From contig NZ_CAUWGY010000002.1 of assembly GCF_963558415.1 (NCBI RefSeq), forward strand, positions 5,318-69,317: a stretch of DNA of 64,000 nucleotides, written 5' to 3'. How positions within the stretch are numbered: the first letter of the stretch is position 1; each line of letters starts with the position of its first letter. The position numbers were made by a program, and so were the translations under genes. This stretch comes from an uncultured Ruthenibacterium sp. GTDB taxonomy: Bacteria > Bacillota > Clostridia > Oscillospirales > Ruminococcaceae. Of this stretch, positions 1-64,000 are shown piece after piece. The notes beneath the pieces were generated by a model. The model was not told where the DNA came from. It did not search any database and saw only the letters and a program-made list of their open reading frames with translations.

Positions 1-1
1 G

Positions 2-100
2 ATTCCCGAAGCACATTTGGGCGAGCATTCCAACACTGGCACATTGGGTGTAATGGCTGGTTTTCTGATTATGATGATTCTGGATGTAGCTTTGGGCTGA
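2..100 (+). CDS. ZIP-family metal transporter, C-terminal fragment (5' end outside window)
   Basis: Frame 2 reads IPEAHLGEHSNTGTLGVMAGFLIMMILDVALG, then TGA at 98-100. This resembles ZupT/ZIP C-termini and a hairpin terminator follows. Only 32 codons are visible. Confidence 0.45.
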   Translation: MPEAHLGEHSNTGTLGVMAGFLIMMILDVALG

Positions 101-111
101 TACACAGTTTG

Positions 112-147
112 AAAAAACGGCATGACCTTATGGTCATGCCGTTTTTA
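112..147. terminator. Bidirectional rho-independent terminator
   Basis: A6-CGGCATGACC-ttat-GGTCATGCCG-T5. The perfect 10-bp stem is flanked by an A-run and a T-run, so it can end the + strand ZIP gene and the minus-strand operon arriving at 209. Confidence 0.8.
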
Positions 148-208
148 TTTTCATCTTCCCTTGCTTATCAACGGAAAACATCGCATATCAAATCCGTTTA
201 TGAGATTC

Positions 209-655
209 TTAAGCTTTCTTAGCCAAAACTCGAAACAATGTACCAGGAAGCGCCAAAACCAATACAATTCCAATGGCAATCGCCGCTGCGATCTTCAGTG
301 TTTCTATCCCTTTCGCGAGACATAGAAGTTCTTGTCCCATAATAAAATAATACACAGTGTAATAAATTCCTGCCCCAGGCACCAAAGGGAAAATACCACC
401 AGTTATAAATATTGTCATTGGACAACAACGAACCACCGCCAACACGCGAGACAAAAGGGCCAAAACGACGGCCGCTACAAGAGAGGCAGTAGCCAGACTC
501 TGATCCATCTGAACCAGAATCCAGTAGGCAGCCCAACCAGCCATCCCTGTCAGTCCGCACCACACCCATTCCTGCCGCGGCGCATGGAACAAAATTGCAA
601 AGGCAACAACGGATACAAAAGAAACGATACACTGCATCAAAAAAGCACCGATCAT
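209..655 (-). CDS. Threonine/serine exporter family protein, small all-membrane subunit (ThrE_2/YjjB-like)
   Basis: 148 aa consisting of 4-5 hydrophobic helices only. ATGA overlap (655/652) with the upstream ThrE-like gene, the usual two-gene arrangement. The ORF-track start at 682 is trimmed to Met10. Confidence 0.7.
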   Translation of the reverse strand: MIGAFLMQCIVSFVSVVAFAILFHAPRQEWVWCGLTGMAGWAAYWILVQMDQSLATASLVAAVVLALLSRVLAVVRCCPMTIFITGGIFPLVPGAGIYYTVYYFIMGQELLCLAKGIETLKIAAAIAIGIVLVLALPGTLFRVLAKKA

Positions 656-1443
656 AAGGTCACCCCCGGAATCAATGCACAAAGTTTTAACACAAGACCA
701 ACGCCCAAAGCGATGGATGCAGCAATGAGGAGAGCTTCTGCCGCACGTATGGTGCCCGAAACATAGTCACTGTTGGCCACATCCCGAATCGCGTTGGTAA
801 GCGCAATTCCGGGGACAAGCGGAATAATGCCGCCAATGATAATTTTATCCAGACTGCACTCGATGCCTAACACAGACAGAGCTTGTACCGCTAGCACACT
901 GGCCACGGCCACCAAAACGGCACATAATGTATTGGAAATAAATTGGTCTGCCTTATGCCGACCAAGGAAAAGGACCAGAGGCTGAAGCAGGATTCCTACC
1001 CAGAAGGCCGCAAAGGCGTCCCATCCATTGCCACCAAACAAATATGCAAAGCATGCGGTGCCGGCACCGCATGCCAAAATCTGAAGCCAAGGTGCACTGG
1101 GGGGCAACATGCGCACTCTTTCCAATTCACATCTGGCCTGCTCCAAGGACACTTTGCCTTTAGCGATTCGCCGAGACAAATCGTTGACCGCGCTGACACG
1201 GGTCAAGTGCATACTTCGCGAACGAACATAACGCACTTCGCTCACATTGCCGCCTTCCGAACCATCCAAAGATACAAATACTGCATTGGTCAGCACGTAA
1301 GCGTTGATTTGCGGCGCCCCATAGGCTGCTCCAATATGTTCAATGGTCTGTTGAGCACGATAAATTTCTCCGCCATTTGCCAACAAAAGTTGTGCCGCAT
1401 CCGCAGCCAAACGGGCTACTTGTTCCTGTTGTGTCAACCCCAT
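652..1443 (-). CDS. Threonine/serine exporter family protein, large subunit (ThrE/YjjP-like, DUF1212)
   Basis: 263 aa. Soluble N-terminal part (AADAAQLLLANGGEIYRAQQTIEHIGAAYG) followed by about 5 TM helices ending IRDVANSDYVSGTIRAAEALLIA. Paired with the small subunit downstream. Confidence 0.7.
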   Translation of the reverse strand: MGLTQQEQVARLAADAAQLLLANGGEIYRAQQTIEHIGAAYGAPQINAYVLTNAVFVSLDGSEGGNVSEVRYVRSRSMHLTRVSAVNDLSRRIAKGKVSLEQARCELERVRMLPPSAPWLQILACGAGTACFAYLFGGNGWDAFAAFWVGILLQPLVLFLGRHKADQFISNTLCAVLVAVASVLAVQALSVLGIECSLDKIIIGGIIPLVPGIALTNAIRDVANSDYVSGTIRAAEALLIAASIALGVGLVLKLCALIPGVTL

Positions 1444-1449
1444 CTCTCC

Positions 1450-2055
1450 TTAAAAGAGGGAAAAGCCAAATGGCTTGTCCCGTTTGCCTTCTCTGCTGAC
1501 AAAGACCCGCCGCAAACCAGGTGTGATGGTCAGCACTTTTAAGTTCGGGAACAACCGGTGGTAGTCCAAAGGATTCCCGTCTTTTACCTTGCGGCACCCC
1601 AAATCCAACGTGCGCAATTCAGACAAAGCGCACAGAGGTAAAAGACTCTTCAATTGCACATTGTCCCATGTACGATTTTCCAGCAGTAAATGTTCCAGTT
1701 TTCTGGCCCCTGCCAAAGCGGAAAGATCCGTCACTTGTTTACAGCCGGTGAATGCAATGCCACGTACCAGTGGCGTAGCGGTAGTCTGCCAAAGTGTGGA
1801 TAGATTCGGGCATCGCCACACACCCACCCATTGCAATTCTTTCAACATGGCCAGAGGAACCAATGTTTGAAGTTGTGGGCAATCCCGCACCACTATGCAC
1901 ACCGTATCCATGTGCTCACGCACCAGATCCTCCAGCATCTGATCGTCCGCTTTTTCTACCACCAAAACCGGACTTACCGGCGCGATTCCGTCCATCGCAA
2001 AAGGATAGAACTCCGGAAACCGCTGCATCAATGCCGGTTCTACATACAATCCCAT
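1450..2055 (-). CDS. Hypothetical cytoplasmic protein with leucine-rich-repeat-like region
   Basis: 201 aa with no signal peptide. Repeated L..L..L.L..C patterns (CPQLQTLVPLAMLKELQWVGVWRCPNLSTL; CKQVTDLSALAGARKLEHLLLEN; LSELRTLDLGC). Its start abuts the GNAT stop (2055/2056). Confidence 0.4.
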   Translation of the reverse strand: MGLYVEPALMQRFPEFYPFAMDGIAPVSPVLVVEKADDQMLEDLVREHMDTVCIVVRDCPQLQTLVPLAMLKELQWVGVWRCPNLSTLWQTTATPLVRGIAFTGCKQVTDLSALAGARKLEHLLLENRTWDNVQLKSLLPLCALSELRTLDLGCRKVKDGNPLDYHRLFPNLKVLTITPGLRRVFVSREGKRDKPFGFSLF

Positions 2056-2814
2056 TTACTTTTTCTCCTTTCCCGCAGGAAGGTAAGCCTTCCAAAGCTT
2101 TCGTTTTCCACCGCGAAAACCGGCCTTTTCCAAAAGGCGCAGAGCTTGTTCCTCCTGCACATAGAGAAAAATGTCCTCATATCCCCGATCCGGTTTAGCC
2201 GCAAACTCCACTGCCGCCAACAAAGCCGCTGCCCCGTATCCTTTTTTGCGTTGATTAGGCGCTGTATAAAGCCCCCAAAGGCGAAATGCACTTCCGTATC
2301 CCATTCCAAAACAACAACTGACCGGAATCTCCGCGCGATTCAACGCAAAAAAGGCACGCGCTCCTGCCTTGATTTGGCGATTGGCCAACGCCAGGCCATC
2401 CGAGCCTGCATACTCCTTCACAAGTACTGCCAAATTGCCATCCAACGCCGAAGTGACCGTCCGGACCTGACATTTGCGCTGTACAAAAAACGGGCTGGGC
2501 TCGAGACACTGCGTCAAACGCCAACACTCTTGTTGTTCTATAACATAACCACGCCGCTGCAAAAGTGCTTGGCACTCCTCCAGAGGAATACTGTCCGGCG
2601 CGCTGTAAATACGACATACAGCACCAGCCTGCTTCAGCCGTGCCTCAATGGAATCAAGACTTTTATCCATGCCATTCGCTTGTTTTAAAACGCCCCAATT
2701 CGCCTTGCCGCAACCACAGGCATCTTCGGCCCAAAACACACGGTATTCATCTTTTTCCTCGTAGGAAAGATATTTTTTGGGGCAATGGATCTCATACCGT
2801 TCTCCGTCTGTCAT
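2056..2814 (-). CDS. GNAT family N-acetyltransferase with Cys-rich N-terminal extension
   Basis: C-terminal acetyl-CoA motif region (RKKGYGAAALLAAVEFAA ... LRLLEKAGF). 4-nt overlap with the upstream cytidylyltransferase gene (2811-2814). Confidence 0.7.
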   Translation of the reverse strand: MTDGERYEIHCPKKYLSYEEKDEYRVFWAEDACGCGKANWGVLKQANGMDKSLDSIEARLKQAGAVCRIYSAPDSIPLEECQALLQRRGYVIEQQECWRLTQCLEPSPFFVQRKCQVRTVTSALDGNLAVLVKEYAGSDGLALANRQIKAGARAFFALNRAEIPVSCCFGMGYGSAFRLWGLYTAPNQRKKGYGAAALLAAVEFAAKPDRGYEDIFLYVQEEQALRLLEKAGFRGGKRKLWKAYLPAGKEKK

Positions 2815-3581
2815 GGTTTATCCTCTCTGATATTGGTCTGTACCGTTCCAAAAGATGGATAGGCTCCATACAGATAGTGAGCAATGGCCTCCATCAGACG
2901 GTAATCCTCCTCGGAATCAATATCAATGATACCCGTATCAAACATCTCATACATGCCGATTTTTCCATCCCACAAAAAACCGGTCTCGTTTTCTAGTAAA
3001 AACTTACGCCCAAACACATAAATGGATGCGTTTAAATCAAACACCGGCGGTGTTTGCTGACGGGCCGTAAAATGATGATCGATCACACGTTTGGCATAGC
3101 CATTTTCCAATTTTGCCATATTAAAATACGGAGTGCGGCGAGACGGACAAACACTGAACACAAGGTCCAATTCCGGGCGGCTTTTCTTTAACGCATAAGC
3201 TCCCGACACATCCTGCTCCTGACGCAATGGACTTGTAATATCCAAATCAATCAGATTTTCATACTGCTTACCTTTGAGCGCCTCCATCTGCCGCAAACTG
3301 TGCTGATAGACCATCATCTTCGGCACCAAATCTCCGCACAACTCTTCCGGGCGATGCAAAACAGTCACTTCCGGATAGCATTTAGTGACCACATCAATCA
3401 ACAAATCGCTGTCCGTATTCAGGCACAAATCCACATTCAGCTCCGGATGCTGTTTCATAAATATCTGTGCCGCAGAAAGGCTGTAATAGCTCAGAGGATG
3501 TCCATCAAAAATTTTCAAATTTTTGTTTTTAAAGCCCTTGCTTCCAGCCCGACCACAAATGGTGATGAGTACATTTTCCAT
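2811..3581 (-). CDS. Acylneuraminate (nonulosonate) cytidylyltransferase family protein (NeuA/LegF-like)
   Basis: N-terminal ICGRAGSKGFKNKNL matches the CMP-sugar synthetase R-x-GSKG..KN motif. 256 aa. RBS GGGGGAG lies 7 nt upstream. Operon context with NeuB/NeuC. Confidence 0.8.
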   Translation of the reverse strand: MENVLITICGRAGSKGFKNKNLKIFDGHPLSYYSLSAAQIFMKQHPELNVDLCLNTDSDLLIDVVTKCYPEVTVLHRPEELCGDLVPKMMVYQHSLRQMEALKGKQYENLIDLDITSPLRQEQDVSGAYALKKSRPELDLVFSVCPSRRTPYFNMAKLENGYAKRVIDHHFTARQQTPPVFDLNASIYVFGRKFLLENETGFLWDGKIGMYEMFDTGIIDIDSEEDYRLMEAIAHYLYGAYPSFGTVQTNIREDKP

Positions 3582-3582
3582 G

Positions 3583-4509
3583 TCAAATCTCCCCCAACGT
3601 CAATTTCAAAACGTCCAGCGCCGTGTCTGGTGTGTTCACGCTTTCGCCAATACCGCTCTGGGCGTAATCCAGAAAATAGTCCATCTCTCGCAGATAACGT
3701 TGGTTTACCGGTTCATCCCAATGTTCCACAGTGCCATCTGCCAGTGTCAGCGTTCCCTTTCCGAAATCGGCGGTCACCGTACCATCTTTGCAGAAAAGCT
3801 CCAAACTGCGACGGTATTCTCGTCCAAAATAATCCAAATGGACCTCTACCAGCATAGAAGGATAGCGAGCAATATAAACCGATAAATCGTCCGAATCAAT
3901 TTCAAGATCACTGTATGTGCCTTTGAAATTGTACATTTCCAGCGGTTTTCCGAACAACTCCACCAGATAGTCCCATTCATGGATCAAATCAATGGTCACG
4001 CCGCCCCCCATATCGCGATGAGCAGAATATACAGTCCGATAATCTACCCCGGGGCGCCAATCCGGCAAGTAAGACGAACAAATGACCCGAGCCGAATAGG
4101 GTTTTAAGGACGCGAGCCGACGTTTCAGTGCCAGCATCACGCCACACCAGCGCATAGGCGCCGCCACGTAAGCTTTTTGACCCGGTGCAATGCATTCTGA
4201 TAGAGTGACATCTGTCCGGTCAAAAATAGGTTTTTCAATAAAGAGACTTTCCACCTTTCCACGCAACATACCCAGCGTAGAAAAGTGCAAACTGGTGGGA
4301 TTGGTGATAAACGCTGCATCAAAACGATCTTCCTCTTTCAGCGTGCGTACTTCCCCTGCCAGCAAGGATCGAACATCCTCGGGCAAAGGCCGGTCAGAAG
4401 ATCGCAGCGCCCAGGACTCCACCTGCAAACCTTTTTCCTGAGCGATTGTATTCAAATTTTTTAAATGCCTTGTTCCAATAGAACCAAGACCTACAAACAA
4501 AACTTTCAT
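3583..4509 (-). CDS. Gfo/Idh/MocA family oxidoreductase
   Basis: N-terminal Rossmann motif MKVLFVGLGSIGTRHLKNL. 308 aa. Confidence 0.75.
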   Translation of the reverse strand: MKVLFVGLGSIGTRHLKNLNTIAQEKGLQVESWALRSSDRPLPEDVRSLLAGEVRTLKEEDRFDAAFITNPTSLHFSTLGMLRGKVESLFIEKPIFDRTDVTLSECIAPGQKAYVAAPMRWCGVMLALKRRLASLKPYSARVICSSYLPDWRPGVDYRTVYSAHRDMGGGVTIDLIHEWDYLVELFGKPLEMYNFKGTYSDLEIDSDDLSVYIARYPSMLVEVHLDYFGREYRRSLELFCKDGTVTADFGKGTLTLADGTVEHWDEPVNQRYLREMDYFLDYAQSGIGESVNTPDTALDVLKLTLGEI

Positions 4510-4521
4510 CCTTTGCCTCTT

Positions 4522-5499
4522 TTACGCGTTTTCGATCCGCTCAATCAACTCCAGAACCGCTTTATCCTTTTCAAAGCTCCAGCGAGGTTGCTGCGTGCCG
4601 TTCAATACACCGAAAAAGTTTACGATTTCATCGCCATAAGCATTCTCCACAATGTTGTCCGAATAACGTGCATCATGCTCAAAGCTTTCATATGTTTGCA
4701 CGGATACTTTATCTTTGGTCGCAACGTCATACTTTGCCAATGTTTTGGGATTTCCTTCCCAGAACAAATGCAGTCCCTCGCCAAATACTTCAAAATTGCG
4801 CACCGCTTTGGGGCTGACCACGTCCACTGCCAAAATCCCCTTGACACCGCTCTCATGCCGCAATGTCACAAAATACGTATCCGGGTAATCGATTTCCAGA
4901 TTGCTGAGCTTATCCTTTTCCACGTACACATGTTTGACTGGTCCAAATGCGTCCAGCAGCCAAGGCAAATCAATCGCAAAGATTTCTCGAACACCGCCAG
5001 TGCGCTTATCGCCTACAAAAAAGTTTTTGTAGTTTTCCCAAGGATGCCAATCCGGCAAGTATTGGCCAATGTGATAAATATAGTTCACTGGTTTTCCAAA
5101 GTCCTGCACTTGCTTTTTAATATACTGCGTTTCCGCACGATACAACATAGTAGAAGACAAAAACAGAGGAACACCTTTTTCAGCCGCTTTGGCAATAAGA
5201 GCATCGTACCCGTCGTCTACCAAGTTCAATTCGGTAAAAATAGGCAATCCTGCATCCAGAAGCTCATCAATGATTCTCGCATGGGTAATGGGCGCAGTAC
5301 ATACAAATGCACAGTCTGGCTTTCCAGCATTCAGCGCCGCACCAATGCTCTCATAAGCCTGTATTCCCAATTCACCGGCCTCTTTGCGGCGAGATTCCGC
5401 CAAGTCCACACCCCAAACTTCCACGTCCGGTTGAACGCTCCGCAGAATCCGCGCTCTGCGTTTTCCCATGCTTCCCAGTCCAACGATCAAAACTTTCAT
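4522..5499 (-). CDS. Gfo/Idh/MocA family oxidoreductase (second paralogue)
   Basis: MKVLIVGLGSMGKRRARIL Rossmann start. 325 aa. RBS AGGGAG. Confidence 0.75.
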   Translation of the reverse strand: MKVLIVGLGSMGKRRARILRSVQPDVEVWGVDLAESRRKEAGELGIQAYESIGAALNAGKPDCAFVCTAPITHARIIDELLDAGLPIFTELNLVDDGYDALIAKAAEKGVPLFLSSTMLYRAETQYIKKQVQDFGKPVNYIYHIGQYLPDWHPWENYKNFFVGDKRTGGVREIFAIDLPWLLDAFGPVKHVYVEKDKLSNLEIDYPDTYFVTLRHESGVKGILAVDVVSPKAVRNFEVFGEGLHLFWEGNPKTLAKYDVATKDKVSVQTYESFEHDARYSDNIVENAYGDEIVNFFGVLNGTQQPRWSFEKDKAVLELIERIENA

Positions 5500-5524
5500 C
5501 TTTGCTCCCTGCTTTCCCGTGATA

Positions 5525-6151
5525 TCAAAGGGCGCTCAGCGCCTCATAAAAGCTTCCATACCCTGCAATGCTATAAATCAATCCCTCATCCGTCTGCGTA
5601 TAGACACATCCAGTATCAGGTGCAGCCAGAATACGCACTACACCGGATTCCGTAGTCAATGTGATTCGGAAAGTTTGCCCGTACCCCGCATAGGGAAGTT
5701 CTCTGCGCCAACTTGGAATACAGACAGTGTTTTGCAAAAGTTCTACAAGTTTTTGAGTCTGGTCGGTGGTCAATGTCACCGGCTTCTCCTTTTTTCCGGG
5801 GACACGACTGGACAAAGTGATACTTTCCACCTGGTCGGATTCTGCCAACGGAGTAGGCCAATAAGCCCACACACATAACCCCAACACCACTGCCAAGGCA
5901 CAGGCCAGGCTCACACTTCTGCGAAAAAACACCTTTTTTTTCTTTGGGTCTTTGTTACATTTGCGTCGAATCAGTTCCAAAATCAGAGTGACCATTAAAA
6001 CCACTGCTAAGCCTACCAAGGCAATGAGGCAAAGACGCAGTGCAATTGTGATCATACCGTCAAAAAACTCCGGTGCCTCCAACTCCTGGCGCCGCAAAAT
6101 CTTCCAGACCATGTTCCATATTTCTTCACATTTTGCAAAAAACGCACCCAT
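5525..6151 (-). CDS. Hypothetical membrane protein (2 TM helices plus extracytoplasmic C-terminal domain)
   Basis: 208 aa. Helices ITIALRLCLIALVGLAVVLMVTLILELI and SLACALAVVLGLCVWAYW are separated by a KKKK stretch. I recognise no family motif. Tightly packed between an oxidoreductase gene and NeuC. Confidence 0.5.
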   Translation of the reverse strand: MGAFFAKCEEIWNMVWKILRRQELEAPEFFDGMITIALRLCLIALVGLAVVLMVTLILELIRRKCNKDPKKKKVFFRRSVSLACALAVVLGLCVWAYWPTPLAESDQVESITLSSRVPGKKEKPVTLTTDQTQKLVELLQNTVCIPSWRRELPYAGYGQTFRITLTTESGVVRILAAPDTGCVYTQTDEGLIYSIAGYGSFYEALSAL

Positions 6152-6154
6152 GGG

Positions 6155-7321
6155 TCATTCTCCGTCGTAAAAAATTTTGGGTTTCCCACAGCGCGGGCCG
6201 GTCAAAAAGCGCTCCATTCCGCGCACCATTCGCCCACTTGTATCTCCGCCGTTGTACGGGCTGACCGTAGCTTTTGCCTGCTGTACAAAAGCGGGCGTCA
6301 AAGCTTTTTCAACAGCAGTCTGAATGGAAGCTGCATCTGCATCACAACAAATCACGTTTTGACATAAAATACGCCCCTCCTGCCTACGACCAATGTTCAC
6401 AGCAGGTATTCCCAGCGTCGGTGTCTCCACCACACCTGAAGAAGAGTTTCCAACGACAGCCGCACAATATTTCATGGCAGACAAATAACGCAATACGCCC
6501 AAACTGGTAAACGCAATATATTTATCCGGATGAATCGCACAAATCTCATCGATGCACCGATTGATTTCTGCGCCGCCTGCGTCGGCATTTGATTTTGTAA
6601 AAATGACATGTACAGAGAGTTTCTCCAATGCGGTCAAAAGTTGCTGGAACTGCCCTACCGCAGATGCACCACCCGCGGTCTCTGGATGATAGGTAACAAG
6701 AACATACGGTTTTTCCAAAGAAAAACCAATGCTCTTCTCCAATTCAGCCTTACTCATTAAGTGCATATTCCGCAGATTTTGATCGCCCAAACCACCCACA
6801 TTTTCTACCGTGGCGGGATCCTCTCCCATGCGGATGACTCGCTTTGCATACTCTTCACAAGCCGGAAAATGCAGACTGGCCATTTTGGTCAGGCAATGGC
6901 GGAAATAATCATCCGCCGCTCCATGTGTCACATCGCCTCCGCTGATGTGAATCAGCGGAATCTCCAAAAGTGCAGCCGCCTGGCCTACTGCAAAAATCTC
7001 GTACCGATCGCCCAACAAAAGAACTGCATCGGGCCGATGTGTGGAAAAGTAGTCCACAAACTGATCCAGGGTATAGGCCACCGTCTTGGCAGTGGCCAGT
7101 GCGCTTCCTGTGCCAAATTTTAAGATATCAATGCGCGCTTTTATCGGCGCCCCATCCGCTTCAACCTCGGATACTGTAGAACCGAACTCCGAGCTTAAAT
7201 GTGCGCCGGTCACTACTACCTGCGGGCACAGGATGTCGCTTTTTTCCATTGCTTTTACAACGCCTCGCAGAAGTCCCCACTCGGCGCGGGTTCCTGTCAC
7301 CACACAGACTGTTTTCTTCAT
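6155..7321 (-). CDS. neuC: UDP/GDP-N-acetylhexosamine 2-epimerase (hydrolysing), NeuC/LegG family
   Basis: Motifs VVTGTRAEWGLL, HISGGDVT and VGNSSSGVVE. Start trimmed to Met14 (MKKTV) behind RBS GAGGAGAG. Confidence 0.85.
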   Translation of the reverse strand: MKKTVCVVTGTRAEWGLLRGVVKAMEKSDILCPQVVVTGAHLSSEFGSTVSEVEADGAPIKARIDILKFGTGSALATAKTVAYTLDQFVDYFSTHRPDAVLLLGDRYEIFAVGQAAALLEIPLIHISGGDVTHGAADDYFRHCLTKMASLHFPACEEYAKRVIRMGEDPATVENVGGLGDQNLRNMHLMSKAELEKSIGFSLEKPYVLVTYHPETAGGASAVGQFQQLLTALEKLSVHVIFTKSNADAGGAEINRCIDEICAIHPDKYIAFTSLGVLRYLSAMKYCAAVVGNSSSGVVETPTLGIPAVNIGRRQEGRILCQNVICCDADAASIQTAVEKALTPAFVQQAKATVSPYNGGDTSGRMVRGMERFLTGPRCGKPKIFYDGE

Positions 7322-7331
7322 GGTGCTCTCC

Positions 7332-8327
7332 TCACAGTTCAATTTTCTCATCCTCGGCAAAATCGCGTTTGGCTGTCATGCCCAATACTTGATGCCACCG
7401 CATAGGACTGATGCCGTCACCTGGACGTTTGGTGGTGATATTCTGCTCGGTAAACACCTCGCCCTTGCGAATCGGCTTCGCAGCTACGATGCTTTTGCGG
7501 GCAATGGCTTTGTTCTTTGCCTCGCTCAGGCTAACATGTTTTTTTCCGTCTCCCAATGCCTTTTCCACATTGCGCACAGCACGGATCATAGCAGCCAGCT
7601 CATCCGGTTCCAAGCTGGCTTTATGGTCTGGACCTTCCATGTTGCGATCCAGCGTAAAATGTTTTTCAATCACACAGGCACCCAACGCAGCCGCTGCAAT
7701 ATCCGCCTCATATCCGGTGGTGTGATCCGAGTAACCCACGGGAAGACCGAACTGCTCGCGCAGATCGTCCATCGCCGTCAGATTTGCATCCTCAAAAGGT
7801 GTAGGATATTCGGTATTGCAATGCAACAGCGTAATTTGTTCTACCCCACCGTCTTCTAACACACTCAGCGCATCTTCAATTTCGCTCAGAGTGCTCATGC
7901 CCGTAGAAAGAATCACCGGCTTTTTGGTGGCCGCAATCCTTTCTAGGTACGGAAGATTTGTGATTTCACCCGACGGAATCTTCCATACGGACAGGTTCAG
8001 CGTATTCAAAAAGTCAATGCTCGGCAAATCAAACGGCGTGGAAAGGTATTCGATGCCAATTTCATCGCAATAATTTTTCAATTCTGCATGGCCGTCAAAT
8101 CCAAAGTGAATGCGCCGACACATATCAAGCTGGCTCTCACCTGCACCCGTCTGCTCCTTCTGATACTCTGCCTTCTCCGCAAACTTGCTGATAACAAGCT
8201 CCGGAATGGCTGTCTGGAACTTTACAATATCTGCACCGGCCTGCTTAGCCGCCAATGCCATTTTCTTTGCCAGTTCCAAATTTCCGTTATGGTTTACACC
8301 CGCTTCTGCGATGATGCAGATGGACAT
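7332..8327 (-). CDS. neuB: Nonulosonic acid synthase (N-acetylneuraminate synthase family, NeuB/LegI-like)
   Basis: IIAEAGVNHNGNLELAKKM N-terminal NeuB motif and a C-terminal SAF-like domain (AAKPIRKGEVFTEQNITTKRPGDGISP). Start trimmed to Met10 behind RBS AGGAGGAG. Confidence 0.9.
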   Translation of the reverse strand: MSICIIAEAGVNHNGNLELAKKMALAAKQAGADIVKFQTAIPELVISKFAEKAEYQKEQTGAGESQLDMCRRIHFGFDGHAELKNYCDEIGIEYLSTPFDLPSIDFLNTLNLSVWKIPSGEITNLPYLERIAATKKPVILSTGMSTLSEIEDALSVLEDGGVEQITLLHCNTEYPTPFEDANLTAMDDLREQFGLPVGYSDHTTGYEADIAAAALGACVIEKHFTLDRNMEGPDHKASLEPDELAAMIRAVRNVEKALGDGKKHVSLSEAKNKAIARKSIVAAKPIRKGEVFTEQNITTKRPGDGISPMRWHQVLGMTAKRDFAEDEKIEL

Positions 8328-8340
8328 AATCTTCTCCTCC

Positions 8341-10869
8341 TTACAATGGATCACGCTTTGTTTTTTTCCATAAAACTTGAGCCGTTAACAGCATCGCCGC
8401 TCCCAACAAGGAAACGACTATGCCCGCCGCCATTCCTGGGACCGCATAACGAAGTTCCACGCTATGAGTTCCTTGTTCCAATTGGACTGCACACAATCCG
8501 TCTGCCAAAGGCGTTATGGACGTGTTTTTTCCATCCACCGTACAACGAAGCGAGGAAGACCAAGGAATACTCATAAGATACAGATGCTCCCCATCGGCTT
8601 CCACCTGCGCACGAAAACGCCCGTTTTCAAGACTTGTCCATTCAATTCCATCCGACGCCGAAGAGGAGAACTGAGCCAACATTTCCGTATTGAATACACA
8701 CATACGAACATCGGTGAGCTCCATCTGATCGTACACCGGACAAACCTCTGCTGTCACTTGGTCGCCTGCTTCATAAGCGCCCAAGCACAAAACGCCCCAA
8801 GAATACCACTGTTCTGGGTTTTTATCCGTTACACTCTCTATCTGAACAGGCTTTGTTTTTTCTCCTGCCCATACAGCGTATACAATCCCATCCTTGGGTA
8901 CCTGCGCGGTAAAAGTTTGCTGTCCCTGCAAAGTTCCCAATGGTCCGGCTACATCCAACTCTTCAAAAAGCGAAACATCCGTTTGACCGCTGATCGCAGC
9001 AAACAGGGCGTTTTGAACATCAAAGAGATCGATGGGCTCCTCATAAGCAGGAATGTGAGCTTCCGCTGCGTATGAATCTGCAAAAAACCCTACAGGCAAC
9101 GCATATGGATTCTCCCAAACCAAAAGATCGGATTCACCTGCCTGTCCGACCAATTGGTAATGCGTTTGCACCCCATCCGCTTGTCCTGCAATCAAATAAC
9201 GTATTCCACACAGAGATTCTCCAAAGGCCGTACCACCGAAACGATACCCATTTACGTCGGAAAATCCCATCGCTCTCAGCCAATCGGTATTGGCGGAATC
9301 CTGTGTAGAACCGAAATGAGAAACACCATGATAACCCAAAAGCATCGGATCATTGTAACTGCGCTGAAATGTTTTTTCCATGCGCGCCCCTTTATCCAAA
9401 GCAGTCACATACGAAACCGCAGCAGATGTTTCATCGTAATAATCCAGATAATCCTGCCGGGGATACTGTTCAAATCGGCTCAGTACATCCGCTGCGTTTG
9501 CTGTCAATTCCAAAACGCATAGCGCTGCACAAACAACCAACGCACCCGCTCGCAAAATGCGCCGACGAGCGCCCAAACACAGCACACAACCAAACCCTAC
9601 GGCGCATAGGAGTGCCCCAACAAAAAACAATGTAGCCGTATACCACTCATTTCTTACAAAGAAACATACGGCCAGAAACGCAAGTCCTATCCCGCCTGCG
9701 CACAAAACGCGCCAAACGGTGAGCAACGGCGCCGCCAAAGCGCGAGCCGCCAAAAGACACATCCAAAAGGAAAATAAAAAGGAATTCCGATATGGGAACC
9801 ACACCGGTGGTTTCAGGCCATGAAACACGAGCATCAAATCCCGGCTGTACATGGAAAGGAATAAAACCACCAAAACAATGCCGGACCCCAACTTTTCCCG
9901 AAAAGGAATCCCCTTGGCCAAAAAATAAATGACTACCAAAACCACTACAAATGTTCCGCAGTACACATTTGGCAGGCCGGCCTCCACATTGCTCCAGTCA
10001 AAGTTGCCTGGCATCAGCCGATAAAAAAATTCACTCGCTTTAAAACTGGCCTCTCCCGTCAAGCCAAAATGTTCGGCCAATCCTTTATTTTGTCCAATGT
10101 CCAGCAAAGCGGGAATCAGCAAAAATGACGGCAAAGCCCCTGCGCACAAGGCTCCAAATCCAAATTGAAGACAACGGACAAATTTTTGTCCCGCATGGAT
10201 ACTGCGTGCAGCACACATCTCCCAAAAGAAGTACAGCACACAAAAAATGCATACCATATAGGCAATGTAAAAATTAGAAAAAATGGCCAAAGCCAAACTA
10301 AGTGCAAACACAAAAGGACGGCCTGTACAGCACAACTTCCAGATTCCATAACAAACCAAGGGCAATAAGAAAACCACGTCATGCCACATGATGTTCTGAG
10401 AATACACAAACACGTAAGCGCAAAAAGCGTAACACAACGCCGGAACAATCGCTCGATGCCGCAGGGACGAAAAACGACGCTCCAGAAAAAAGGCCATCGC
10501 GGTACCGCCCGCAGTTACCTTACAGAGCAACACCAGTGCGGCAAGCTCTGTATAATAACGGGGATCAAACAAAAGATACAGTACATTGAATAAACTAGAA
10601 CAGTAATAGGCCAGAATGCCCATCAGATTTCCGCCCAGGCCTTTTTCAAAACTGTATCCCCAACCAGAAAATCCTTCCAGCAAAGACCGGCGCATATGCG
10701 CAAAATAATTCAAGTACTGGCCGCCCAAATCTCCAGTCACCACTGTATTAGGGCCAAAAGGCCAAACGCCAAGAGCAATATATATAACCACCATCATAGC
10801 CGCACACAACAGTGCGGTTACAACAAGGATCTTTCTTTCGCTCAAAGCCTTTTTACCAATTGCATGCAT
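8341..10869 (-). CDS. YfhO family polytopic membrane protein (GT-C-like extracytoplasmic glycosyltransferase)
   Basis: About 842 aa. The N-terminus (WPFGPNTVVTGDLGGQYLNYFAHMRRSLLEG) is typical of YfhO, followed by over 12 TM helices and a large C-terminal soluble domain with a terminal TM. Start trimmed to Met14 behind AAGGAGAAG. Confidence 0.75.
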   Translation of the reverse strand: MHAIGKKALSERKILVVTALLCAAMMVVIYIALGVWPFGPNTVVTGDLGGQYLNYFAHMRRSLLEGFSGWGYSFEKGLGGNLMGILAYYCSSLFNVLYLLFDPRYYTELAALVLLCKVTAGGTAMAFFLERRFSSLRHRAIVPALCYAFCAYVFVYSQNIMWHDVVFLLPLVCYGIWKLCCTGRPFVFALSLALAIFSNFYIAYMVCIFCVLYFFWEMCAARSIHAGQKFVRCLQFGFGALCAGALPSFLLIPALLDIGQNKGLAEHFGLTGEASFKASEFFYRLMPGNFDWSNVEAGLPNVYCGTFVVVLVVIYFLAKGIPFREKLGSGIVLVVLFLSMYSRDLMLVFHGLKPPVWFPYRNSFLFSFWMCLLAARALAAPLLTVWRVLCAGGIGLAFLAVCFFVRNEWYTATLFFVGALLCAVGFGCVLCLGARRRILRAGALVVCAALCVLELTANAADVLSRFEQYPRQDYLDYYDETSAAVSYVTALDKGARMEKTFQRSYNDPMLLGYHGVSHFGSTQDSANTDWLRAMGFSDVNGYRFGGTAFGESLCGIRYLIAGQADGVQTHYQLVGQAGESDLLVWENPYALPVGFFADSYAAEAHIPAYEEPIDLFDVQNALFAAISGQTDVSLFEELDVAGPLGTLQGQQTFTAQVPKDGIVYAVWAGEKTKPVQIESVTDKNPEQWYSWGVLCLGAYEAGDQVTAEVCPVYDQMELTDVRMCVFNTEMLAQFSSSASDGIEWTSLENGRFRAQVEADGEHLYLMSIPWSSSLRCTVDGKNTSITPLADGLCAVQLEQGTHSVELRYAVPGMAAGIVVSLLGAAMLLTAQVLWKKTKRDPL

Positions 10870-10914
10870 TGCAAAAATCTTCTCCTTACGCCGGCCCCAT
10901 GTACACAACCGATG

Positions 10915-11958
10915 TTACTGCTGTTCCAGACGGCGGCGCATATTATCCAGCTCTTCCAACTGGCCCATATCCATCCAACTCTGTTCGCTCACCGGATATA
11001 CTCCAACGCGCCCGCCATCTTCACGCACCCGATCAATCAAATCGGTGAAAGGCGTAGGTGTATCCGGCTCAATCATGTCAATGACCTGAGGCTCCACCAC
11101 ATATACACCGGTGTTGGTCAAAAAATTCATCTCCGGCTTTTCGCGAATATTTTCAATCGCGCCATCTGCGCCTAGCTCTACCACACCATAAGGAATGGTG
11201 AAATGTTTGACCGCACATACCATTGTGATGGCATTGCCGCCCTCTTTATGGAACTTATAAATGTCTCCGAAATCGGCATCCACCAAAATGTCGCAGTTGG
11301 TCAGGAAAAATGTAGAATCAATATGCCCGCGCAAAAGGCTCAGCCCGCCGCCTGTTCCCAAGGGCTTATCCTCATCGACGTACTCCACTTCGTAGTCTTT
11401 TTCCAAATCGTTGAAGTAGGATTTGATCATATTTTTCTTATAATTGACCACCAGATAAAAATGGCTGCACCCCACATCCGTGAAGCGATGGATAATATGC
11501 TCTGCAATGGGCAATTCTCCCACGGGAATCAGCGGTTTTGGCAAAATCTTCGTATAAGGATACAGGCGGGTACCCAATCCGCCGGCCATCATCACCACTG
11601 GTACATCGGTGCGCTCCGGCGTTTCGATGTCCAATCCATCGGCAAACATTACGTCCTGGATGCGGCCAGCCCGGTCCAAAAGAGGAAGTGCGCCAATGGA
11701 TTCCTCTTTCAAAATCTGACGCGCCCGACTCCGCTGTTCCATGGGCAACGCTTTGGGGTGGTAATTCGCCATTCCACTCACTGGCGCCTCCAGCTTTCCG
11801 CTGGCCAAAATATATCGGCGCACATCGCCATCGGTCAAAGACGCTTGCAACACTCCATTTTCGGCTACAAACAAAACACGCAGACCGGTTTCATCCAATC
11901 TCCGCATAGCATCCAACACACTAATGGAACCGTCGATGAGAATGTCATCCAGTTTCAT
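10915..11958 (-). CDS. CBS-domain sugar-phosphate nucleotidyltransferase (PtmE-like)
   Basis: The N-terminal ~120 aa look like a CBS pair (ISVLDAMRRLDETGLRVLFV..., GALPLLDRAGRIQDV), followed by VVMMAGGLGTRLYPYTKILPKPLIPV (G-x-G-T-R-L NTP-transferase motif). Confidence 0.8.
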   Translation of the reverse strand: MKLDDILIDGSISVLDAMRRLDETGLRVLFVAENGVLQASLTDGDVRRYILASGKLEAPVSGMANYHPKALPMEQRSRARQILKEESIGALPLLDRAGRIQDVMFADGLDIETPERTDVPVVMMAGGLGTRLYPYTKILPKPLIPVGELPIAEHIIHRFTDVGCSHFYLVVNYKKNMIKSYFNDLEKDYEVEYVDEDKPLGTGGGLSLLRGHIDSTFFLTNCDILVDADFGDIYKFHKEGGNAITMVCAVKHFTIPYGVVELGADGAIENIREKPEMNFLTNTGVYVVEPQVIDMIEPDTPTPFTDLIDRVREDGGRVGVYPVSEQSWMDMGQLEELDNMRRRLEQQ

Positions 11959-11981
11959 AAAAAATCCCCCGTGTAATTAAC

Positions 11982-13160
11982 TCAGGCCTCAGACAAATTC
12001 AAAAGCACATCCACCACTCGCTGAGCTTGCTCTTTCGTCAGGTTCGTAGAACATGGCAGATTCACAATGCGATCCAGATAGTGACGCGCCAAATCATCCC
12101 CATAGTGCTCATTGCGCGGATAATCCGCCTGATCCTGGATCAGACCCCAGATGGGACGAGTCTGAATCTTCTCTTGTGCCAAACGGCGAATGATTTCATC
12201 CCGGCGCAGCGGATGCTCATCGTACACATACAAGCTATAAAACCACTTATTGGAACGCACGCCATCCCGGAAAGGCATGATTCCGTAATGTCCTTTTCCG
12301 TTCAACGCTTCAAAATAGAAATCATACATTTCGTTTTTATGTTGGATAAAATCTTCCAACTGCTCCATCTGCGCCAAGCCCAATGCCGCCTGCAGATTGG
12401 TCAGACGATAATTGTATCCCACCTCATCGTGTTTATAATTCAGTTCGTCTGACTTTGCCTGTGTAGACAAATGTTTTGCATGTGCAAGCCACTCCGGATG
12501 ATTGGACACAACCATTCTACCAGATCCAGTGGTAATGATTTTATTGCCATTGAAGCTGTAAACACCAACATCTCCCATCGTGCCGGCGTACTTGCCTTTA
12601 AAAGGACCATCGGTGTAATAGGTTCCCAACGCCTCGGTAGCATCCTCAATCACAATCAAATTGTGATCGTGAGCTACTTTTAACAAGCCCGGCATATTGG
12701 CCATATTACCGAACACATGTACTACTACCATGGCTTTGATGTGAGCACCTGTACGTTTGTTGATGCAACGGCCATCCCGCATCTCTGAATTGGCTTCCAG
12801 ATACTGCTCGACCAAGGTGGGACAAATGCACAAGCTGTCACCGCATCCGATAAAAATCGGCTGTGCGCCTGCGTATCGAATCGGATTTACGGCTGCAATA
12901 AAAGTCAAGGTTGGAGCAATGACTTCATCGCCAGGACCAACGCCTGCCATCATCATAGCCAGATGGAGTCCCGACGTTCCTGAGTTGCATGCACAAGCGC
13001 CGGGCATTCCTACATAATCTGCCACAACCTGTTCGAACTGCGGCACCTTACTTCCGCCAGTAGACACCCACTCGCTGACGACTGCATCGTTCACGTATTC
13101 CTTTTCGCGCCCACCAAAATTTGGAACGGACAAGGGAATAAAATTCGGTTCCATTTTCAT
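11982..13160 (-). CDS. DegT/DnrJ/EryC1/StrS family PLP-dependent sugar aminotransferase (LegC/PglE-like)
   Basis: Motifs SGTSGLHLAMMMAGVGPGDEVI and YSFNGNKIITTGSG (PLP lysine). Start trimmed to MKMEPNF at 13160, giving an ATGA overlap with the upstream gene (13157). Confidence 0.85.
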   Translation of the reverse strand: MKMEPNFIPLSVPNFGGREKEYVNDAVVSEWVSTGGSKVPQFEQVVADYVGMPGACACNSGTSGLHLAMMMAGVGPGDEVIAPTLTFIAAVNPIRYAGAQPIFIGCGDSLCICPTLVEQYLEANSEMRDGRCINKRTGAHIKAMVVVHVFGNMANMPGLLKVAHDHNLIVIEDATEALGTYYTDGPFKGKYAGTMGDVGVYSFNGNKIITTGSGRMVVSNHPEWLAHAKHLSTQAKSDELNYKHDEVGYNYRLTNLQAALGLAQMEQLEDFIQHKNEMYDFYFEALNGKGHYGIMPFRDGVRSNKWFYSLYVYDEHPLRRDEIIRRLAQEKIQTRPIWGLIQDQADYPRNEHYGDDLARHYLDRIVNLPCSTNLTKEQAQRVVDVLLNLSEA

Positions 13161-13816
13161 TTTCCTCCCTTTTGCCGGACGGCGCACTGCAAACGCAGGA
13201 CCAGGGCGGCTGCATATTTCAAAATAACGGCACTCAATGCGGGTACTATCAAAAGGCTCAACATCCATACACGAGTCGGGGCAAACCAGCTCCAAAAACT
13301 ACGCGGTTCGTTGAATGTGATGCTTTCCACGTCAAACCGAAGCCCATAATAGATGCCCGGATCAATGCGCAAGCCATAAATATCTCCATAAGGAAGCGTA
13401 AAAGTATAACTGCCATCCTCTTCCTCATGGGCCCAAACTCGGCAACGAGCATCGAAATCTTCCATGCCCGGCCGCGGTTTATAAAACAGACAAAACTCAC
13501 CTGGTTCCATATTGGTAAAGTCAAATTTTACGGTCACTGTACGCACCGTCTTGGGTGAGTCTTTCATAACCATGCGCGGGTCCACACTGATGCTCACATA
13601 ACTGTCCGGCCCGGTTTGCTCCAAATCCGTCAATTCAAAATCACTCATGGACACTTCCATGGGTTCCAGATTTCCCATCGCACGCTGCACTCGATCTTCA
13701 GCGTAACCCAAAAGCGGCAACACCAAGCTGCCGGCCAAGAATACTGCGTAGCAAAAAGCCAACAGTTTTCGGTCATTTAGGAACAGGGCCGTTATCCATT
13801 GTCTTAATTTTTTCAA
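13157..13816 (-). CDS. Hypothetical bitopic membrane protein (N- and C-terminal TM, ~150-aa external beta-rich domain)
   Basis: 219 aa. TM helices LLAFCYAVFLAGSLVLPLLGY and VWMLSLLIVPALSAVILKYAAALV. 4-nt overlaps on both sides (13813-13816, 13157-13160). Confidence 0.5.
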   Translation of the reverse strand: MKKLRQWITALFLNDRKLLAFCYAVFLAGSLVLPLLGYAEDRVQRAMGNLEPMEVSMSDFELTDLEQTGPDSYVSISVDPRMVMKDSPKTVRTVTVKFDFTNMEPGEFCLFYKPRPGMEDFDARCRVWAHEEEDGSYTFTLPYGDIYGLRIDPGIYYGLRFDVESITFNEPRSFWSWFAPTRVWMLSLLIVPALSAVILKYAAALVLRLQCAVRQKGGK

Positions 13817-15885
13817 TCGCGGTATCCTCCTCCCTCAACTGGCTCAAAACGCATATCCGCACCTGTACCGACAATTCGGTACAACCTTGCTTCGCTTTCA
13901 AGCCCATCGGTAAACAGATCCGCATACGTCTCTATAAATACCTCGTCGATGTCATCCAAATACAATGCCGTGCAGCCAGTGGCCTCAAGATACTGGCACA
14001 GCACATCGGGCGTCAGCGTCTTACCTATAAATGGCTGTCGGTCCTCAACAGGATAATCGGAGGAAAACGCCCCTTCCCGAATTTCAAAATTCGATGACAA
14101 TTGACCGCCGCCAAAACTGTAATCCAACTGCACGTCCGGATAAAACTCATAATAATGAACGAACCAATTCTTTCCGTCGTCACTCTGACTGACGTAAAAT
14201 ACTCGATCCTCCGATGTCAAAAATGTTTTGGCTTGCTCGACCATGGAAATATCTCTCTTGCGTCCGGCAAAATACCCGTCCGAATAATCCACCACCGACA
14301 ACTGCGGCTGCACAAAGCTGGTAACTCTCCAGCCGCAGCCCAACGTCAGCGCCAGCAAAAAGCCCACGCCCACACTGGCTGGTTTCGCACGCTTGAGACT
14401 GCGCAATAAGAATGCAAGCGCAGCAATAAACCAACCGATGTAATAGGGATAAATATACCGGTTGTAGCTGCTCAACGCAGCGGCCTCGGCCTCTTTGAAC
14501 ACATACACATAGGTAAAGCCCGTAAAAATGTAAAACGCAGCAAAGCCCAGCACACTCCACAGTGTAAACCAGCCTACCGCCTTACGGCCCCGCTTATCTT
14601 CGTAAACAAAAGCAACTGCCAGAATCACCAGAATGACCAAGGTAACGATCAAGCCGGAACCATTCAGGTAACGACCCACTGTCCCTTCTTGGGAGCCCAC
14701 GCTGAACATGGTGAGTTTTGTGGAATAAAAGGCCTGGAACATGTTGCCCATTACTTGCACAAACTTCTCGCTTTTGTTCGGGCTGACAAGCTCTACTGCG
14801 CCAGTGACCACCATTTGCACCATACCCATGTTCTGCTCGCCGCCGATTTCAAATCGGTTGGCGCCGGTGACCGCTCCCATATGAGCAGCCCATCCGAAAA
14901 AGGCCGCCACCGGTGCAGCTACCATGGATACGATCCAACACCATTTGGCACGAACACCCCGCAGCCGGGCAAACCGCACCTCGCCTTTTTCCAAAAACAG
15001 GAGATCAAAACAGATCAAAGCCGCCGCAATCAGGCACAAAGCAAACCCCATGTCCTTGGAAATACACTCTACCGTTACACCCATTACCGCACACAGCAAC
15101 ACCATGGGCGACTTCTCTTTTGCCAGGAAATACACCACCAATGGCGCGCCGAACAACAATCCCATGGGAATATCCGCATAGCTGCACATATAAATGGGCG
15201 ATACATTGATATCCCTCTGGTACATCGTCATCAGATAAGGCACCATACACAGCAAAAGTGCTGTTGGGACCGCCAAATTCCAGCGCCGGCGTTCCAGTGT
15301 ATAAATTCCTGCCGCAAAAATAGCAAACATGAGAATGTCATAAGCTGCGAATACTTTCCAAGGTGCAAAAGAAGCGCCCAAAAACTGGAAGGCCTCATCT
15401 AGCATCACAAGGCCCGGCACATAGCTGGTAACCCGCAAACCTTGAGGATTATAAGTGTATAACTGTCCAGTGGACTTGACTACTTTGGGCGCAATTCCCC
15501 AAAAACTAAACTCATCCCACTCCATGAACAGCGGCTGACGAATAGCAAATACGACAATGACCGCAACGCTTGCCACCACAAAAAAAACAGTAGAGGGTGT
15601 AACAAGTTCTTTCCAGTGGATTTCACGACGTTTGCGTATCAGCCACACCAACGCCAGCGCCGCTGAGGCAAACCACAAAATACCTGCCCAAAACAACAGA
15701 TTTACACTGGCTAAAACACTGTACCAAAGAATGGTTGCATACAGCACGAACAGCGGGCTGATGCCCGCCGGAACGTTCCATTTTTTCGTGCAAAAAACAC
15801 ATAGACAAATCAACGCCAAAAAGGTGACCATACACCCGGCACCCTGCAAAAAAGCCTCCAAAAAAGCAACTCTCCTTCTCTTCAA
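13813..15885 (-). CDS. Large polytopic membrane protein of unknown family (GT-C-like topology)
   Basis: 690 aa. About 13 predicted TM helices over the first ~520 aa, then a ~170-aa soluble C-terminal domain. The start codon is uncertain (TTG at 15885 or ATG at 15831). Confidence 0.55.
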   Translation of the reverse strand: MKRRRVAFLEAFLQGAGCMVTFLALICLCVFCTKKWNVPAGISPLFVLYATILWYSVLASVNLLFWAGILWFASAALALVWLIRKRREIHWKELVTPSTVFFVVASVAVIVVFAIRQPLFMEWDEFSFWGIAPKVVKSTGQLYTYNPQGLRVTSYVPGLVMLDEAFQFLGASFAPWKVFAAYDILMFAIFAAGIYTLERRRWNLAVPTALLLCMVPYLMTMYQRDINVSPIYMCSYADIPMGLLFGAPLVVYFLAKEKSPMVLLCAVMGVTVECISKDMGFALCLIAAALICFDLLFLEKGEVRFARLRGVRAKWCWIVSMVAAPVAAFFGWAAHMGAVTGANRFEIGGEQNMGMVQMVVTGAVELVSPNKSEKFVQVMGNMFQAFYSTKLTMFSVGSQEGTVGRYLNGSGLIVTLVILVILAVAFVYEDKRGRKAVGWFTLWSVLGFAAFYIFTGFTYVYVFKEAEAAALSSYNRYIYPYYIGWFIAALAFLLRSLKRAKPASVGVGFLLALTLGCGWRVTSFVQPQLSVVDYSDGYFAGRKRDISMVEQAKTFLTSEDRVFYVSQSDDGKNWFVHYYEFYPDVQLDYSFGGGQLSSNFEIREGAFSSDYPVEDRQPFIGKTLTPDVLCQYLEATGCTALYLDDIDEVFIETYADLFTDGLESEARLYRIVGTGADMRFEPVEGGGYRD

Positions 15886-15891
15886 TGCCCA

Positions 15892-17553
15892 TCAAGGCAC
15901 AATGCACACCGGGCCGATGAAATAATGCTGCGCCAAAAGCACCGCGCTGAAAACAGCAAAAAAAGCGCACACTCCAAGCCCCAGGTGAAAAGCCTTTTTC
16001 CCACCGGCACGGGTCGTTTCGAACACATGACTCAAAAGCGCTGCTAGCAATATAAACAACATCAGGAATGCAGGCAACAAATAGCGGGCCTGTACCCCCA
16101 ACACGCGCACCATAGCCACAGGCGTATAAGTGATATACTGTGCAGCCAGCACGCCGCCGGTGTACAATACCGCCAAACCAAACAGTCCCAGAGACGGACA
16201 CAACGTCAAACTACTTTTTTCGTGAACGGAAAGAGCCGATGCAAAAGCCAACACCACAGGTGACAACATAGAAATAATTCCAATGTTGAGATCCATTGCG
16301 CCAAAACTGCCCAAAAGTCCCAAAAACAAGTTGTTTTCATACAGCGTTCCCAAAAAGACCATAGCCGTACGAGGCAGATTGTGCAGCACAAAGCGCAATT
16401 GTTCACCCATATTTACGCTTTCGCCCAACATACGTACTTCTTCATAATTCACACGGAATGCCTGCCCGTACCATTCCACACCGATGGTCACCAGCACAGC
16501 ACATACAAGCACCGCTGCGGCCACCTGCCATTTTTTCCATCGTGCTTTCCACACGTGCGCGGGCAAAATCAGCGGAATGACCACCCACAAAAGATTGATC
16601 CACGGCTTCACCGCATTCATCAAAACAAAAGCCGTCAAAAATACCGCCAAATCTTTGTTTCGAATCTCGTCCACACAAAAATAACTGGCCGTCAAATAAT
16701 AGCATCCCAGCATCAATGCATCGTAGTTACAGGATGCACCAATGTACAGGCTCAACGGCAATAACATTACCGCCAAGAACACCGGTTTATACCTTCTGCA
16801 GTTTCGCAGTGCCAACCAACACAAAAATGCATAAATCGCCAAATTGGCCAAACGACCTGCATAAAAACAGCCCAGCGCCCCAAAACCGATCATTCGTGCC
16901 AGCAGCATTGCCAACGCCTGGGGCAAATACGGCAACACTTGCTTGATCTGCGACTCTTTGACCACCGGAGCTCCGCCTTCGGTCTTCATTTGCTCATATC
17001 GCGCAAAATGATCCGCCAGGCTCACGGTTTGCCCATTTTGCTGCTTGATCGCATAGTTCTCACTGGACCCGCCACCGTTCACGTTACCCGAAGCGTCGTA
17101 CTCCAGCCAATAAGTGGTGTTTCCGTTGGTCCACGCACCAGGGAAGGCCGCCAAAAGCGCATCCACATCGGAACTGAACGTTCTCTCGCCGTCGAAATTC
17201 AAACGGCCCAAACTTACAGCATAAGCCCTCAGAAAATGCTCGCTCTCATCCGGTGCCTGCATAGGCGGATTGGCAAAGCAAAAACACAATCCGCACAAAA
17301 ACACCGCCAACGCAGCCCGTGCGTCAAAATTTTTAACAAATCGGATTACCAGCCACGCCGCCAGCACCACCGCCAGCGCCCCGGCGCACACGACCAAAGT
17401 CATGGGGAGGGGCGCCACCGCGTTGAACCCATAAAAAACTCGCCAATAATACACCACGCCAATGCCGCAAAGGACAGCAGCCAGCGCTGCCAAACACCAT
17501 CCCAATGCTCCATTCAGGCGCAGTTTATTCGGTTTCGCACCGTTTTGTCTCAT
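15892..17553 (-). CDS. DUF2142-like polytopic membrane protein (GT-C-like)
   Basis: 553 aa. The first external loop carries PPMQAPDESEHFLRAYAV, which I recall as the DUF2142 hallmark, followed by about 11 further TM helices. RBS GGAG. Confidence 0.55.
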   Translation of the reverse strand: MRQNGAKPNKLRLNGALGWCLAALAAVLCGIGVVYYWRVFYGFNAVAPLPMTLVVCAGALAVVLAAWLVIRFVKNFDARAALAVFLCGLCFCFANPPMQAPDESEHFLRAYAVSLGRLNFDGERTFSSDVDALLAAFPGAWTNGNTTYWLEYDASGNVNGGGSSENYAIKQQNGQTVSLADHFARYEQMKTEGGAPVVKESQIKQVLPYLPQALAMLLARMIGFGALGCFYAGRLANLAIYAFLCWLALRNCRRYKPVFLAVMLLPLSLYIGASCNYDALMLGCYYLTASYFCVDEIRNKDLAVFLTAFVLMNAVKPWINLLWVVIPLILPAHVWKARWKKWQVAAAVLVCAVLVTIGVEWYGQAFRVNYEEVRMLGESVNMGEQLRFVLHNLPRTAMVFLGTLYENNLFLGLLGSFGAMDLNIGIISMLSPVVLAFASALSVHEKSSLTLCPSLGLFGLAVLYTGGVLAAQYITYTPVAMVRVLGVQARYLLPAFLMLFILLAALLSHVFETTRAGGKKAFHLGLGVCAFFAVFSAVLLAQHYFIGPVCIVP

Positions 17554-17587
17554 CTAAATCTCCAAATAGTATTTATTTTGTTAATAA

Positions 17588-18571
17588 TTACAAACTGTAA
17601 ACACCGGTGCGGAAGGCATCCATATGCTCGCGAATCCAAGCGATTGTTTCGGCCAGACCCTCTTCAAAGGTGTAAGCCGGTTTCCAACCGGTCATCTGAC
17701 GCAGCTTGGTGGAATCGCCCAAAAGGCGGTTGACTTCGCTCTTCTCCGGACGCAGACGCTCAGATTCGCACACAATCTTTGCCTCGGGATTGATTTGGCG
17801 AATCAACTCATTGGCCAGATCTCCAATGGAAATTTCCTTACCTGTTGCAATGTTGATCTCCTGGCCAACAGCAGCCTCACAGTCGGCAATCGCCATAAAC
17901 CCTGCGGCCGTATCCTTCACATAGTTAAAGTCACGAGTGGGAGTCAGACTTCCCAACTTCAGCTCTTTCGCTCCGGACAAAAGCTGGGTAATGATGGTGG
18001 GAATGACCGCACGACCAGACTGACGAGGGCCATAGGTATTGAAGGGACGCACAATGGTGACCGGTAGTTCAAAAGAGCGGTAGAAGCTCTCGGCCAACCG
18101 GTCCGCACCAATCTTGGTGGCAGAGTACGGACTCTGTCCCTGGAAGGGATGATGCTCATCAATGGGCACGTACTGAGCGGTTCCATACACCTCACTGGTA
18201 GAAGTGACCAGCAAACGGCTTGTCCCCACGTCCCGAGCAGCATTCAGTACGTTCAATGTACCTTTGATGTTGGTATCTACATAGCTGTCCGGAGAATGAT
18301 AGCTGAAGGGAATGGCAATCAATGCCGCCAGATGATAGACGATCTCCTGCCCTTTCATTGCCGTGCGAACCCCGTTGGGATCGCGAATATCGCCCATAAA
18401 CACTTCGATCTCATTTTTGATTTCCGGTGCCAGCGTGTCCAGCCAACCCCAAGTGCCGAAGGAATTATAATAACAAAAGGCTTTTACCTTTTCGCCTTTA
18501 CGAACCAGTTCTTCCGTCAGATGGCTGCCGATGAATCCGTCGGCGCCCGTCACCATTACGGTATGTGCCAT
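17588..18571 (-). CDS. NAD-dependent nucleotide-sugar epimerase/4,6-dehydratase (SDR family, LegB/PglF-core-like)
   Basis: VMVTGADGFIGSHL (GxxGxxG) and SPYSATK (YxxxK). Start trimmed to MAHTV behind AAGGAGAGG. First gene of the minus-strand operon. Confidence 0.85.
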   Translation of the reverse strand: MAHTVMVTGADGFIGSHLTEELVRKGEKVKAFCYYNSFGTWGWLDTLAPEIKNEIEVFMGDIRDPNGVRTAMKGQEIVYHLAALIAIPFSYHSPDSYVDTNIKGTLNVLNAARDVGTSRLLVTSTSEVYGTAQYVPIDEHHPFQGQSPYSATKIGADRLAESFYRSFELPVTIVRPFNTYGPRQSGRAVIPTIITQLLSGAKELKLGSLTPTRDFNYVKDTAAGFMAIADCEAAVGQEINIATGKEISIGDLANELIRQINPEAKIVCESERLRPEKSEVNRLLGDSTKLRQMTGWKPAYTFEEGLAETIAWIREHMDAFRTGVYSL

Positions 18572-18619
18572 ACTACCTCTCCTTATCGTGCATGGTTCAA
18601 CATGCAATACTCGGTTATT

Positions 18620-18648
18620 AGTATACTATAAATGAGGCGGCAATTCAA
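18620..18648 (-). promoter_or_regulatory. Candidate sigma-A promoter of the minus-strand glycan operon
   Basis: Minus strand reads TTGAAT-17 nt-TATACT, about 45 nt upstream of the 18571 start. Confidence 0.45.
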
Positions 18649-18687
18649 TAAAAGTTCACCTGTCCACCCCAACTCAACGTCCTTTGC

Positions 18688-18716
18688 TTTACAAACAAGC
18701 TCTTTACATCTATAAT
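18688..18716 (+). promoter_or_regulatory. Candidate sigma-A promoter of the MBOAT arm
   Basis: TTTACA-17 nt-TATAAT, 46 nt upstream of ATG 18762. A small 5'-UTR hairpin follows (TTGGCC-ttgtgt-GGCCAA). Confidence 0.5.
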
Positions 18717-18761
18717 AATAAATTGGCCTTGTGTGGCCAAACCAGACAAAGGAGAGCTTTC

Positions 18762-20327
18762 ATGACCTTGACAAGCGTGGGCTACGCGCTGTTTTTCGCG
18801 TTGGTAGCCATTCTCTATTTTGCCCTGCCCAAACGGTTTCAAAACAGCGTTCTGCTGGTGGCCAGTGTAGTATTTTATTGCTTTAATTTGCCTGGCGCTC
18901 AGCAGGCGGACGGAACTGTACGTCCGCTTTGGATGCGCCTGTTGCCACTGGCAGTGCTTTTCTTCAACACAGTGTTTACCTTTTTCATGGCCCGCTCCAT
19001 CGCGGCGGCCGAAAACTCCCGCCGCAAACGGCTTTTGGCCCTAGGTGTGTGCGTAAGCGTGGCGGTACTTTGTTTCTTCAAATACTGCAATTTCTTTCTG
19101 CCTACGATTTTCGGATGGACGGCGGTTTCTTTCCCCTTGCCTCTTGGCATCAGCTTTTATACCTTTGCCATTATCAGCTATCTGGTGGACGTATATTATA
19201 AGGCCGCGGAGCCCGAAACCAACTTTCTCAACTGGGCCTTGTTCGTGTCCTTTTTTGCCACCATTACCTCCGGCCCCATCTGCCGGGCGCAAAAAGTGCT
19301 TCCTCAGTTGCGTGCCCCTCGCCGTTTTGACGCACAGCGCACCTGCGATGCTTTTCGGCTGATTCTGGCCGGACTGTTCAAACAAATCGCTGTGGCCAAT
19401 GTGCTGGGGCTGTTTGTGAATCAGGTGTTTGAAAACAGCGCGGATTACTCCGGTTTGATCTTGCCTTTGGCCGCCGGACTGTATGTGATTCAGCTCTACT
19501 TCGAATTCTCCGGTTATTCGGACATTGCGCGAGGCTGTGCTCTGCTGCTGGGAATCGATATTCCTGTAAACTTCAAAACACCTTTGTTCTCTACCAACTT
19601 TTCCACCCTGTGGAAACGCTGGCATATCAGCCTTTCCAGTTGGCTTCAAGACTACCTGTTCACGCCCATCGTATGGAGCCGCTGGGGCGATCACCTGCCT
19701 CGCGTTACCCAGAAAAACGGTAAAAAAGAGGCCAAGCCTTTTGTAGCCACTGTGGGAATCGTGTTCTTTATCAGTGGATTCTGGCACGGAAATACATGGC
19801 CCTTTGTCATTTGGGGTCTTTTACAGGGAATGTACCGTGTGGGTGAGGATTTGCTTCACAGTTGGTACCGAAAGCCTCCCAAGCATCCCTCGCTTCCTGT
19901 TCGCGCAGGTAAAACCGGAGTGGTATTTATTTTGTGGGCATTCAGTCATGTGTTCTTCCGCATTGGACTTGTCTCCGGCGGCACTGTGGGCGACTGTCTT
20001 GCCTATTTTGCCAACAGCTTCACGAATCTGTCCCTTTCGCATTTTGTGGAGAGCTTTGTCACGGCCGTGGAAAACGGTTTTTACACGCGCCCAATCATGG
20101 TGGCGGGCTGGTGCGCATACATGGTTATGGTTTTGGCGATTGGAATCTATGCAGACTGGCGGCAGTGCTTTAAAATGAAGGACGCGCACTGGTCTACTGG
20201 CCTTGCCAAACTTCCCACGGTGGCGCGCTGGCTGTGCTACTACGTGCTCATTGGATGTATTTTGGTGGGCTTCATTATGCAGAGCGGCGGATTTGGAACG
20301 GTCAGTTTTGCCTATGCAAACTTTTAA
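18762..20327 (+). CDS. MBOAT family O-acyltransferase (AlgI/DltB/PatA-like)
   Basis: About 11 TM helices and the conserved His region FISGFWHGNTWPFVIWG. Start trimmed to MTLTSVGYALFF behind GGAGAG. Confidence 0.85.
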   Translation: MTLTSVGYALFFALVAILYFALPKRFQNSVLLVASVVFYCFNLPGAQQADGTVRPLWMRLLPLAVLFFNTVFTFFMARSIAAAENSRRKRLLALGVCVSVAVLCFFKYCNFFLPTIFGWTAVSFPLPLGISFYTFAIISYLVDVYYKAAEPETNFLNWALFVSFFATITSGPICRAQKVLPQLRAPRRFDAQRTCDAFRLILAGLFKQIAVANVLGLFVNQVFENSADYSGLILPLAAGLYVIQLYFEFSGYSDIARGCALLLGIDIPVNFKTPLFSTNFSTLWKRWHISLSSWLQDYLFTPIVWSRWGDHLPRVTQKNGKKEAKPFVATVGIVFFISGFWHGNTWPFVIWGLLQGMYRVGEDLLHSWYRKPPKHPSLPVRAGKTGVVFILWAFSHVFFRIGLVSGGTVGDCLAYFANSFTNLSLSHFVESFVTAVENGFYTRPIMVAGWCAYMVMVLAIGIYADWRQCFKMKDAHWSTGLAKLPTVARWLCYYVLIGCILVGFIMQSGGFGTVSFAYANF

Positions 20328-20339
20328 GGAGGAGCGCCT

Positions 20340-21386
20340 GTGAAAAAAATCATTTTCAAACTGGCGCTGGCACTGGCGCCTATTGTCCTATACCTTGCAG
20401 TGTTTGTAGCTTTTGAACCCAACAATTATTTTGGCTTGCGGGAAACTGGCAGTGACAACAGCCCTATCTCTCGCATTCGTGCCTTTGAGAAGGAACCTCA
20501 CGAAAACATTCTTCTTGGAGATTCCCGCATGGCCCACTTTGACATGGATCTGGTGGACCAGGTCTCCGGCGTTCAATGGTCAAATTTGGCTTATGGCGGA
20601 GCCAGTCTTGAGGAGAGCATCGACGAATTTTATTACGTCTATGAACAGCATCCGGAGATTGAGCGTGTACTGATGAGCATTTCCTTCTACACTCTAAACG
20701 CCAACTACCGCACAGCAAACCGAATGGCAACAGTGGAAACACAACTGGCCAACCCGGTTGCGTATATCTCCAATCTTGAATACAACATCAACACTCTGAC
20801 TGTCATCGGAGATAAGATACGCGGTTTGCCCGACGCAGAAGAAACCGCGGAACATACCCCGGACGACTATTTGCCCAACGGACAGCGCAAGGATCTGGTG
20901 GCCTATGCGGCTATTCTGTATCAAAACTGCGCCAAAGCTGGCACTCTTCCCATGGCCGAGGGTTATTCCAGTACTCAGAGCATGGTGGATGCCATGGATT
21001 CGGGCGAATTGGACGGCGAAGCGCTGGCTGCGGCAATGGAAAGCTGTACCGAAGCGGATTCCAAATACGCCATTAACGAACCAGCACTTGAGCGACTTTT
21101 GGAACTGGTGGAATTTTGCAAAGACAACGGCGTAGAATTAACGCTATTGGTGCCGCCCATGGACGACAGTCTTTATCGCTATGTGTGTGAGCCCTTGGGC
21201 ATCGATGACGCTATGCGCGGCGCTTTGGACACCATTCGTTCCAGTGGTGCCCGCGTACTAGACTACGAATGGACCGAAATGCCCCACTGGGACGACACGG
21301 CCTATTTTGACGGATTCCATTTGGACACCCGTCACGGACTTCCCCAATTTACCCAAGAGTTGTTCACCCGGGTGATGGAAGATTGA
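20340..21386 (+). CDS. Membrane-anchored SGNH/DltD-like partner of the MBOAT
   Basis: GTG start behind GGAGGAG. One N-terminal TM helix, then ILLGDSRMAHF (GDS-type block I). Position immediately after the MBOAT gene mirrors DltB/DltD and AlgI/AlgJ pairs. Confidence 0.55.
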   Translation: MKKIIFKLALALAPIVLYLAVFVAFEPNNYFGLRETGSDNSPISRIRAFEKEPHENILLGDSRMAHFDMDLVDQVSGVQWSNLAYGGASLEESIDEFYYVYEQHPEIERVLMSISFYTLNANYRTANRMATVETQLANPVAYISNLEYNINTLTVIGDKIRGLPDAEETAEHTPDDYLPNGQRKDLVAYAAILYQNCAKAGTLPMAEGYSSTQSMVDAMDSGELDGEALAAAMESCTEADSKYAINEPALERLLELVEFCKDNGVELTLLVPPMDDSLYRYVCEPLGIDDAMRGALDTIRSSGARVLDYEWTEMPHWDDTAYFDGFHLDTRHGLPQFTQELFTRVMED

Positions 21387-21407
21387 TCTTTAAAAAGGAG
21401 TTTTTCC

Positions 21408-22736
21408 ATGTCTTTGGATTTTCTGATTTTGTATGAGCATGTGGTTCGAGAATACGAAAGCTTGCTTTTGCTGAAGCTGGAACTGGAGCGCCGGGGTTAT
21501 TCGGTGGCGATTCATCAGCTCTTGGACCGCAAAAAACTGAAGTATTTCACCTGGAAAAAGCCCAAGGTGCTGGTGTCCAGTTGCATGTATGATGACGAGG
21601 CCATCAACAGTCATGTGTACAACAACGTGGGCGTGTGCCGTAAGGTAGTAAATTTGCACTGGGAACAAATGCTGTCCGATACCCAAGAAGCGGCTCCCTG
21701 GTTTAATTTCAATGGAAATGCCAAAAAATGCGTGCAGACCTGCTGGGGAGAATTGACACGCCAGCGCCTGCTGGCCCACGACGTGCCCTCGCAGAACTGC
21801 CCGGTGACCGGGGCTGTGATGATGGATTTTCTGCGGCCGGAATTTGAGGGTTACTTCAAAAACAAAGAGCAGCTCTGCAAAGAGTTCGGCTTGGACCCTG
21901 ACAAGAAGCTGATGCTGTATATCTCCTCCTTCGGCTACGGCAGCATGAGCGAGCAGGAAGTGCAGGAGCTGAGCAAAATGGCTGGCGAAGATTTCACTCA
22001 ATTTGCTCGTACCAACCGAGAAAGCATGGCCGAGACCCTGCGCTGGTTTGACCTTTATCTTGCCGACCATCCGGAAGTGGAACTGGTGTACCGCAGACAT
22101 CCTTCCGAGTGGAACAGCCCTGCACTGGACGCTTTGCAGAAAAAACGCCCCAACTTTCACGTGATTTTTGCGGACAGTGTCAAGCAATGGATCGTGGCCG
22201 CAGATCAAATTTTCATTTGGATGAGCACCGCCATTGCAGAGGTGTATTTCGCGGGCAAAAGTTGCCATATTTTGCGGCCTCAGCCCATTGAGCACGAATA
22301 CGATCCTGTCATTTATAAAGGTGGTCGCTATGTGGAGACATACGAAGAATTCTGCCAAGCGGCAGGACAGGAAGATGCTCCTTTCCCCATCGACAAAGCC
22401 ATGATCGAAGGTTATTTTGACAAGAGTGAAACCCCTAGTTATATTCGAATGGCAAACCTTTTGGAAGATGTTTATAAAAACCCACCGCGGGACGATCCCT
22501 TTGCGCCGCCTTTCAAGCCGCATTTCAATCTTTTGAAGTTCTGTGCGCTGGTGGGCATTCATATGATGTATGCCGTGCATCTGAATCCGAAGGTATTCCG
22601 TCGTATCTGCCCGCCTTTTGCAGATTTTGCAGGGCGCATTTACGGTTATGTAGACAAGGCCCATATTTCTCGACAGGAAGTGGCTCGCATGGAAGCCAAA
22701 ATTCGCCCGTTTGTGGAAGGTTCACATAAAATGTGA
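21408..22736 (+). CDS. Surface-carbohydrate biosynthesis protein (GT-B-like, uncharacterised family)
   Basis: 442 aa, soluble. The start (MSLDFLILYEHVVREYESLLLLKLELERRGY) and its pairing with the next gene resemble the family usually found beside N-acetyl-sugar amidotransferases. RBS AAGGAG. Confidence 0.5.
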   Translation: MSLDFLILYEHVVREYESLLLLKLELERRGYSVAIHQLLDRKKLKYFTWKKPKVLVSSCMYDDEAINSHVYNNVGVCRKVVNLHWEQMLSDTQEAAPWFNFNGNAKKCVQTCWGELTRQRLLAHDVPSQNCPVTGAVMMDFLRPEFEGYFKNKEQLCKEFGLDPDKKLMLYISSFGYGSMSEQEVQELSKMAGEDFTQFARTNRESMAETLRWFDLYLADHPEVELVYRRHPSEWNSPALDALQKKRPNFHVIFADSVKQWIVAADQIFIWMSTAIAEVYFAGKSCHILRPQPIEHEYDPVIYKGGRYVETYEEFCQAAGQEDAPFPIDKAMIEGYFDKSETPSYIRMANLLEDVYKNPPRDDPFAPPFKPHFNLLKFCALVGIHMMYAVHLNPKVFRRICPPFADFAGRIYGYVDKAHISRQEVARMEAKIRPFVEGSHKM

Positions 22737-22826
22737 ATGCGGACTTGTTTTTCCGACCATAAGAAAGGTATAATAAAGCAGGAGTTGCCGATTGGGGCAG
22801 CTCACGGGAAAGCGAGGTTTTCAACA

Positions 22827-23942
22827 ATGAAGTATTGTAAACGATGCACCATGCCTGACACCCGTCCCGGCATCACCTTCGATGAAGAAGGCGTATGCAG
22901 CGCGTGCCGGCATTATGAACACCGCAAAGAAGTGGACTGGGACGCACGCTGGAAAGAATTTGAGGCTATGTGCGATAAGTATCGCGGCATGAACGGCCCT
23001 GGCGGCTACGACTGTGCCGTGGCAGTATCCGGCGGAAAGGATAGCCATTTCCAGGTGTATATCCTAAAAGAAGTAATGCACATGAACCCCATCCTGTTCA
23101 GTGTAGAAGACAATTTCCCCATGACAGAGGCAGGACAGCACAATCTGAAAAATATTTCCGAAGAATTTGGCTGCACCATCATCAGTTGCAAACCCAACAT
23201 CAAGGCACAGAAAAAACTGATGCGCGCTTTCTTTGAAAAATACGGCAAGCCCACTTGGTATGTAGACCGGCTTATTTACACGTTCCCGCTGCATATGGCT
23301 GCTAAGTTCAACACTCCGTTTTTGTGCTACGGTGAAAATGTAAGTTTTGAGTATGGCGGCAATGCGGACGAAGAGACTTACTCGGCCAAAGGGCAGATTG
23401 AAAACGGCGTAGCTGTGGGATTCCCCAAAGAAGAGCTGCTCAGCTACGGCGTGACCGAGAACGACCTGATTCTAACCGAGGCGCCCAGCGCCGAGGAACT
23501 GGCCAAGTTGGATCCGTTCTATATGAGTTATTTCTTGCCCTGGAACAGTTATAAAAACTATCAGATTGCCAAAGCTCACGGATTCCACGACTTGACCCAT
23601 GAGTGGAAGCGCACTCACCACGCTGAGGACTTTGACCAGGTGGATTCCCGCGCTTATCTGGTACACTCCTGGCTGAAATATCCGAAATTTGGCCACGCCA
23701 CTGCTACGGACTACACCGCCCGCTACATCCGTTATGGCATGATGACCCGGGACGAGGCCATCAAAATCGTAAAAGAGAGGGACGGAAACCTGGATCCTCT
23801 GTGTGTGCGGGATTTCTGTCAGTTCTGCGGCTACAGCGAAAGTGAATTCTGGGCCATTATGGACAAATTCTACAACCGGGATTTGTTCCGTAAGGATGAA
23901 TTCGACCGCTGGGTTCTGAAACATCCCATCTGGGAAGAATAA
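22827..23942 (+). CDS. N-acetyl sugar amidotransferase (PP-loop ATPase, PseA/WbpG-like)
   Basis: N-terminal zinc ribbon CKRCTMPDTRPGITFDEEGVCSACRHY and PP-loop AVAVSGGKDSHFQ. Start trimmed to MKYCKRC. Confidence 0.8.
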   Translation: MKYCKRCTMPDTRPGITFDEEGVCSACRHYEHRKEVDWDARWKEFEAMCDKYRGMNGPGGYDCAVAVSGGKDSHFQVYILKEVMHMNPILFSVEDNFPMTEAGQHNLKNISEEFGCTIISCKPNIKAQKKLMRAFFEKYGKPTWYVDRLIYTFPLHMAAKFNTPFLCYGENVSFEYGGNADEETYSAKGQIENGVAVGFPKEELLSYGVTENDLILTEAPSAEELAKLDPFYMSYFLPWNSYKNYQIAKAHGFHDLTHEWKRTHHAEDFDQVDSRAYLVHSWLKYPKFGHATATDYTARYIRYGMMTRDEAIKIVKERDGNLDPLCVRDFCQFCGYSESEFWAIMDKFYNRDLFRKDEFDRWVLKHPIWEE

Positions 23943-23946
23943 TTTC

Positions 23947-23979
23947 AAAAGCCATGGCATTCATCGCCATGGCTTTTTT
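23947..23979 (+). terminator. Rho-independent terminator
   Basis: AAAAGCCATGGC-attcatc-GCCATGGCTTTTTT immediately after the stop at 23942. Confidence 0.8.
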
Positions 23980-24031
23980 ATTGACAAATTTCGTGCCCCT
24001 TGTTATTGTAATGACGAAGGGGGATGAAAAA

Positions 24032-24379
24032 ATGATTCAAAGAAAAAGTATTGCACTCTGTATTGTTTTAACTCTGGTTACTTGCGGGTTGTACGGTATC
24101 TACTGGATCATTACGTTGGTCAATGATTTGAACACATTGACGGAGGATGCGCAAGCGGCATCTGGCGGCGTAGTATTTCTTCTGTCCCTAATCACCTGTG
24201 ACATCTATTGGCTCTACTGGGTTTATAAGGCCGGCGGAAAGGTAGACGTGATGCGCCAGCGCCGTGGAATTATCAGTTCCAACACCGGCATTTTGTATCT
24301 GATTCTCTCGTTTATCGGACTGGGAATCATTGCGCTTGCTCTGTTGCAAAACGAGATCAACGAATCTGTGCAACCGTGA
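24032..24379 (+). CDS. DUF4234-like small membrane protein
   Basis: CGLYGIYWIITLVNDLN and CDIYWLYWVYKAGGKVD are the duplicated Y/W-rich TM motif of DUF4234. Start at MIQRKS behind GGGGGA. Confidence 0.6.
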   Translation: MIQRKSIALCIVLTLVTCGLYGIYWIITLVNDLNTLTEDAQAASGGVVFLLSLITCDIYWLYWVYKAGGKVDVMRQRRGIISSNTGILYLILSFIGLGIIALALLQNEINESVQP

Positions 24380-24777
24380 ATGACCGGCAAATCATGCGCC
24401 GGCGGCGCGTTCTCTTTGGGTTCGTAGCAGTCTGTATCCTCTACGGTGGCTGGGTGCTGTACACCGGCAAAGGGATTCCTTGTATTTTTCACTCAATTAC
24501 GGGACTTTTTTGCCCTGGTTGCGGCATTACTCGCAGTCTGACGGCATTGGTATGTCTTGACTTAAAGACTGCATTGCATTCGAACGCTGCCGTTGTGCTT
24601 TTGCTGCCTTTTTGGGTGTGGCTTGTTTGGAAAATGGCGACCGGCTATTTGAGAGGAACTGGATTTTCGCTTTCTCGGGCACAAAACCGGCTGGTGTGGG
24701 GCGTTTTGCTCTTTGTGTTGGCATTTGGCATTGCGCGGAACATTCCCTGCCTATGGTTTCTTCGTCCAATTGAATAA
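24376..24777 (+). CDS. DUF2752-like membrane protein
   Basis: CPGCGITRS motif after the first TM helix. 4-nt overlap with the upstream gene. The start codon is uncertain (GTG 24376 or ATG 24394). Confidence 0.6.
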   Translation: MNDRQIMRRRRVLFGFVAVCILYGGWVLYTGKGIPCIFHSITGLFCPGCGITRSLTALVCLDLKTALHSNAAVVLLLPFWVWLVWKMATGYLRGTGFSLSRAQNRLVWGVLLFVLAFGIARNIPCLWFLRPIE

Positions 24778-24814
24778 AAATGCGGTCCGGCTGAAAACCG
24801 GACCGCATTTTTTT
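24776..24814. terminator. Bidirectional rho-independent terminator
   Basis: AAAAA-TGCGGTCCGG-ctgaaaa-CCGGACCGCA-TTTTTTT between convergent genes (24777 stop on + and 24813 stop on -). Confidence 0.85.
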
Positions 24815-25370
24815 ATTTGTCAGGATCCTCGCACCAAAGACGTACCCAACGAGTGTATCTTGCTGTTCCCAAAAGCTCCGTATAAATGGCTTTGAGCTTA
24901 TCGATCAGTCGTTCACCCTCCAATTCACGAGGCAAATGAAAGGCGATGATTCGATACTCCACTTCATACAGACAACACTTTACACAGGTCTGAACAAAGC
25001 GATTGCGTTCATAAAACGCAAGCCGACGCCGACGTATCTCGTCTTCCGGGCCTTTGTCTGGCGCTTCCACTTCTCCCAAAATGACCGCTTGGGCAAAAGG
25101 ACCGTCTAAAAGCTCTTTCAAAAAACGGCTTCCCCATCCACCGCCACGGCTTTGCGGAACCGTCATGAGATAGTCCATTAAATAAACTCCGCCTGCTCGG
25201 ATAAAAAACGCGCAGCATTGTACAGAACCGTCGTCTGTATAGCCGCCATAACACACATAGCGGCCCTGCCGTATCATGGCCAGAATATTTCTCCAGGGCC
25301 GTAGTTCGGCCGGCGGAAACGCCTCGGGGAAATTTTTGCGATACACTTCATACGCCTGTTCGGCCGTCAT
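24813..25370 (-). CDS. GNAT family acetyltransferase
   Basis: QSRGGGWGSRFLKELL acetyl-CoA-binding-like block. Start set at MTAEQAY (25370) to avoid a 95-nt overlap with the PBP gene. The RBS is weak. Confidence 0.55.
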   Translation of the reverse strand: MTAEQAYEVYRKNFPEAFPPAELRPWRNILAMIRQGRYVCYGGYTDDGSVQCCAFFIRAGGVYLMDYLMTVPQSRGGGWGSRFLKELLDGPFAQAVILGEVEAPDKGPEDEIRRRRLAFYERNRFVQTCVKCCLYEVEYRIIAFHLPRELEGERLIDKLKAIYTELLGTARYTRWVRLWCEDPDK

Positions 25371-25398
25371 CTCTCGAATTTGCAAATGCTCTCTCCTT

Positions 25399-27813
25399 TT
25401 ATGCTGCGTGTTCTGTACACATACCTGGAATTTGGTCTGCCTTGTAATAGCCTGTGGCCGTGCGTGGACAATTTGCAGTCGCAATTCCACCACTGGATAG
25501 ACAATAGGTTTCTTCGACTACAGTGGAATCGACCGGGAACTCCTTTGTTTCCAACGAGCTCTGTGCTTTTCGCATCACATAGCGCCATGCACTGGTCGGC
25601 GCATGAGTACCCGCCGAGGTATTCAATGCAAACCCGGAATCATAACCATACCAAGTGGCAGTAACATAATAGGGCGTTAGGCCCACGAACCAATAGTCAC
25701 GGTTGTCTGAACTGGTACCGGTTTTGCCTACACTGTCCATGGAACCGCCCACGCTATATCCCGCTGCAGTGCCATTTCCCTCCATTACACCTCGCAAAAG
25801 CCGATTCATCACGTAGGCCGTGTCGCTGTCCAGAACTTGCTTTGTCTCTAGTTCCGGAGTAAGGATCTCCCGTCCATACCCGGTTTGCACGCTTTCATAA
25901 CTATGAAGCGTGGTAAAGCTGCCTCCGTTGCCAAACATCATATATGCGCCCGCAAGTTCATAAGGTGTCACACCGTAAGTGGAGGACCCCAGAATCATCG
26001 GTCCGGAATCCTTATCCTCTTGCGTAAAGCTGGTGATTTCCAATTGTTCGGTCACAAACTTGTAAATATTGTCTACGCCCGCCAGTTCGCCTACACGCAC
26101 TGCTACGGTGTTGATGCTTTGGGCAAGTGCATCCGCAACCAGCATATTCTTCTCGCTGTAAGTTTTGGAGAAGTTTGCCGGCCAATCCTTCATTTCGCCG
26201 GTGTTCTCATCTTCGATTTGACGCACCGGAGCGTCCAGAAAAGGTGTGGACCATGTGATCTGATCCTGCTCAAGTGCCAAAGCATAGGCACCGATAGGCT
26301 TCATCGTACTGCCAACTTGCCGCAGTGCATCCGTGCCTCTGTTGAATCCGCGGCTGACTTCTTTCTCGCCCAAGCCGCCCACTACTGCGCACAACCGACC
26401 CTCATAATCCACGCTGACCATCGCTGCCTGCGGATATTCGATAATTTCTTGTGTAACGGGGTTTCCGTTTTCATCCAAAACACGATTTCCAGCATCGTCG
26501 TATACATACGCAGTGGTCTTGACTCCCAAACCGCTCTGCGGGAAGAAATTTCCATACAACATGGCATTCTCCATTTGCTCCTGTAATTGGGGGTCCACCG
26601 TGGTATAAATTCTCAAACCGCCATTGTAAAGCAAATTGGTCGTTTCGGTACCATTGAGTCCGTACTCCTCCCGCAATGCAGCAGAAATATCACTGAGCAC
26701 CTTATCTGTAAAATAACTTGTGACAGGGGTCTCATTCACCGGAAGATTTCCCGGGGAAAGCCCAATTGGCTCTGCTGACGCAGAATTGTATTCCTCTTCG
26801 GAAATATACCCTTGCTGCCACATTTCATACAAAATATAATTGCGCCGTGATAAATGCGTATCCGGATTTGTCACCGGATCATAGCGCGTAGGATTTTTTG
26901 TAATGGCTGCGATCGAAGCACACTGAGCCAAATCCAGCTCACTGGCCGATTTTCCAAAAAGCTTAATGCTCTCAGCCTCTACTCCTGCCGTGTTTCCAGT
27001 AAAACTGATTACATTCAGATATGCTTCTAAAATCTGGTCTTTGTCATACGTTGCATCCAGCCAAAGGGCACGCCAAATCTCACGGACCTTACGGAAATAG
27101 CCATCCAGTCCGCCACTCTCTTCGTCCCTGGTCAGATTTTTTACAAGCTGCTGTGTGATGGTAGAAGCCCCTTGTTTGATTCCATCCTCACCGCCAAAGT
27201 AGGTCCCGGTGAGCATTTTTTTCATTTCGTTCAACACTGCAAAGGCCGTTCGTTTCCAGCTCACGCCATGATGCTTGTAGAAATCTCGGTCCTCAATTGC
27301 AACAAATGCATTTTGCATATCTTCCGGTATCTCACTGAGCGATATCCATTTTTTCTGTTGCGTCGCTTCCAGGCGGGCGTATTCTTCCCATTCCCCTGTG
27401 GTCCGGTTCTGCGCATACAGAATCGTAGCGTCTTTGTGAGGAAGCTGATCCAGATCCAGCCACAAAAAATCATTCCGGGTCGCATTGTAAAGATATATTC
27501 CCAGCACCGTACTGCAAATGACCAAAAGACAGCACAAAGAAGCCACCAATGGCCAAATCCAACGATGTTTTTTTCGGCTTGTGGCTTTTTTCTCTGGTTT
27601 ATGAACTCTTTTTTCTCTCTTTTTGCGGCTGGAGCGATTTTCAAAAGTCTCTTGCTGCTCATTTGCCGTCAAATCCTCCAGCAAATGTTCGCCATCTTCT
27701 TCCGGCATCCCGATGGGAGTCTCAAAAAGGTCAGGCTCCTCCTGCCTTTTTACTCCTTCTGATTCGTTCCGGTATTGCTTAGGAAGCCGGATATTTCGCT
27801 TTTCAGGCAGCAT
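25399..27813 (-). CDS. Bifunctional class A penicillin-binding protein (PBP1A family; GT51 glycosyltransferase plus transpeptidase)
   Basis: GT51 motifs AFVAIEDRDFYKHHG and GASTITQQLVKN. Transpeptidase motifs GSTMKP (SxxK) and VGKTGTS (KTG). N-terminal basic tail plus one TM helix. ATG at 27813 behind GAGGGGTGAGG. Confidence 0.9.
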   Translation of the reverse strand: MLPEKRNIRLPKQYRNESEGVKRQEEPDLFETPIGMPEEDGEHLLEDLTANEQQETFENRSSRKKREKRVHKPEKKATSRKKHRWIWPLVASLCCLLVICSTVLGIYLYNATRNDFLWLDLDQLPHKDATILYAQNRTTGEWEEYARLEATQQKKWISLSEIPEDMQNAFVAIEDRDFYKHHGVSWKRTAFAVLNEMKKMLTGTYFGGEDGIKQGASTITQQLVKNLTRDEESGGLDGYFRKVREIWRALWLDATYDKDQILEAYLNVISFTGNTAGVEAESIKLFGKSASELDLAQCASIAAITKNPTRYDPVTNPDTHLSRRNYILYEMWQQGYISEEEYNSASAEPIGLSPGNLPVNETPVTSYFTDKVLSDISAALREEYGLNGTETTNLLYNGGLRIYTTVDPQLQEQMENAMLYGNFFPQSGLGVKTTAYVYDDAGNRVLDENGNPVTQEIIEYPQAAMVSVDYEGRLCAVVGGLGEKEVSRGFNRGTDALRQVGSTMKPIGAYALALEQDQITWSTPFLDAPVRQIEDENTGEMKDWPANFSKTYSEKNMLVADALAQSINTVAVRVGELAGVDNIYKFVTEQLEITSFTQEDKDSGPMILGSSTYGVTPYELAGAYMMFGNGGSFTTLHSYESVQTGYGREILTPELETKQVLDSDTAYVMNRLLRGVMEGNGTAAGYSVGGSMDSVGKTGTSSDNRDYWFVGLTPYYVTATWYGYDSGFALNTSAGTHAPTSAWRYVMRKAQSSLETKEFPVDSTVVEETYCLSSGGIATANCPRTATGYYKADQIPGMCTEHAA

Positions 27814-27848
27814 ACACCTCACCCCTCTCTATAAAAAAGAACTACTTT

Positions 27849-28052
27849 TCAGTTTTTCTTCAAATATTTAGGCTTTCCATGTTCATCAATGATGATGGTA
27901 TTATCCAATTGTGCCCGCAAAGAAGCCTTCATGCTGTCAATATATTCTCTGCGCAGAGCAGCCTGCTCCTCTTTCTCCTGCTGTGTCAGCCCCTGCGGGG
28001 TTCGGCTCTTCTGGCTCAACTCATTGATCCGTTTGATTTTTTCATCCGTCAT
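27849..28052 (-). CDS. DUF896 (UPF0291/YnzC-like) small protein
   Basis: 67 aa: MTDEKIKRINELSQKSRTPQGLTQQEKEEQAALRREYIDSMKASLRAQL. RBS AAAGGAG. The ORF-track N-terminal extension is discarded. Confidence 0.7.
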   Translation of the reverse strand: MTDEKIKRINELSQKSRTPQGLTQQEKEEQAALRREYIDSMKASLRAQLDNTIIIDEHGKPKYLKKN

Positions 28053-28082
28053 ACTTCCTGCTCCTTTTTCACATATTAGTAT

Positions 28083-28091
28083 AGTATACCA
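28083..28091 (-). promoter_or_regulatory. Candidate extended -10 promoter of the DUF896 gene
   Basis: Minus strand reads TGgTATACT, 31 nt upstream of ATG 28052. Confidence 0.4.
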
Positions 28092-28121
28092 CAAAACCAT
28101 TGTTTTTGCACGAGGCGGAAA

Positions 28122-28166
28122 GCAGCAGCGGCGCCCGGTATGCAATCGGGCGCCGCTGCTGCTTTT
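28122..28166. terminator. Strong GC hairpin with T-run (terminator-like, orientation unclear)
   Basis: GCAGCAGCGGCGCCCG-gtatgcaat-CGGGCGCCGCTGCTGC, followed by TTTT on the + strand and by TTTCC on the minus strand. No annotated gene ends here. Confidence 0.5.
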
Positions 28167-28533
28167 GTGAAAGAGGAATCAAGGTAAAGAAATCAAATCT
28201 ATTGAAAACCCCGTTTCCAGGGATTATCGTTTGCCGCCGGGCGGCGCAGACAAACCAGCGTTATGCCAATCCGTCAGCACGACCCGGCTTTTTTTAAAGC
28301 CCGGCCTCAGCACCACATTCCGTGTGCACGAAGCTCCGCACGCCTTTGGCAAAAGGCTTCTTTTGCCGCGTACCATCAAAGAGCAGCCTTTCTTCCACGG
28401 GCTCTTTCAGCAGAAGAGGTGGCTCGCAAAACACTCTTTGTGCCAACAATTACATTGTAATGGAAGTTTATGAACAAACTTTGATACTCCGGTTAATGAT
28501 TTGCGAAAAAAGGTATCAGAGCAGTAGTTTTTG

Positions 28534-28542
28534 TGCTACAAT
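28534..28542 (+). promoter_or_regulatory. Candidate extended -10 promoter of queH
   Basis: TGcTACAAT, 33 nt upstream of ATG 28575. Confidence 0.45.
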
Positions 28543-28574
28543 CAATACGAATCCACGCAGAAAGGAAACGCACA

Positions 28575-29210
28575 ATGCCTAAAAATTATCAGCGAGAACT
28601 GGAGTCGTGTCTGCGTACTTTGAACGGCCGCCCGCGCCTTCTCCTTCATAGTTGCTGTGCTCCTTGTTCGAGCTATGTATTAGAATATCTATCCCCTTAT
28701 TTTGAAATTACGGTGGATTATTACAATCCCAATTTGGACAGCGCCGAAGAACACGCTTTGCGCAGTGCTGAGCAGGCACGGTTGATCCAACAGGCTCCCT
28801 TTTGCAGGGATGTGAGCCTTGAGACGGTCGCTTATGATCCAGACGCCTTTTACAAAGCGGTCAAGGGCCTGGAGCAGATTCCAGAGGGTGGCGAACGCTG
28901 TTTTGCCTGCTATCGACTTCGCTTGGAACAGGCCGCAAAACGGTGCCGAGACGGAGGATTCGACTTTTTCACTACCACCCTCTCCATCAGCCCGCACAAA
29001 AATGCTGCCAAATTAAATGAGATTGGCGAAGAATTGGCCACACGTTACAATGTCCGCTGGCTTGCGTCCGATTTCAAAAAGAAAAATGGGTTTAAACGCA
29101 GCACCGAACTGGCCGCTGAGTACGATTTGTATCGTCAGGATTACTGTGGCTGCGTTTTTTCAAAACAGGAGGCAAAAAAACGCCTTCAAAAGGAGGAATC
29201 GACCCAATGA
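28575..29210 (+). CDS. queH: Epoxyqueuosine reductase QueH (DUF208)
   Basis: LLLHSCCAPCSSYVLEYL near the N-terminus and QDYCGCVFS near the C-terminus are the QueH cysteine motifs. Start trimmed to MPKNYQ. Confidence 0.85.
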   Translation: MPKNYQRELESCLRTLNGRPRLLLHSCCAPCSSYVLEYLSPYFEITVDYYNPNLDSAEEHALRSAEQARLIQQAPFCRDVSLETVAYDPDAFYKAVKGLEQIPEGGERCFACYRLRLEQAAKRCRDGGFDFFTTTLSISPHKNAAKLNEIGEELATRYNVRWLASDFKKKNGFKRSTELAAEYDLYRQDYCGCVFSKQEAKKRLQKEESTQ

Positions 29211-30154
29211 AAATCGTTTTGCTGGAGTCTCTGGGTATCTCCGAAGAGTCTTTGCAACGTCGGATTGCGCCGCTTGTACGGGCAGGTCATGTGTTTGAAG
29301 TCTACTCGCGCACTACGGATCCGGAACGCCTTGTGCAGGAATGCGACGGGGCACAGGCCGTACTCTTAGCCAACATGCCTTTTCCAGACGGCGTGATTGA
29401 CCGATGCCAGGATCTTCGTTTTATCGATATTGCATTTACCGGTGTGGACCATGTGGGTCTGGATGCTGCGCGAAAAAAAGGGATCACCGTCAGCAATGCG
29501 TCGGGCTATTCCACCACGGCAGTAGCTGAACTAACAGTGTGCATGATGCTTTCTCTTTTGCGAAACGTCAGCGCTGTACAAACGCGTTGTCGGACCGGAC
29601 AGACGAAGGACGGACTTGTAGGAAGCGAGCTGGCCGGAAAGACTGTGGGCATCGTAGGGACCGGAGCCATTGGTCTTCGGGTGGCAGAGCTTTGTCATGC
29701 ATTCGGATGCGAAATCATCGCCTTTAGCCGCACGCAACGCCCCGAGGCACCGGATTACGTCCGGTATGTTCCGCTGGATGCACTGATGGCTTTATCCGAT
29801 GTAGTGACATTGCATTGTCCTCTGACCGAGCAGACCCGCGGACTGATCAATGAGCAGCGCCTGTCCCTGATGAAGCCCGGTGCACTTTTGATCAATGCTG
29901 CCCGCGGCGGTGTAGTAGATACGCAGGCACTTGCGGACGCTTTAATAAGCGGAAGACTGGGCGGTGCTGGTGTGGATGTATTTGACGTTGAACCCCCGCT
30001 TCCGGAGGATCACCCGCTGCTTCATACTCCAAACACTCTTGTGACACCGCATGTAGCCTTTGCCACTGTACAATCGATGGAACTTCGAGCGGATATCGTA
30101 TTTGACAATCTGATGCAATGGATGAACGGACATCCGGTTCGTCAGATACTTTGA
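29207..30154 (+). CDS. D-isomer-specific 2-hydroxyacid dehydrogenase family protein
   Basis: NAD-binding motif GIVGTGAIGLRVAE, plus INAARGGVVD and the VTPHVAF catalytic His region. ATGA overlap with queH. Confidence 0.85.
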   Translation: MKIVLLESLGISEESLQRRIAPLVRAGHVFEVYSRTTDPERLVQECDGAQAVLLANMPFPDGVIDRCQDLRFIDIAFTGVDHVGLDAARKKGITVSNASGYSTTAVAELTVCMMLSLLRNVSAVQTRCRTGQTKDGLVGSELAGKTVGIVGTGAIGLRVAELCHAFGCEIIAFSRTQRPEAPDYVRYVPLDALMALSDVVTLHCPLTEQTRGLINEQRLSLMKPGALLINAARGGVVDTQALADALISGRLGGAGVDVFDVEPPLPEDHPLLHTPNTLVTPHVAFATVQSMELRADIVFDNLMQWMNGHPVRQIL

Positions 30155-30168
30155 CTCTTTATATGCTC

Positions 30169-30213
30169 ATGCGGCTTGCCTTACAAAATGCAAGGCAAGC
30201 CGCATATTTTTTT
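30169..30213 (+). terminator. Rho-independent terminator
   Basis: ATGCGGCTTGCCTT-acaaaatgc-AAGGCAAGCCGCAT-aTTTTTTT, 15 nt after the stop. Confidence 0.85.
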
Positions 30214-30289
30214 GCAGCACGTCCCAAACTTCTCCTGAACGGAGTGCTGCGCGAAAAGCGCATCCAATACACTTCATAAGGAGTATAGC

Positions 30290-31825
30290 ATGGAAGAATC
30301 ATTGGAACTACGCATGCAAGAAACCATCCACGATTTTGCGGACAAACCCGTTGCATTCAGCTCCGGCGAATTGGACCGAAAGATGTACAAAGGAATGTCC
30401 GGCAATATGGGCAGCTACGCGCAGAGAGATCCAAAGCGTCATATGCTTCGTCTGCGTACTGTTGGCGGCCAAATTGACCAAACAAAATTGCAATTTGTCG
30501 CCGACGCGGTAGAGCGCTTTCAAATAGGACGTTTAAAAATTACCACCTGTCAAACACTTCAGCTTCATGATCTCCCCCCTGAGTCCTTGGCCCCTCTAAT
30601 GGAGCAAGCACTAACATATGGCATCGTTACGTTAGGAGGCGGCGGAGACAACCCCCGCAGCGTGATGGCAAGTCCTCTGTCCGGTGTGGAACCAAAGGAA
30701 GCTTTCGATGTCCTCCCATACGCACAAGCCGTATCGGACGATTTGGTGGCCCATCTGTTGGATCTGCATCTGCCACGAAAGTTAAAAATTGGTTTTTCCA
30801 ACGGACCGCGAAACGAGACCCATGCCACCTTTCGAGATTTGGGATTTGTAGCGCAACCGGACGGTACGTTTCGTGTGTATTGTGCCGGCGGACTTGGTCC
30901 CAATCCCAAGCTTGGAATTTGCGTAGTCGAAAAGCTCCCCGCTTCGGACATTTTATATTGTGTGGATGCAATGCTTGACGTATTTACTACCTTTGGAAAT
31001 TATGAAAACCGCGCCCGGGCTCGCACCCGATACCTTCAGGAGACGCTTGGCCCTGAACGGCTGCAAGCCGAATTTCAAAAAGCACTGAAAAAGGCTCGTT
31101 CTTTCTCACGCACCTTTATCCCCAGCACTTTCCCCATTGCGAAAGAACCGGATGGTCAGATACGCGCACAACGCGTTCTTCCTCAAAAGCAAAAAGGATT
31201 GTATACCGTTTGCTATCATCCCACCGGCGGTTATCTGCCTGTGACACTTCCACGCCGTCTTCACAAAGCCCTCAGCCAAATGGAGCAAACACAAGTTCGT
31301 TTGGGTCCAGATGGCACACTGTACGTCATCAACCTGACCGGGCGGGAAGTTCCAGAAATTCTGCAACTCACGCAAGGCGGTGCGAATACTTGCTTTGAGT
31401 CCAGCGTCAGTTGTGTAGGTGCATCCGTTTGTCAGCAGGGCATACGCGATTCGCAGGGATTGCTGGCCGCCATGTTGGAGGCCGTACGTCCGTACCACTT
31501 TCAGGATGGTGTCCTGCCTCAAGTGCGCATTTCCGGATGCCCGTCCAGTTGCGGCTGTCATTCAATTGCCGGCCTTGGTTTTGCAGGCAGTGTAAAACTG
31601 GTCGATAAAGTAGCGCATCCTGCCTTTTCCGTCTTTGCCGGCGGCAATGAGTTGCAGTTGCAGGAGTGTCTGGGCGAAAAACTGGGAGTAATGCTGGAGA
31701 GAGATATTCCCGCGTTTATGATTCGCCTCGGACAGCTCATTCAGGCAGAAAACACCACTTTTGAGCGATGGTTTCCTTCTCACAGAAAGCAACTGATTGA
31801 TTTGGCCTCCGAATTCTTTGTATAA
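30290..31825 (+). CDS. Nitrite/sulfite reductase family protein (siroheme/4Fe-4S type)
   Basis: 511 aa. Cluster cysteines CVGASVC (C-x5-C) and GCPSSCGC (C-x3-C). RBS AAGGAG. Confidence 0.75.
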   Translation: MEESLELRMQETIHDFADKPVAFSSGELDRKMYKGMSGNMGSYAQRDPKRHMLRLRTVGGQIDQTKLQFVADAVERFQIGRLKITTCQTLQLHDLPPESLAPLMEQALTYGIVTLGGGGDNPRSVMASPLSGVEPKEAFDVLPYAQAVSDDLVAHLLDLHLPRKLKIGFSNGPRNETHATFRDLGFVAQPDGTFRVYCAGGLGPNPKLGICVVEKLPASDILYCVDAMLDVFTTFGNYENRARARTRYLQETLGPERLQAEFQKALKKARSFSRTFIPSTFPIAKEPDGQIRAQRVLPQKQKGLYTVCYHPTGGYLPVTLPRRLHKALSQMEQTQVRLGPDGTLYVINLTGREVPEILQLTQGGANTCFESSVSCVGASVCQQGIRDSQGLLAAMLEAVRPYHFQDGVLPQVRISGCPSSCGCHSIAGLGFAGSVKLVDKVAHPAFSVFAGGNELQLQECLGEKLGVMLERDIPAFMIRLGQLIQAENTTFERWFPSHRKQLIDLASEFFV

Positions 31826-31833
31826 GTCAATCA

Positions 31834-31863
31834 AAAAGGCCCTGCCATCCGGCAGGGCCTTTA
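31834..31863. terminator. Bidirectional terminator between convergent genes
   Basis: AAAAA-GGCCCTGCC-atcc-GGCAGGGCC-TTT. The T-run is better on the minus strand (the ADH gene). Confidence 0.75.
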
Positions 31864-31868
31864 AAGAT

Positions 31869-33017
31869 TTACAATAGTTTTCGATACAACGCAGCAATTT
31901 CTTCCACGGATGTATCACGAGGATTTCCCGGACGGCATGCGTCCGCATAAGCGGATTCTGCCAAGAAGGTCACATCCTCCTCTTTTACAATTTGCTTCAG
32001 ATCCGCAGGGATTCCCACGTCTGCGCTCAACTTTTGGACCGCTTCGCACGCAGCTTTGCGATATTCGTCCTGCGTCATAGCGTCTACACCTTCCACACCC
32101 ATGGCACGGGCGATCTCGCGGTATTTCTCACCTGTGCAAGGTGCGTTATACTCCATCACCGTAGGCAATAAGATGGCATTTGCCACACCGTGCGGAGTAT
32201 CGTATACAGCGCCCAAAGAGTGCGCCATGGAATGTACAATTCCGAGTCCCACATTGGAGAAACCTTGTCCTGCAATGTACTGCGCCAAAGCCATGCCTTC
32301 ACGGCCTTCAGCCTCTCCGGCCACAGAGGAGCGCAGATATTTAGAAATCAGACGGATGGCCTCCAAATGGAACATATCGGTCATCTCCCAAGCGCCCTTG
32401 GTGATGTATCCCTCAATTGCATGGGTCAAAGCATCCATACCGGTAGCAGCCGTCAATCCTTTGGGCATCGTAGCCATCATGTCCGGATCGATTACAGCCA
32501 CTTCCGGAATGTCATGCGTGTCAACACAGACAAATTTGCGTTTCTTCTCCACATCGGTGATTACATAATTGATGGTCACTTCCGCAGCGGTTCCGGCCGT
32601 TGTGGGTACGGCAATGGTAAACACCGCATGCTTTTTGGTAGGCGCCACACCTTCCAAACTACGCACATCCGCAAATTCGGGATTTTCTGCGATAATTCCC
32701 ACCGCTTTGGCCGTATCCATAGAGGAACCACCGCCAATAGCAATGATGCAATCTGCACCACTGGCCTTGAATGCAGCTACACCGTGCTGTACATTTTCGA
32801 TGGTGGGATTGGCCTTTATGTCACTGTAAATTTCATATGCAAAATTCGCCGCGTCCAAAAGACGGGTGACCTTGTCCGTCACTCCAAATTTCAAAAGATC
32901 CGGATCTGAGCAGACAAAAGCCTTCTGATAACCACGGCCCGTCAATTCTGGAACAATATTTTCCAGTGCCCCTTTCCCGTGATAGGAAATGGTATTTAAT
33001 ACGATACGATTTGCCAT
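31869..33017 (-). CDS. Iron-containing (group III) alcohol dehydrogenase (FucO/lactaldehyde reductase-like)
   Basis: Motifs GGGSSMDTAKAV and HSMAHSLGAVYDTPHGVANA. 382 aa from MANRIVLNT. The 128-codon upstream extension in the ORF track has no support. Confidence 0.85.
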   Translation of the reverse strand: MANRIVLNTISYHGKGALENIVPELTGRGYQKAFVCSDPDLLKFGVTDKVTRLLDAANFAYEIYSDIKANPTIENVQHGVAAFKASGADCIIAIGGGSSMDTAKAVGIIAENPEFADVRSLEGVAPTKKHAVFTIAVPTTAGTAAEVTINYVITDVEKKRKFVCVDTHDIPEVAVIDPDMMATMPKGLTAATGMDALTHAIEGYITKGAWEMTDMFHLEAIRLISKYLRSSVAGEAEGREGMALAQYIAGQGFSNVGLGIVHSMAHSLGAVYDTPHGVANAILLPTVMEYNAPCTGEKYREIARAMGVEGVDAMTQDEYRKAACEAVQKLSADVGIPADLKQIVKEEDVTFLAESAYADACRPGNPRDTSVEEIAALYRKLL

Positions 33018-33168
33018 GTGAAAACAACTCCTTTCAAATCCTGGGCTTGTGATTTTATCATACCGTTTCGGTGAAAGAAAATCCAGAGCATTCACGATTT
33101 TTTTACATTTGTTTTCAAAGGTGCAGATATGGTACAATAAAATGACCAATTTTTCAAAGGAGACCCCT

Positions 33169-33990
33169 ATGCCGAACTGGATTGAAATCGATGATTTATC
33201 CCGGCCAGAACTTGATATGTTCACTCGCCTGACAGAGCCGCAGTTGCGCAACCGAAAAGAACCAGAGATGGGAATTTTTATTGCGGAGAGCCCGAAAGTG
33301 ATTGAACTTGCACTAAATGCAGGCTGTGAACCCCTGGCCTTTTTAATGGAAAGGAAAAAGGCAGAGGGTACGGCCCGAGAGCTTTTGTGCCGTTGTCCCA
33401 ACGTCCCGGTCTATACGGCAGAGCGCGAACAATTGGCTACCCTGACCGGTTTTGCCCTGACCCGCGGCGTATTATGCGCAATGCGCCGTCCGCCCCTTCG
33501 CTCAATGGCAGAAATCTGTCGCGGCGCCCGGCGCATTGCCGTATTGGAAGGTATTGTAGATGCCACCAACTTAGGTGCAATTTTTCGTTCGGCCGCTGCC
33601 TTAAACATGGATGGCGTACTCCTTACCACTACGTGTTGCGACCCGCTTCGCCGGCGAGCTGCAAGGGTCAGTATGGGAACGGTCTTTCAAATTCCCTGGG
33701 CACGCATCACTCTGCCTTGGCCGGAACAAGGTCTAACAATTCTGCGTGACAACGGATTCAAGACGGCTGCTCTTGCCCTTAGCGAGCGCTCCATAAGCAT
33801 CCGCGACCCACGTCTGGCCAGTGCGGAAAAACTCGCATTGGTGCTGGGAACAGAAGGCGACGGTCTGTGTCAGGAAACCATCGCCAAGTGCGATTATACC
33901 GTGCGCATTCCCATGGCCAACGGAGTAGACTCACTAAATGTAGCGGCTGCAGCCGCTTTGGCCTTTTGGCAAACACAACCGCAGAATTAA
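33169..33990 (+). CDS. TrmH/SpoU family RNA 2'-O-methyltransferase
   Basis: SPOUT motifs NLGAIFRSAAAL, LVLGTEGDGL and IPMANGVDSLNVAAAAALAFW. Start at MPNWIEI behind AAGGAG. Confidence 0.85.
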   Translation: MPNWIEIDDLSRPELDMFTRLTEPQLRNRKEPEMGIFIAESPKVIELALNAGCEPLAFLMERKKAEGTARELLCRCPNVPVYTAEREQLATLTGFALTRGVLCAMRRPPLRSMAEICRGARRIAVLEGIVDATNLGAIFRSAAALNMDGVLLTTTCCDPLRRRAARVSMGTVFQIPWARITLPWPEQGLTILRDNGFKTAALALSERSISIRDPRLASAEKLALVLGTEGDGLCQETIAKCDYTVRIPMANGVDSLNVAAAAALAFWQTQPQN

Positions 33991-34026
33991 AAACAGCGCT
34001 GCCCAGTCGGGCAGCGCTGTTTTTTA
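33989..34026. terminator. Bidirectional rho-independent terminator
   Basis: AAAAA-CAGCGCTGCCC-agtc-GGGCAGCGCTG-TTTTTT between convergent genes. Confidence 0.85.
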
Positions 34027-34518
34027 CTTTTTCACGGCTTGCTCCAAGGCCGCCAAATCTTCTTGGTCCGGATGGCTGAGCGCACGGTCAAAATTCTCAA
34101 TCATCATGGGAAGATTCGGTGCGTGTTCCGGGCTCTCCATCATTTTCTCGTATCTGGCACGCACAGACATAGGCATTTTGCCCTGGCACATGAAAGTTCC
34201 AACCAGCTTTGCCTCATTCGGCAAATAATCCCTCACCCGATTCAGAATACTTTCAAAATACGACGGGGTTCCGCCAAATCCTGCCGTTCCAAACAGGAAC
34301 ACCTGTTGATTGGAAACGCTTTTTAAAAACTCAGCAATCTGCGAGTCGCAATTTCCTTTGTCTGTCCAAAATCCCACATAGATTCGATCTGCTTCCAGCG
34401 CACGAGCGCTCGGTTCACCGAAGTAAATACAGTCTTGTGACCCAAGGACCGACTGGATCTTTTCGGCCAAACATTTTGTATTTCCGGTTTTGCTGCTGTA
34501 AACAATTGCATACTTCAT
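34024..34518 (-). CDS. Flavodoxin family protein
   Basis: MKYAIVYSSKTGNTK (FMN phosphate-binding S/T-x-T-G-x-T). 164 aa. ATGA overlap with the upstream gene. Confidence 0.8.
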   Translation of the reverse strand: MKYAIVYSSKTGNTKCLAEKIQSVLGSQDCIYFGEPSARALEADRIYVGFWTDKGNCDSQIAEFLKSVSNQQVFLFGTAGFGGTPSYFESILNRVRDYLPNEAKLVGTFMCQGKMPMSVRARYEKMMESPEHAPNLPMMIENFDRALSHPDQEDLAALEQAVKK

Positions 34519-35633
34519 TGTTCTATCTCCTTTTCATAAATACAGTGGACCCCTTTGTGTGCCATCATTCCGCCTAGACATGCCCGGTTGCACCGGACAC
34601 AGCGCCGAATCTCATTGACTTTTCCGCTCATCGCTTTGTTCGGCCATTGAGGATCTGCAATCAGTGCCCGACTCATGGCCGCACAATCCATTCGGCCAAC
34701 CTTTATCTGCTGTTCCACAAAATCCGGGTCTGTCAATCCGCCTACACCACATACAGGAAGAGTTGTCAGAGCACGCACCTGATCACAAAACGGCAGAAAA
34801 CATCCTTCCTGGCCAAAATACGGATGCTTTGCCGATGGTATGGTGTCCTCCAGTTCCCCGTGATTCGCCAAAGTCACATGAAAACTGGTCACACCGGCCT
34901 GTTCCAACAGCGGTATAAACACCGGAAGTTCGCTTTCCAGCACTCCCGCATTTCCATAGTGAGGATTTTCTCGGCGCACGGCCAACTTATAATCAATGGG
35001 AATATCGGGCAGTTGTTCGCGTACGGAACGCACTGCCTCGCATGCAAATCTTGCCCGATTTTCTGCACTTTGGCCATACATATCCGTGCGATGATTGTAA
35101 ATGCTGGAGCTAAAACTTCCGCACATCCGGTCTCCATGCACTTGAATCATATCAAACCCCGCCTGCTTGGCCAACACCGCCGCCCTGCCGAATGCGCGGA
35201 TAATTTTTGTGATTTGGGCTGTGGACATTCCTGTAATATAAGGTCCGACTTCTTTGTTCAACAGAGGACGAAGTTCTGCTTTTGAAATCTTTTTTGTAAG
35301 AACGCCGGGAACGTATTTGAACATCGCGCGCAAATTGGAGTCCGACTGATGAAGTTGGGCGCACAAAAGACAGTTTTCACTGTGTACTGCCTGTGCCAAT
35401 CTCTTGTAAAAGTCCATTCCCTTTTTGCTGTAAAGCGATGGTCCAAAGCCGTGCGGCAACACCGAAACATCCCCAATTACGATCATCGCGCAGCCACCTG
35501 CCGCGATTTGCCGCATACGCTCGATCATCTCGTCCGGCGCCACTCCCATGGATGTGGGAGCAAAGATGATTCGATTTTTCAATTTCAGTCCGCCATAAAG
35601 AACCGGACTTCCAATGGTTTGATAACTGCTCAT
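34515..35633 (-). CDS. NADH:flavin oxidoreductase, Old Yellow Enzyme family (TIM-barrel part plus 4-Cys tail)
   Basis: NRIIFAPTSMG start, HGDRMCGSFSS active-site region and C-terminal RCVRCNRACLGG..HC cysteines, as in 2,4-dienoyl-CoA/enoate reductases. The C-terminal FAD/NAD domain is absent (372 aa). Confidence 0.75.
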   Translation of the reverse strand: MSSYQTIGSPVLYGGLKLKNRIIFAPTSMGVAPDEMIERMRQIAAGGCAMIVIGDVSVLPHGFGPSLYSKKGMDFYKRLAQAVHSENCLLCAQLHQSDSNLRAMFKYVPGVLTKKISKAELRPLLNKEVGPYITGMSTAQITKIIRAFGRAAVLAKQAGFDMIQVHGDRMCGSFSSSIYNHRTDMYGQSAENRARFACEAVRSVREQLPDIPIDYKLAVRRENPHYGNAGVLESELPVFIPLLEQAGVTSFHVTLANHGELEDTIPSAKHPYFGQEGCFLPFCDQVRALTTLPVCGVGGLTDPDFVEQQIKVGRMDCAAMSRALIADPQWPNKAMSGKVNEIRRCVRCNRACLGGMMAHKGVHCIYEKEIEQ

Positions 35634-36043
35634 TTCTTTTCTTCCAAGCCTCTTTTAATCTTTCCTAACAGCATCTTCATTTGTGTCTGCTCTTCCAAAG
35701 TTAAAACGCTCAGCGCCTGCTGGTCCCAGTCAAAAAACACCTGATGGCTCACATCAAATGCCTGTTTTCCTTTTTCGCACAAATCCAAATGATACGCTCG
35801 CCCCTCTTTCCGGCGGCTGATAAATCCACCGTCCACGAGCTTTTGAATGCTTCTTTGACCATATCCCCAATCCATTCGCAGGGCGTGTACAAGCTCAGAT
35901 GGAGTGCACCCCGGATGCTTCCCCACATAAATCAATGGAAATAGTAAACCAAAGTTGAGCTCAACCGCCTGTAGCGCACGAGCGGTGTAACCTGAGAACT
36001 TACGATAAAAAACCGTGGTATAAAAAGCCAATGTTCCAAACAT
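35630..36043 (-). CDS. MarR family transcriptional regulator
   Basis: 137 aa. Winged-helix core CTPSELVHALRMDWGYGQRSIQKLVDGGFISRRKEGRAY. RBS AAGGAG. ATGA overlap with the OYE gene. Confidence 0.8.
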   Translation of the reverse strand: MFGTLAFYTTVFYRKFSGYTARALQAVELNFGLLFPLIYVGKHPGCTPSELVHALRMDWGYGQRSIQKLVDGGFISRRKEGRAYHLDLCEKGKQAFDVSHQVFFDWDQQALSVLTLEEQTQMKMLLGKIKRGLEEKK

Positions 36044-36135
36044 GTTTTCACTCCTTTTGTTCAGCGTCAGTATACTCCGTTTACTTGACTAAGTCAAGTA
36101 AACAAAAAAAGATTTTCTTTTTGTTCACAAATAGC

Positions 36136-36169
36136 AAAAAGGCGGCAGATACACCATCTGCCGCCTTTT
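36136..36169. terminator. Bidirectional rho-independent terminator
   Basis: AAAAA-GGCGGCAGAT-acacc-ATCTGCCGCC-TTTT, downstream of the hydrolase gene stop (36186). Confidence 0.8.
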
Positions 36170-36185
36170 ATTTGTATTCAAAGAT

Positions 36186-37181
36186 TTATTGACCTACTTG
36201 TCCACCCTTGTTGACAAAATGAATCTGAGGACCGCGTGTCAGAGGATAGGCGATCAGTGCGCTTGTATCCAAATTTTCTTCAAACATTGAAACCGCGCTG
36301 ATCTGGCTGTTGTCATAGGTTTTGTAATAATAAATTCCACTGCCTGCATCAATACAGCAGGAATAAGTGGTCTCATCGTATTTGCCTTCGGGTGTAATGA
36401 CCGTTCCGCGGACCATAGAGACCCCTTCCAAAATGTGAAAGAACTGATTTACCTTTTCTTCCGGCTCACCCGTCATCACCGCATTTTCTTTCAAAAATGC
36501 AGCCCGCACAAAACGTGACATCGGAGATGTATCTCCGGGCAGGCCCAAGGCTCCCATGCCCTGGCCATAAATCTGCAAATCCAGTGCCTGAGAAAAACGG
36601 TTTTCCGGTGGGCGGGCGGACAGCGACTGATAATTATTCAAATTCATCAGTTGGAAAGGGAACGGCGGATTGTTGGTCATAACTCCCACCGGATCCTCGT
36701 AAATACGAAGGCCGTCTTCCCGCGGTTCCGCCACCAAGGAACCCGTTGCATCCGCAATGTGCCAGTGCAGAGGTGCCAGAGGATATCCCTCGGCAAAAGG
36801 CTTTGAGATCAAGCGAATATTTTCCAAAAGGCGGCGCGCCTGTACCAACGTAGCACAGGTGCCCAAAACCAGAGGAATCAACTCATAGGGTGCCACATTT
36901 TCACGATCATCATCTACATCAGGAAAATACCACGCATTGGACGGAAAATTGAGTCCTGCCATATAAAGGCCTTTTTCATTGGCAGCCTCTGCGTATAGAG
37001 GAACATTTTTGGCGACACTCGCCATACCGATCATGGCAAAATGGCGTATCATGTCCGGACGATAGTGGAACGAAAAGGGGTACTCCCGAGGCGTAACGAC
37101 CACCTGTTCTCCAAAGGAATATTCAAGATCCAGATTTCGACCAAACAGCGCTGGCTCAAAAAAAGAAATACTCGTACACAT
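36186..37181 (-). CDS. Choloylglycine hydrolase / linear amide C-N hydrolase (Ntn family; bile salt hydrolase or penicillin V acylase type)
   Basis: The product starts MCTSISF, with Cys2 as the N-terminal nucleophile right after Met. About 331 aa, the typical size. The upstream 28-codon extension is rejected. Confidence 0.85.
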   Translation of the reverse strand: MCTSISFFEPALFGRNLDLEYSFGEQVVVTPREYPFSFHYRPDMIRHFAMIGMASVAKNVPLYAEAANEKGLYMAGLNFPSNAWYFPDVDDDRENVAPYELIPLVLGTCATLVQARRLLENIRLISKPFAEGYPLAPLHWHIADATGSLVAEPREDGLRIYEDPVGVMTNNPPFPFQLMNLNNYQSLSARPPENRFSQALDLQIYGQGMGALGLPGDTSPMSRFVRAAFLKENAVMTGEPEEKVNQFFHILEGVSMVRGTVITPEGKYDETTYSCCIDAGSGIYYYKTYDNSQISAVSMFEENLDTSALIAYPLTRGPQIHFVNKGGQVGQ

Positions 37182-37319
37182 AAAAAGTCCTCCCTGGTGA
37201 ACGTTTCTGCTTACAGTATAACCCATTTGCCATTGAAAATCACTCTTTATTCCTCCGAAACGCATAAAAAGTCATGCGTTCTGTAAAACTAATTCCAAAA
37301 GAAAAGGCGGGATCATTTT

Positions 37320-38171
37320 ATGAGAGATTCTTTCTGCGGGTGGTATTTTAAATGTCAGTCCAACAATCAAACATTGGCTTTTATCCCTGCGCTCCATGCG
37401 TCGGGTGGAACTGTCCACTGCTCACTCCAGGTGATTTGCCCGGATGGAAGCTGGACCATTCCTTTCCCACACAATGCTTTTCAAAAAGAAAAAGGACGAT
37501 TTGCATGGAAAATCGGTGACTGCCGCTTTGGAAGAGAGGGCATCACTCTCCATTTGAACAGCGAGGGCTGTCATGCGACTGGCGAAGTGCGCTTTGGACC
37601 TTTTGAGCCGGTGTCCTATGATGTAATGGGACCACTTGGAAAACTCCCCCTTTTGGAATGCCGACACACCGTTGTGAGTATGCGTCATCGGGTGGATGGA
37701 CAAATCATTATCAATGGAAAAGTGTACCGTTTTGAAAACGCTTTGGGATACATTGAAGGAGATCGTGGCTCCTCCTTTCCCAAAGAATACGCGTGGACAC
37801 ATTGTTTTTTCGAAGATGGAAGTCTGATGTTGAGCGTTGCAGATGTGCCGCTGGGCCCAGTCCACTTTACGGGCACCATTGCCATCGTCCACTGGCATGG
37901 GCAGGAATATCGATTGGCCAGTTATCTTGGAGCAAGAGTTCTAAAAAAGCAGAATGGCGAACTTCTGATTCGTCAAGGCACCGCGCTCCTTTGTGCCAAA
38001 ATGATGGACAAGCATGCACTCCCGTTGGCTGCCCCCATCAAGGGGCAGATGGAACGCACGATCCGAGAAAATGTCTCCTGCCGTTCTTATTATCATTTTC
38101 AAAAGAACAGAAAAACACTTTTTTGTTTTCTTTCTCCCGACGCATCGTTTGAATTTGAATATCCCATTTAA
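37320..38171 (+). CDS. Hypothetical protein (possibly tocopherol-cyclase-like beta-barrel family)
   Basis: 283 aa, soluble. The N-terminal FCGWYFKCQ resembles the GWYF start of that family. The assignment is weak. Confidence 0.35.
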   Translation: MRDSFCGWYFKCQSNNQTLAFIPALHASGGTVHCSLQVICPDGSWTIPFPHNAFQKEKGRFAWKIGDCRFGREGITLHLNSEGCHATGEVRFGPFEPVSYDVMGPLGKLPLLECRHTVVSMRHRVDGQIIINGKVYRFENALGYIEGDRGSSFPKEYAWTHCFFEDGSLMLSVADVPLGPVHFTGTIAIVHWHGQEYRLASYLGARVLKKQNGELLIRQGTALLCAKMMDKHALPLAAPIKGQMERTIRENVSCRSYYHFQKNRKTLFCFLSPDASFEFEYPI

Positions 38172-38200
38172 AAAACGAGGGCCTTTGAGGCCCTCGTTTC
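38170..38200. terminator. Bidirectional terminator between convergent genes
   Basis: AAAAA-CGAGGGCC-tttga-GGCCCTCG-TTT. Confidence 0.8.
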
Positions 38201-38882
38201 AAATTTTCTCATGTGAAAAATCGCTTTCGTCCAAAAGGCAAAATTGATTTCGGCTGGTTTTGAGCAGCCCATCTCGCTGCATCTTGGCCAGTTCGTGCGA
38301 CAATGCACTCCGGTCCACACCCAAATATGCAGCCAATTGCTGACGATCAAACGGAATGGAAAAAGTATTCGAGCCATTCCTCATGGCCTGATAAGAAAGG
38401 TAGGACAAAATCCGCCCGCGAATGGTTTTTGCGCATGTATGAAAAATTTTACGGGACAAGCTCAGATTTTTCTGAGCACACAGCGTTACCAAATTGCGAA
38501 TCAATTGACCGTGGTCATCACAGTTCTGCGGGCACTGCTGAAGAATGCGTTCCACATCCAAAAAAAGCACCTGTGCCAGCTCTCGTGCCACTACATCTAC
38601 CATGAGGGGTTCGCCGGCCACACAAGCATAGGCTTCTGCAAAAATGCCACCCGGTCCCAACCGATCCAACACGGTTTCGTTGCCCCAAAAATCCTGATTC
38701 TCCACTAGAACACTTCCGGACAGCACGATTCCCAACGACCGGACCACCTCGCCTGCCCGATAAATGCTCTGCCCTTTTTCAAACTGCTTGCGCCGTGCCC
38801 CTAAACATTTCAGCACCGCATCCATATGCTCCGGTGCAACGCCCTGAAACAAGGCCGTTGTTTTTAAAATCTCTTTGCACAT
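38199..38882 (-). CDS. Crp/Fnr family transcriptional regulator
   Basis: N-terminal cNMP-binding-like barrel and C-terminal HTH (RQQLAAYLGVDRSALSHELAKMQRDGLL). Confidence 0.8.
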   Translation of the reverse strand: MCKEILKTTALFQGVAPEHMDAVLKCLGARRKQFEKGQSIYRAGEVVRSLGIVLSGSVLVENQDFWGNETVLDRLGPGGIFAEAYACVAGEPLMVDVVARELAQVLFLDVERILQQCPQNCDDHGQLIRNLVTLCAQKNLSLSRKIFHTCAKTIRGRILSYLSYQAMRNGSNTFSIPFDRQQLAAYLGVDRSALSHELAKMQRDGLLKTSRNQFCLLDESDFSHEKI

Positions 38883-38952
38883 CCCGGTTCTTCCTTCCGC
38901 CTTGATCGCTGGATGCGTTCACTGTATTACACCGTGCTGAAAAAGTCAAGTC

Positions 38953-39426
38953 TTAGTTCAGCCGCCATACGCCCCAATTGAGATAGCCCGCAAAGGCAAC
39001 CCAAAGCAAATAAGGAATTTGCAGCCATGCGGCCACGGCATCTACCTTCCGAAATACCAAAATCATCCCGACAATCCAGCCCCAGAGAGCAATCAGCCAC
39101 AATAACGAAATGCCAAACCACTGAAAATTGAAAAACAAAATACTCCAAAAAAAGTTAAATGCCAGTTGAATCAAAAACAGACGCAATCCAAGTGTTCGAT
39201 TCGGACCGGCCGGCGCCAGATAAACCCGTGCTGCACTTACGCCCATCAAAAGAAATAAAATCCCCCAAACAATCGGAAATACAATGGCGGGTGGCGACAA
39301 CGGGGGCTGTACAATCGTTTCACTGTATATTTTTGCTCCTTCTCGAGTCAGCCAGCCGGACAAACCTCCCACTGCTTCTACACCCAATATCCATATTGCA
39401 TAACTCTTCCAATTGACACCATTCAT
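38953..39426 (-). CDS. tspO: TspO/MBR family tryptophan-rich sensory protein
   Basis: 157 aa, 5 TM helices, Trp-rich (GWLTREG..., PPAIVFPIVWGILFLLMG, WFGISLLW, AWLQIPYLLWVAFAGYLNWGVW). Confidence 0.85.
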   Translation of the reverse strand: MNGVNWKSYAIWILGVEAVGGLSGWLTREGAKIYSETIVQPPLSPPAIVFPIVWGILFLLMGVSAARVYLAPAGPNRTLGLRLFLIQLAFNFFWSILFFNFQWFGISLLWLIALWGWIVGMILVFRKVDAVAAWLQIPYLLWVAFAGYLNWGVWRLN

Positions 39427-39628
39427 GTGAATCCCTCCTCAAAATAGCATATGCATTCGATACTCCAATATACACTTTCCTCTATCTGATGCACTTTTCA
39501 CAAAAAGTTCTGCGCACCTCTATGCGAGGCGCCGAAACTTATTTTGCTTCTTGAGTTTCCATCGCAAATAAAGTATATTGAAATTGGAAACCAAAAATAA
39601 AAAATGAGTTTCCGGAAAGAGGTGCTCA

Positions 39629-40207
39629 ATGGACGCACTGCGTGACAAATGCATCCAGGCAACCTTCCAACTGTGCAGTCAGGAAGGATTGGATTTCACA
39701 ATGAGTGCGCTTGCCGCTCGGTTGGGCGTGAGCAAAAAGACGCTTTACGTATTGTTTGACAGCAAAGAATCTCTTCTGTTGGAAATGGTAGAAGTGATGT
39801 TTGCACAGGTAAAACAAAGTGAGGCGCAAGTGTTGGCGGACTCCTCTTTGAGTTTAACCGAACAGATTCGGCGCTTGGTGATTGTACTTCCAGAATCTTT
39901 TAAAACTCTGAATTGGAGTCGGCTTCAGGGAGTGGAAGAAAAATATCCAACGGTTTATCGAAGTATTTGTCAACATTTGGAATCCGGTTGGGCTCCCACA
40001 CTGGAACTTTTGGAAAGAGGAATTCAAACTGGGGAACTTCGTCCGTTCTCCATAGGAATTTTTCGAAGTGTGGTTGAAGGAAGCATGGAATACTTTCTTT
40101 CTTCGGATGCGCTTGCACGAGAGGGCATCGACTATGTAAATGCACTGGAACAAATGATGGACCTTCTCATGGAAGGAATCGTACAAAAGCAGGAGGAACA
40201 CACATGA
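39629..40207 (+). CDS. TetR/AcrR family transcriptional regulator
   Basis: N-terminal HTH (FTMSALAARLGVSKKTLYVLF). 192 aa. Its stop overlaps the GH2 start. Confidence 0.8.
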   Translation: MDALRDKCIQATFQLCSQEGLDFTMSALAARLGVSKKTLYVLFDSKESLLLEMVEVMFAQVKQSEAQVLADSSLSLTEQIRRLVIVLPESFKTLNWSRLQGVEEKYPTVYRSICQHLESGWAPTLELLERGIQTGELRPFSIGIFRSVVEGSMEYFLSSDALAREGIDYVNALEQMMDLLMEGIVQKQEEHT

Positions 40208-42582
40208 AACGCTATTCTTGGAACAACGACTGGTACTTTACTCCTTCCTTCCGTCCTCAGCTCACCGAATTGAAAAAGCCCGAAGCGGACCTTGTCCCGG
40301 TTCGTTTGCCTCATACTGTAAAAGAACTGCCCTTCAACAACTTTTCAGAGCAAGACTATCAAATGGTCAGTGGATACGTCCGTTTTTTTAACGCCCCAAA
40401 ACAGCATGCGTCGCAACGTGTGATTGTGCGCTTTGAAGGAGCCGCACATTTTGCCCGGATCTATTGCAATGGAGCGCCTGTGGGCGAACACGGCTGTGGC
40501 TACACCGCTTTTTCGGTAGATTTGACCGACCATCTGCGCTGGGACGGTCTCAACAATCTGACCGTGGAACTGGATAGCCGTGAGTCATTGGATGTTCCCC
40601 CCTTTGGAAATGTGATTGATTATCTCACATACGGCGGTTTATACCGAGAAGTTTGGTTAGAAGTAGGAGACAAAACTCGAATAGAAGATGTTTATGTGCA
40701 AGCGGATATCACCGGTGAAATCCGCTGTTTTCCCCACTGTCTGGAGGCGCAGGGATGCGAACTTCACTTGATTGTGACCGATGCCAGCGGAACCGAGATG
40801 GCTTGTTGGCAGGGAGATGCTCAAACAGCTCCTGCAAAGCTCCAAGTGAGAAATCCAGCCCTTTGGGATTGCGAAACTCCCGTTTTATATACCTTGACGG
40901 TTCGGCTGCTTCGAAAAGATCAGGAACTGGATATGCGGCAGGTCCGATTTGGATTTCGGCGCGTTGAGTTTCGTCCCGAAGGTTTTTTCCTGAATCAAAA
41001 AAAGGTCAAGCTTCGCGGGCTGAATCGACATCAGAGCTGGCCTTATCTGGGTTATGCGGTGCCTTCGCGTGCTCAACGCCTGGATGCCGATATTTTAAAA
41101 TTCGAACTTGGCTGCAATGCGGTACGAACCAGTCACTATCCCCAAAGTCATGCATTTTTAGATCGCTGCGATGAAATAGGCCTTTTGGTATTCACCGAAA
41201 TTCCAGGCTGGCAGTATATTGGCACTGAACATTGGAAGGCACAGGCTCTTCGCAATGTAGAGGAAATGGTGATACAATACCGCAACCATCCTTCTATTTT
41301 TCTTTGGGGAGTACGCATCAATGAAAGTTTGGACGATGATGCATTTTATTCTCAAACCAATCAAATCGCCCGCCGGTTGGATCCTACTCGTCCCACCGGT
41401 GGAGTACGAAACTTTCAACACAGCCATTTGCTGGAAGATGTGTATACGTACAACGATTTTTCTCATCATGGGTCCAATCCTGGCTGTGAACCGAAACACG
41501 CCGTAACAAAGGAGCAAAGCAAAGGATACCTGATCAGTGAGCACAATGGACACATGTTTCCCACAAAGGCCTTTGACAGTGAGGAACATCGCCTTTCCCA
41601 AGCCCTGCGTCATGCCCGTGTACTCAGCGATGCCGGCACTCACCAAGACATAGCTGGAAGTTTTGGCTGGTGTATGTTCGATTACAACACGCATCGTGAT
41701 TTTGGAAGCGGTGACCGAATCTGTTATCACGGTGTTCTTGATATGTTCCGAAACCCAAAACTTGCCGCTTACACTTACGCCAGCCAACAGGAACTTCACC
41801 CTGTGTTAGAAATCAGCAGTTCTATGGATATTGGAGAGCATCCGGGCGGAGCCTTGGGTACCTTTGCCGTGTTTACAAATGCCGACCGAATCGAACTTTA
41901 TCGCAATGAACAACGGATCGGAAGCTATGAGCCGGATCCTGGTTATCCGGGTCTAGCCCATCCTCCGATCTTGATTCGCGATACCATCGGCACACTTTTG
42001 GAACAAGAGGAAGGATTTTCTCCTCGCACTGCGGCACTGGTCAAAGACGTACTGTTTGACGTAGCCCGCTATGGCACCACTTTGCCTTTCTCCACGAAAT
42101 GCAAAGCTGCATGGCTGATGCTTTTCAAAGGATTTCGGTATGAGGATGGACTGCGATTGTTTTCGCGCTATCTCACAAGCTGGGGCGGACAAGTGGTGCG
42201 CTGGCGTTTTGATGCAATAAAAGACGATGCCGTAATTTGCAGCACCGTGCGCTGTCCTGGTGAAAGTCTTGCTTTGCAAGTTTTGGCAGATACTCAGGAG
42301 CTGTGCGAAGGAGATTGTTGGGATATGGCCACCATTCGCATTCGCGCCGTAGATGAACATGGTGCAATACAACCTTACTGCTGCCGGGCCGTGACTTTGC
42401 AGACCCAAGGGGCCATTGCCCTTGTAGGACCTAGCAGTGTTCCTCTTGCCGGGGGAATGAGCGGTTGCTATGTGCGGACCGTTGGGTTGTCCGGAGAGGG
42501 GAAACTCACCATTCATATGGAGGGCGCTCCGGATGTGGAGCTTATGTTTAGCGTGAGCAAACAACAGGAGGAACAACTATGA
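40204..42582 (+). CDS. Glycoside hydrolase family 2 protein (beta-galactosidase/beta-glucuronidase type)
   Basis: GCNAVRTSHYP motif, WGVRINES (acid/base NE) and the sugar-binding/Ig/TIM domain order. 792 aa. Confidence 0.8.
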   Translation: MKRYSWNNDWYFTPSFRPQLTELKKPEADLVPVRLPHTVKELPFNNFSEQDYQMVSGYVRFFNAPKQHASQRVIVRFEGAAHFARIYCNGAPVGEHGCGYTAFSVDLTDHLRWDGLNNLTVELDSRESLDVPPFGNVIDYLTYGGLYREVWLEVGDKTRIEDVYVQADITGEIRCFPHCLEAQGCELHLIVTDASGTEMACWQGDAQTAPAKLQVRNPALWDCETPVLYTLTVRLLRKDQELDMRQVRFGFRRVEFRPEGFFLNQKKVKLRGLNRHQSWPYLGYAVPSRAQRLDADILKFELGCNAVRTSHYPQSHAFLDRCDEIGLLVFTEIPGWQYIGTEHWKAQALRNVEEMVIQYRNHPSIFLWGVRINESLDDDAFYSQTNQIARRLDPTRPTGGVRNFQHSHLLEDVYTYNDFSHHGSNPGCEPKHAVTKEQSKGYLISEHNGHMFPTKAFDSEEHRLSQALRHARVLSDAGTHQDIAGSFGWCMFDYNTHRDFGSGDRICYHGVLDMFRNPKLAAYTYASQQELHPVLEISSSMDIGEHPGGALGTFAVFTNADRIELYRNEQRIGSYEPDPGYPGLAHPPILIRDTIGTLLEQEEGFSPRTAALVKDVLFDVARYGTTLPFSTKCKAAWLMLFKGFRYEDGLRLFSRYLTSWGGQVVRWRFDAIKDDAVICSTVRCPGESLALQVLADTQELCEGDCWDMATIRIRAVDEHGAIQPYCCRAVTLQTQGAIALVGPSSVPLAGGMSGCYVRTVGLSGEGKLTIHMEGAPDVELMFSVSKQQEEQL

Positions 42583-43931
42583 GTACAAATGTAAAACAAA
42601 AACTGGGATTTGGTCTTGGAGCTGTCGGAAAGGATATGGTCTATGCACTTGTATCCGGCTTCATTTTGTACTATTACAACGACGTGTTGGGAATCAGTGG
42701 GACCTTTACCGGCATCATGATGATGGCGGCTCGTGTATTTGATGCATTCAATGACCCCTTAATGGGCGTCGTCGTTGAAAAAACCAACACCCGAATGGGA
42801 AAATTTCGTCCCTGGATTCTGACCGGCACACTGATCAATGCCTTAATTCTCTATGGAATGTTTGCCATGCCAGCGTCACTGAGCGGTACCCCGATGCTCA
42901 TTTATGCTACCTGTGCGTATGTTCTTTGGGGCGTAAGCTATACGTTGATGGATATTCCTTTTTGGAGCATGATTCCGGCCATTACCAAAGCCGGCCGTGA
43001 TCGTGAAAATCTATCTGTCATTGGCCGTACCTGTGCCGCGGTCGGATATGCGGTACCGACTGTACTCACTATGTTGCTTGTCGTACGCCTGGGTGGCAAT
43101 GAGCGAGAAGGTTTTTCGATTTTTGCCGCCTATATCGCTGTCTTTTTCGTTGTAGCAGAACTTTTATGCGTCTTTTTAATTCAAGAAAAAAAGGCTGAAC
43201 ATTCCAAGTCCCCTTCTGTGCGGGATATGTTTTCTGCGCTTATTCACAACGATCAAGCCATGGTGGTCGTAGTTGGCATCATCGTGTTCAATGCTTCGCT
43301 TTATCTCACCACCCAACTTGCCGTATACTTTTTCAAATATGACATTGGAAACAGCGATCTGTTCAGTTTGTTTGGCACCGTAGGTGGCGTGGGCCAGATT
43401 CTGAGTATGGCCAGTTTACCCATACTGCGCCGCCGTTGGGGAAGCAAACAAATTTTAACCGGTGCACTTAGCATTACCATTTTGGGATATCTTCTTTTAT
43501 TTGCACTGAGTATGGCTGGAATTCATTCTGTGCCTGCTCTGGCTGCCAGCGCCTTTATTATCTACATCGGATTCGGACTTGCCACTGTTTTGACTACAGT
43601 CTTTTTGGCGGACACTGTCGACTACGGTGAATTGAAAACCGGCCGGCGCAGCGAGAGCGTGATTTTCAGCATGCAGACCTTTGTGGTAAAGCTGGCCAGC
43701 GCTATCAGTGTTTTGATTGCGGGTGTGGGGATTGATATGATTGGGTTGAACGAAGAACTGCCCGTCCAATCCGCTCAAACACTTATGGGACTGCGACTTT
43801 TGATGGTTGCACTGCCAGTGGCGGGACTCGTTTTTTCCATTGTTTATTTCATCCGGAAATATCGTCTTACCGAGGAAGAAAATGCACGAATTGCGCAGGC
43901 GCTTCGTGAGCGGAAAGGGAACGAAATATGA
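42579..43931 (+). CDS. Glycoside-pentoside-hexuronide (GPH):cation symporter (MelB-like MFS)
   Basis: 12 TM helices. GPH signature MMAARVFDAFNDPLMGVVVEKT. ATGA overlaps on both sides. Confidence 0.85.
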   Translation: MSTNVKQKLGFGLGAVGKDMVYALVSGFILYYYNDVLGISGTFTGIMMMAARVFDAFNDPLMGVVVEKTNTRMGKFRPWILTGTLINALILYGMFAMPASLSGTPMLIYATCAYVLWGVSYTLMDIPFWSMIPAITKAGRDRENLSVIGRTCAAVGYAVPTVLTMLLVVRLGGNEREGFSIFAAYIAVFFVVAELLCVFLIQEKKAEHSKSPSVRDMFSALIHNDQAMVVVVGIIVFNASLYLTTQLAVYFFKYDIGNSDLFSLFGTVGGVGQILSMASLPILRRRWGSKQILTGALSITILGYLLLFALSMAGIHSVPALAASAFIIYIGFGLATVLTTVFLADTVDYGELKTGRRSESVIFSMQTFVVKLASAISVLIAGVGIDMIGLNEELPVQSAQTLMGLRLLMVALPVAGLVFSIVYFIRKYRLTEEENARIAQALRERKGNEI

Positions 43932-46261
43932 TTTACAAGCAAGGGGAAATCTGGTGTGTAGAGACCCGGAATACCGGATACTACATTGCACCTCGCGGCC
44001 CATTGGCCGAACAACTTCACTATGGCCGAAAAATCAGGCCCGAACTGCAACCGCTTCAACAGAAAATTTCTGTCTGCTTCGGGACCGATGTAATCTATGA
44101 CAAAGCGGTCGACCCGTCTCTTTCTCTTCTTCATCTTGGCTTGGAACTTTCTCCCACAGAAAAAGGCGATTTTCGCCAAGGGGCACTGGCTCTTCGTTCC
44201 GAAAACGGTGACCCAGTATTCGATTTTCGATATCTGGAAGGAGAAATTCTTTCGCAACCGCCCATTTGTACCGACCTTCCTCAGGCGCACGGTGCAAAAG
44301 AATGTCTCGTTCTCCGTTTTTCCAGCCCTCAGGGAATGCGCGCGGAACTATACTATACTCCCTATGAAGAGTGCGACACCATTGTCCGACACATGCGCCT
44401 TATCAATGAAACACATTCCTGCGTAACGCTCCACCGAGCAATGAGTTTTCAACTGGACCTTCCCCGCCAAGACCTGACGTTGACCACACTCACGGGTGCC
44501 TGGGCCAGAGAATTCTGTCCTCAGACAACCGCTCTTCGCAGGGGAATCACCTGCTTTGGAAGTACTTGCGGTACTTCTTCGCACTTTTGCAATCCCTTCT
44601 TTCTGCTGAGCGATCCTCAAGCCTGCGAAAAAGATGGCGAAGTTTATGGATTCAATCTGATTTATTCAGGCAGCCATCGAGGGAGTGTAGAATTGGATTC
44701 CTACGGTATGACCCGTGTGATGAGTGGAATTCAACCCGATGGATTTGCATGGACTTTGGAACACGGTGAATTTTTCGACACGCCCCAGGCTGTACTCAGT
44801 TTTTCGGACCAAGGCCGAAATGGAATGCGTCAGAATATGCATCGGTTTGTACGCGCACACATTGTGCCTGACCAATGGCGCGAGCGTGAGCGTCCCATTT
44901 TGGTCAACAACTGGGAGGCGACCTATTTTGACTTTAACCAAAAGAAATTGGTGTCGCTTGCCAAAAAGGCCTCCGAACTGGGAGTAGAACTGTTCGTCCT
45001 GGATGACGGATGGTTCGGCCGTCGAACCGACGACACTCGCGGATTGGGAGATTTTGACGTCAATCTCCAGAAACTCCCCAACGGGCTGTCAGGCTTGGCA
45101 GAATACCTTGGAAAACGAAATTTAAATTTTGGGCTGTGGGTAGAACCGGAAATGGTGTGCATGGATAGCGCCCTTTACGAACAACATCCCGACTGGATCG
45201 TGGCTTCTCCTTCCTGCTCACCCAGTTTCAGCCGAAACCAATTGGTTCTGGATTTATGCCGAAGAGAGGTACAGGACTATCTGATTGAACAATTAAGTCA
45301 GATTCTCTCATCCGCACCGATTCGTTATGTCAAATGGGATATGAATCGTCATCATTCCGACCGATATAGCGCCTCACTCCTTGAACAAGGGCGTTTTTCC
45401 CATGCTTGGATTTTGGGGTTATACCGAGTTTTAAAGTCTGTAACCCAATCGCATTCCGATGTGCTGTTTGAAGGATGCGCAAGCGGCGGAAACCGCTTTG
45501 ACCTGGGAATTCTATGCTACATGCCGCAGATTTGGCTCAGCGATGATACCGATGCATGGGAACGCTGCAAAATGCAGACATGGGCCTCATTGGGGTATCC
45601 TCAAAGTGTAATGGGCTGTCATGTGACGGCGGTTCCCAATCATCAAACGCTGCGTTCTTCACCTTTGGAGAGTCGTTTCGATGTGGCTGCCTTTGGATTG
45701 CTCGGCTACGAAATGGATTTGACACAAGTGACTCCAGTACAGGAAAAGGCAATCCGTGAGCAAATCGCCTTTTATAAGGAACACCGCACACTCTTTCAGC
45801 AAGGGCAGCTTTTGTGTCTCATGGCGCCGACGCCGGAGAAGGGCGGAGCGTGGATAGTCGTTTCCGAGGACAAACAACAAGCTGCCGTTTTGGAAATGAA
45901 CGGACTATTGACTCCTAACAGCGCACAGCCACCCCTACGCCTCCAGGGCTTGGATCCCGATATCTGCTATCAAGTATGCGTGCGGGCTCAGGGATTGGAG
46001 TTGTCCTCTTTCCGTTCACTTTTAAACCATGTTCTTCCCGTTCGCGTCAAGGGCGACGGTCTTTTGGTCCATCTGGCCGATGGATTGTATCAAATGCCCT
46101 GTGAACAAATTTGTTATACGGCACAAGGAGACCTTCTGATGCATGCTGGCATTCGCCGGCCTCAGATGTTTTCCGGTACAGGTTACAACGAAGGCGTACG
46201 CCCCATGCCCGATTTCTCCGCACGCATTTGGCTTTTGACTGCTCTAAATTCAGAAGAATAA
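43928..46261 (+). CDS. Alpha-galactosidase, glycoside hydrolase family 36
   Basis: VKWDMNRHHSD (nucleophile KxD), EGCASGGNRFD and LVLDDGWFGRR motifs. 777 aa. Confidence 0.85.
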   Translation: MIYKQGEIWCVETRNTGYYIAPRGPLAEQLHYGRKIRPELQPLQQKISVCFGTDVIYDKAVDPSLSLLHLGLELSPTEKGDFRQGALALRSENGDPVFDFRYLEGEILSQPPICTDLPQAHGAKECLVLRFSSPQGMRAELYYTPYEECDTIVRHMRLINETHSCVTLHRAMSFQLDLPRQDLTLTTLTGAWAREFCPQTTALRRGITCFGSTCGTSSHFCNPFFLLSDPQACEKDGEVYGFNLIYSGSHRGSVELDSYGMTRVMSGIQPDGFAWTLEHGEFFDTPQAVLSFSDQGRNGMRQNMHRFVRAHIVPDQWRERERPILVNNWEATYFDFNQKKLVSLAKKASELGVELFVLDDGWFGRRTDDTRGLGDFDVNLQKLPNGLSGLAEYLGKRNLNFGLWVEPEMVCMDSALYEQHPDWIVASPSCSPSFSRNQLVLDLCRREVQDYLIEQLSQILSSAPIRYVKWDMNRHHSDRYSASLLEQGRFSHAWILGLYRVLKSVTQSHSDVLFEGCASGGNRFDLGILCYMPQIWLSDDTDAWERCKMQTWASLGYPQSVMGCHVTAVPNHQTLRSSPLESRFDVAAFGLLGYEMDLTQVTPVQEKAIREQIAFYKEHRTLFQQGQLLCLMAPTPEKGGAWIVVSEDKQQAAVLEMNGLLTPNSAQPPLRLQGLDPDICYQVCVRAQGLELSSFRSLLNHVLPVRVKGDGLLVHLADGLYQMPCEQICYTAQGDLLMHAGIRRPQMFSGTGYNEGVRPMPDFSARIWLLTALNSEE

Positions 46262-46265
46262 TAAA

Positions 46266-46303
46266 ACGACCCCCTGTGCAATAAAAACACAGAGGGTCGT
46301 TTT
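46266..46303. terminator. Bidirectional terminator between convergent operons
   Basis: ACGACCCCCTGTG-caataaaaa-CACAGAGGGTCGT-TTT with one mismatch and a preceding A-run. Confidence 0.75.
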
Positions 46304-46318
46304 CATTTTCAAATGGTC

Positions 46319-47239
46319 TTACCATTCCAGCGGTATATTTTGTTCCTCGCAACACTTTTTAATGTACTCTTTGGACTCAAGCAGGTCCGAAATGAGCTGC
46401 TGATCGTTTTGCGCACCAATATCCAACCCAAGATACCCTTGATAATTCATTTGCTTGAGCAAACGGAAAAACTCTTTCCAATCGACATCACCATGCCCCA
46501 AAGGAAGATGCTGTGTATTCACAGGACTGTTATCCGCGATATGAATATTGGCAAATTTTCCTTCTAGCTTCATTAGCGCCAATGATACATCTTCTCTTTG
46601 TGCGGAAAAATGAGCTACGTCAAAATTTGCTTTAAAATTGGAACGATTTACATGTTCAATCAATCTTAACATCGAATCAACCGAACACACTACTTCTCCA
46701 ACACGTGGCTCCATCAAAATGGTCTTTCCGAAACTTGCAACGTAATCTGCACACTTCTGACAAGAGCAAACCAGATTTTCCCAAACTTTTGGCCATGAGA
46801 AGCCATCCGGGATTGTCAGTTGTGATTCAGGTCCAAACACATATTCTCCCCCATCCAATGCATATGGAACCCGTCCATTGTAGTGTACGGGCGGGGCATA
46901 ACTTGCCAAATGAAATGTCTCAGAACCCAGAAGAAGGCCAGTTTCCACCATTTGCTGAAAATTAGAAAACGCTCCATTTTGTTGTTGAGGATCCATACTA
47001 GTCAGTCCCGGATCCACGATACAAAAGTTATGAATATGAATTCCAGACTCTTCTAATGCGGATTGATACTCTTTTACATGGGTACGAACATGCTCTGCAT
47101 GTTCACGCCCCAATCCTTCCATCTCCATATAGTGAAATCCCAATTTTCCCAACAATTTAAATGCTTCAAAATCATCATCCGCCTTTGGGGGATAGCCATA
47201 TTTCAAAATATTCACTAAATACGTAGTCCCGATTCTCAT
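46319..47239 (-). CDS. Sugar phosphate isomerase/epimerase (xylose-isomerase-like TIM barrel)
   Basis: About 306 aa. Metal-ligand style segments HIHNFCIVDPG, ILMEPRVGEV and NFDVAHF. Start at MRIGTTY behind GGAGGAAAACA. Confidence 0.7.
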   Translation of the reverse strand: MRIGTTYLVNILKYGYPPKADDDFEAFKLLGKLGFHYMEMEGLGREHAEHVRTHVKEYQSALEESGIHIHNFCIVDPGLTSMDPQQQNGAFSNFQQMVETGLLLGSETFHLASYAPPVHYNGRVPYALDGGEYVFGPESQLTIPDGFSWPKVWENLVCSCQKCADYVASFGKTILMEPRVGEVVCSVDSMLRLIEHVNRSNFKANFDVAHFSAQREDVSLALMKLEGKFANIHIADNSPVNTQHLPLGHGDVDWKEFFRLLKQMNYQGYLGLDIGAQNDQQLISDLLESKEYIKKCCEEQNIPLEW

Positions 47240-47266
47240 TGTTTTCCTCCACTCTTTGTTATACAC

Positions 47267-48103
47267 TCATCCTTTTACTGCCCCTACTGTAACACCCGCT
47301 ACAATGTACTTATGAAATAGTGTATAAATAATAGCCGCTGGAATGATCATCAACATGATTCCGGCAAACAGCGCTCCATAGTCAATGGTAAATGTCATGG
47401 AGTTCTGTAAGGCATACATGCCCAAAGCCATCGTTCGATTTTCCTTGGATGAAGTAAATACCATGGCCAACAGATATTCATTCCACATCCACACGAAATT
47501 AAAGGATGCAACCGCAAACAGTCCCGGCTTTGCCAACGGAAACATAATACGCCAGAAGGTCCCTTGTTCGGAACAGCCGTCCACAATTGCGGCCTCACGC
47601 ACTTCGTTTGGCAAAGATGTAAAATAACCTATCATAACATAAATTGTAAACGGTATGCACAGCGCTACATAAACCAATACCAAAGCGATTTTGGTATCTG
47701 TCATTCCCATACGTGAGACCATATTGTACAGTGGAATGATCAATAGAAGATCCGGTATTCCCATGCCAAAAATCACGCTCAGCATCAAAATTCGTTTTCC
47801 GCGAAAATGATAACGTGCCAAAACGTACGCCGCCATCGAACAAATGGCCGTTAAAATTACCAACGTGCCGCCTACAATAAAAATCGAATTAAAAAAATAA
47901 CGATACATCTGGGCATTGACCAAAGCATTTCGGTAGTTCTGCCAATACAACTGTTCGGGGAATGAAAGAATGTCTGCATAGATTTCAGCGCTTGTCTTCA
48001 GTGAATTCAGCAATGCTAATCCAAGGATGAAAAAGTTCAACAACGCCCAACCGCCTAAGAGTATCCATGCAATGTATTTTCCGGTTTTTGAATACCCGTG
48101 CAT
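47267..48103 (-). CDS. Carbohydrate ABC transporter permease
   Basis: 6 TM helices. EAA-loop EAAIVDGCSEQGTFWRIMFPLAKPG. Confidence 0.85.
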   Translation of the reverse strand: MHGYSKTGKYIAWILLGGWALLNFFILGLALLNSLKTSAEIYADILSFPEQLYWQNYRNALVNAQMYRYFFNSIFIVGGTLVILTAICSMAAYVLARYHFRGKRILMLSVIFGMGIPDLLLIIPLYNMVSRMGMTDTKIALVLVYVALCIPFTIYVMIGYFTSLPNEVREAAIVDGCSEQGTFWRIMFPLAKPGLFAVASFNFVWMWNEYLLAMVFTSSKENRTMALGMYALQNSMTFTIDYGALFAGIMLMIIPAAIIYTLFHKYIVAGVTVGAVKG

Positions 48104-48115
48104 TGAACCCCCTCC

Positions 48116-49039
48116 TTAATATTCATAGGTTTCGCGCGTAGTTAGCCGTCTAAAAATTGTAACACTCAGTGTAACCAAAACGACCAATGCAACGGCCAAG
48201 GTTGAGGCATATCCCAATCGAAACGTAACAACCTGTGGTGTTCCAAAAGCATTATAGTAAATATAGGTGCCCATAACATGCGTCTGCATAGATGGACCGC
48301 CCTTCGTCATGCCCCAAACTATTTCAAACAGTTTGAGCGAGTTTGTGATCCACAATGTAACAGAAATCATTAAAATTTCCCAAATCAGCGGCAAAGTAAT
48401 TTTAAAGAAGATATATAACCTTCCTGCGCCTTCTACTACCGCAGCTTCAAATAGAGAAGTGGGAATTTTGGTAATTGCAGAGTACAAAAGAATCAAATAA
48501 AATCCCATATAAAACCAAGTGCCTGCGATAGTAATTGCCGACATTCCGGTTATCCTAGTTCCAAACCAGGCAATGGAATACTGTTCCAAACCCAATGTTT
48601 TTAAAACAGCATTCAATACACCAAATGTTCCATCAAAAATGAAAACCCACAAAATCGTCAGTGCTGCAAAAGAAATTAGATTTGGAAAATAAAATACATT
48701 TAAAAAGAATTTCTGCCGCTTAATGTAGTTTGTAATCAGATAGCTGAACAGCATCGCCACAAAAAAGACAAGTATGCCGCCTACGCACATAAAAAATATG
48801 GAATTTCCAAATGATATCCAAAACACTTCATCTTTCCACATTTTCAGATAGTTATCAATTCCGATAAACTTGGCGGATGTTCCAAAGCCTGTCCAGTCCG
48901 TTAGGCTGATGCGTATTGCATCAATAGCCGGATAAATAAAAAACACACCGTATAATAAGAACGCCGGGAGTAAAAAAGAAAGGAGGAAGTGTATTCGATC
49001 TCGCTTTCTTGTACTATACTTGGCTCGGACCTGTTTCAT
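48116..49039 (-). CDS. Carbohydrate ABC transporter permease
   Basis: 6 TM helices. EAA-loop EAAVVEGAGRLYIFFKITLPL. Confidence 0.85.
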   Translation of the reverse strand: MKQVRAKYSTRKRDRIHFLLSFLLPAFLLYGVFFIYPAIDAIRISLTDWTGFGTSAKFIGIDNYLKMWKDEVFWISFGNSIFFMCVGGILVFFVAMLFSYLITNYIKRQKFFLNVFYFPNLISFAALTILWVFIFDGTFGVLNAVLKTLGLEQYSIAWFGTRITGMSAITIAGTWFYMGFYLILLYSAITKIPTSLFEAAVVEGAGRLYIFFKITLPLIWEILMISVTLWITNSLKLFEIVWGMTKGGPSMQTHVMGTYIYYNAFGTPQVVTFRLGYASTLAVALVVLVTLSVTIFRRLTTRETYEY

Positions 49040-49097
49040 AATTCTCCCCCCAATGAGCGGCGGTCATACCGCAGATATGACCGCCGCTATACTTCTC

Positions 49098-50408
49098 TCA
49101 ATAATAATTCTGCGTATCCGTATCCATTTTTTCTATGAATTCTTCTGCAGTCATATTGCCAAGCATGAGCTCATTTACATTTTTGCAATAAATATTGCTG
49201 TAATAATCTCCATACTGCATCAGATTTCCATAAATCTCACAAGTGCTTTCCGCCTGTGCCAAAATTTCTCCTTGCATTTCCAAACCGGCTGCGGGTTTTC
49301 CGTCTTTCAGCGGAGAAGGAATGATCAACTCACTTTTTGCATCGTCATATTTTTTCTGGAAAGAAAAGTTGATAAAATCAATCGCCTGTTCTACATTGCC
49401 ATCCTTTAGTACGGCCCAATAGTTTCCCCATACCTCTTCAATTTTAGGAGAGGCCTCTTTTTCATAAGAGGGGAAGGAAAAGATATTCATTTCAAATCCT
49501 TCTGGAGTGGATTCTGACAATTCGGCCGGCAACCAGGTTCCGCAATGATACATAGCCGCTCCACCAGACACCCAATAAATCTGACTACTTGGCCAGTTTG
49601 CGCCCTCATAATTTTCTTGGAAATACGCATTGTCCACCAAATATTGCATCTGTTGTGCTGCCTGCAAAAATTCTGGCTTATCCGCCCATTTTACTTCTCC
49701 ACGGCAGGCCGCCTCTAACGTGTCAATACCCACAAGTCTTTCGCAGGAACGAGTAAACCACCAGGCAACATACTCTTCAAAAACGCCGTCATAAGCAATG
49801 GGTGCAATTCCTAACTCCTTAAAAGTTTCACATACATCCAAAAATTCATCCCAAGTCTGCGGTACTTCGACGTTATTTTCCTCAAACATCTTCACATTGT
49901 AAAACACTGCCGCCGTATACATTTCGCGTGGAATGCAATACAGCTTTCCATCCTCTCCGCGTCCCGCATTCAAAGCAGTTGTGTCAAATTGATCGTAAAA
50001 ACTTCCTTCGCCTTCCCAAGCAGGTGCTTGTTTCATCAAATCATCCAACTCACAAAACAGTCCATCCGTCTGCTGCAAATTCAAAAGCGTCGTATTCATT
50101 TGATCGACAATGTCCGGTAAATCTTCGCTCGATCCAGACGCAATTGCGCTCTGCAACTTTGCCAGCACTTCACGGCCGCACCATACAACATTTACTTTTA
50201 CACCGGTTTCCTTCTCATAATCGTCTATAAATGTTTGCATCCACTGCTGGACGGGCTCTCCCTCATTCATAAAAGACCAATATGTAATCTCCTTTGCTTG
50301 TTCGCCCGTACCACTGCCTGCCGCGCTGTCACCACATCCTGTAAACACCAAAAGAACCACCAGACAACTCAAAACCAACAGCATACCTTTTTTAACGTAC
50401 CTTTTCAT
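49098..50408 (-). CDS. ABC transporter extracellular solute-binding lipoprotein (carbohydrate type)
   Basis: Lipobox LLVFTGCG after a basic N-terminus. About 436 aa. Start at MKRYVKK behind AAGGAGGAG. Confidence 0.85.
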   Translation of the reverse strand: MKRYVKKGMLLVLSCLVVLLVFTGCGDSAAGSGTGEQAKEITYWSFMNEGEPVQQWMQTFIDDYEKETGVKVNVVWCGREVLAKLQSAIASGSSEDLPDIVDQMNTTLLNLQQTDGLFCELDDLMKQAPAWEGEGSFYDQFDTTALNAGRGEDGKLYCIPREMYTAAVFYNVKMFEENNVEVPQTWDEFLDVCETFKELGIAPIAYDGVFEEYVAWWFTRSCERLVGIDTLEAACRGEVKWADKPEFLQAAQQMQYLVDNAYFQENYEGANWPSSQIYWVSGGAAMYHCGTWLPAELSESTPEGFEMNIFSFPSYEKEASPKIEEVWGNYWAVLKDGNVEQAIDFINFSFQKKYDDAKSELIIPSPLKDGKPAAGLEMQGEILAQAESTCEIYGNLMQYGDYYSNIYCKNVNELMLGNMTAEEFIEKMDTDTQNYY

Positions 50409-50422
50409 AATTCTCCTCCTTT

Positions 50423-52456
50423 TTATAAAACCATTTCCTCTGCCCACTTTTTCAAATCCGAAAAATCAAACTTCATCAAACTATCTGGAAAAAGTCTGCT
50501 GAAAATATCAAAGGAATTGTAGAGTCTTGCCTGCACAATCTTTTGCCAATCCTGGGGATAATTTACAAATTCACATTTTTTCTTTTTTTGCTGTTCTAGA
50601 GCGACCGCAGCCGCCAAATATGCTCCACAAAATCCCTCTCCATGCAATACCATGTATTGATCGCTAAGTTTCAAATCTTGCCGCACCATTTCCATCATTC
50701 GATTCAATTGATATACACGCATTGCAAACAAACTATCATCAAGCCAAAACAAATCGTTATTCAAGGTATAATTCGTACCCTCAAAGCCAGTGGAACTCAT
50801 ACATAAAATGCGATTGGGTGCCATGGGGCCGTATCCCAATATATCCGGCACCAAGACCGCCTGTCCCTTTCGACAGGTTTCCATAATCAAGTCATAATGG
50901 CTTTGAAGATTCGTCGTTCCGCCTTCCCAAACTGCTATTGTCGTTTCCACTTCGTTGCTGGCATCAAATTCACCCGAATGAAAATATAAAGCACTTGCGC
51001 AAAGATCTTTTTCTATATGGAACACCAGACACTCTGCTACTACATCTTCTATCTGAATTCGACCAAATCTGCAAAGATGAATAGGGCAATTTTTGCGATT
51101 TTGAAAGACCTTATTCCGCAGCCACTGGATACTTTCTTGTTTGTCCTTCTCACAAAAGATGCCTCTGGTTTTGGCGTGCTCACACTGTTCCTCAAATATG
51201 AACCGCGCTTGGGGGAAATCCGTTCGAACTTGTCCGGTTTGCGTGCAATTTAATGCATCTTCATCCAATCGGGTATCTTCTGAAAGAATTCGTTGATAAC
51301 CTTTTCCTAAAAGATGCTTTGTAAAAAAGGTCGCTGCCGCATGCGCTAAGGCCGGTGTATATGCATGTTCCGCATTATCCACAAACCACTCCAGATTTTG
51401 CGGTTGCCCATAAAGCTCATAAAATCGCTGTGCTGATTGTACGCACTCTTTGGTTCCTTCCAGTGGAAAATAGTCGCTTTTTACACTAAGCACCAGGACC
51501 GGGCGAGGAGCCATTGCGATAAGAAAGTCATCGTGGTCCCATCCATGGGCAATCATTCCTTTCCAAACCTGCTCGGCATCCTGTGGAATTCCACCTTTCA
51601 ACATGTACTCCATGGACGTAACAAAGGTTCCTGGAGCGGCTGCGGCAATGCGATCATCCAGCAGCATCAGAAGGCCAGTCAGGGTTCCTCCGCCGGAATT
51701 ACCCGTAACACCAATGCGTTTTTTGTCCACCAAAGGATGTTGCTCTAAAAAATCCAGGGCTCGCATAGCGTCATGAACAAAATAACGCGCCGCCGAATCA
51801 CCATGCATAAGACATTGTGCCCCGGCAAAGTCATGTTCCGGACATCCCCACTCGATATCCTCGTTACCGGTCTTTGGATTGATGTAACTACATCTTTCTC
51901 CCTGCCCTAAGGAATCCATTGCCAATACAATCATTCCGGCTTTTACAAGCAATTGGCAAACCCTCTGATATTCCGGATAGGCTTTTCCGCTTCTGGCATG
52001 GCCACATACGAACAACACAGCACCTGTGGGATGCGTCAACCCATCCGGTATATACAAATTAGAAGTTACGTAAACGTGTGGGCGAGACTGAAAAATCACC
52101 TTTTCGATGCAATAGCCTTCCCGTTGGATTCGTCCGGTTACTGTAAACGGTACGATTTCTCCAGTTTTGGGAATTCCTCCCAGGTTGTCACACAAAAAAC
52201 TTTTCATGTCTTTGCGATATTGTTCTACTTGCTCTAAATTTCGCTCTTGATACAGTCTTGTTTTTCGTGCGCTTCCCCGTTCAAGTGCCTCTAAAAACAT
52301 TCGCTCAATAACTGCCGAAAGTTGACAGTGTAAATCAATAAATGTTTCACAAGGGGATGCTTTTTCTAGTTGTCCCAGGCTTTGAGGCCGATTGATATGA
52401 TCCATATTTCTTAAAGGATAAATGGACCATTCCGTTCCAAAACTCAATTCAGCCAC
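50423..52456 (-). CDS. Large alpha/beta-hydrolase family protein (esterase/peptidase-like, cytoplasmic)
   Basis: 677 aa. Nucleophile elbow GVTGNSGGG. No signal peptide. The start is uncertain (GTG 52456 or TTG 52447). Confidence 0.6.
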   Translation of the reverse strand: MAELSFGTEWSIYPLRNMDHINRPQSLGQLEKASPCETFIDLHCQLSAVIERMFLEALERGSARKTRLYQERNLEQVEQYRKDMKSFLCDNLGGIPKTGEIVPFTVTGRIQREGYCIEKVIFQSRPHVYVTSNLYIPDGLTHPTGAVLFVCGHARSGKAYPEYQRVCQLLVKAGMIVLAMDSLGQGERCSYINPKTGNEDIEWGCPEHDFAGAQCLMHGDSAARYFVHDAMRALDFLEQHPLVDKKRIGVTGNSGGGTLTGLLMLLDDRIAAAAPGTFVTSMEYMLKGGIPQDAEQVWKGMIAHGWDHDDFLIAMAPRPVLVLSVKSDYFPLEGTKECVQSAQRFYELYGQPQNLEWFVDNAEHAYTPALAHAAATFFTKHLLGKGYQRILSEDTRLDEDALNCTQTGQVRTDFPQARFIFEEQCEHAKTRGIFCEKDKQESIQWLRNKVFQNRKNCPIHLCRFGRIQIEDVVAECLVFHIEKDLCASALYFHSGEFDASNEVETTIAVWEGGTTNLQSHYDLIMETCRKGQAVLVPDILGYGPMAPNRILCMSSTGFEGTNYTLNNDLFWLDDSLFAMRVYQLNRMMEMVRQDLKLSDQYMVLHGEGFCGAYLAAAVALEQQKKKKCEFVNYPQDWQKIVQARLYNSFDIFSRLFPDSLMKFDFSDLKKWAEEMVL

Positions 52457-52485
52457 TTCCTTTCCGCCTATCCAAAATTGTGGTT

Positions 52486-53229
52486 TTATTTGAATTCCAA
52501 GACATCTTTCGGGGCCGAATCTTCATCCAAGAACAGCATGAAATCATGGTGCGTTTTCAAAAGTGTAGCTGGAATCATAGCATCTGTTTCATGAGCATTC
52601 AGCATCGCAGCGATGGCTTTCGCCTTTCTTGCTCCGGGAACCGGAGAAACAATGGACTGACAAAGCATAATCTGGTACGGTGTCATTGAAACAGCATATT
52701 GTGGCACATCCTGTACTTGCTTAAACCAACCCTCACCTACTTGCTGCTTTCTACATGTATCATTCAACTGTACAATGTGATACGCTTCTTTGCTTTCTAA
52801 ATTTGCCGGTGGATCATTAAATGCGATATGTGCATTTTCACCAATACCAATGACTCCCACATCAATTGGTTTTTCACGAACGCGCTGTGTCAAATTTTGA
52901 ATATTATCTTCTACATTTCCGGTTGTATTTACGTACACCATTTCCCGCACCGGAACTTTACTTGCAAATCGCTCATATAAGTACTTTCGGAACGATGCCG
53001 GGTGGTCGGCATCAATTCCAAGATATTCATCCAAATGGAATGCCGTCACCTTATTCCACTTCAAATCTTCGTTGCACAACGCTTCCAGTGTTTCAAATTG
53101 AGAAGCTCCCGTAGAAAGCAGCAGTCGTGCTTCTCCTCGCAGTTTGATTGCACTTTTCAGCTTATCTGCAATTTTACCTGCGGCCACTTTCCCCATTTCT
53201 TGTGCATTCTTCGCAACATACATCTGCAT
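52486..53229 (-). CDS. Glucosamine-6-phosphate deaminase/isomerase family protein (NagB-like)
   Basis: Motifs LLLSTGASQ, AFHLDEYLGI and IGIGENAHIAFNDPP. 247 aa. Confidence 0.8.
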   Translation of the reverse strand: MQMYVAKNAQEMGKVAAGKIADKLKSAIKLRGEARLLLSTGASQFETLEALCNEDLKWNKVTAFHLDEYLGIDADHPASFRKYLYERFASKVPVREMVYVNTTGNVEDNIQNLTQRVREKPIDVGVIGIGENAHIAFNDPPANLESKEAYHIVQLNDTCRKQQVGEGWFKQVQDVPQYAVSMTPYQIMLCQSIVSPVPGARKAKAIAAMLNAHETDAMIPATLLKTHHDFMLFLDEDSAPKDVLEFK

Positions 53230-53248
53230 TTTTTTCGCCTCCTGATTT

Positions 53249-54271
53249 TTACCGTTTTGCTACGGTTTTTCGTTCCATGATTTTAGGTTCCAAATAAATA
53301 CTGTACGCTGTGCTTGGAGTTTCGAGTTCTTTCAGCATGGCCTCCGCTGCAAGCCTTCCCACCTGCTCCGACGGGACCTGTATCGTAGTCAATGGAGGAG
53401 TCGCCATACGTGAGAACGTCGAATCGTCAAAGCCGAGTACCGAAATTTGATTGGGAACCGTAATTCCGCGCATTGCCAGACCTGCTAAAACTCCCATAGC
53501 TACCGCATCATTATTAACCGCAATCGCCGTATATCCTTTATTGGCATTGATCATTTTCTTTACAAGCTCAATTCCTGCTGCAAATTCATCCTGCTGGTTG
53601 CTGATATAAATATCTTGCTGCGAAAAATCTGTGAGAGTACCTGTAAACGCTTCCCAAAAACCATCTTTGCGCATACACCGAGGAGGTCTATCTAAAGCTT
53701 GCGTTCCATAGGCAATTTTTGTATGACCGTTATCCAAAAGATAGTAACCTGCCATCCTGCCACCACTGCGGTGATCAAAAAAAACTCCCTGCATAGGTTT
53801 CTGTGTTTTGGGAGAATAGTCTGTAACAATACACGGGATACCATTTTCGCGAAGAGTCAGAAACCCTGTTGCAACTCCATCTGTGATGCTGTCGGCAGCA
53901 ATGATCACTCCCGCAATCATTTTGCTTCGAAGTCCTTCCACAAGTTGAGAATCTTGTTCTCTTCGGTTGCCTGTAAGATATACCAACATATGAAATTGAT
54001 GGGCAGATAAAATTTCTTCCGCCCCCATAATGATGCCCGTATAAAACGGGTTTGTAATCGATGGGACAACAATTGCTATTTCTCTGCTCTCATGCGTTTT
54101 GAGACTGCGCGCCAACAAATTTGGGAAATATCCCAACTCACGCGCAGCATTGTTAATGGAAATGCGTGTTTTCTTACTGACCGGATAATCACTTCCGCTC
54201 AAAACTCGTGAAACTGTCGTGAGAGAAAACCCAGAGAATTGCGCCACATCTTTTAGTGTTGGATTTCTCAT
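53249..54271 (-). CDS. LacI family transcriptional regulator
   Basis: N-terminal HTH (TLKDVAQFSGFSLTTVSRVLSG) plus a periplasmic-binding-protein-like core. 340 aa. Confidence 0.85.
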   Translation of the reverse strand: MRNPTLKDVAQFSGFSLTTVSRVLSGSDYPVSKKTRISINNAARELGYFPNLLARSLKTHESREIAIVVPSITNPFYTGIIMGAEEILSAHQFHMLVYLTGNRREQDSQLVEGLRSKMIAGVIIAADSITDGVATGFLTLRENGIPCIVTDYSPKTQKPMQGVFFDHRSGGRMAGYYLLDNGHTKIAYGTQALDRPPRCMRKDGFWEAFTGTLTDFSQQDIYISNQQDEFAAGIELVKKMINANKGYTAIAVNNDAVAMGVLAGLAMRGITVPNQISVLGFDDSTFSRMATPPLTTIQVPSEQVGRLAAEAMLKELETPSTAYSIYLEPKIMERKTVAKR

Positions 54272-54290
54272 AATCTCTCTTTTTCACCCC

Positions 54291-54306
54291 TAGAAAACGT
54301 ATTCTA
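54291..54306. promoter_or_regulatory. LacI-type operator-like palindrome
   Basis: TAGAAAACGTATTCTA (TAGAA-n-ACGT-n-TTCTA), 20 nt upstream of the LacI start. A related copy, TAGAAAACGTTAAATA, lies inverted at 54432-54447. Confidence 0.4.

Positions 54307-64000: not shown

Follow-up and report, generated by a model that had tools for sequence, protein, structure and literature searches.

A putative legionaminic acid-family operon of a gut bacterium with a PtmF-type oxidoreductase and a second, apparently remodelled Gfo/Idh/MocA protein in the usual SDR position

Introduction

The ptm-leg locus of Campylobacter jejuni and C. coli (Cj1324-Cj1332) comprises PtmG, LegI, LegG, PtmE, PtmF, PtmB/LegF and PtmA together with LegB and LegC, and legH is located elsewhere. 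The PtmF-type protein is normally encoded in a gene triad with a CMP-synthetase and an SDR (PtmA). In a 2009 in vitro reconstitution, Schoenhofen et al. (Glycobiology 19:715) reportedly assigned PtmF and PtmA to the opening of the pathway, where they turn fructose-6-P into GlcN-6-P; this is the only biochemical assignment of PtmF/PtmA that we know of. The Gfo/Idh/MocA oxidoreductase PtmF regularly belongs to Leg clusters of the C. jejuni type and is listed, at 326 aa, for those of Plesiomonas, V. fischeri, E. coli and C. coli (PMC4481668, Table 5); ptmA is counted in the first, GDP-sugar segment of the pathway, following Schoenhofen 2009 (PMC4481668).

Other systems produce epimers. One of them, 8eLeg5Ac7Ac, is a constituent of the antigen of E. 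coli O61 (PMC3628348). In A. baumannii, lgaABCDEF/elaABC lead to 8eLeg and lgaABCDEFG to Leg, with ElaA described as a putative oxidoreductase (PMC9676051); from the gene counts, ElaA, ElaB and ElaC would correspond to the Gfo protein, the cytidylyltransferase and the SDR. For Pse, it was demonstrated experimentally that EpaA, a cytidylyltransferase-reductase fusion, and EpaB, an SDR, convert the sugar into 8ePse (PMC12053666).

Results

The window, a stretch of 64,000 nucleotides, originates from a gut bacterium of the Clostridia whose relatives include Owariibacterium and Ruthenibacterium, and its operon is predicted to make a surface sugar resembling sialic acid. All genes named in the first-pass annotation lie, at the coordinates given there, on the minus strand in one tightly packed operon with intergenic gaps of -29 to +34 nt. 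LegB, LegC, NeuC and NeuB each pass the curated NCBIfam cut-offs. The NAD-dependent 4,6-dehydratase LegB (17588..18607, likely start ATG at 18571) scored 514.7 bits against TIGR04180 (cut-off 475) and is 60% identical to the annotated LegB on a plasmid of Rhizobium sp. WL3. The PLP aminotransferase of the LegC family (11982..13160, within an ORF of 11982-13295 whose start is probably 13160) reached 442.1 bits with TIGR04181 (cut-off 420) and only 229 bits with the PseC model, below its cut-off of 423. Similarly, the NeuB/LegI-type synthase (7332..8354) scored 493.4 bits with TIGR03569 (cut-off 399.65) as opposed to 316 bits with the PseI model (cut-off 340), and shares 50% identity with the synthases from the clusters of E. 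coli O61 and Rhizobium. The NeuC/LegG-type hydrolysing 2-epimerase (6155..7360) gave 409 bits with TIGR03568 (cut-off 235.9).

The remaining two core genes were recognized by domains and pairwise identities. The PtmE-like sugar-1-phosphate nucleotidyltransferase (10915..11958) combines CBS and NTP_transferase domains and shares 32% identity with the nucleotidyltransferase of the E. coli O61 cluster (E 3e-50) and 34% with the Rhizobium homologue. The LegF-like CMP-nonulosonate synthetase (2811..3581) matched CTP_transf_3 weakly (24.2 bits, cut-off 22.6) and the PseF model below cut-off (62 bits); its identity with the cytidylyltransferases in the triads of E. coli O61 and Rhizobium is 34-35%. 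The earlier identification of PtmE, LegB, LegC, LegG, LegI and LegF look-alikes was thus confirmed. Because LegB, LegC, NeuC and NeuB exceed their cut-offs and the Pse models stay below theirs, the pathway is assigned to the Leg type, and the PtmE-like architecture also supports the GDP-linked style that had been proposed. The operon is presumably of the C. jejuni type (PtmE/LegB/LegC), GDP-linked and predicted to serve a CMP-activated sugar of the legionaminic acid family.

Two Gfo/Idh/MocA genes, termed Ox1 and Ox2, stand in tandem, a departure from the textbook Leg arrangement that our analysis upheld. Ox2 (3583..4509, minus strand; PF01408) keeps the E92-K93-P94 (EKP), GGGV..D174..H177 and YLPDWRP motifs in the alignment. 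It is 29% identical to the Gfo protein of the E. coli O61 cluster (E 3e-24) and 30% to that of Rhizobium. In the tree, Ox2 grouped with the PtmF of a Clostridia genome (G032; SH-aLRT 90), with 83 for the wider group of PtmF-type proteins, whose members from E. coli O61, Rhizobium and one Clostridia genome are all encoded in the canonical triad. The identities, the tree placement and the EKP and D..H motifs that it retains mark Ox2 as an orthologue of the PtmF-type proteins. Its orthology to PtmF of C. jejuni itself and to ElaA of A. baumannii is drawn from the homologues in E. coli O61 and Rhizobium together with identity values from the literature. The first-pass annotation had placed both oxidoreductases outside the Neu, Leg and Pse core pathways; this does not hold for Ox2, and only Ox1 is unusual.

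Ox1 (4522..5499, minus strand; PF01408 and PF22725), of the 'YLPDWHPWE' subfamily, retains the Rossmann loop GLGSMGKRR, and in the alignments ELN replaces EKP and RTGGxREI replaces the catalytic histidine motif. The EKP lysine and the histidine are missing in all 31 orthologues, as well as in every sequence of at least 290 aa, long enough to align across both motifs, among the best 150 library representatives. Without these canonical residues, redox activity of Ox1 is not assured. A different set of polar residues, H143, H152, E155, R171 and E172, is invariant in the 31 orthologues, and Ox1 is no less conserved than Ox2 (65% vs 59% mean identity per column). The structure model (pLDDT 93.5) adopts the Gfo/Idh/MocA fold and matches sugar dehydrogenases of the family. 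Phylogenetically, Ox1 formed a separate clade on a long stem, joined to the PtmF group with a weak SH-aLRT of 63. The subfamily counts at least 305 clusters, some of them fused to cytidylyltransferases: at least eight Ox1-type library representatives (8 of 10 scanned) carry a CTP_transf_3 fusion, in both domain orders. Unfused Ox1-type genes of other lineages adjoin cytidylyltransferase and NeuB genes, and there the Ox1-type domain can be the sole Gfo/Idh/MocA protein next to the cytidylyltransferase or in fusion with it. Ox1 thus belongs by its sequence to a second Gfo/Idh/MocA subfamily, which is large, widespread and associated with nonulosonate clusters and has an apparently remodelled active site.

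The same Gfo-cytidylyltransferase-SDR triad was found in the cluster of E. coli O61, an 8-epilegionaminic acid producer, on a Rhizobium plasmid whose annotation includes LegB and LegC, on a Pseudohalocynthiibacter plasmid and in the Clostridia genome G032. We compared the window with 80 related species loci and with a family sample of 35 cluster-positive and 115 cluster-negative genomes. The order NeuC-Ox1-Ox2-LegF is kept in 78 of the 80 loci, from species including Ruthenibacterium, Gemmiger, Allofournierella and Subdoligranulum. No PtmA-like SDR matched in the 35 + 80 related loci, and only generic SDRs (28-32% identity) matched in the source genome. The real anomaly is the absence of the SDR, with Ox1 standing in its usual position.

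Domain and profile scans found no hexapeptide acetyltransferase in the operon, in agreement with the reported lack of a left-handed-helix enzyme. The GNAT acetyltransferase (2056..2814, minus strand; PF00583) overlaps legF by 4 nt. Its acetyl-CoA motif (Q/R-x-x-G-x-G/A) is intact, and no signal of a sugar acetyltransferase, PseH-like or other, was found in it. Among 5.8 billion proteins, its homologues form only 10 clusters, always directly after legF, and GNAT occurs in 14 of the 80 loci and in one of the 35 loci of the family sample. A WeiJ-like hexapeptide acyltransferase lies between Ox1 and Ox2 in six of the 80 loci in place of GNAT. PglD/NeuD-like hexapeptide acetyltransferases are encoded elsewhere in the source genome, and PglD-like enzymes were present in 14/35 cluster-positive vs 3/115 cluster-negative genomes of the family sample, counts that come from related and hence non-independent genomes. 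The legH gene of C. jejuni also lies outside the leg cluster (bioRxiv 10.64898/2026.04.20.719630). The proposal of GNAT as the only acetyltransferase candidate is contradicted by its presence in only 14/80 loci and by the PglD-like enzymes that co-occur with the cluster. GNAT appears to be an accessory acyltransferase specific to the Ruthenibacterium/Owariibacterium lineage and no general LegH substitute.

Several membrane genes share the minus strand. The DUF2142 polytopic protein (15892..17553; PF09913, E 1.8e-37) is context outside sugar synthesis. A 690-aa polytopic and a 219-aa bitopic protein (13157..15885) matched no family; weak homologues of this pair recur in related clusters. The YfhO-family glycosyltransferase-like membrane protein (8341..10908; PF09586, E 4e-153) is found within 8 kb in 14 of the 80 loci, and its position varies among relatives. 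The 208-aa ORF (5525..6151), present in 6/80 loci, encodes a membrane-anchored protein and no acetyltransferase; its slot is variable and holds a Metallophos protein in Allofournierella massiliensis.

A divergent arm on the plus strand encodes an MBOAT O-acyltransferase with a 348-aa partner (18684..21386; PF03062, E 9e-16), a pair co-occurring in some related loci. It is followed by a candidate nonulosonate glycosyltransferase (21408..22736; TIGR04396 249 bits, cut-off 125), whose BFO_1060-family glycosyltransferase domain scored 91 bits, below cut-off, and whose homologue stands directly after legF in distant relatives. A WbuX/PtmG-like N-acetyl sugar amidotransferase (22737..23942; TIGR03573 345 bits, cut-off 203) predicts an acetamidino group.

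Discussion

We consider it somewhat better than even, at a probability of roughly 55%, that this is a Leg-family operon in which Ox1 and Ox2 act as a late redox pair, the product is an epimer and GNAT is accessory. Judging from family membership, PtmE would make an NDP-hexosamine, which LegB would dehydrate and LegC aminate; its acetylation would fall to an N-acetyltransferase, probably PglD-like, whose gene lies outside the operon. NeuC would then hydrolyse and 2-epimerise the intermediate, NeuB condense the product with PEP and the LegF-like enzyme activate it with CMP. The cytidylyltransferase fusions, the adjoining genes and the conserved NeuC-Ox1-Ox2-LegF order tie Ox1 to CMP activation. 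Together with the CMP-synthetase, Ox1 and Ox2 may act on the nine-carbon sugar, one oxidising a hydroxyl and the other reducing the resulting keto group, most likely yielding an epimer of the 8-epi-legionaminic kind. Precedents for such redox epimerisation are E. coli O61, with 8eLeg in its antigen and the triad in its cluster, elaABC of A. baumannii and the conversion of Pse by EpaA and EpaB. The triad of E. coli O61 also lends indirect support to the epimeric product suggested in the first-pass annotation. The divergent arm could add the acetamidino group through the amidotransferase, the candidate nonulosonate transferase and the MBOAT O-acylation pair. C. jejuni and C. coli also have the triad, and the sugar reported for them is Leg rather than 8eLeg, which speaks against a late epimerising role, as does the reported assignment of PtmF/PtmA to the beginning of the pathway.

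Alternatively, Ox1 and Ox2 could do the job of PtmF/PtmA early, supplying GlcN-6-P and hence GDP-GlcNAc, so that the product would be ordinary legionaminic acid, its acetamidino group contributed by the WbuX-like enzyme. The PtmF orthology of Ox2 (identity, tree and motifs), the PtmE-like nucleotidyltransferase within the same operon, the placement of ptmA in the first segment (PMC4481668) and the origin of LegB and LegC from retaining, Leg-specific families all fit such a role. However, domain scans found a glutaminase or sugar-isomerase domain in neither protein, Ox1-type domains are fused to CMP-synthetases rather than to PtmE-like enzymes, and the triad always brackets the cytidylyltransferase, in E. 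coli O61 and on the Rhizobium and Pseudohalocynthiibacter plasmids. Moreover, among 8eLeg clusters that of E. coli O61 (PMC3628348) was analysed and found to have the triad, which is absent from an E. coli cluster of unassigned product (L008) and from the Leg-assigned module of A. baumannii (PMC9676051). We regard the early role as rather unlikely.

The proposal that GNAT replaces LegH as the 4-N-acetyltransferase and that two oxidoreductases foreign to known pathways lead to a previously unknown nonulosonate seems improbable to us. Translational coupling of GNAT to legF by the overlap, its intact acetyl-CoA motif, a position kept across homologues of 38-76% identity and the lack of a hexapeptide enzyme in the operon would agree with it, but 66 of the 80 otherwise equivalent loci lack GNAT, six have the WeiJ-like enzyme instead, PglD-like enzymes elsewhere co-occur with the cluster, and GNAT bears no sugar-acetyltransferase signal. 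Ox2 is, besides, a known pathway component, and both oxidoreductases look native to the nonulosonate pathway. It is still more doubtful that Ox1 has lost catalysis and serves Ox2 or the CMP-synthetase as a scaffold or regulatory partner. Such a role could explain the loss of the lysine and histidine in every orthologue, whereas the conservation matching or exceeding that of Ox2, the kept Rossmann loop, the invariant polar residues and the lineages in which the Ox1-type domain is the sole Gfo/Idh/MocA protein at the cytidylyltransferase fit an active enzyme with a remodelled site. With Ox1, a member of a large and unstudied subfamily appears to take the place of the usual partner enzyme.

Among known systems, the C. 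jejuni/coli locus shares LegB, LegC, the NeuC- and NeuB-type enzymes, the PtmE-like and PtmF-type (Ox2) proteins, the CMP-synthetase and the WbuX/PtmG-like amidotransferase with the window, and the 4-N-acetyltransferase lies outside the cluster in both C. jejuni and the window (bioRxiv 10.64898/2026.04.20.719630). Unlike that locus, the window lacks a PtmA-type SDR and has the second Gfo/Idh/MocA subfamily, Ox1, upstream of Ox2; the flagellar (Maf) context is replaced by a Gram-positive host with YfhO, DUF2142 and MBOAT membrane genes. The 8-epilegionaminic acid systems, the elg cluster of E. coli O61 and the lgaABCDEF/elaABC module of A. baumannii, also come close: a PtmE-like gene is present and a Gfo/Idh/MocA gene adjoins that of the cytidylyltransferase (identities of the window's proteins to those of E. 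coli O61: Ox2 29%, NeuB 50%, NeuC 43%, LegC 38%). The E. coli cluster differs by a PglF-type dehydratase, LegH-type and WeiJ-type acetyltransferases within the cluster and an SDR. In the window, LegB is the dehydratase, the cluster contains no hexapeptide acetyltransferase and Ox1 takes the SDR's place.

The EpaA/EpaB system of A. baumannii prophages (PMC12053666) follows the same logic, in which two oxidoreductases that alter a nonulosonate's configuration are linked, physically or genetically, to a cytidylyltransferase, and Ox1-type domains are fused to cytidylyltransferases as the EpaA reductase is. The likeness is one of description: the enzyme families differ, EpaA/EpaB being an aldo-keto reductase and an SDR that act on Pse rather than Leg, and the window has two Gfo/Idh/MocA proteins. 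Structurally, the Ox1 model comes closest to WlbA, GnnA and GenD2, sugar 3-dehydrogenases of the Gfo/Idh/MocA family (TM ~0.72-0.81), from which Ox1 differs by an identity of only 14-22% and by lacking their EKP lysine and catalytic histidine. Like them, Ox1-type genes elsewhere are often followed by an aminotransferase gene.

Results

The minus strand from approximately 18607 to 652 forms one tightly packed operon with intergenic gaps of -29 to +34 nt. By NCBIfam models, it encodes the retaining NAD-dependent 4,6-dehydratase LegB (TIGR04180, 514.7 bits, cut-off 475), a LegC-family aminotransferase (TIGR04181, 442.1 bits, cut-off 420), a NeuC-type hydrolysing 2-epimerase (TIGR03568, 409 bits, cut-off 236), and a NeuB-type synthase (TIGR03569, 493 bits, cut-off 400). 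The window's proteins scored below the cut-offs of the NCBIfam models for the aminotransferase (PseC) and the synthase specific to pseudaminic acid (Pse). The nucleotidyltransferase at 10915-11958 (minus strand) has a CBS plus NTP_transferase architecture and shares 30-34% full-length identity with the nucleotidyltransferases of the comparison clusters. Judged by its sequence, it is probably the PtmE member of a C. jejuni-type pathway, with a predicted specificity for GTP. The remaining minus-strand genes encode a divergent LegF-like cytidylyltransferase (2811-3581; 34-35% identity to its cluster counterparts in E. coli O61 and Rhizobium), two Gfo/Idh/MocA-fold proteins, termed Ox1 (4522-5499) and Ox2 (3583-4509), and a GNAT protein (2056-2814). 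Because the curated-model scores, architectures, and ORF checks agree, the genes that the first-pass annotation had named for a legionaminic acid (Leg)-type operon are confirmed. Its remark that the operon holds no left-handed-helix acetyltransferase is likewise borne out, as the family scans found none. The sole unassigned ORF of the soluble-enzyme block (5525-6151, minus strand) encodes a 208-aa protein, which was considered as a hidden hexapeptide acetyltransferase and rejected as it is membrane-anchored and without a family match.

The genome holding the window comprises 2.7 Mb in 170 contigs. At this locus, the closest named relatives are Owariibacterium komagatae (83% identity in Ox2) and then Ruthenibacterium lactatiformans (78%), followed by Allofournierella, Gemmiger, Subdoligranulum, and some Faecalibacterium MAGs. 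Orthologues of Ox2 were found in 35 of 150 genera in the family sample, as opposed to only two of about 190 other genomes in the class sample. Two sets of loci were compared: 80 species loci from the 80 closest relatives (L063-L142) and 35 loci from the family sample. The NeuC-Ox1-Ox2-LegF block was present in 78 of the 80 species loci. What lies between neuC and Ox1 differs among relatives: the 208-aa membrane protein of the window occurs in 6/80 loci, and Allofournierella massiliensis (L011:8834-9946) has a 370-aa metallophosphoesterase at this place. Directly downstream of the sugar operon lies a ThrE/ThrE_2 exporter-like pair (209-1443), and a ThrE homologue occurs within 8 kb of legF in 56/80 species loci.

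In the E. coli O61 O-antigen cluster, reached via a weak DNA match of neuB, the PtmE-like nucleotidyltransferase is accompanied by two acetyltransferases and by a Gfo/Idh/MocA protein of 327 aa, a cytidylyltransferase, and an SDR annotated as oxidoreductase. A Rhizobium plasmid carries LegB, LegC, NeuC, NeuB, an acetyltransferase, and a nucleotidyltransferase, followed by the same triad of Gfo/Idh/MocA protein (PtmF-type), cytidylyltransferase, and SDR (PtmA-like), which is also present on a Pseudohalocynthiibacter plasmid and in an unrelated Clostridia genome (G032). PtmF has been described as a 326-aa oxidoreductase with homologues in Plesiomonas, V. fischeri, E. coli (WeiH), and C. coli, adjoining PtmE, LegF, and PtmA in those Leg clusters (PMC4481668, Table 5). 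The triads and this tabulation together indicate that one Gfo/Idh/MocA protein is a regular part of C. jejuni-type Leg clusters. A PtmA-like SDR was found neither in the operon nor in the 35 and 80 related loci, and elsewhere in the genome only generic SDR matches (28-32% identity) were detected. The bacterial family of the window is unusual in possessing both an Ox1-type and a PtmF-type protein while missing the SDR.

Ox2 shares 29% of its residues with the Gfo protein of E. coli O61 (E 3e-24), and its identity to the Rhizobium counterpart is 30%. Its active site is canonical, with G7-x-G9-x-x-G12, E92-K93-P94, and D174 plus H177 invariant in 26 orthologues, and the EKP and GGG..D..H motifs are kept in both Ox2 and the PtmF-type proteins. 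Six other Gfo/Idh/MocA proteins of the window's genome served to root a maximum-likelihood tree. There, the 36 Ox2 orthologues clustered in a single clade (SH-aLRT 100) whose sister was the PtmF-type protein of G032 (90), and both fell within a group (83) shared with the proteins of E. coli, Rhizobium, Pseudohalocynthiibacter, and Halorussus. Ox2 is therefore assigned as the putative PtmF component, the link to the characterised C. jejuni PtmF being indirect via the cluster homologues. Searches of solved structures with Ox1 and with Ox2 returned distant Gfo/Idh/MocA members only.

Ox1 shares 23-24% identity with the E. coli O61 and Rhizobium Gfo proteins and only 25% with Ox2. In the same tree, 35 Ox1 orthologues formed a separate clade (SH-aLRT 100) on a very long stem, which attached weakly to the PtmF group (63). 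The Rossmann loop (GxGxxG, here GLGSMGKRR) and the shared YLPDW signature are kept; EKP is replaced by E90-L-N92, and the histidine at the D..H position is absent in 31 Ox1 orthologues as well as in the alignable sequences (at least 290 aa) among the best 150 library representatives. Ox1 thus retains the fold without the canonical Gfo/Idh/MocA active-site motifs. It has invariant polar residues of its own (H143, H152, E155, R171, and E172), and in the same genomes mean column identity was 65% for Ox1 vs 59% for Ox2. The structure model of Ox1 is confident (pLDDT 93.5) and resembles sugar dehydrogenases of the family, among them WlbA, GnnA, GenD2, and inositol dehydrogenases, with which it shares 14-22% identity. 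A predicted Ox1-Ox2 complex scored 0.00, 0.81, and 0.00, which speaks neither for nor against a complex. We also considered whether Ox1 might be a recent degenerate copy of Ox2 and rejected the idea, since its subfamily is large and independent and has conserved residues not shared with Ox2.

The profile of Ox1 orthologues retrieved at least 305 representative clusters at E <= 1e-30. For all of the best 150, the Ox1 profile outscored the Ox2 profile by far, and the same remodelled motifs occurred in all of the approximately 110 that could be aligned (at least 290 aa). About 14 of these 150 are 560-613 aa long, and eight of the ten length outliers scanned are fusions with a CTP_transf_3 cytidylyltransferase, in either order. 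In the contexts inspected, the neighbours of Ox1-type genes are a cytidylyltransferase, NeuB, and NeuC, frequently joined by a class-III aminotransferase. Locus L146 combines an Ox1-type Gfo, a cytidylyltransferase, a PtmE-like gene, and a PtmA-like SDR (35% identity to the Rhizobium SDR). Because of such contexts, Ox1-type and PtmF-type proteins appear to be alternative occupants of one slot in other lineages. Outside the window's family, a class-III aminotransferase repeatedly follows Ox1-type or related Gfo genes in nonulosonate clusters (L143:9001-12065, L145, L146:4109-7145, L147, and L050:8971-12221); the L143 contig also carries STT3 and F420-ligase genes and is possibly archaeal. Such a gene order might reflect a route in which the sugar is first oxidised and then aminated to gain an extra amino group.

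The GNAT gene overlaps legF by 4 nt, and its acetyl-CoA motif is intact. Its homologues form about ten clusters in a collection of 5.8 billion proteins, always directly after legF, and it was present in 14/80 species loci, all of the Ruthenibacterium/Owariibacterium lineage. No NCBIfam family, PseH included, matched it at E <= 0.01, and its profile found only generic GNAT motif-A matches among solved structures (E >= 0.003), none named PseH. The operon holds no LegH, the NeuD/PglD-family hexapeptide 4-N-acetyltransferase. Sixty of the 80 loci have neither the GNAT nor a WeiJ-like acyltransferase. A WeiJ-like hexapeptide acyltransferase gene lies between Ox1 and Ox2 in 6/80, so the acyltransferase slot near Ox1-Ox2-LegF varies by lineage between GNAT, hexapeptide, and none. 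Elsewhere in the genome (contig C19, L009:8683-10840), a PglD_N-hexapeptide acetyltransferase (176 aa) and a PglD_N-APH phosphotransferase fusion (571 aa) stand in tandem, adjoining an ABC transporter and a Cys/Met PLP enzyme. They scored 105-132 bits against TIGR03570 (NeuD family), below the cut-off of 160.8. Their homologues, often fused (550-645 aa), are unlinked to the Leg cluster yet co-occur with it across the family: 14/35 cluster-positive vs 3/115 cluster-negative genomes, and 14/17 genomes with the Ox2 closest to that of the window, counts that overstate independence because the sampled genomes are related.

Genes on the divergent plus-strand arm specify an MBOAT and its partner protein, as well as a TIGR04396 "surface carbohydrate biosynthesis" protein (442 aa) with a BFO_1060-type glycosyltransferase domain and a WbuX/PtmG-type amidotransferase (401 aa; both at 21408-23942, plus strand). 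The latter two are highly conserved (up to 82% identity). The TIGR04396 gene directly follows legF in distant relatives, so both proteins belong functionally to the sugar system. A second surface-glycan cluster of the same genome (contig C6, L010:2664-9202) contains GT8, MptE-like/DUF115, GT2, Wzy_C, and flippase-like proteins. Its MptE-like/DUF115 protein has a weak PseD/Maf-like match, and a second cytidylyltransferase scored 82 bits with the PseF model, below the cut-off. This cluster may use a CMP-nonulosonate.

Discussion

The new feature of this Leg-family cluster, which is widespread in gut Ruminococcaceae-like bacteria, is that an Ox1-type Gfo/Idh/MocA protein accompanies one of PtmF type and the SDR is missing. 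The operon is kept in many abundant gut commensals, such as Gemmiger formicilis, Ruthenibacterium lactatiformans, Subdoligranulum variabile, and Allofournierella massiliensis. Leg-type sugars imitate host sialic acid and affect recognition by the immune system and phages. Our literature search found only mentions of pathway abundance for the Ruminococcaceae lineage and no nonulosonate chemistry. Among Gram-positives, a 2025 review on the surface polysaccharides of gut bacteria names Leg solely for Enterococcus faecium (PMC12413058).

The two-Gfo layout without SDR and the Gfo-cytidylyltransferase fusions bear on the question of whether the oxidoreductase pair on either side of the CMP-synthetase in Leg clusters feeds the start of the pathway or sets the C8 configuration at its end. 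In 2009, Schoenhofen et al. reportedly reconstituted the C. jejuni pathway with fructose-6-P as the starting compound and ascribed the formation of GlcN-6-P to PtmF and PtmA, which argues for an early role of the pair. The placement of ptmA in the first pathway segment points in the same direction (PMC4481668). The gene modules that separate Leg from 8-epilegionaminic acid (8eLeg) argue against it: in A. baumannii, lgaABCDEFG leads to Leg and lgaABCDEF/elaABC to 8eLeg, ElaA being a putative oxidoreductase (PMC9676051). The O61 antigen of E. coli contains 8eLeg5Ac7Ac (PMC3628348; reference list of PMC7685785), and the triad is part of its cluster but absent from a second E. coli cluster that shares the core genes. 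Furthermore, conversion of Pse to 8ePse was shown for EpaA, a cytidylyltransferase-reductase fusion, together with the SDR EpaB (PMC12053666). Because of these precedents and the Ox1-cytidylyltransferase fusions, we favour, as an inference, a late redox role of the Ox1/Ox2 pair at or around CMP activation and regard the early role as rather unlikely. With a late role, the product would be an epimer such as 8eLeg.

We tentatively propose, with a probability of roughly 30%, that the Ox1 subfamily is an uncharacterised nonulosonate-modifying class acting at the CMP-activation step, which with its PtmF-type partner would yield an epimeric Leg-type sugar, either 8-epi or an undescribed isomer, in Gemmiger, Ruthenibacterium, Subdoligranulum, and Allofournierella. 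Such an activity would explain the recurrent fusion to CMP-synthetases, and the assignment of C. jejuni PtmF/PtmA to GlcN-6-P synthesis would need revisiting. Several carrier species are cultured, so the question of pathway start versus C8 is directly testable.

The first-pass interpretation therefore stands in part. Its Leg-type pathway is upheld, but the oxidoreductases are not foreign to known pathways, given that Ox2 is of PtmF type and triads occur in E. coli O61, Rhizobium, Pseudohalocynthiibacter, and G032. Nor does the GNAT suit the part of LegH stand-in: with its restriction to one lineage, alternatives elsewhere, and PglD_N-like proteins on another contig, it is an accessory acyltransferase of that lineage rather than a general LegH substitute. 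Its substrate may be GDP-GlcN, as in the GlmU/WeiJ-type step, or it may attach a variant acyl group. Whereas the C. jejuni-type pathway has the PtmA SDR beside the CMP-synthetase and the window does not, both share LegB, LegC, NeuC, NeuB, and the PtmE-like and PtmF-type proteins. The divergent arm, with its WbuX/PtmG-type amidotransferase, brings the locus closer to the C. jejuni ptm region than had been recognised at first.

Follow-up and report, generated by a model that had tools for sequence, protein, structure and literature searches.

Genes for a CMP-activated nonulosonic acid are interleaved, in a minus-strand operon (18607 to 1450) of a gut Clostridia-type bacterium, with genes for three large polytopic membrane proteins: a YfhO-family protein, a DUF2142 protein and a 690-aa orphan. 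What kind of surface glycan could such a locus make, and what could the membrane proteins contribute to it? The locus is considered here within the window, that is, the whole 64-kb stretch of DNA analysed (Table 1), and together with 79 related loci.

Table 1. Coordinates of the features of the two divergent operons in the window
Feature	Coordinates	Strand	Basis
GNAT acetyltransferase (252 aa) and LRR-like 201-aa protein, operon end	1450..2814	-	Pfam
Cytidylyltransferase (LegF-like CMP-sugar synthetase), CTP_transf_3	2811..3581	-	PF02348 E 3e-5
Two GFO/IDH/MocA oxidoreductases, kept across the cluster	3583..5499	-	Pfam, synteny
208-aa two-TM membrane protein, not core	5525..6151	-	TM scan; homologue in few loci
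neuC/legG hydrolysing 2-epimerase	6155..7360	-	TIGR03568, 409 bits (cutoff 236)
neuB/legI nonulosonate synthase	7332..8354	-	TIGR03569, 493 bits (cutoff 400)
YfhO-family GT-C glycosyltransferase, 842 aa from ATG at 10869	8341..10869	-	PF09586
CBS + nucleotidyltransferase (PtmE-like sugar-1-phosphate nucleotidyltransferase)	10915..11958	-	Pfam NTP_transferase E 3.7e-30 + CBS
legC aminotransferase; start is the ATG overlapping the partner stop	11982..13163	-	TIGR04181, junction sequence
219-aa bitopic partner, WpsH/Wzz-like topology	13157..13816	-	TM segments, junction, synteny
Orphan, 690-aa polytopic protein, candidate polymerase or transferase	13813..15885	-	Model, Foldseek, conserved residues
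DUF2142 polytopic membrane protein, 553 aa, GT-C-type, candidate WpsJ/WpsI-like transferase	15892..17553	-	PF09913
legB, NAD-dependent 4,6-dehydratase, first minus-strand gene	17588..18607	-	TIGR04180, Pfam GDP_Man_Dehyd/Epimerase
MBOAT (DltB/AlgI-like) membrane O-acyltransferase, first gene of the divergent operon	18684..20327	+	PF03062 E 9e-16
SGNH-like 348-aa membrane-anchored partner of MBOAT	20340..21386	+	Invariant motifs, weak DUF1574 match
GT-B-fold protein, 442 aa, candidate CMP-legionaminate transferase	21408..22736	+	TIGR04396, AF2, Foldseek
WbuX-family N-acetyl sugar amidotransferase (acetamidino formation)	22737..23942	+	TIGR03573, 345 bits (cutoff 203)

The position of the three membrane proteins among the sugar genes, noted in a preliminary description, was confirmed. 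The operon is compact and its junctions are tight. The TTG start of the 219-aa partner gene overlaps the TGA stop of the orphan (TTGA), and the ATG of legC overlaps the partner stop (ATGA). At the YfhO and neuB junctions, the ribosome-binding sites overlap or abut the stop codons, with 13-nt gaps; YfhO has an alternative TTG start (8341-10908, 855 aa). A divergent plus-strand operon (18684-23942) begins 77 bp from legB.

The sugar genes had been assigned to a CMP-nonulosonate pathway. This is borne out, and Leg pathway models scoring above their curated cutoffs identify it as a legionaminic acid (Leg) operon: LegB (514.7 bits, cutoff 475), LegC (442 bits, cutoff 420), NeuB and NeuC. The CBS and NTP_transferase protein is PtmE-like and presumably has the PtmE role, as judged from the established Leg pathway of Campylobacter. 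The LegF-like cytidylyltransferase also matches the PseF model (E 6e-17), under its cutoff. GNAT is the sole recurrent extra family among the related loci.

A GT-C-like nature, as had been proposed, is supported for all three large membrane proteins: two belong unambiguously to Pfam families, and the third, the orphan, has a confident model, GT-C structural matches and an invariant acidic loop motif. The YfhO protein matches its Pfam family at E 4e-153 (512 bits, cutoff 28.5) and the DUF2142 protein at E 1.8e-37 (129.5 bits, cutoff 30.1). The orphan has no match in Pfam or NCBIfam even at E<=10. Its AlphaFold2 model is confident (pLDDT 91.8, pTM 0.93), and the best Foldseek matches are ArnT, AftD, DPY19, Pmt4 and STT3; those of high probability are only GT-C enzymes using polyprenyl-phosphate donors, at modest E-values (3e-3) and TM-scores of 0.34-0.47. 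The orphan can be aligned with DUF2142 by hhalign (probability 82%, E 1e-5), which marks the two as distant homologues. The orphan, with 4453 cluster representatives (50% identity) at E<=1e-3, is predicted by its model to belong to a new family of GT-C fold, for which there is no Pfam model.

In all three proteins the first large loop carries invariant acidic residues and lies outside the cell by the positive-inside rule. An outer loop of the orphan contains an invariant WDE motif, and the invariant residues of the family are P118, D124, F126, S127, W129, D238, R476 and Y477. In the DUF2142 family (55 members) they are P101-D102-E103, D278, D421 and R490-Y491, and in YfhO D60 is invariant.

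Three components were absent from the preliminary description: the 219-aa partner, the divergent operon with its GT-B protein, and, in that same operon, WbuX with the MBOAT and SGNH-like pair. The partner, which has no Pfam match, consists of an N-terminal TM segment (18-36), an outside domain of ~150 aa with invariant D79, R150 and D152, and a C-terminal TM segment (188-206). An orphan-family gene is followed by a partner-family gene in 91 of 105 cases.

The gene arrangement is not due to chance, because the identical gene order occurs in dozens of genomes from several genera. The core order legB-DUF2142-orphan-partner-legC is repeated across Oscillospiraceae, and this interleaving is kept from 93% to ~26% orphan identity. 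The wider core order, WbuX-GT-B-SGNH-MBOAT <> legB-DUF2142-(orphan-partner)x1-3-legC-ptmE-[YfhO]-neuB-neuC-GFO-GFO-legF, is carried by Ruthenibacterium, Pygmaiobacter, Anaerofilum, Subdoligranulum, Faecalibacterium, Allofournierella and relatives. Leg genes are present in 57 of the 79 related loci, and 56 of these 57 contain a DUF2142 gene, followed directly by the orphan in 48 of 56 cases. The DUF2142-orphan adjacency next to legB or neuB is kept down to 26-27% identity.

The suggested co-occurrence of the membrane trio with nonulosonate genes holds for DUF2142, found in leg-containing loci only (56/56). The other two members also occur apart from such genes: modules of YfhO, orphan and partner without leg genes within 10 kb occur in 22/79 loci, for example in Gemmiger formicilis, where the module lies between sugar-catabolism genes. 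Nor does YfhO belong to the core of the locus, as had been assumed; it is optional and found in only 26/79 loci.

The claim that the locus lacks a sialyltransferase has to be revised. The GT-B protein, encoded ~2.8 kb from legB, is a member of TIGR04396 (249 bits, cutoff 125) and kin of the Tannerella BFO_1060 family (E 6e-26, 91 bits, under the cutoff of 200). The Tannerella homologues are genetically shown Pse/Leg transferases, whose knock-outs lose the Pse/Leg residue, and therefore a candidate nonulosonate transferase ("sialyltransferase") of the locus exists. Its AF2 model (pLDDT 88) has 192 Foldseek matches at E<=1e-3, and all of the best 50 have the GT-B fold; the nearest are UDP-GlcNAc 2-epimerases, which also have this fold. 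The motif R229-R230-H231-P232 is invariant. In this it resembles Tanf_01245, TFUB4_00887 and BFO_1060 of Tannerella forsythia, which have an HP motif; like them it is a soluble protein of two domains that lacks TM segments and whose gene neighbours those for the nonulosonate. However, the organism here is of Gram-positive type, and in Tannerella the glycan is passed to proteins by a general O-glycosylation system, not via linked GT-C genes.

The MBOAT protein scores under the cutoff of the DltB model and has invariant W313-H314. In 31 homologues of the SGNH-like protein G60-D61-S62, G86-G87 and D324-G325-x-H327 are invariant. Given an invariant triad in the one protein and an invariant histidine in the MBOAT, the pair probably O-acylates a substrate outside the cell. 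Together with WbuX this predicts the decorations of the O-antigen of Legionella pneumophila serogroup 1, an LPS part that is poly-5-acetamidino-7-acetamido-8-O-acetyl-legionaminic acid: acetamidino formation and O-acylation. In Legionella, O-acetylation of the polymer is the task of Lag-1, an Acyl_transf_3 enzyme, and no GT-C enzymes are known to take part.

The reported lack of Wzx/Wzy, GtrA/GtcA, GT-A polyprenyl-phosphate transferases and initiating phosphotransferases stands for the window, and across the 79 related loci neither a GT-A nor an initiating transferase nor a flippase recurs. The same is true of a WpsA/B-like primer enzyme in both sets. This sets the locus apart from the three- and multi-component systems CsbB/GtcA/YfhO, GtlA/GtlB and GacI-L, which decorate wall polymers extracytoplasmically. 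They share with it a GT-C of the YfhO family whose acidic motif lies outside the membrane, but they have a GT-A C55-P-sugar synthase and a GtrA/Wzx flippase, missing here and in relatives, and one GT-C per donor, whereas there are 3 to 5 GT-Cs per locus here and the donor pathway ends in a CMP-sugar.

The closest known analogue appears to be the PSP ("dual-chain") pathway of Lactococcus lactis/cremoris, comprising WpsA/B, WpsC-F, WpsG, WpsI, WpsH and WpsJ, and we read the locus as a variant of that kind. The published model assigns the polymerisation of C55-P-linked units to WpsI, a protein with a DUF2142 domain, and transfer of the product onto rhamnan to the GT-C WpsJ; these polymerase and ligase roles rest on bioinformatics and gene inactivation. 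The likeness lies in several GT-Cs encoded in one locus, which in the Wps system polymerise and ligate glycans carried on polyprenyl monophosphate outside the membrane and here are proposed to do so. By published description, WpsI resembles the 553-aa protein in its DUF2142 domain, and WpsH resembles the 219-aa partner in having a pair of TM helices and a large loop on the outside. On the other hand, the WpsA/B-like C55-P-GlcNAc synthase and Wzx-type WpsG lie inside the Wps cluster and are not linked here. The sugar is a CMP-activated nonulosonate rather than UDP-/dTDP-sugars, the single cytoplasmic GT candidate has a GT-B fold, the orphan comes from a family without a Pfam model, and there are no rhamnan genes in the window.

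With moderate confidence we propose that this locus, shared across the family Oscillospiraceae, serves to make a Leg-containing cell-surface glycopolymer, which GT-Cs would finish outside the membrane according to Wps (PSP)-like logic. Family assignments suggest that CMP-Leg would be made in the cytoplasm by LegB, LegC, the PtmE-like protein, NeuC, NeuB, the two GFO oxidoreductases, GNAT and the LegF-like protein, the 5-acetamidino form probably coming from WbuX. On the inner face of the membrane, the GT-B protein would move Leg from CMP-Leg to a primer linked to polyprenyl phosphate; we infer this step because of the homology of this protein to the Tannerella transferases and because it is the only recurrent cytoplasmic GT candidate. 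The lipid-linked unit would be flipped by a flippase encoded outside the window. Fold, motifs and pairing suggest that the orphan and its partner may act outside the membrane as a WpsI/WpsH-like polymerase and chain-length partner, while the DUF2142 protein may pass the glycan, WpsJ-like, to a wall acceptor; YfhO, if present, could serve an extra acceptor or linkage. Finally, the MBOAT and SGNH-like pair would O-acylate the glycan. Against this reading stand the missing primer enzyme and flippase, the modest Foldseek E-values of the orphan, the GT-B score under the BFO_1060 cutoff, the UDP-GlcNAc 2-epimerases as nearest structural matches of that protein, and the leg-less modules. In the literature no glycan chemistry is reported for organisms carrying the locus.

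One alternative, which we consider unlikely, is decoration with single sugars. The GT-B protein would make C55-P-Leg from CMP-Leg and C55-P; after flipping, the DUF2142 protein, the orphan and YfhO would each pass one Leg to a different acceptor (such as teichoic acid, wall polysaccharide or protein), which would amount to several classical three-component systems with a common donor. This agrees with the finding of just one recurrent candidate for a cytoplasmic GT and of no further sugar pathway encoded by the locus, and the conserved hydrophobic or amphipathic C-terminal extension of the GT-B protein would suit membrane association. Moreover, ArnT, AftD, DPY19 and Pmt4, top structural matches of the orphan, take polyprenyl-monophosphate monosaccharide donors, and YfhO proteins are described as working in this way on teichoic acids. 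However, a C55-P-nonulosonate has not been demonstrated, no link of Leg to GT-C enzymes appears in the literature consulted, a GtrA-type flippase is not linked, and the bitopic partner with 1-3 tandem orphan-partner copies looks more like a polymerase and co-polymerase.

Protein O-glycosylation, in which Pgf/PMT-like GT-Cs put Leg glycans on Ser/Thr-rich secreted or wall-anchored proteins, seems quite improbable. Possible targets do exist in the window, namely TasA/camelysin-like fibre proteins and a Ser/Thr-rich LPQTG protein at 54676-62435; YfhO aligns with the Streptococcus PgfM1 and PgfM2 models (E 3e-75 and 3e-67), the structural matches of the orphan include Pmt4 and DPY19, and the related Tannerella transferase serves protein O-glycans. 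But YfhO, besides being optional, reaches only 254 and 228 bits with the PgfM models, far under the equivalog cutoffs of 1400 and 1500; a PgfS-like GT2 is absent, and the fibre genes lie ~37 kb away, outside the conserved synteny. Least probable of all is that the GT-Cs handle another lipid-linked sugar made elsewhere and neighbour the leg genes merely through a cell-envelope island. The leg-less modules would fit this, yet the core order with its overlapping start and stop codons persists to low orphan identity, DUF2142 is confined to leg-containing loci, and some MAGs with island-type loci also hold a leg-type locus (L040 with L062, L057 with L064, L032 with L071).

The route had been called undescribed. 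Given the close conceptual precedent of the Lactococcus Wps pathway, this is true only in a narrower sense. [quoted passage not shown]

An ORF listing and profile searches place the three large membrane proteins in one compact operon, which occupies the minus strand between 18607 and about 1450. Judged by profile matches, its pathway is the legionaminic acid (Leg) route and not that of a generic sialic acid: LegB, LegC, the hydrolysing 2-epimerase and the nonulosonate synthase of the GDP-GlcNAc route are all four present above curated cutoffs. No hexapeptide N-acetyltransferase of the LegH/PglD type was found in the cluster; GNAT acetyltransferases may substitute in the N-acetylation step. The start of the gene for the 219-aa bitopic partner overlaps the stop codon of the gene for the 690-aa polytopic protein (the orphan) within TTGA, the legC start overlaps the stop of the partner gene within ATGA, and the stop codons of YfhO and neuB are overlapped or abutted by ribosome-binding sites. 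The coordinates and sizes in the preliminary description are correct, YfhO having 842 aa when read from the ATG at 10869.

A plus-strand operon, divergent from legB, encodes four proteins. Its 348-aa product has only a weak match to DUF1574 in Pfam at E<=10. The 442-aa GT-B protein is similar to the BFO_1060 family NF046086 (91.3 bits, E 6e-26, model positions 3-316 of 365) but scores below the cutoff of 200, and is thus, on this profile evidence, a relative and not a member of that family. The BFO_1060 orthologues Tanf_01245 and TFUB4_00887 have been deleted in Tannerella forsythia, and either deletion leaves the O-glycan without its terminal Pse or Leg derivative (PMC5420450). The AlphaFold2 model of the GT-B protein (pLDDT 88.3, pTM 0.88) has 192 PDB matches in Foldseek at E<=1e-3, the best 50 of the 192 being all GT-B-fold; such matches include the lipid-acceptor enzymes WaaG, LpxB, MGD1 and TarL, and also SenB and UDP-GlcNAc 2-epimerases. 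The RRHP motif is invariant among its homologues, and its most hydrophobic and most amphipathic segments are found within a conserved C-terminal helical extension. We consider this protein a candidate nonulosonate transferase. The earlier claim that there is no sialyltransferase holds for the minus strand and fails at the level of the locus, since the candidate, a TIGR04396 member and a relative of BFO_1060, lies on the plus strand. The divergent operon ends with a pair of small membrane proteins (DUF4234 and DUF2752) that is shared only with the closest relative, the Owariibacterium komagatae locus, and thus is probably not part of the system.

Features of the window and of related loci, with coordinates and main evidence
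Feature	Coordinates	Strand	Evidence or remark
Window: minus-strand operon	18607 to ~1450	-	genes in the order below
legB		-	TIGR04180 above curated cutoff
DUF2142 membrane protein, 553 aa	15892-17553	-
Orphan, 690 aa, polytopic	13813-15885	-	no Pfam/NCBIfam match
Partner, 219 aa	13157-13816	-	one TM helix per end
legC		-	TIGR04181 above curated cutoff
CBS+nucleotidyltransferase		-	PtmE-like
YfhO, 842 aa	8341-10869	-	PF09586, E 4e-153
neuB, neuC		-	TIGR03569, TIGR03568 above equivalog cutoffs
208-aa protein		-	two TM helices
Two GFO/IDH/MocA oxidoreductases		-
Cytidylyltransferase		-	weak: PF02348 E 3e-5; PseF below cutoff
GNAT	2056-2814	-
LRR-like protein		-	end of operon
Window: divergent operon	18684-23942	+	four proteins
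MBOAT		+	invariant W-H motif
348-aa membrane-anchored protein		+	SGNH-type GDS...GG...DGxH signature kept in homologues
GT-B protein, 442 aa	21408-22736	+	TIGR04396 member, 249 bits (cutoff 125)
WbuX N-acetyl-sugar amidotransferase		+
DUF4234 and DUF2752 pair	23954-24777
Choloylglycine (bile salt) hydrolase family gene	36186-37265		PF02275, E 3e-94
Run of secreted proteins	54676-62435	-	TasA/camelysin-type N-termini
L054, Gemmiger-type island	7208-14985
L009, 412-aa flippase-like protein	1618-2856	-
L011, 412-aa flippase-like protein	1875-3122
L080, PMT_2-type GT-C (weak) and GT2	2664-4220 and 16971-17747		near neuB-DUF2142-orphan trio

The orphan has about 13-15 membrane helices and a C-terminal alpha/beta domain (hydropathy scan and secondary structure of the AlphaFold2 model, pLDDT 91.8, pTM 0.93). 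In an alignment of 41 family members with 26-63% identity, positions P118, D124, F126, S127, W129, D238 and R476-Y477 are invariant and E125 is nearly so; the loop motif is of the type PLFxEWDEFSFWG. By the positive-inside rule the WDE loop is predicted to lie outside the cell, with charge clusters RKRRE (84-88) before the fourth helix and RRR (199-201) after the fifth. In Foldseek against the PDB, ArnT (5f15 and 5ezm) matches with probability 1.0 at E 3-4e-3, its TM-score to target being 0.41-0.47. The high-probability matches are GT-C enzymes throughout (ArnT, AftD, DPY19, Pmt4, STT3), WaaL is a weaker match, and the non-GT-C matches, among them unrelated transporters, have probability <=0.35 and TM-score about 0.1. 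As the E-values are modest (3e-3), this counts as support for a predicted GT-C fold and not as proof. Searches of PDB sequences with the orphan profile, YfhO, the DUF2142 protein and the GT-B protein gave nothing meaningful. The DUF2142 protein matches PF09913 with 129.5 bits (gathering threshold 30.1, model positions 1-394 of 395), and P-D-E is invariant in the first large loop on its outer side; YfhO matches PF09586 with 512.2 bits (gathering threshold 28.5, model positions 3-835 of 835) and has an invariant D60 in its own first large outer loop. Pfam membership, these acidic residues and the fold and motifs of the orphan thus support the initial guess that all three proteins are GT-C-like.

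The C-terminal half of the orphan is related to DUF2142 in profile-profile comparison, where the RY motifs of the two align (probability 82%, E 1e-5). YfhO shows no relationship to the orphan or to DUF2142 (hhalign, probability about 1%). Neither the orphan nor its partner has a Pfam match at E<=10. The first search for homologues of the orphan yielded about 120 clusters, none named and all from Oscillospiraceae/Ruminococcaceae. The full-library profile search yielded 4453 cluster representatives at E<=1e-3, of which 1189 remain at E<=1e-30, the best 150 of the 4453 being all strong members; thus the family is large, and it has no Pfam model.

The locus is real and more general than was initially supposed. 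One genome of each GTDB species was scanned, which produced 235 relatives of the orphan; 79 loci were kept, and the window proteins were placed on them by tblastn and HMM mapping. The recurrent core is WbuX-GT-B-SGNH-MBOAT <> legB-DUF2142-(orphan-partner)x1-3-legC-ptmE-[YfhO]-neuB-neuC-GFO-GFO-legF. The leg genes are present in 57 of the 79 loci, and 56 of these 57 contain DUF2142, which was never seen without leg genes in this set. The orphan gene stands immediately after 48 of the 56 DUF2142 genes, and a member of the 219-aa family follows a gene of the orphan family in 91 of 105 cases. The divergent GT-B gene occurs in 27 of the 38 loci with sufficient upstream sequence. YfhO is found in only 26 of the 79 loci, half of them without leg genes. 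The closest locus, that of O. komagatae, has a protein identity of 93% and a nucleotide identity of about 80%, so the window must be from a species related to it. The two loci share 85-97% identity in the flanking enzymes but only 71% in YfhO and 68% in the 208-aa protein, and the outward-facing proteins seem to evolve faster or to have been exchanged. The most distant relatives of the orphan (26-27% identity) occur in the arrangements neuB-DUF2142-orphan or legB-DUF2142-orphan-204-aa.

Twenty-two loci are islands with the order orphan paralogue-partner-orphan-partner-YfhO among sugar-catabolism genes, as in Gemmiger formicilis. Such Gemmiger-type islands (L054, L033, L042, L046, L050, L058 and others) are flanked by ABC sugar transport, ROK kinase and GH38 genes, and no sugar-activation genes were found within 10 kb of them. 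At least three MAGs contain both an island and a leg-type locus. Two large ORFs of no assigned function adjoining YfhO in the Gemmiger-type loci were rejected as spurious antisense ORFs in high-GC DNA.

No GT-A/GT2 enzyme and no GtrA- or Wzx-type flippase were found in the 64-kb window, the rest of which, checked for glycosyltransferases, flippases and initiating transferases, contains only housekeeping and sugar-catabolism genes. When 148 representative unexplained ORFs from the 79 loci were scanned against Pfam, the only extra family that recurred (two or more members) was GNAT, with 9 of the 148; GT2 (Glycos_transf_2), initiating phosphotransferase, Wzx, GtrA and LCP were absent from the recurrent families. 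The observation that the window has neither a flippase nor an initiating phosphotransferase is thus upheld. In three loci only (L009, L011 and the edge of L078), the GT-B gene is adjoined by one for a flippase-like protein of 412 aa and 10-12 TM helices. It is restricted to Pygmaiobacter, plus a partial copy in one Allofournierella locus, and is absent from the window; in Pygmaiobacter massiliensis it is encoded between WbuX and the GT-B gene, and its N-terminus looks Wzx/MOP-like, although the protein has no Pfam match. In L080, the most distant of the loci examined, a GT2 gene was seen nearby, as in no other sampled locus, together with rhamnose-type nucleotide-sugar genes.

Classical multi-component transmembrane glycosylation involves a GT-A enzyme loading undecaprenyl phosphate (C55-P), a GtrA/Wzx flippase and one GT-C enzyme (PMC8035078). 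Unlike this CsbB/GtcA/YfhO type, the locus has no GT-A C55-P-sugar synthase and no GtrA/Wzx, either in the window or recurrently in the 79 loci, and there are three to five GT-C enzymes per locus. The closest precedent, by analogy, seems to be the Lactococcus PSP pathway. There, WpsA/B make C55-P-GlcNAc, which is lengthened in the cytoplasm before WpsG flips it; the GT-C enzyme WpsI, with a DUF2142 domain, polymerises the product together with WpsH, a protein of two TM helices and one large outer loop, and the GT-C enzyme WpsJ attaches it to rhamnan (PMC9574508, PMC12599335, PMC10821137). The window encodes a protein of the DUF2142 family and, in the orphan, a distant relative of that family with a bitopic partner; their topology agrees with these published descriptions, and this anatomy would explain the need for several GT-C enzymes. 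However, neither the WpsA/WpsB C55-P-GlcNAc synthase nor the WpsG flippase is encoded in the window or recurs in the related loci, the locus offers only one GT-B candidate, and the sugar is CMP-activated.

Elsewhere in the window, a run of secreted proteins has N-termini of the TasA/camelysin type (AWFTDSxTNTGN), two of these proteins having beta-helix-like C-terminal parts. A 299-aa protein in this run ends in DPSQQDPNGQGT repeats, and a Ser/Thr-rich protein carries the LPQTG sortase motif. These are probably the fibre proteins of the preliminary description. The bile salt hydrolase family gene and the accompanying genes for GH2, GH36 and ABC sugar uptake suggest an inhabitant of the gut.

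We give roughly an even chance to a Wps-like mechanism, which rests on the folds, motifs and gene linkage, and all substrate assignments of which we infer. The GT-B protein would transfer CMP-Leg, probably the 5-acetamidino form, to a lipid-linked primer, and the lipid-linked Leg unit would be flipped across the membrane. Outside the cell the orphan and its partner would polymerise the unit, the DUF2142 protein, plus YfhO where present, would attach the polymerised glycan, and the MBOAT/SGNH pair would O-acylate it. Decoration with single residues from C55-P-Leg is unlikely in our estimate. Protein O-glycosylation by GT-C enzymes has two leads, the matches of YfhO to the Streptococcus PgfM1 and PgfM2 models (253.7 and 227.8 bits) and the TasA-like fibre proteins. 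However, these scores are far below the cutoffs of 1400 and 1500, the window, unlike the Streptococcus Pgf system, has no PgfS-type GT2, and the fibre genes lie outside the synteny of the leg locus, for which reason their products were rejected as glycan acceptors; we regard this explanation as improbable. Slightly less probable again is that the GT-C and leg genes are co-located and share no substrate.

Another reading, as unlikely as single-residue decoration, makes the GT-B protein a CMP-nonulosonate:polyprenyl-phosphate transferase producing undecaprenyl-phosphate-legionaminate, a monosaccharide donor from which the GT-C enzymes would build decorated (poly)legionaminic acid on the wall, entirely extramembrane. 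The glycan would carry acetamidino and O-acyl groups; the DUF2142 protein would be the primer or ligase, the orphan with its partner the elongating polymerase, and YfhO an extra linkage enzyme. If true, such a route would be for nonulosonates what assembly from decaprenyl-phosphate-arabinose is for mycobacterial arabinan, and it would give new life, in a different context, to lipid-phosphate-linked sialic acid, an old proposal that has since been abandoned.

To our knowledge, CMP-activated nonulosonic acids and extracytoplasmic GT-C enzymes are not known to meet, and this locus brings them together. The literature search found no paper joining legionaminic acid with GT-C enzymes, none on legionaminic or nonulosonic acids in Oscillospiraceae, and none on the envelope glycan chemistry of the genera concerned. 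The proposed route, a Wps-like assembly outside the membrane that draws on a CMP-nonulosonate, appears to be new, as does the predicted GT-C family with its small partner, now defined from several thousand representatives. The central paradox of the preliminary description, a cytoplasmic CMP-sugar set against GT-C enzymes acting outside, is softened by the GT-B gene, which had been overlooked; its product is a concrete, testable candidate for the enzyme that would bridge the CMP-sugar to the lipid carrier. The most abundant, health-associated gut bacteria include the Oscillospiraceae Faecalibacterium, Gemmiger, Subdoligranulum and Ruthenibacterium, and a locus that is conserved and directs a sialic-acid-like surface sugar would be a leading candidate for a role in host immune recognition, as a source of phage receptors and for strain typing.
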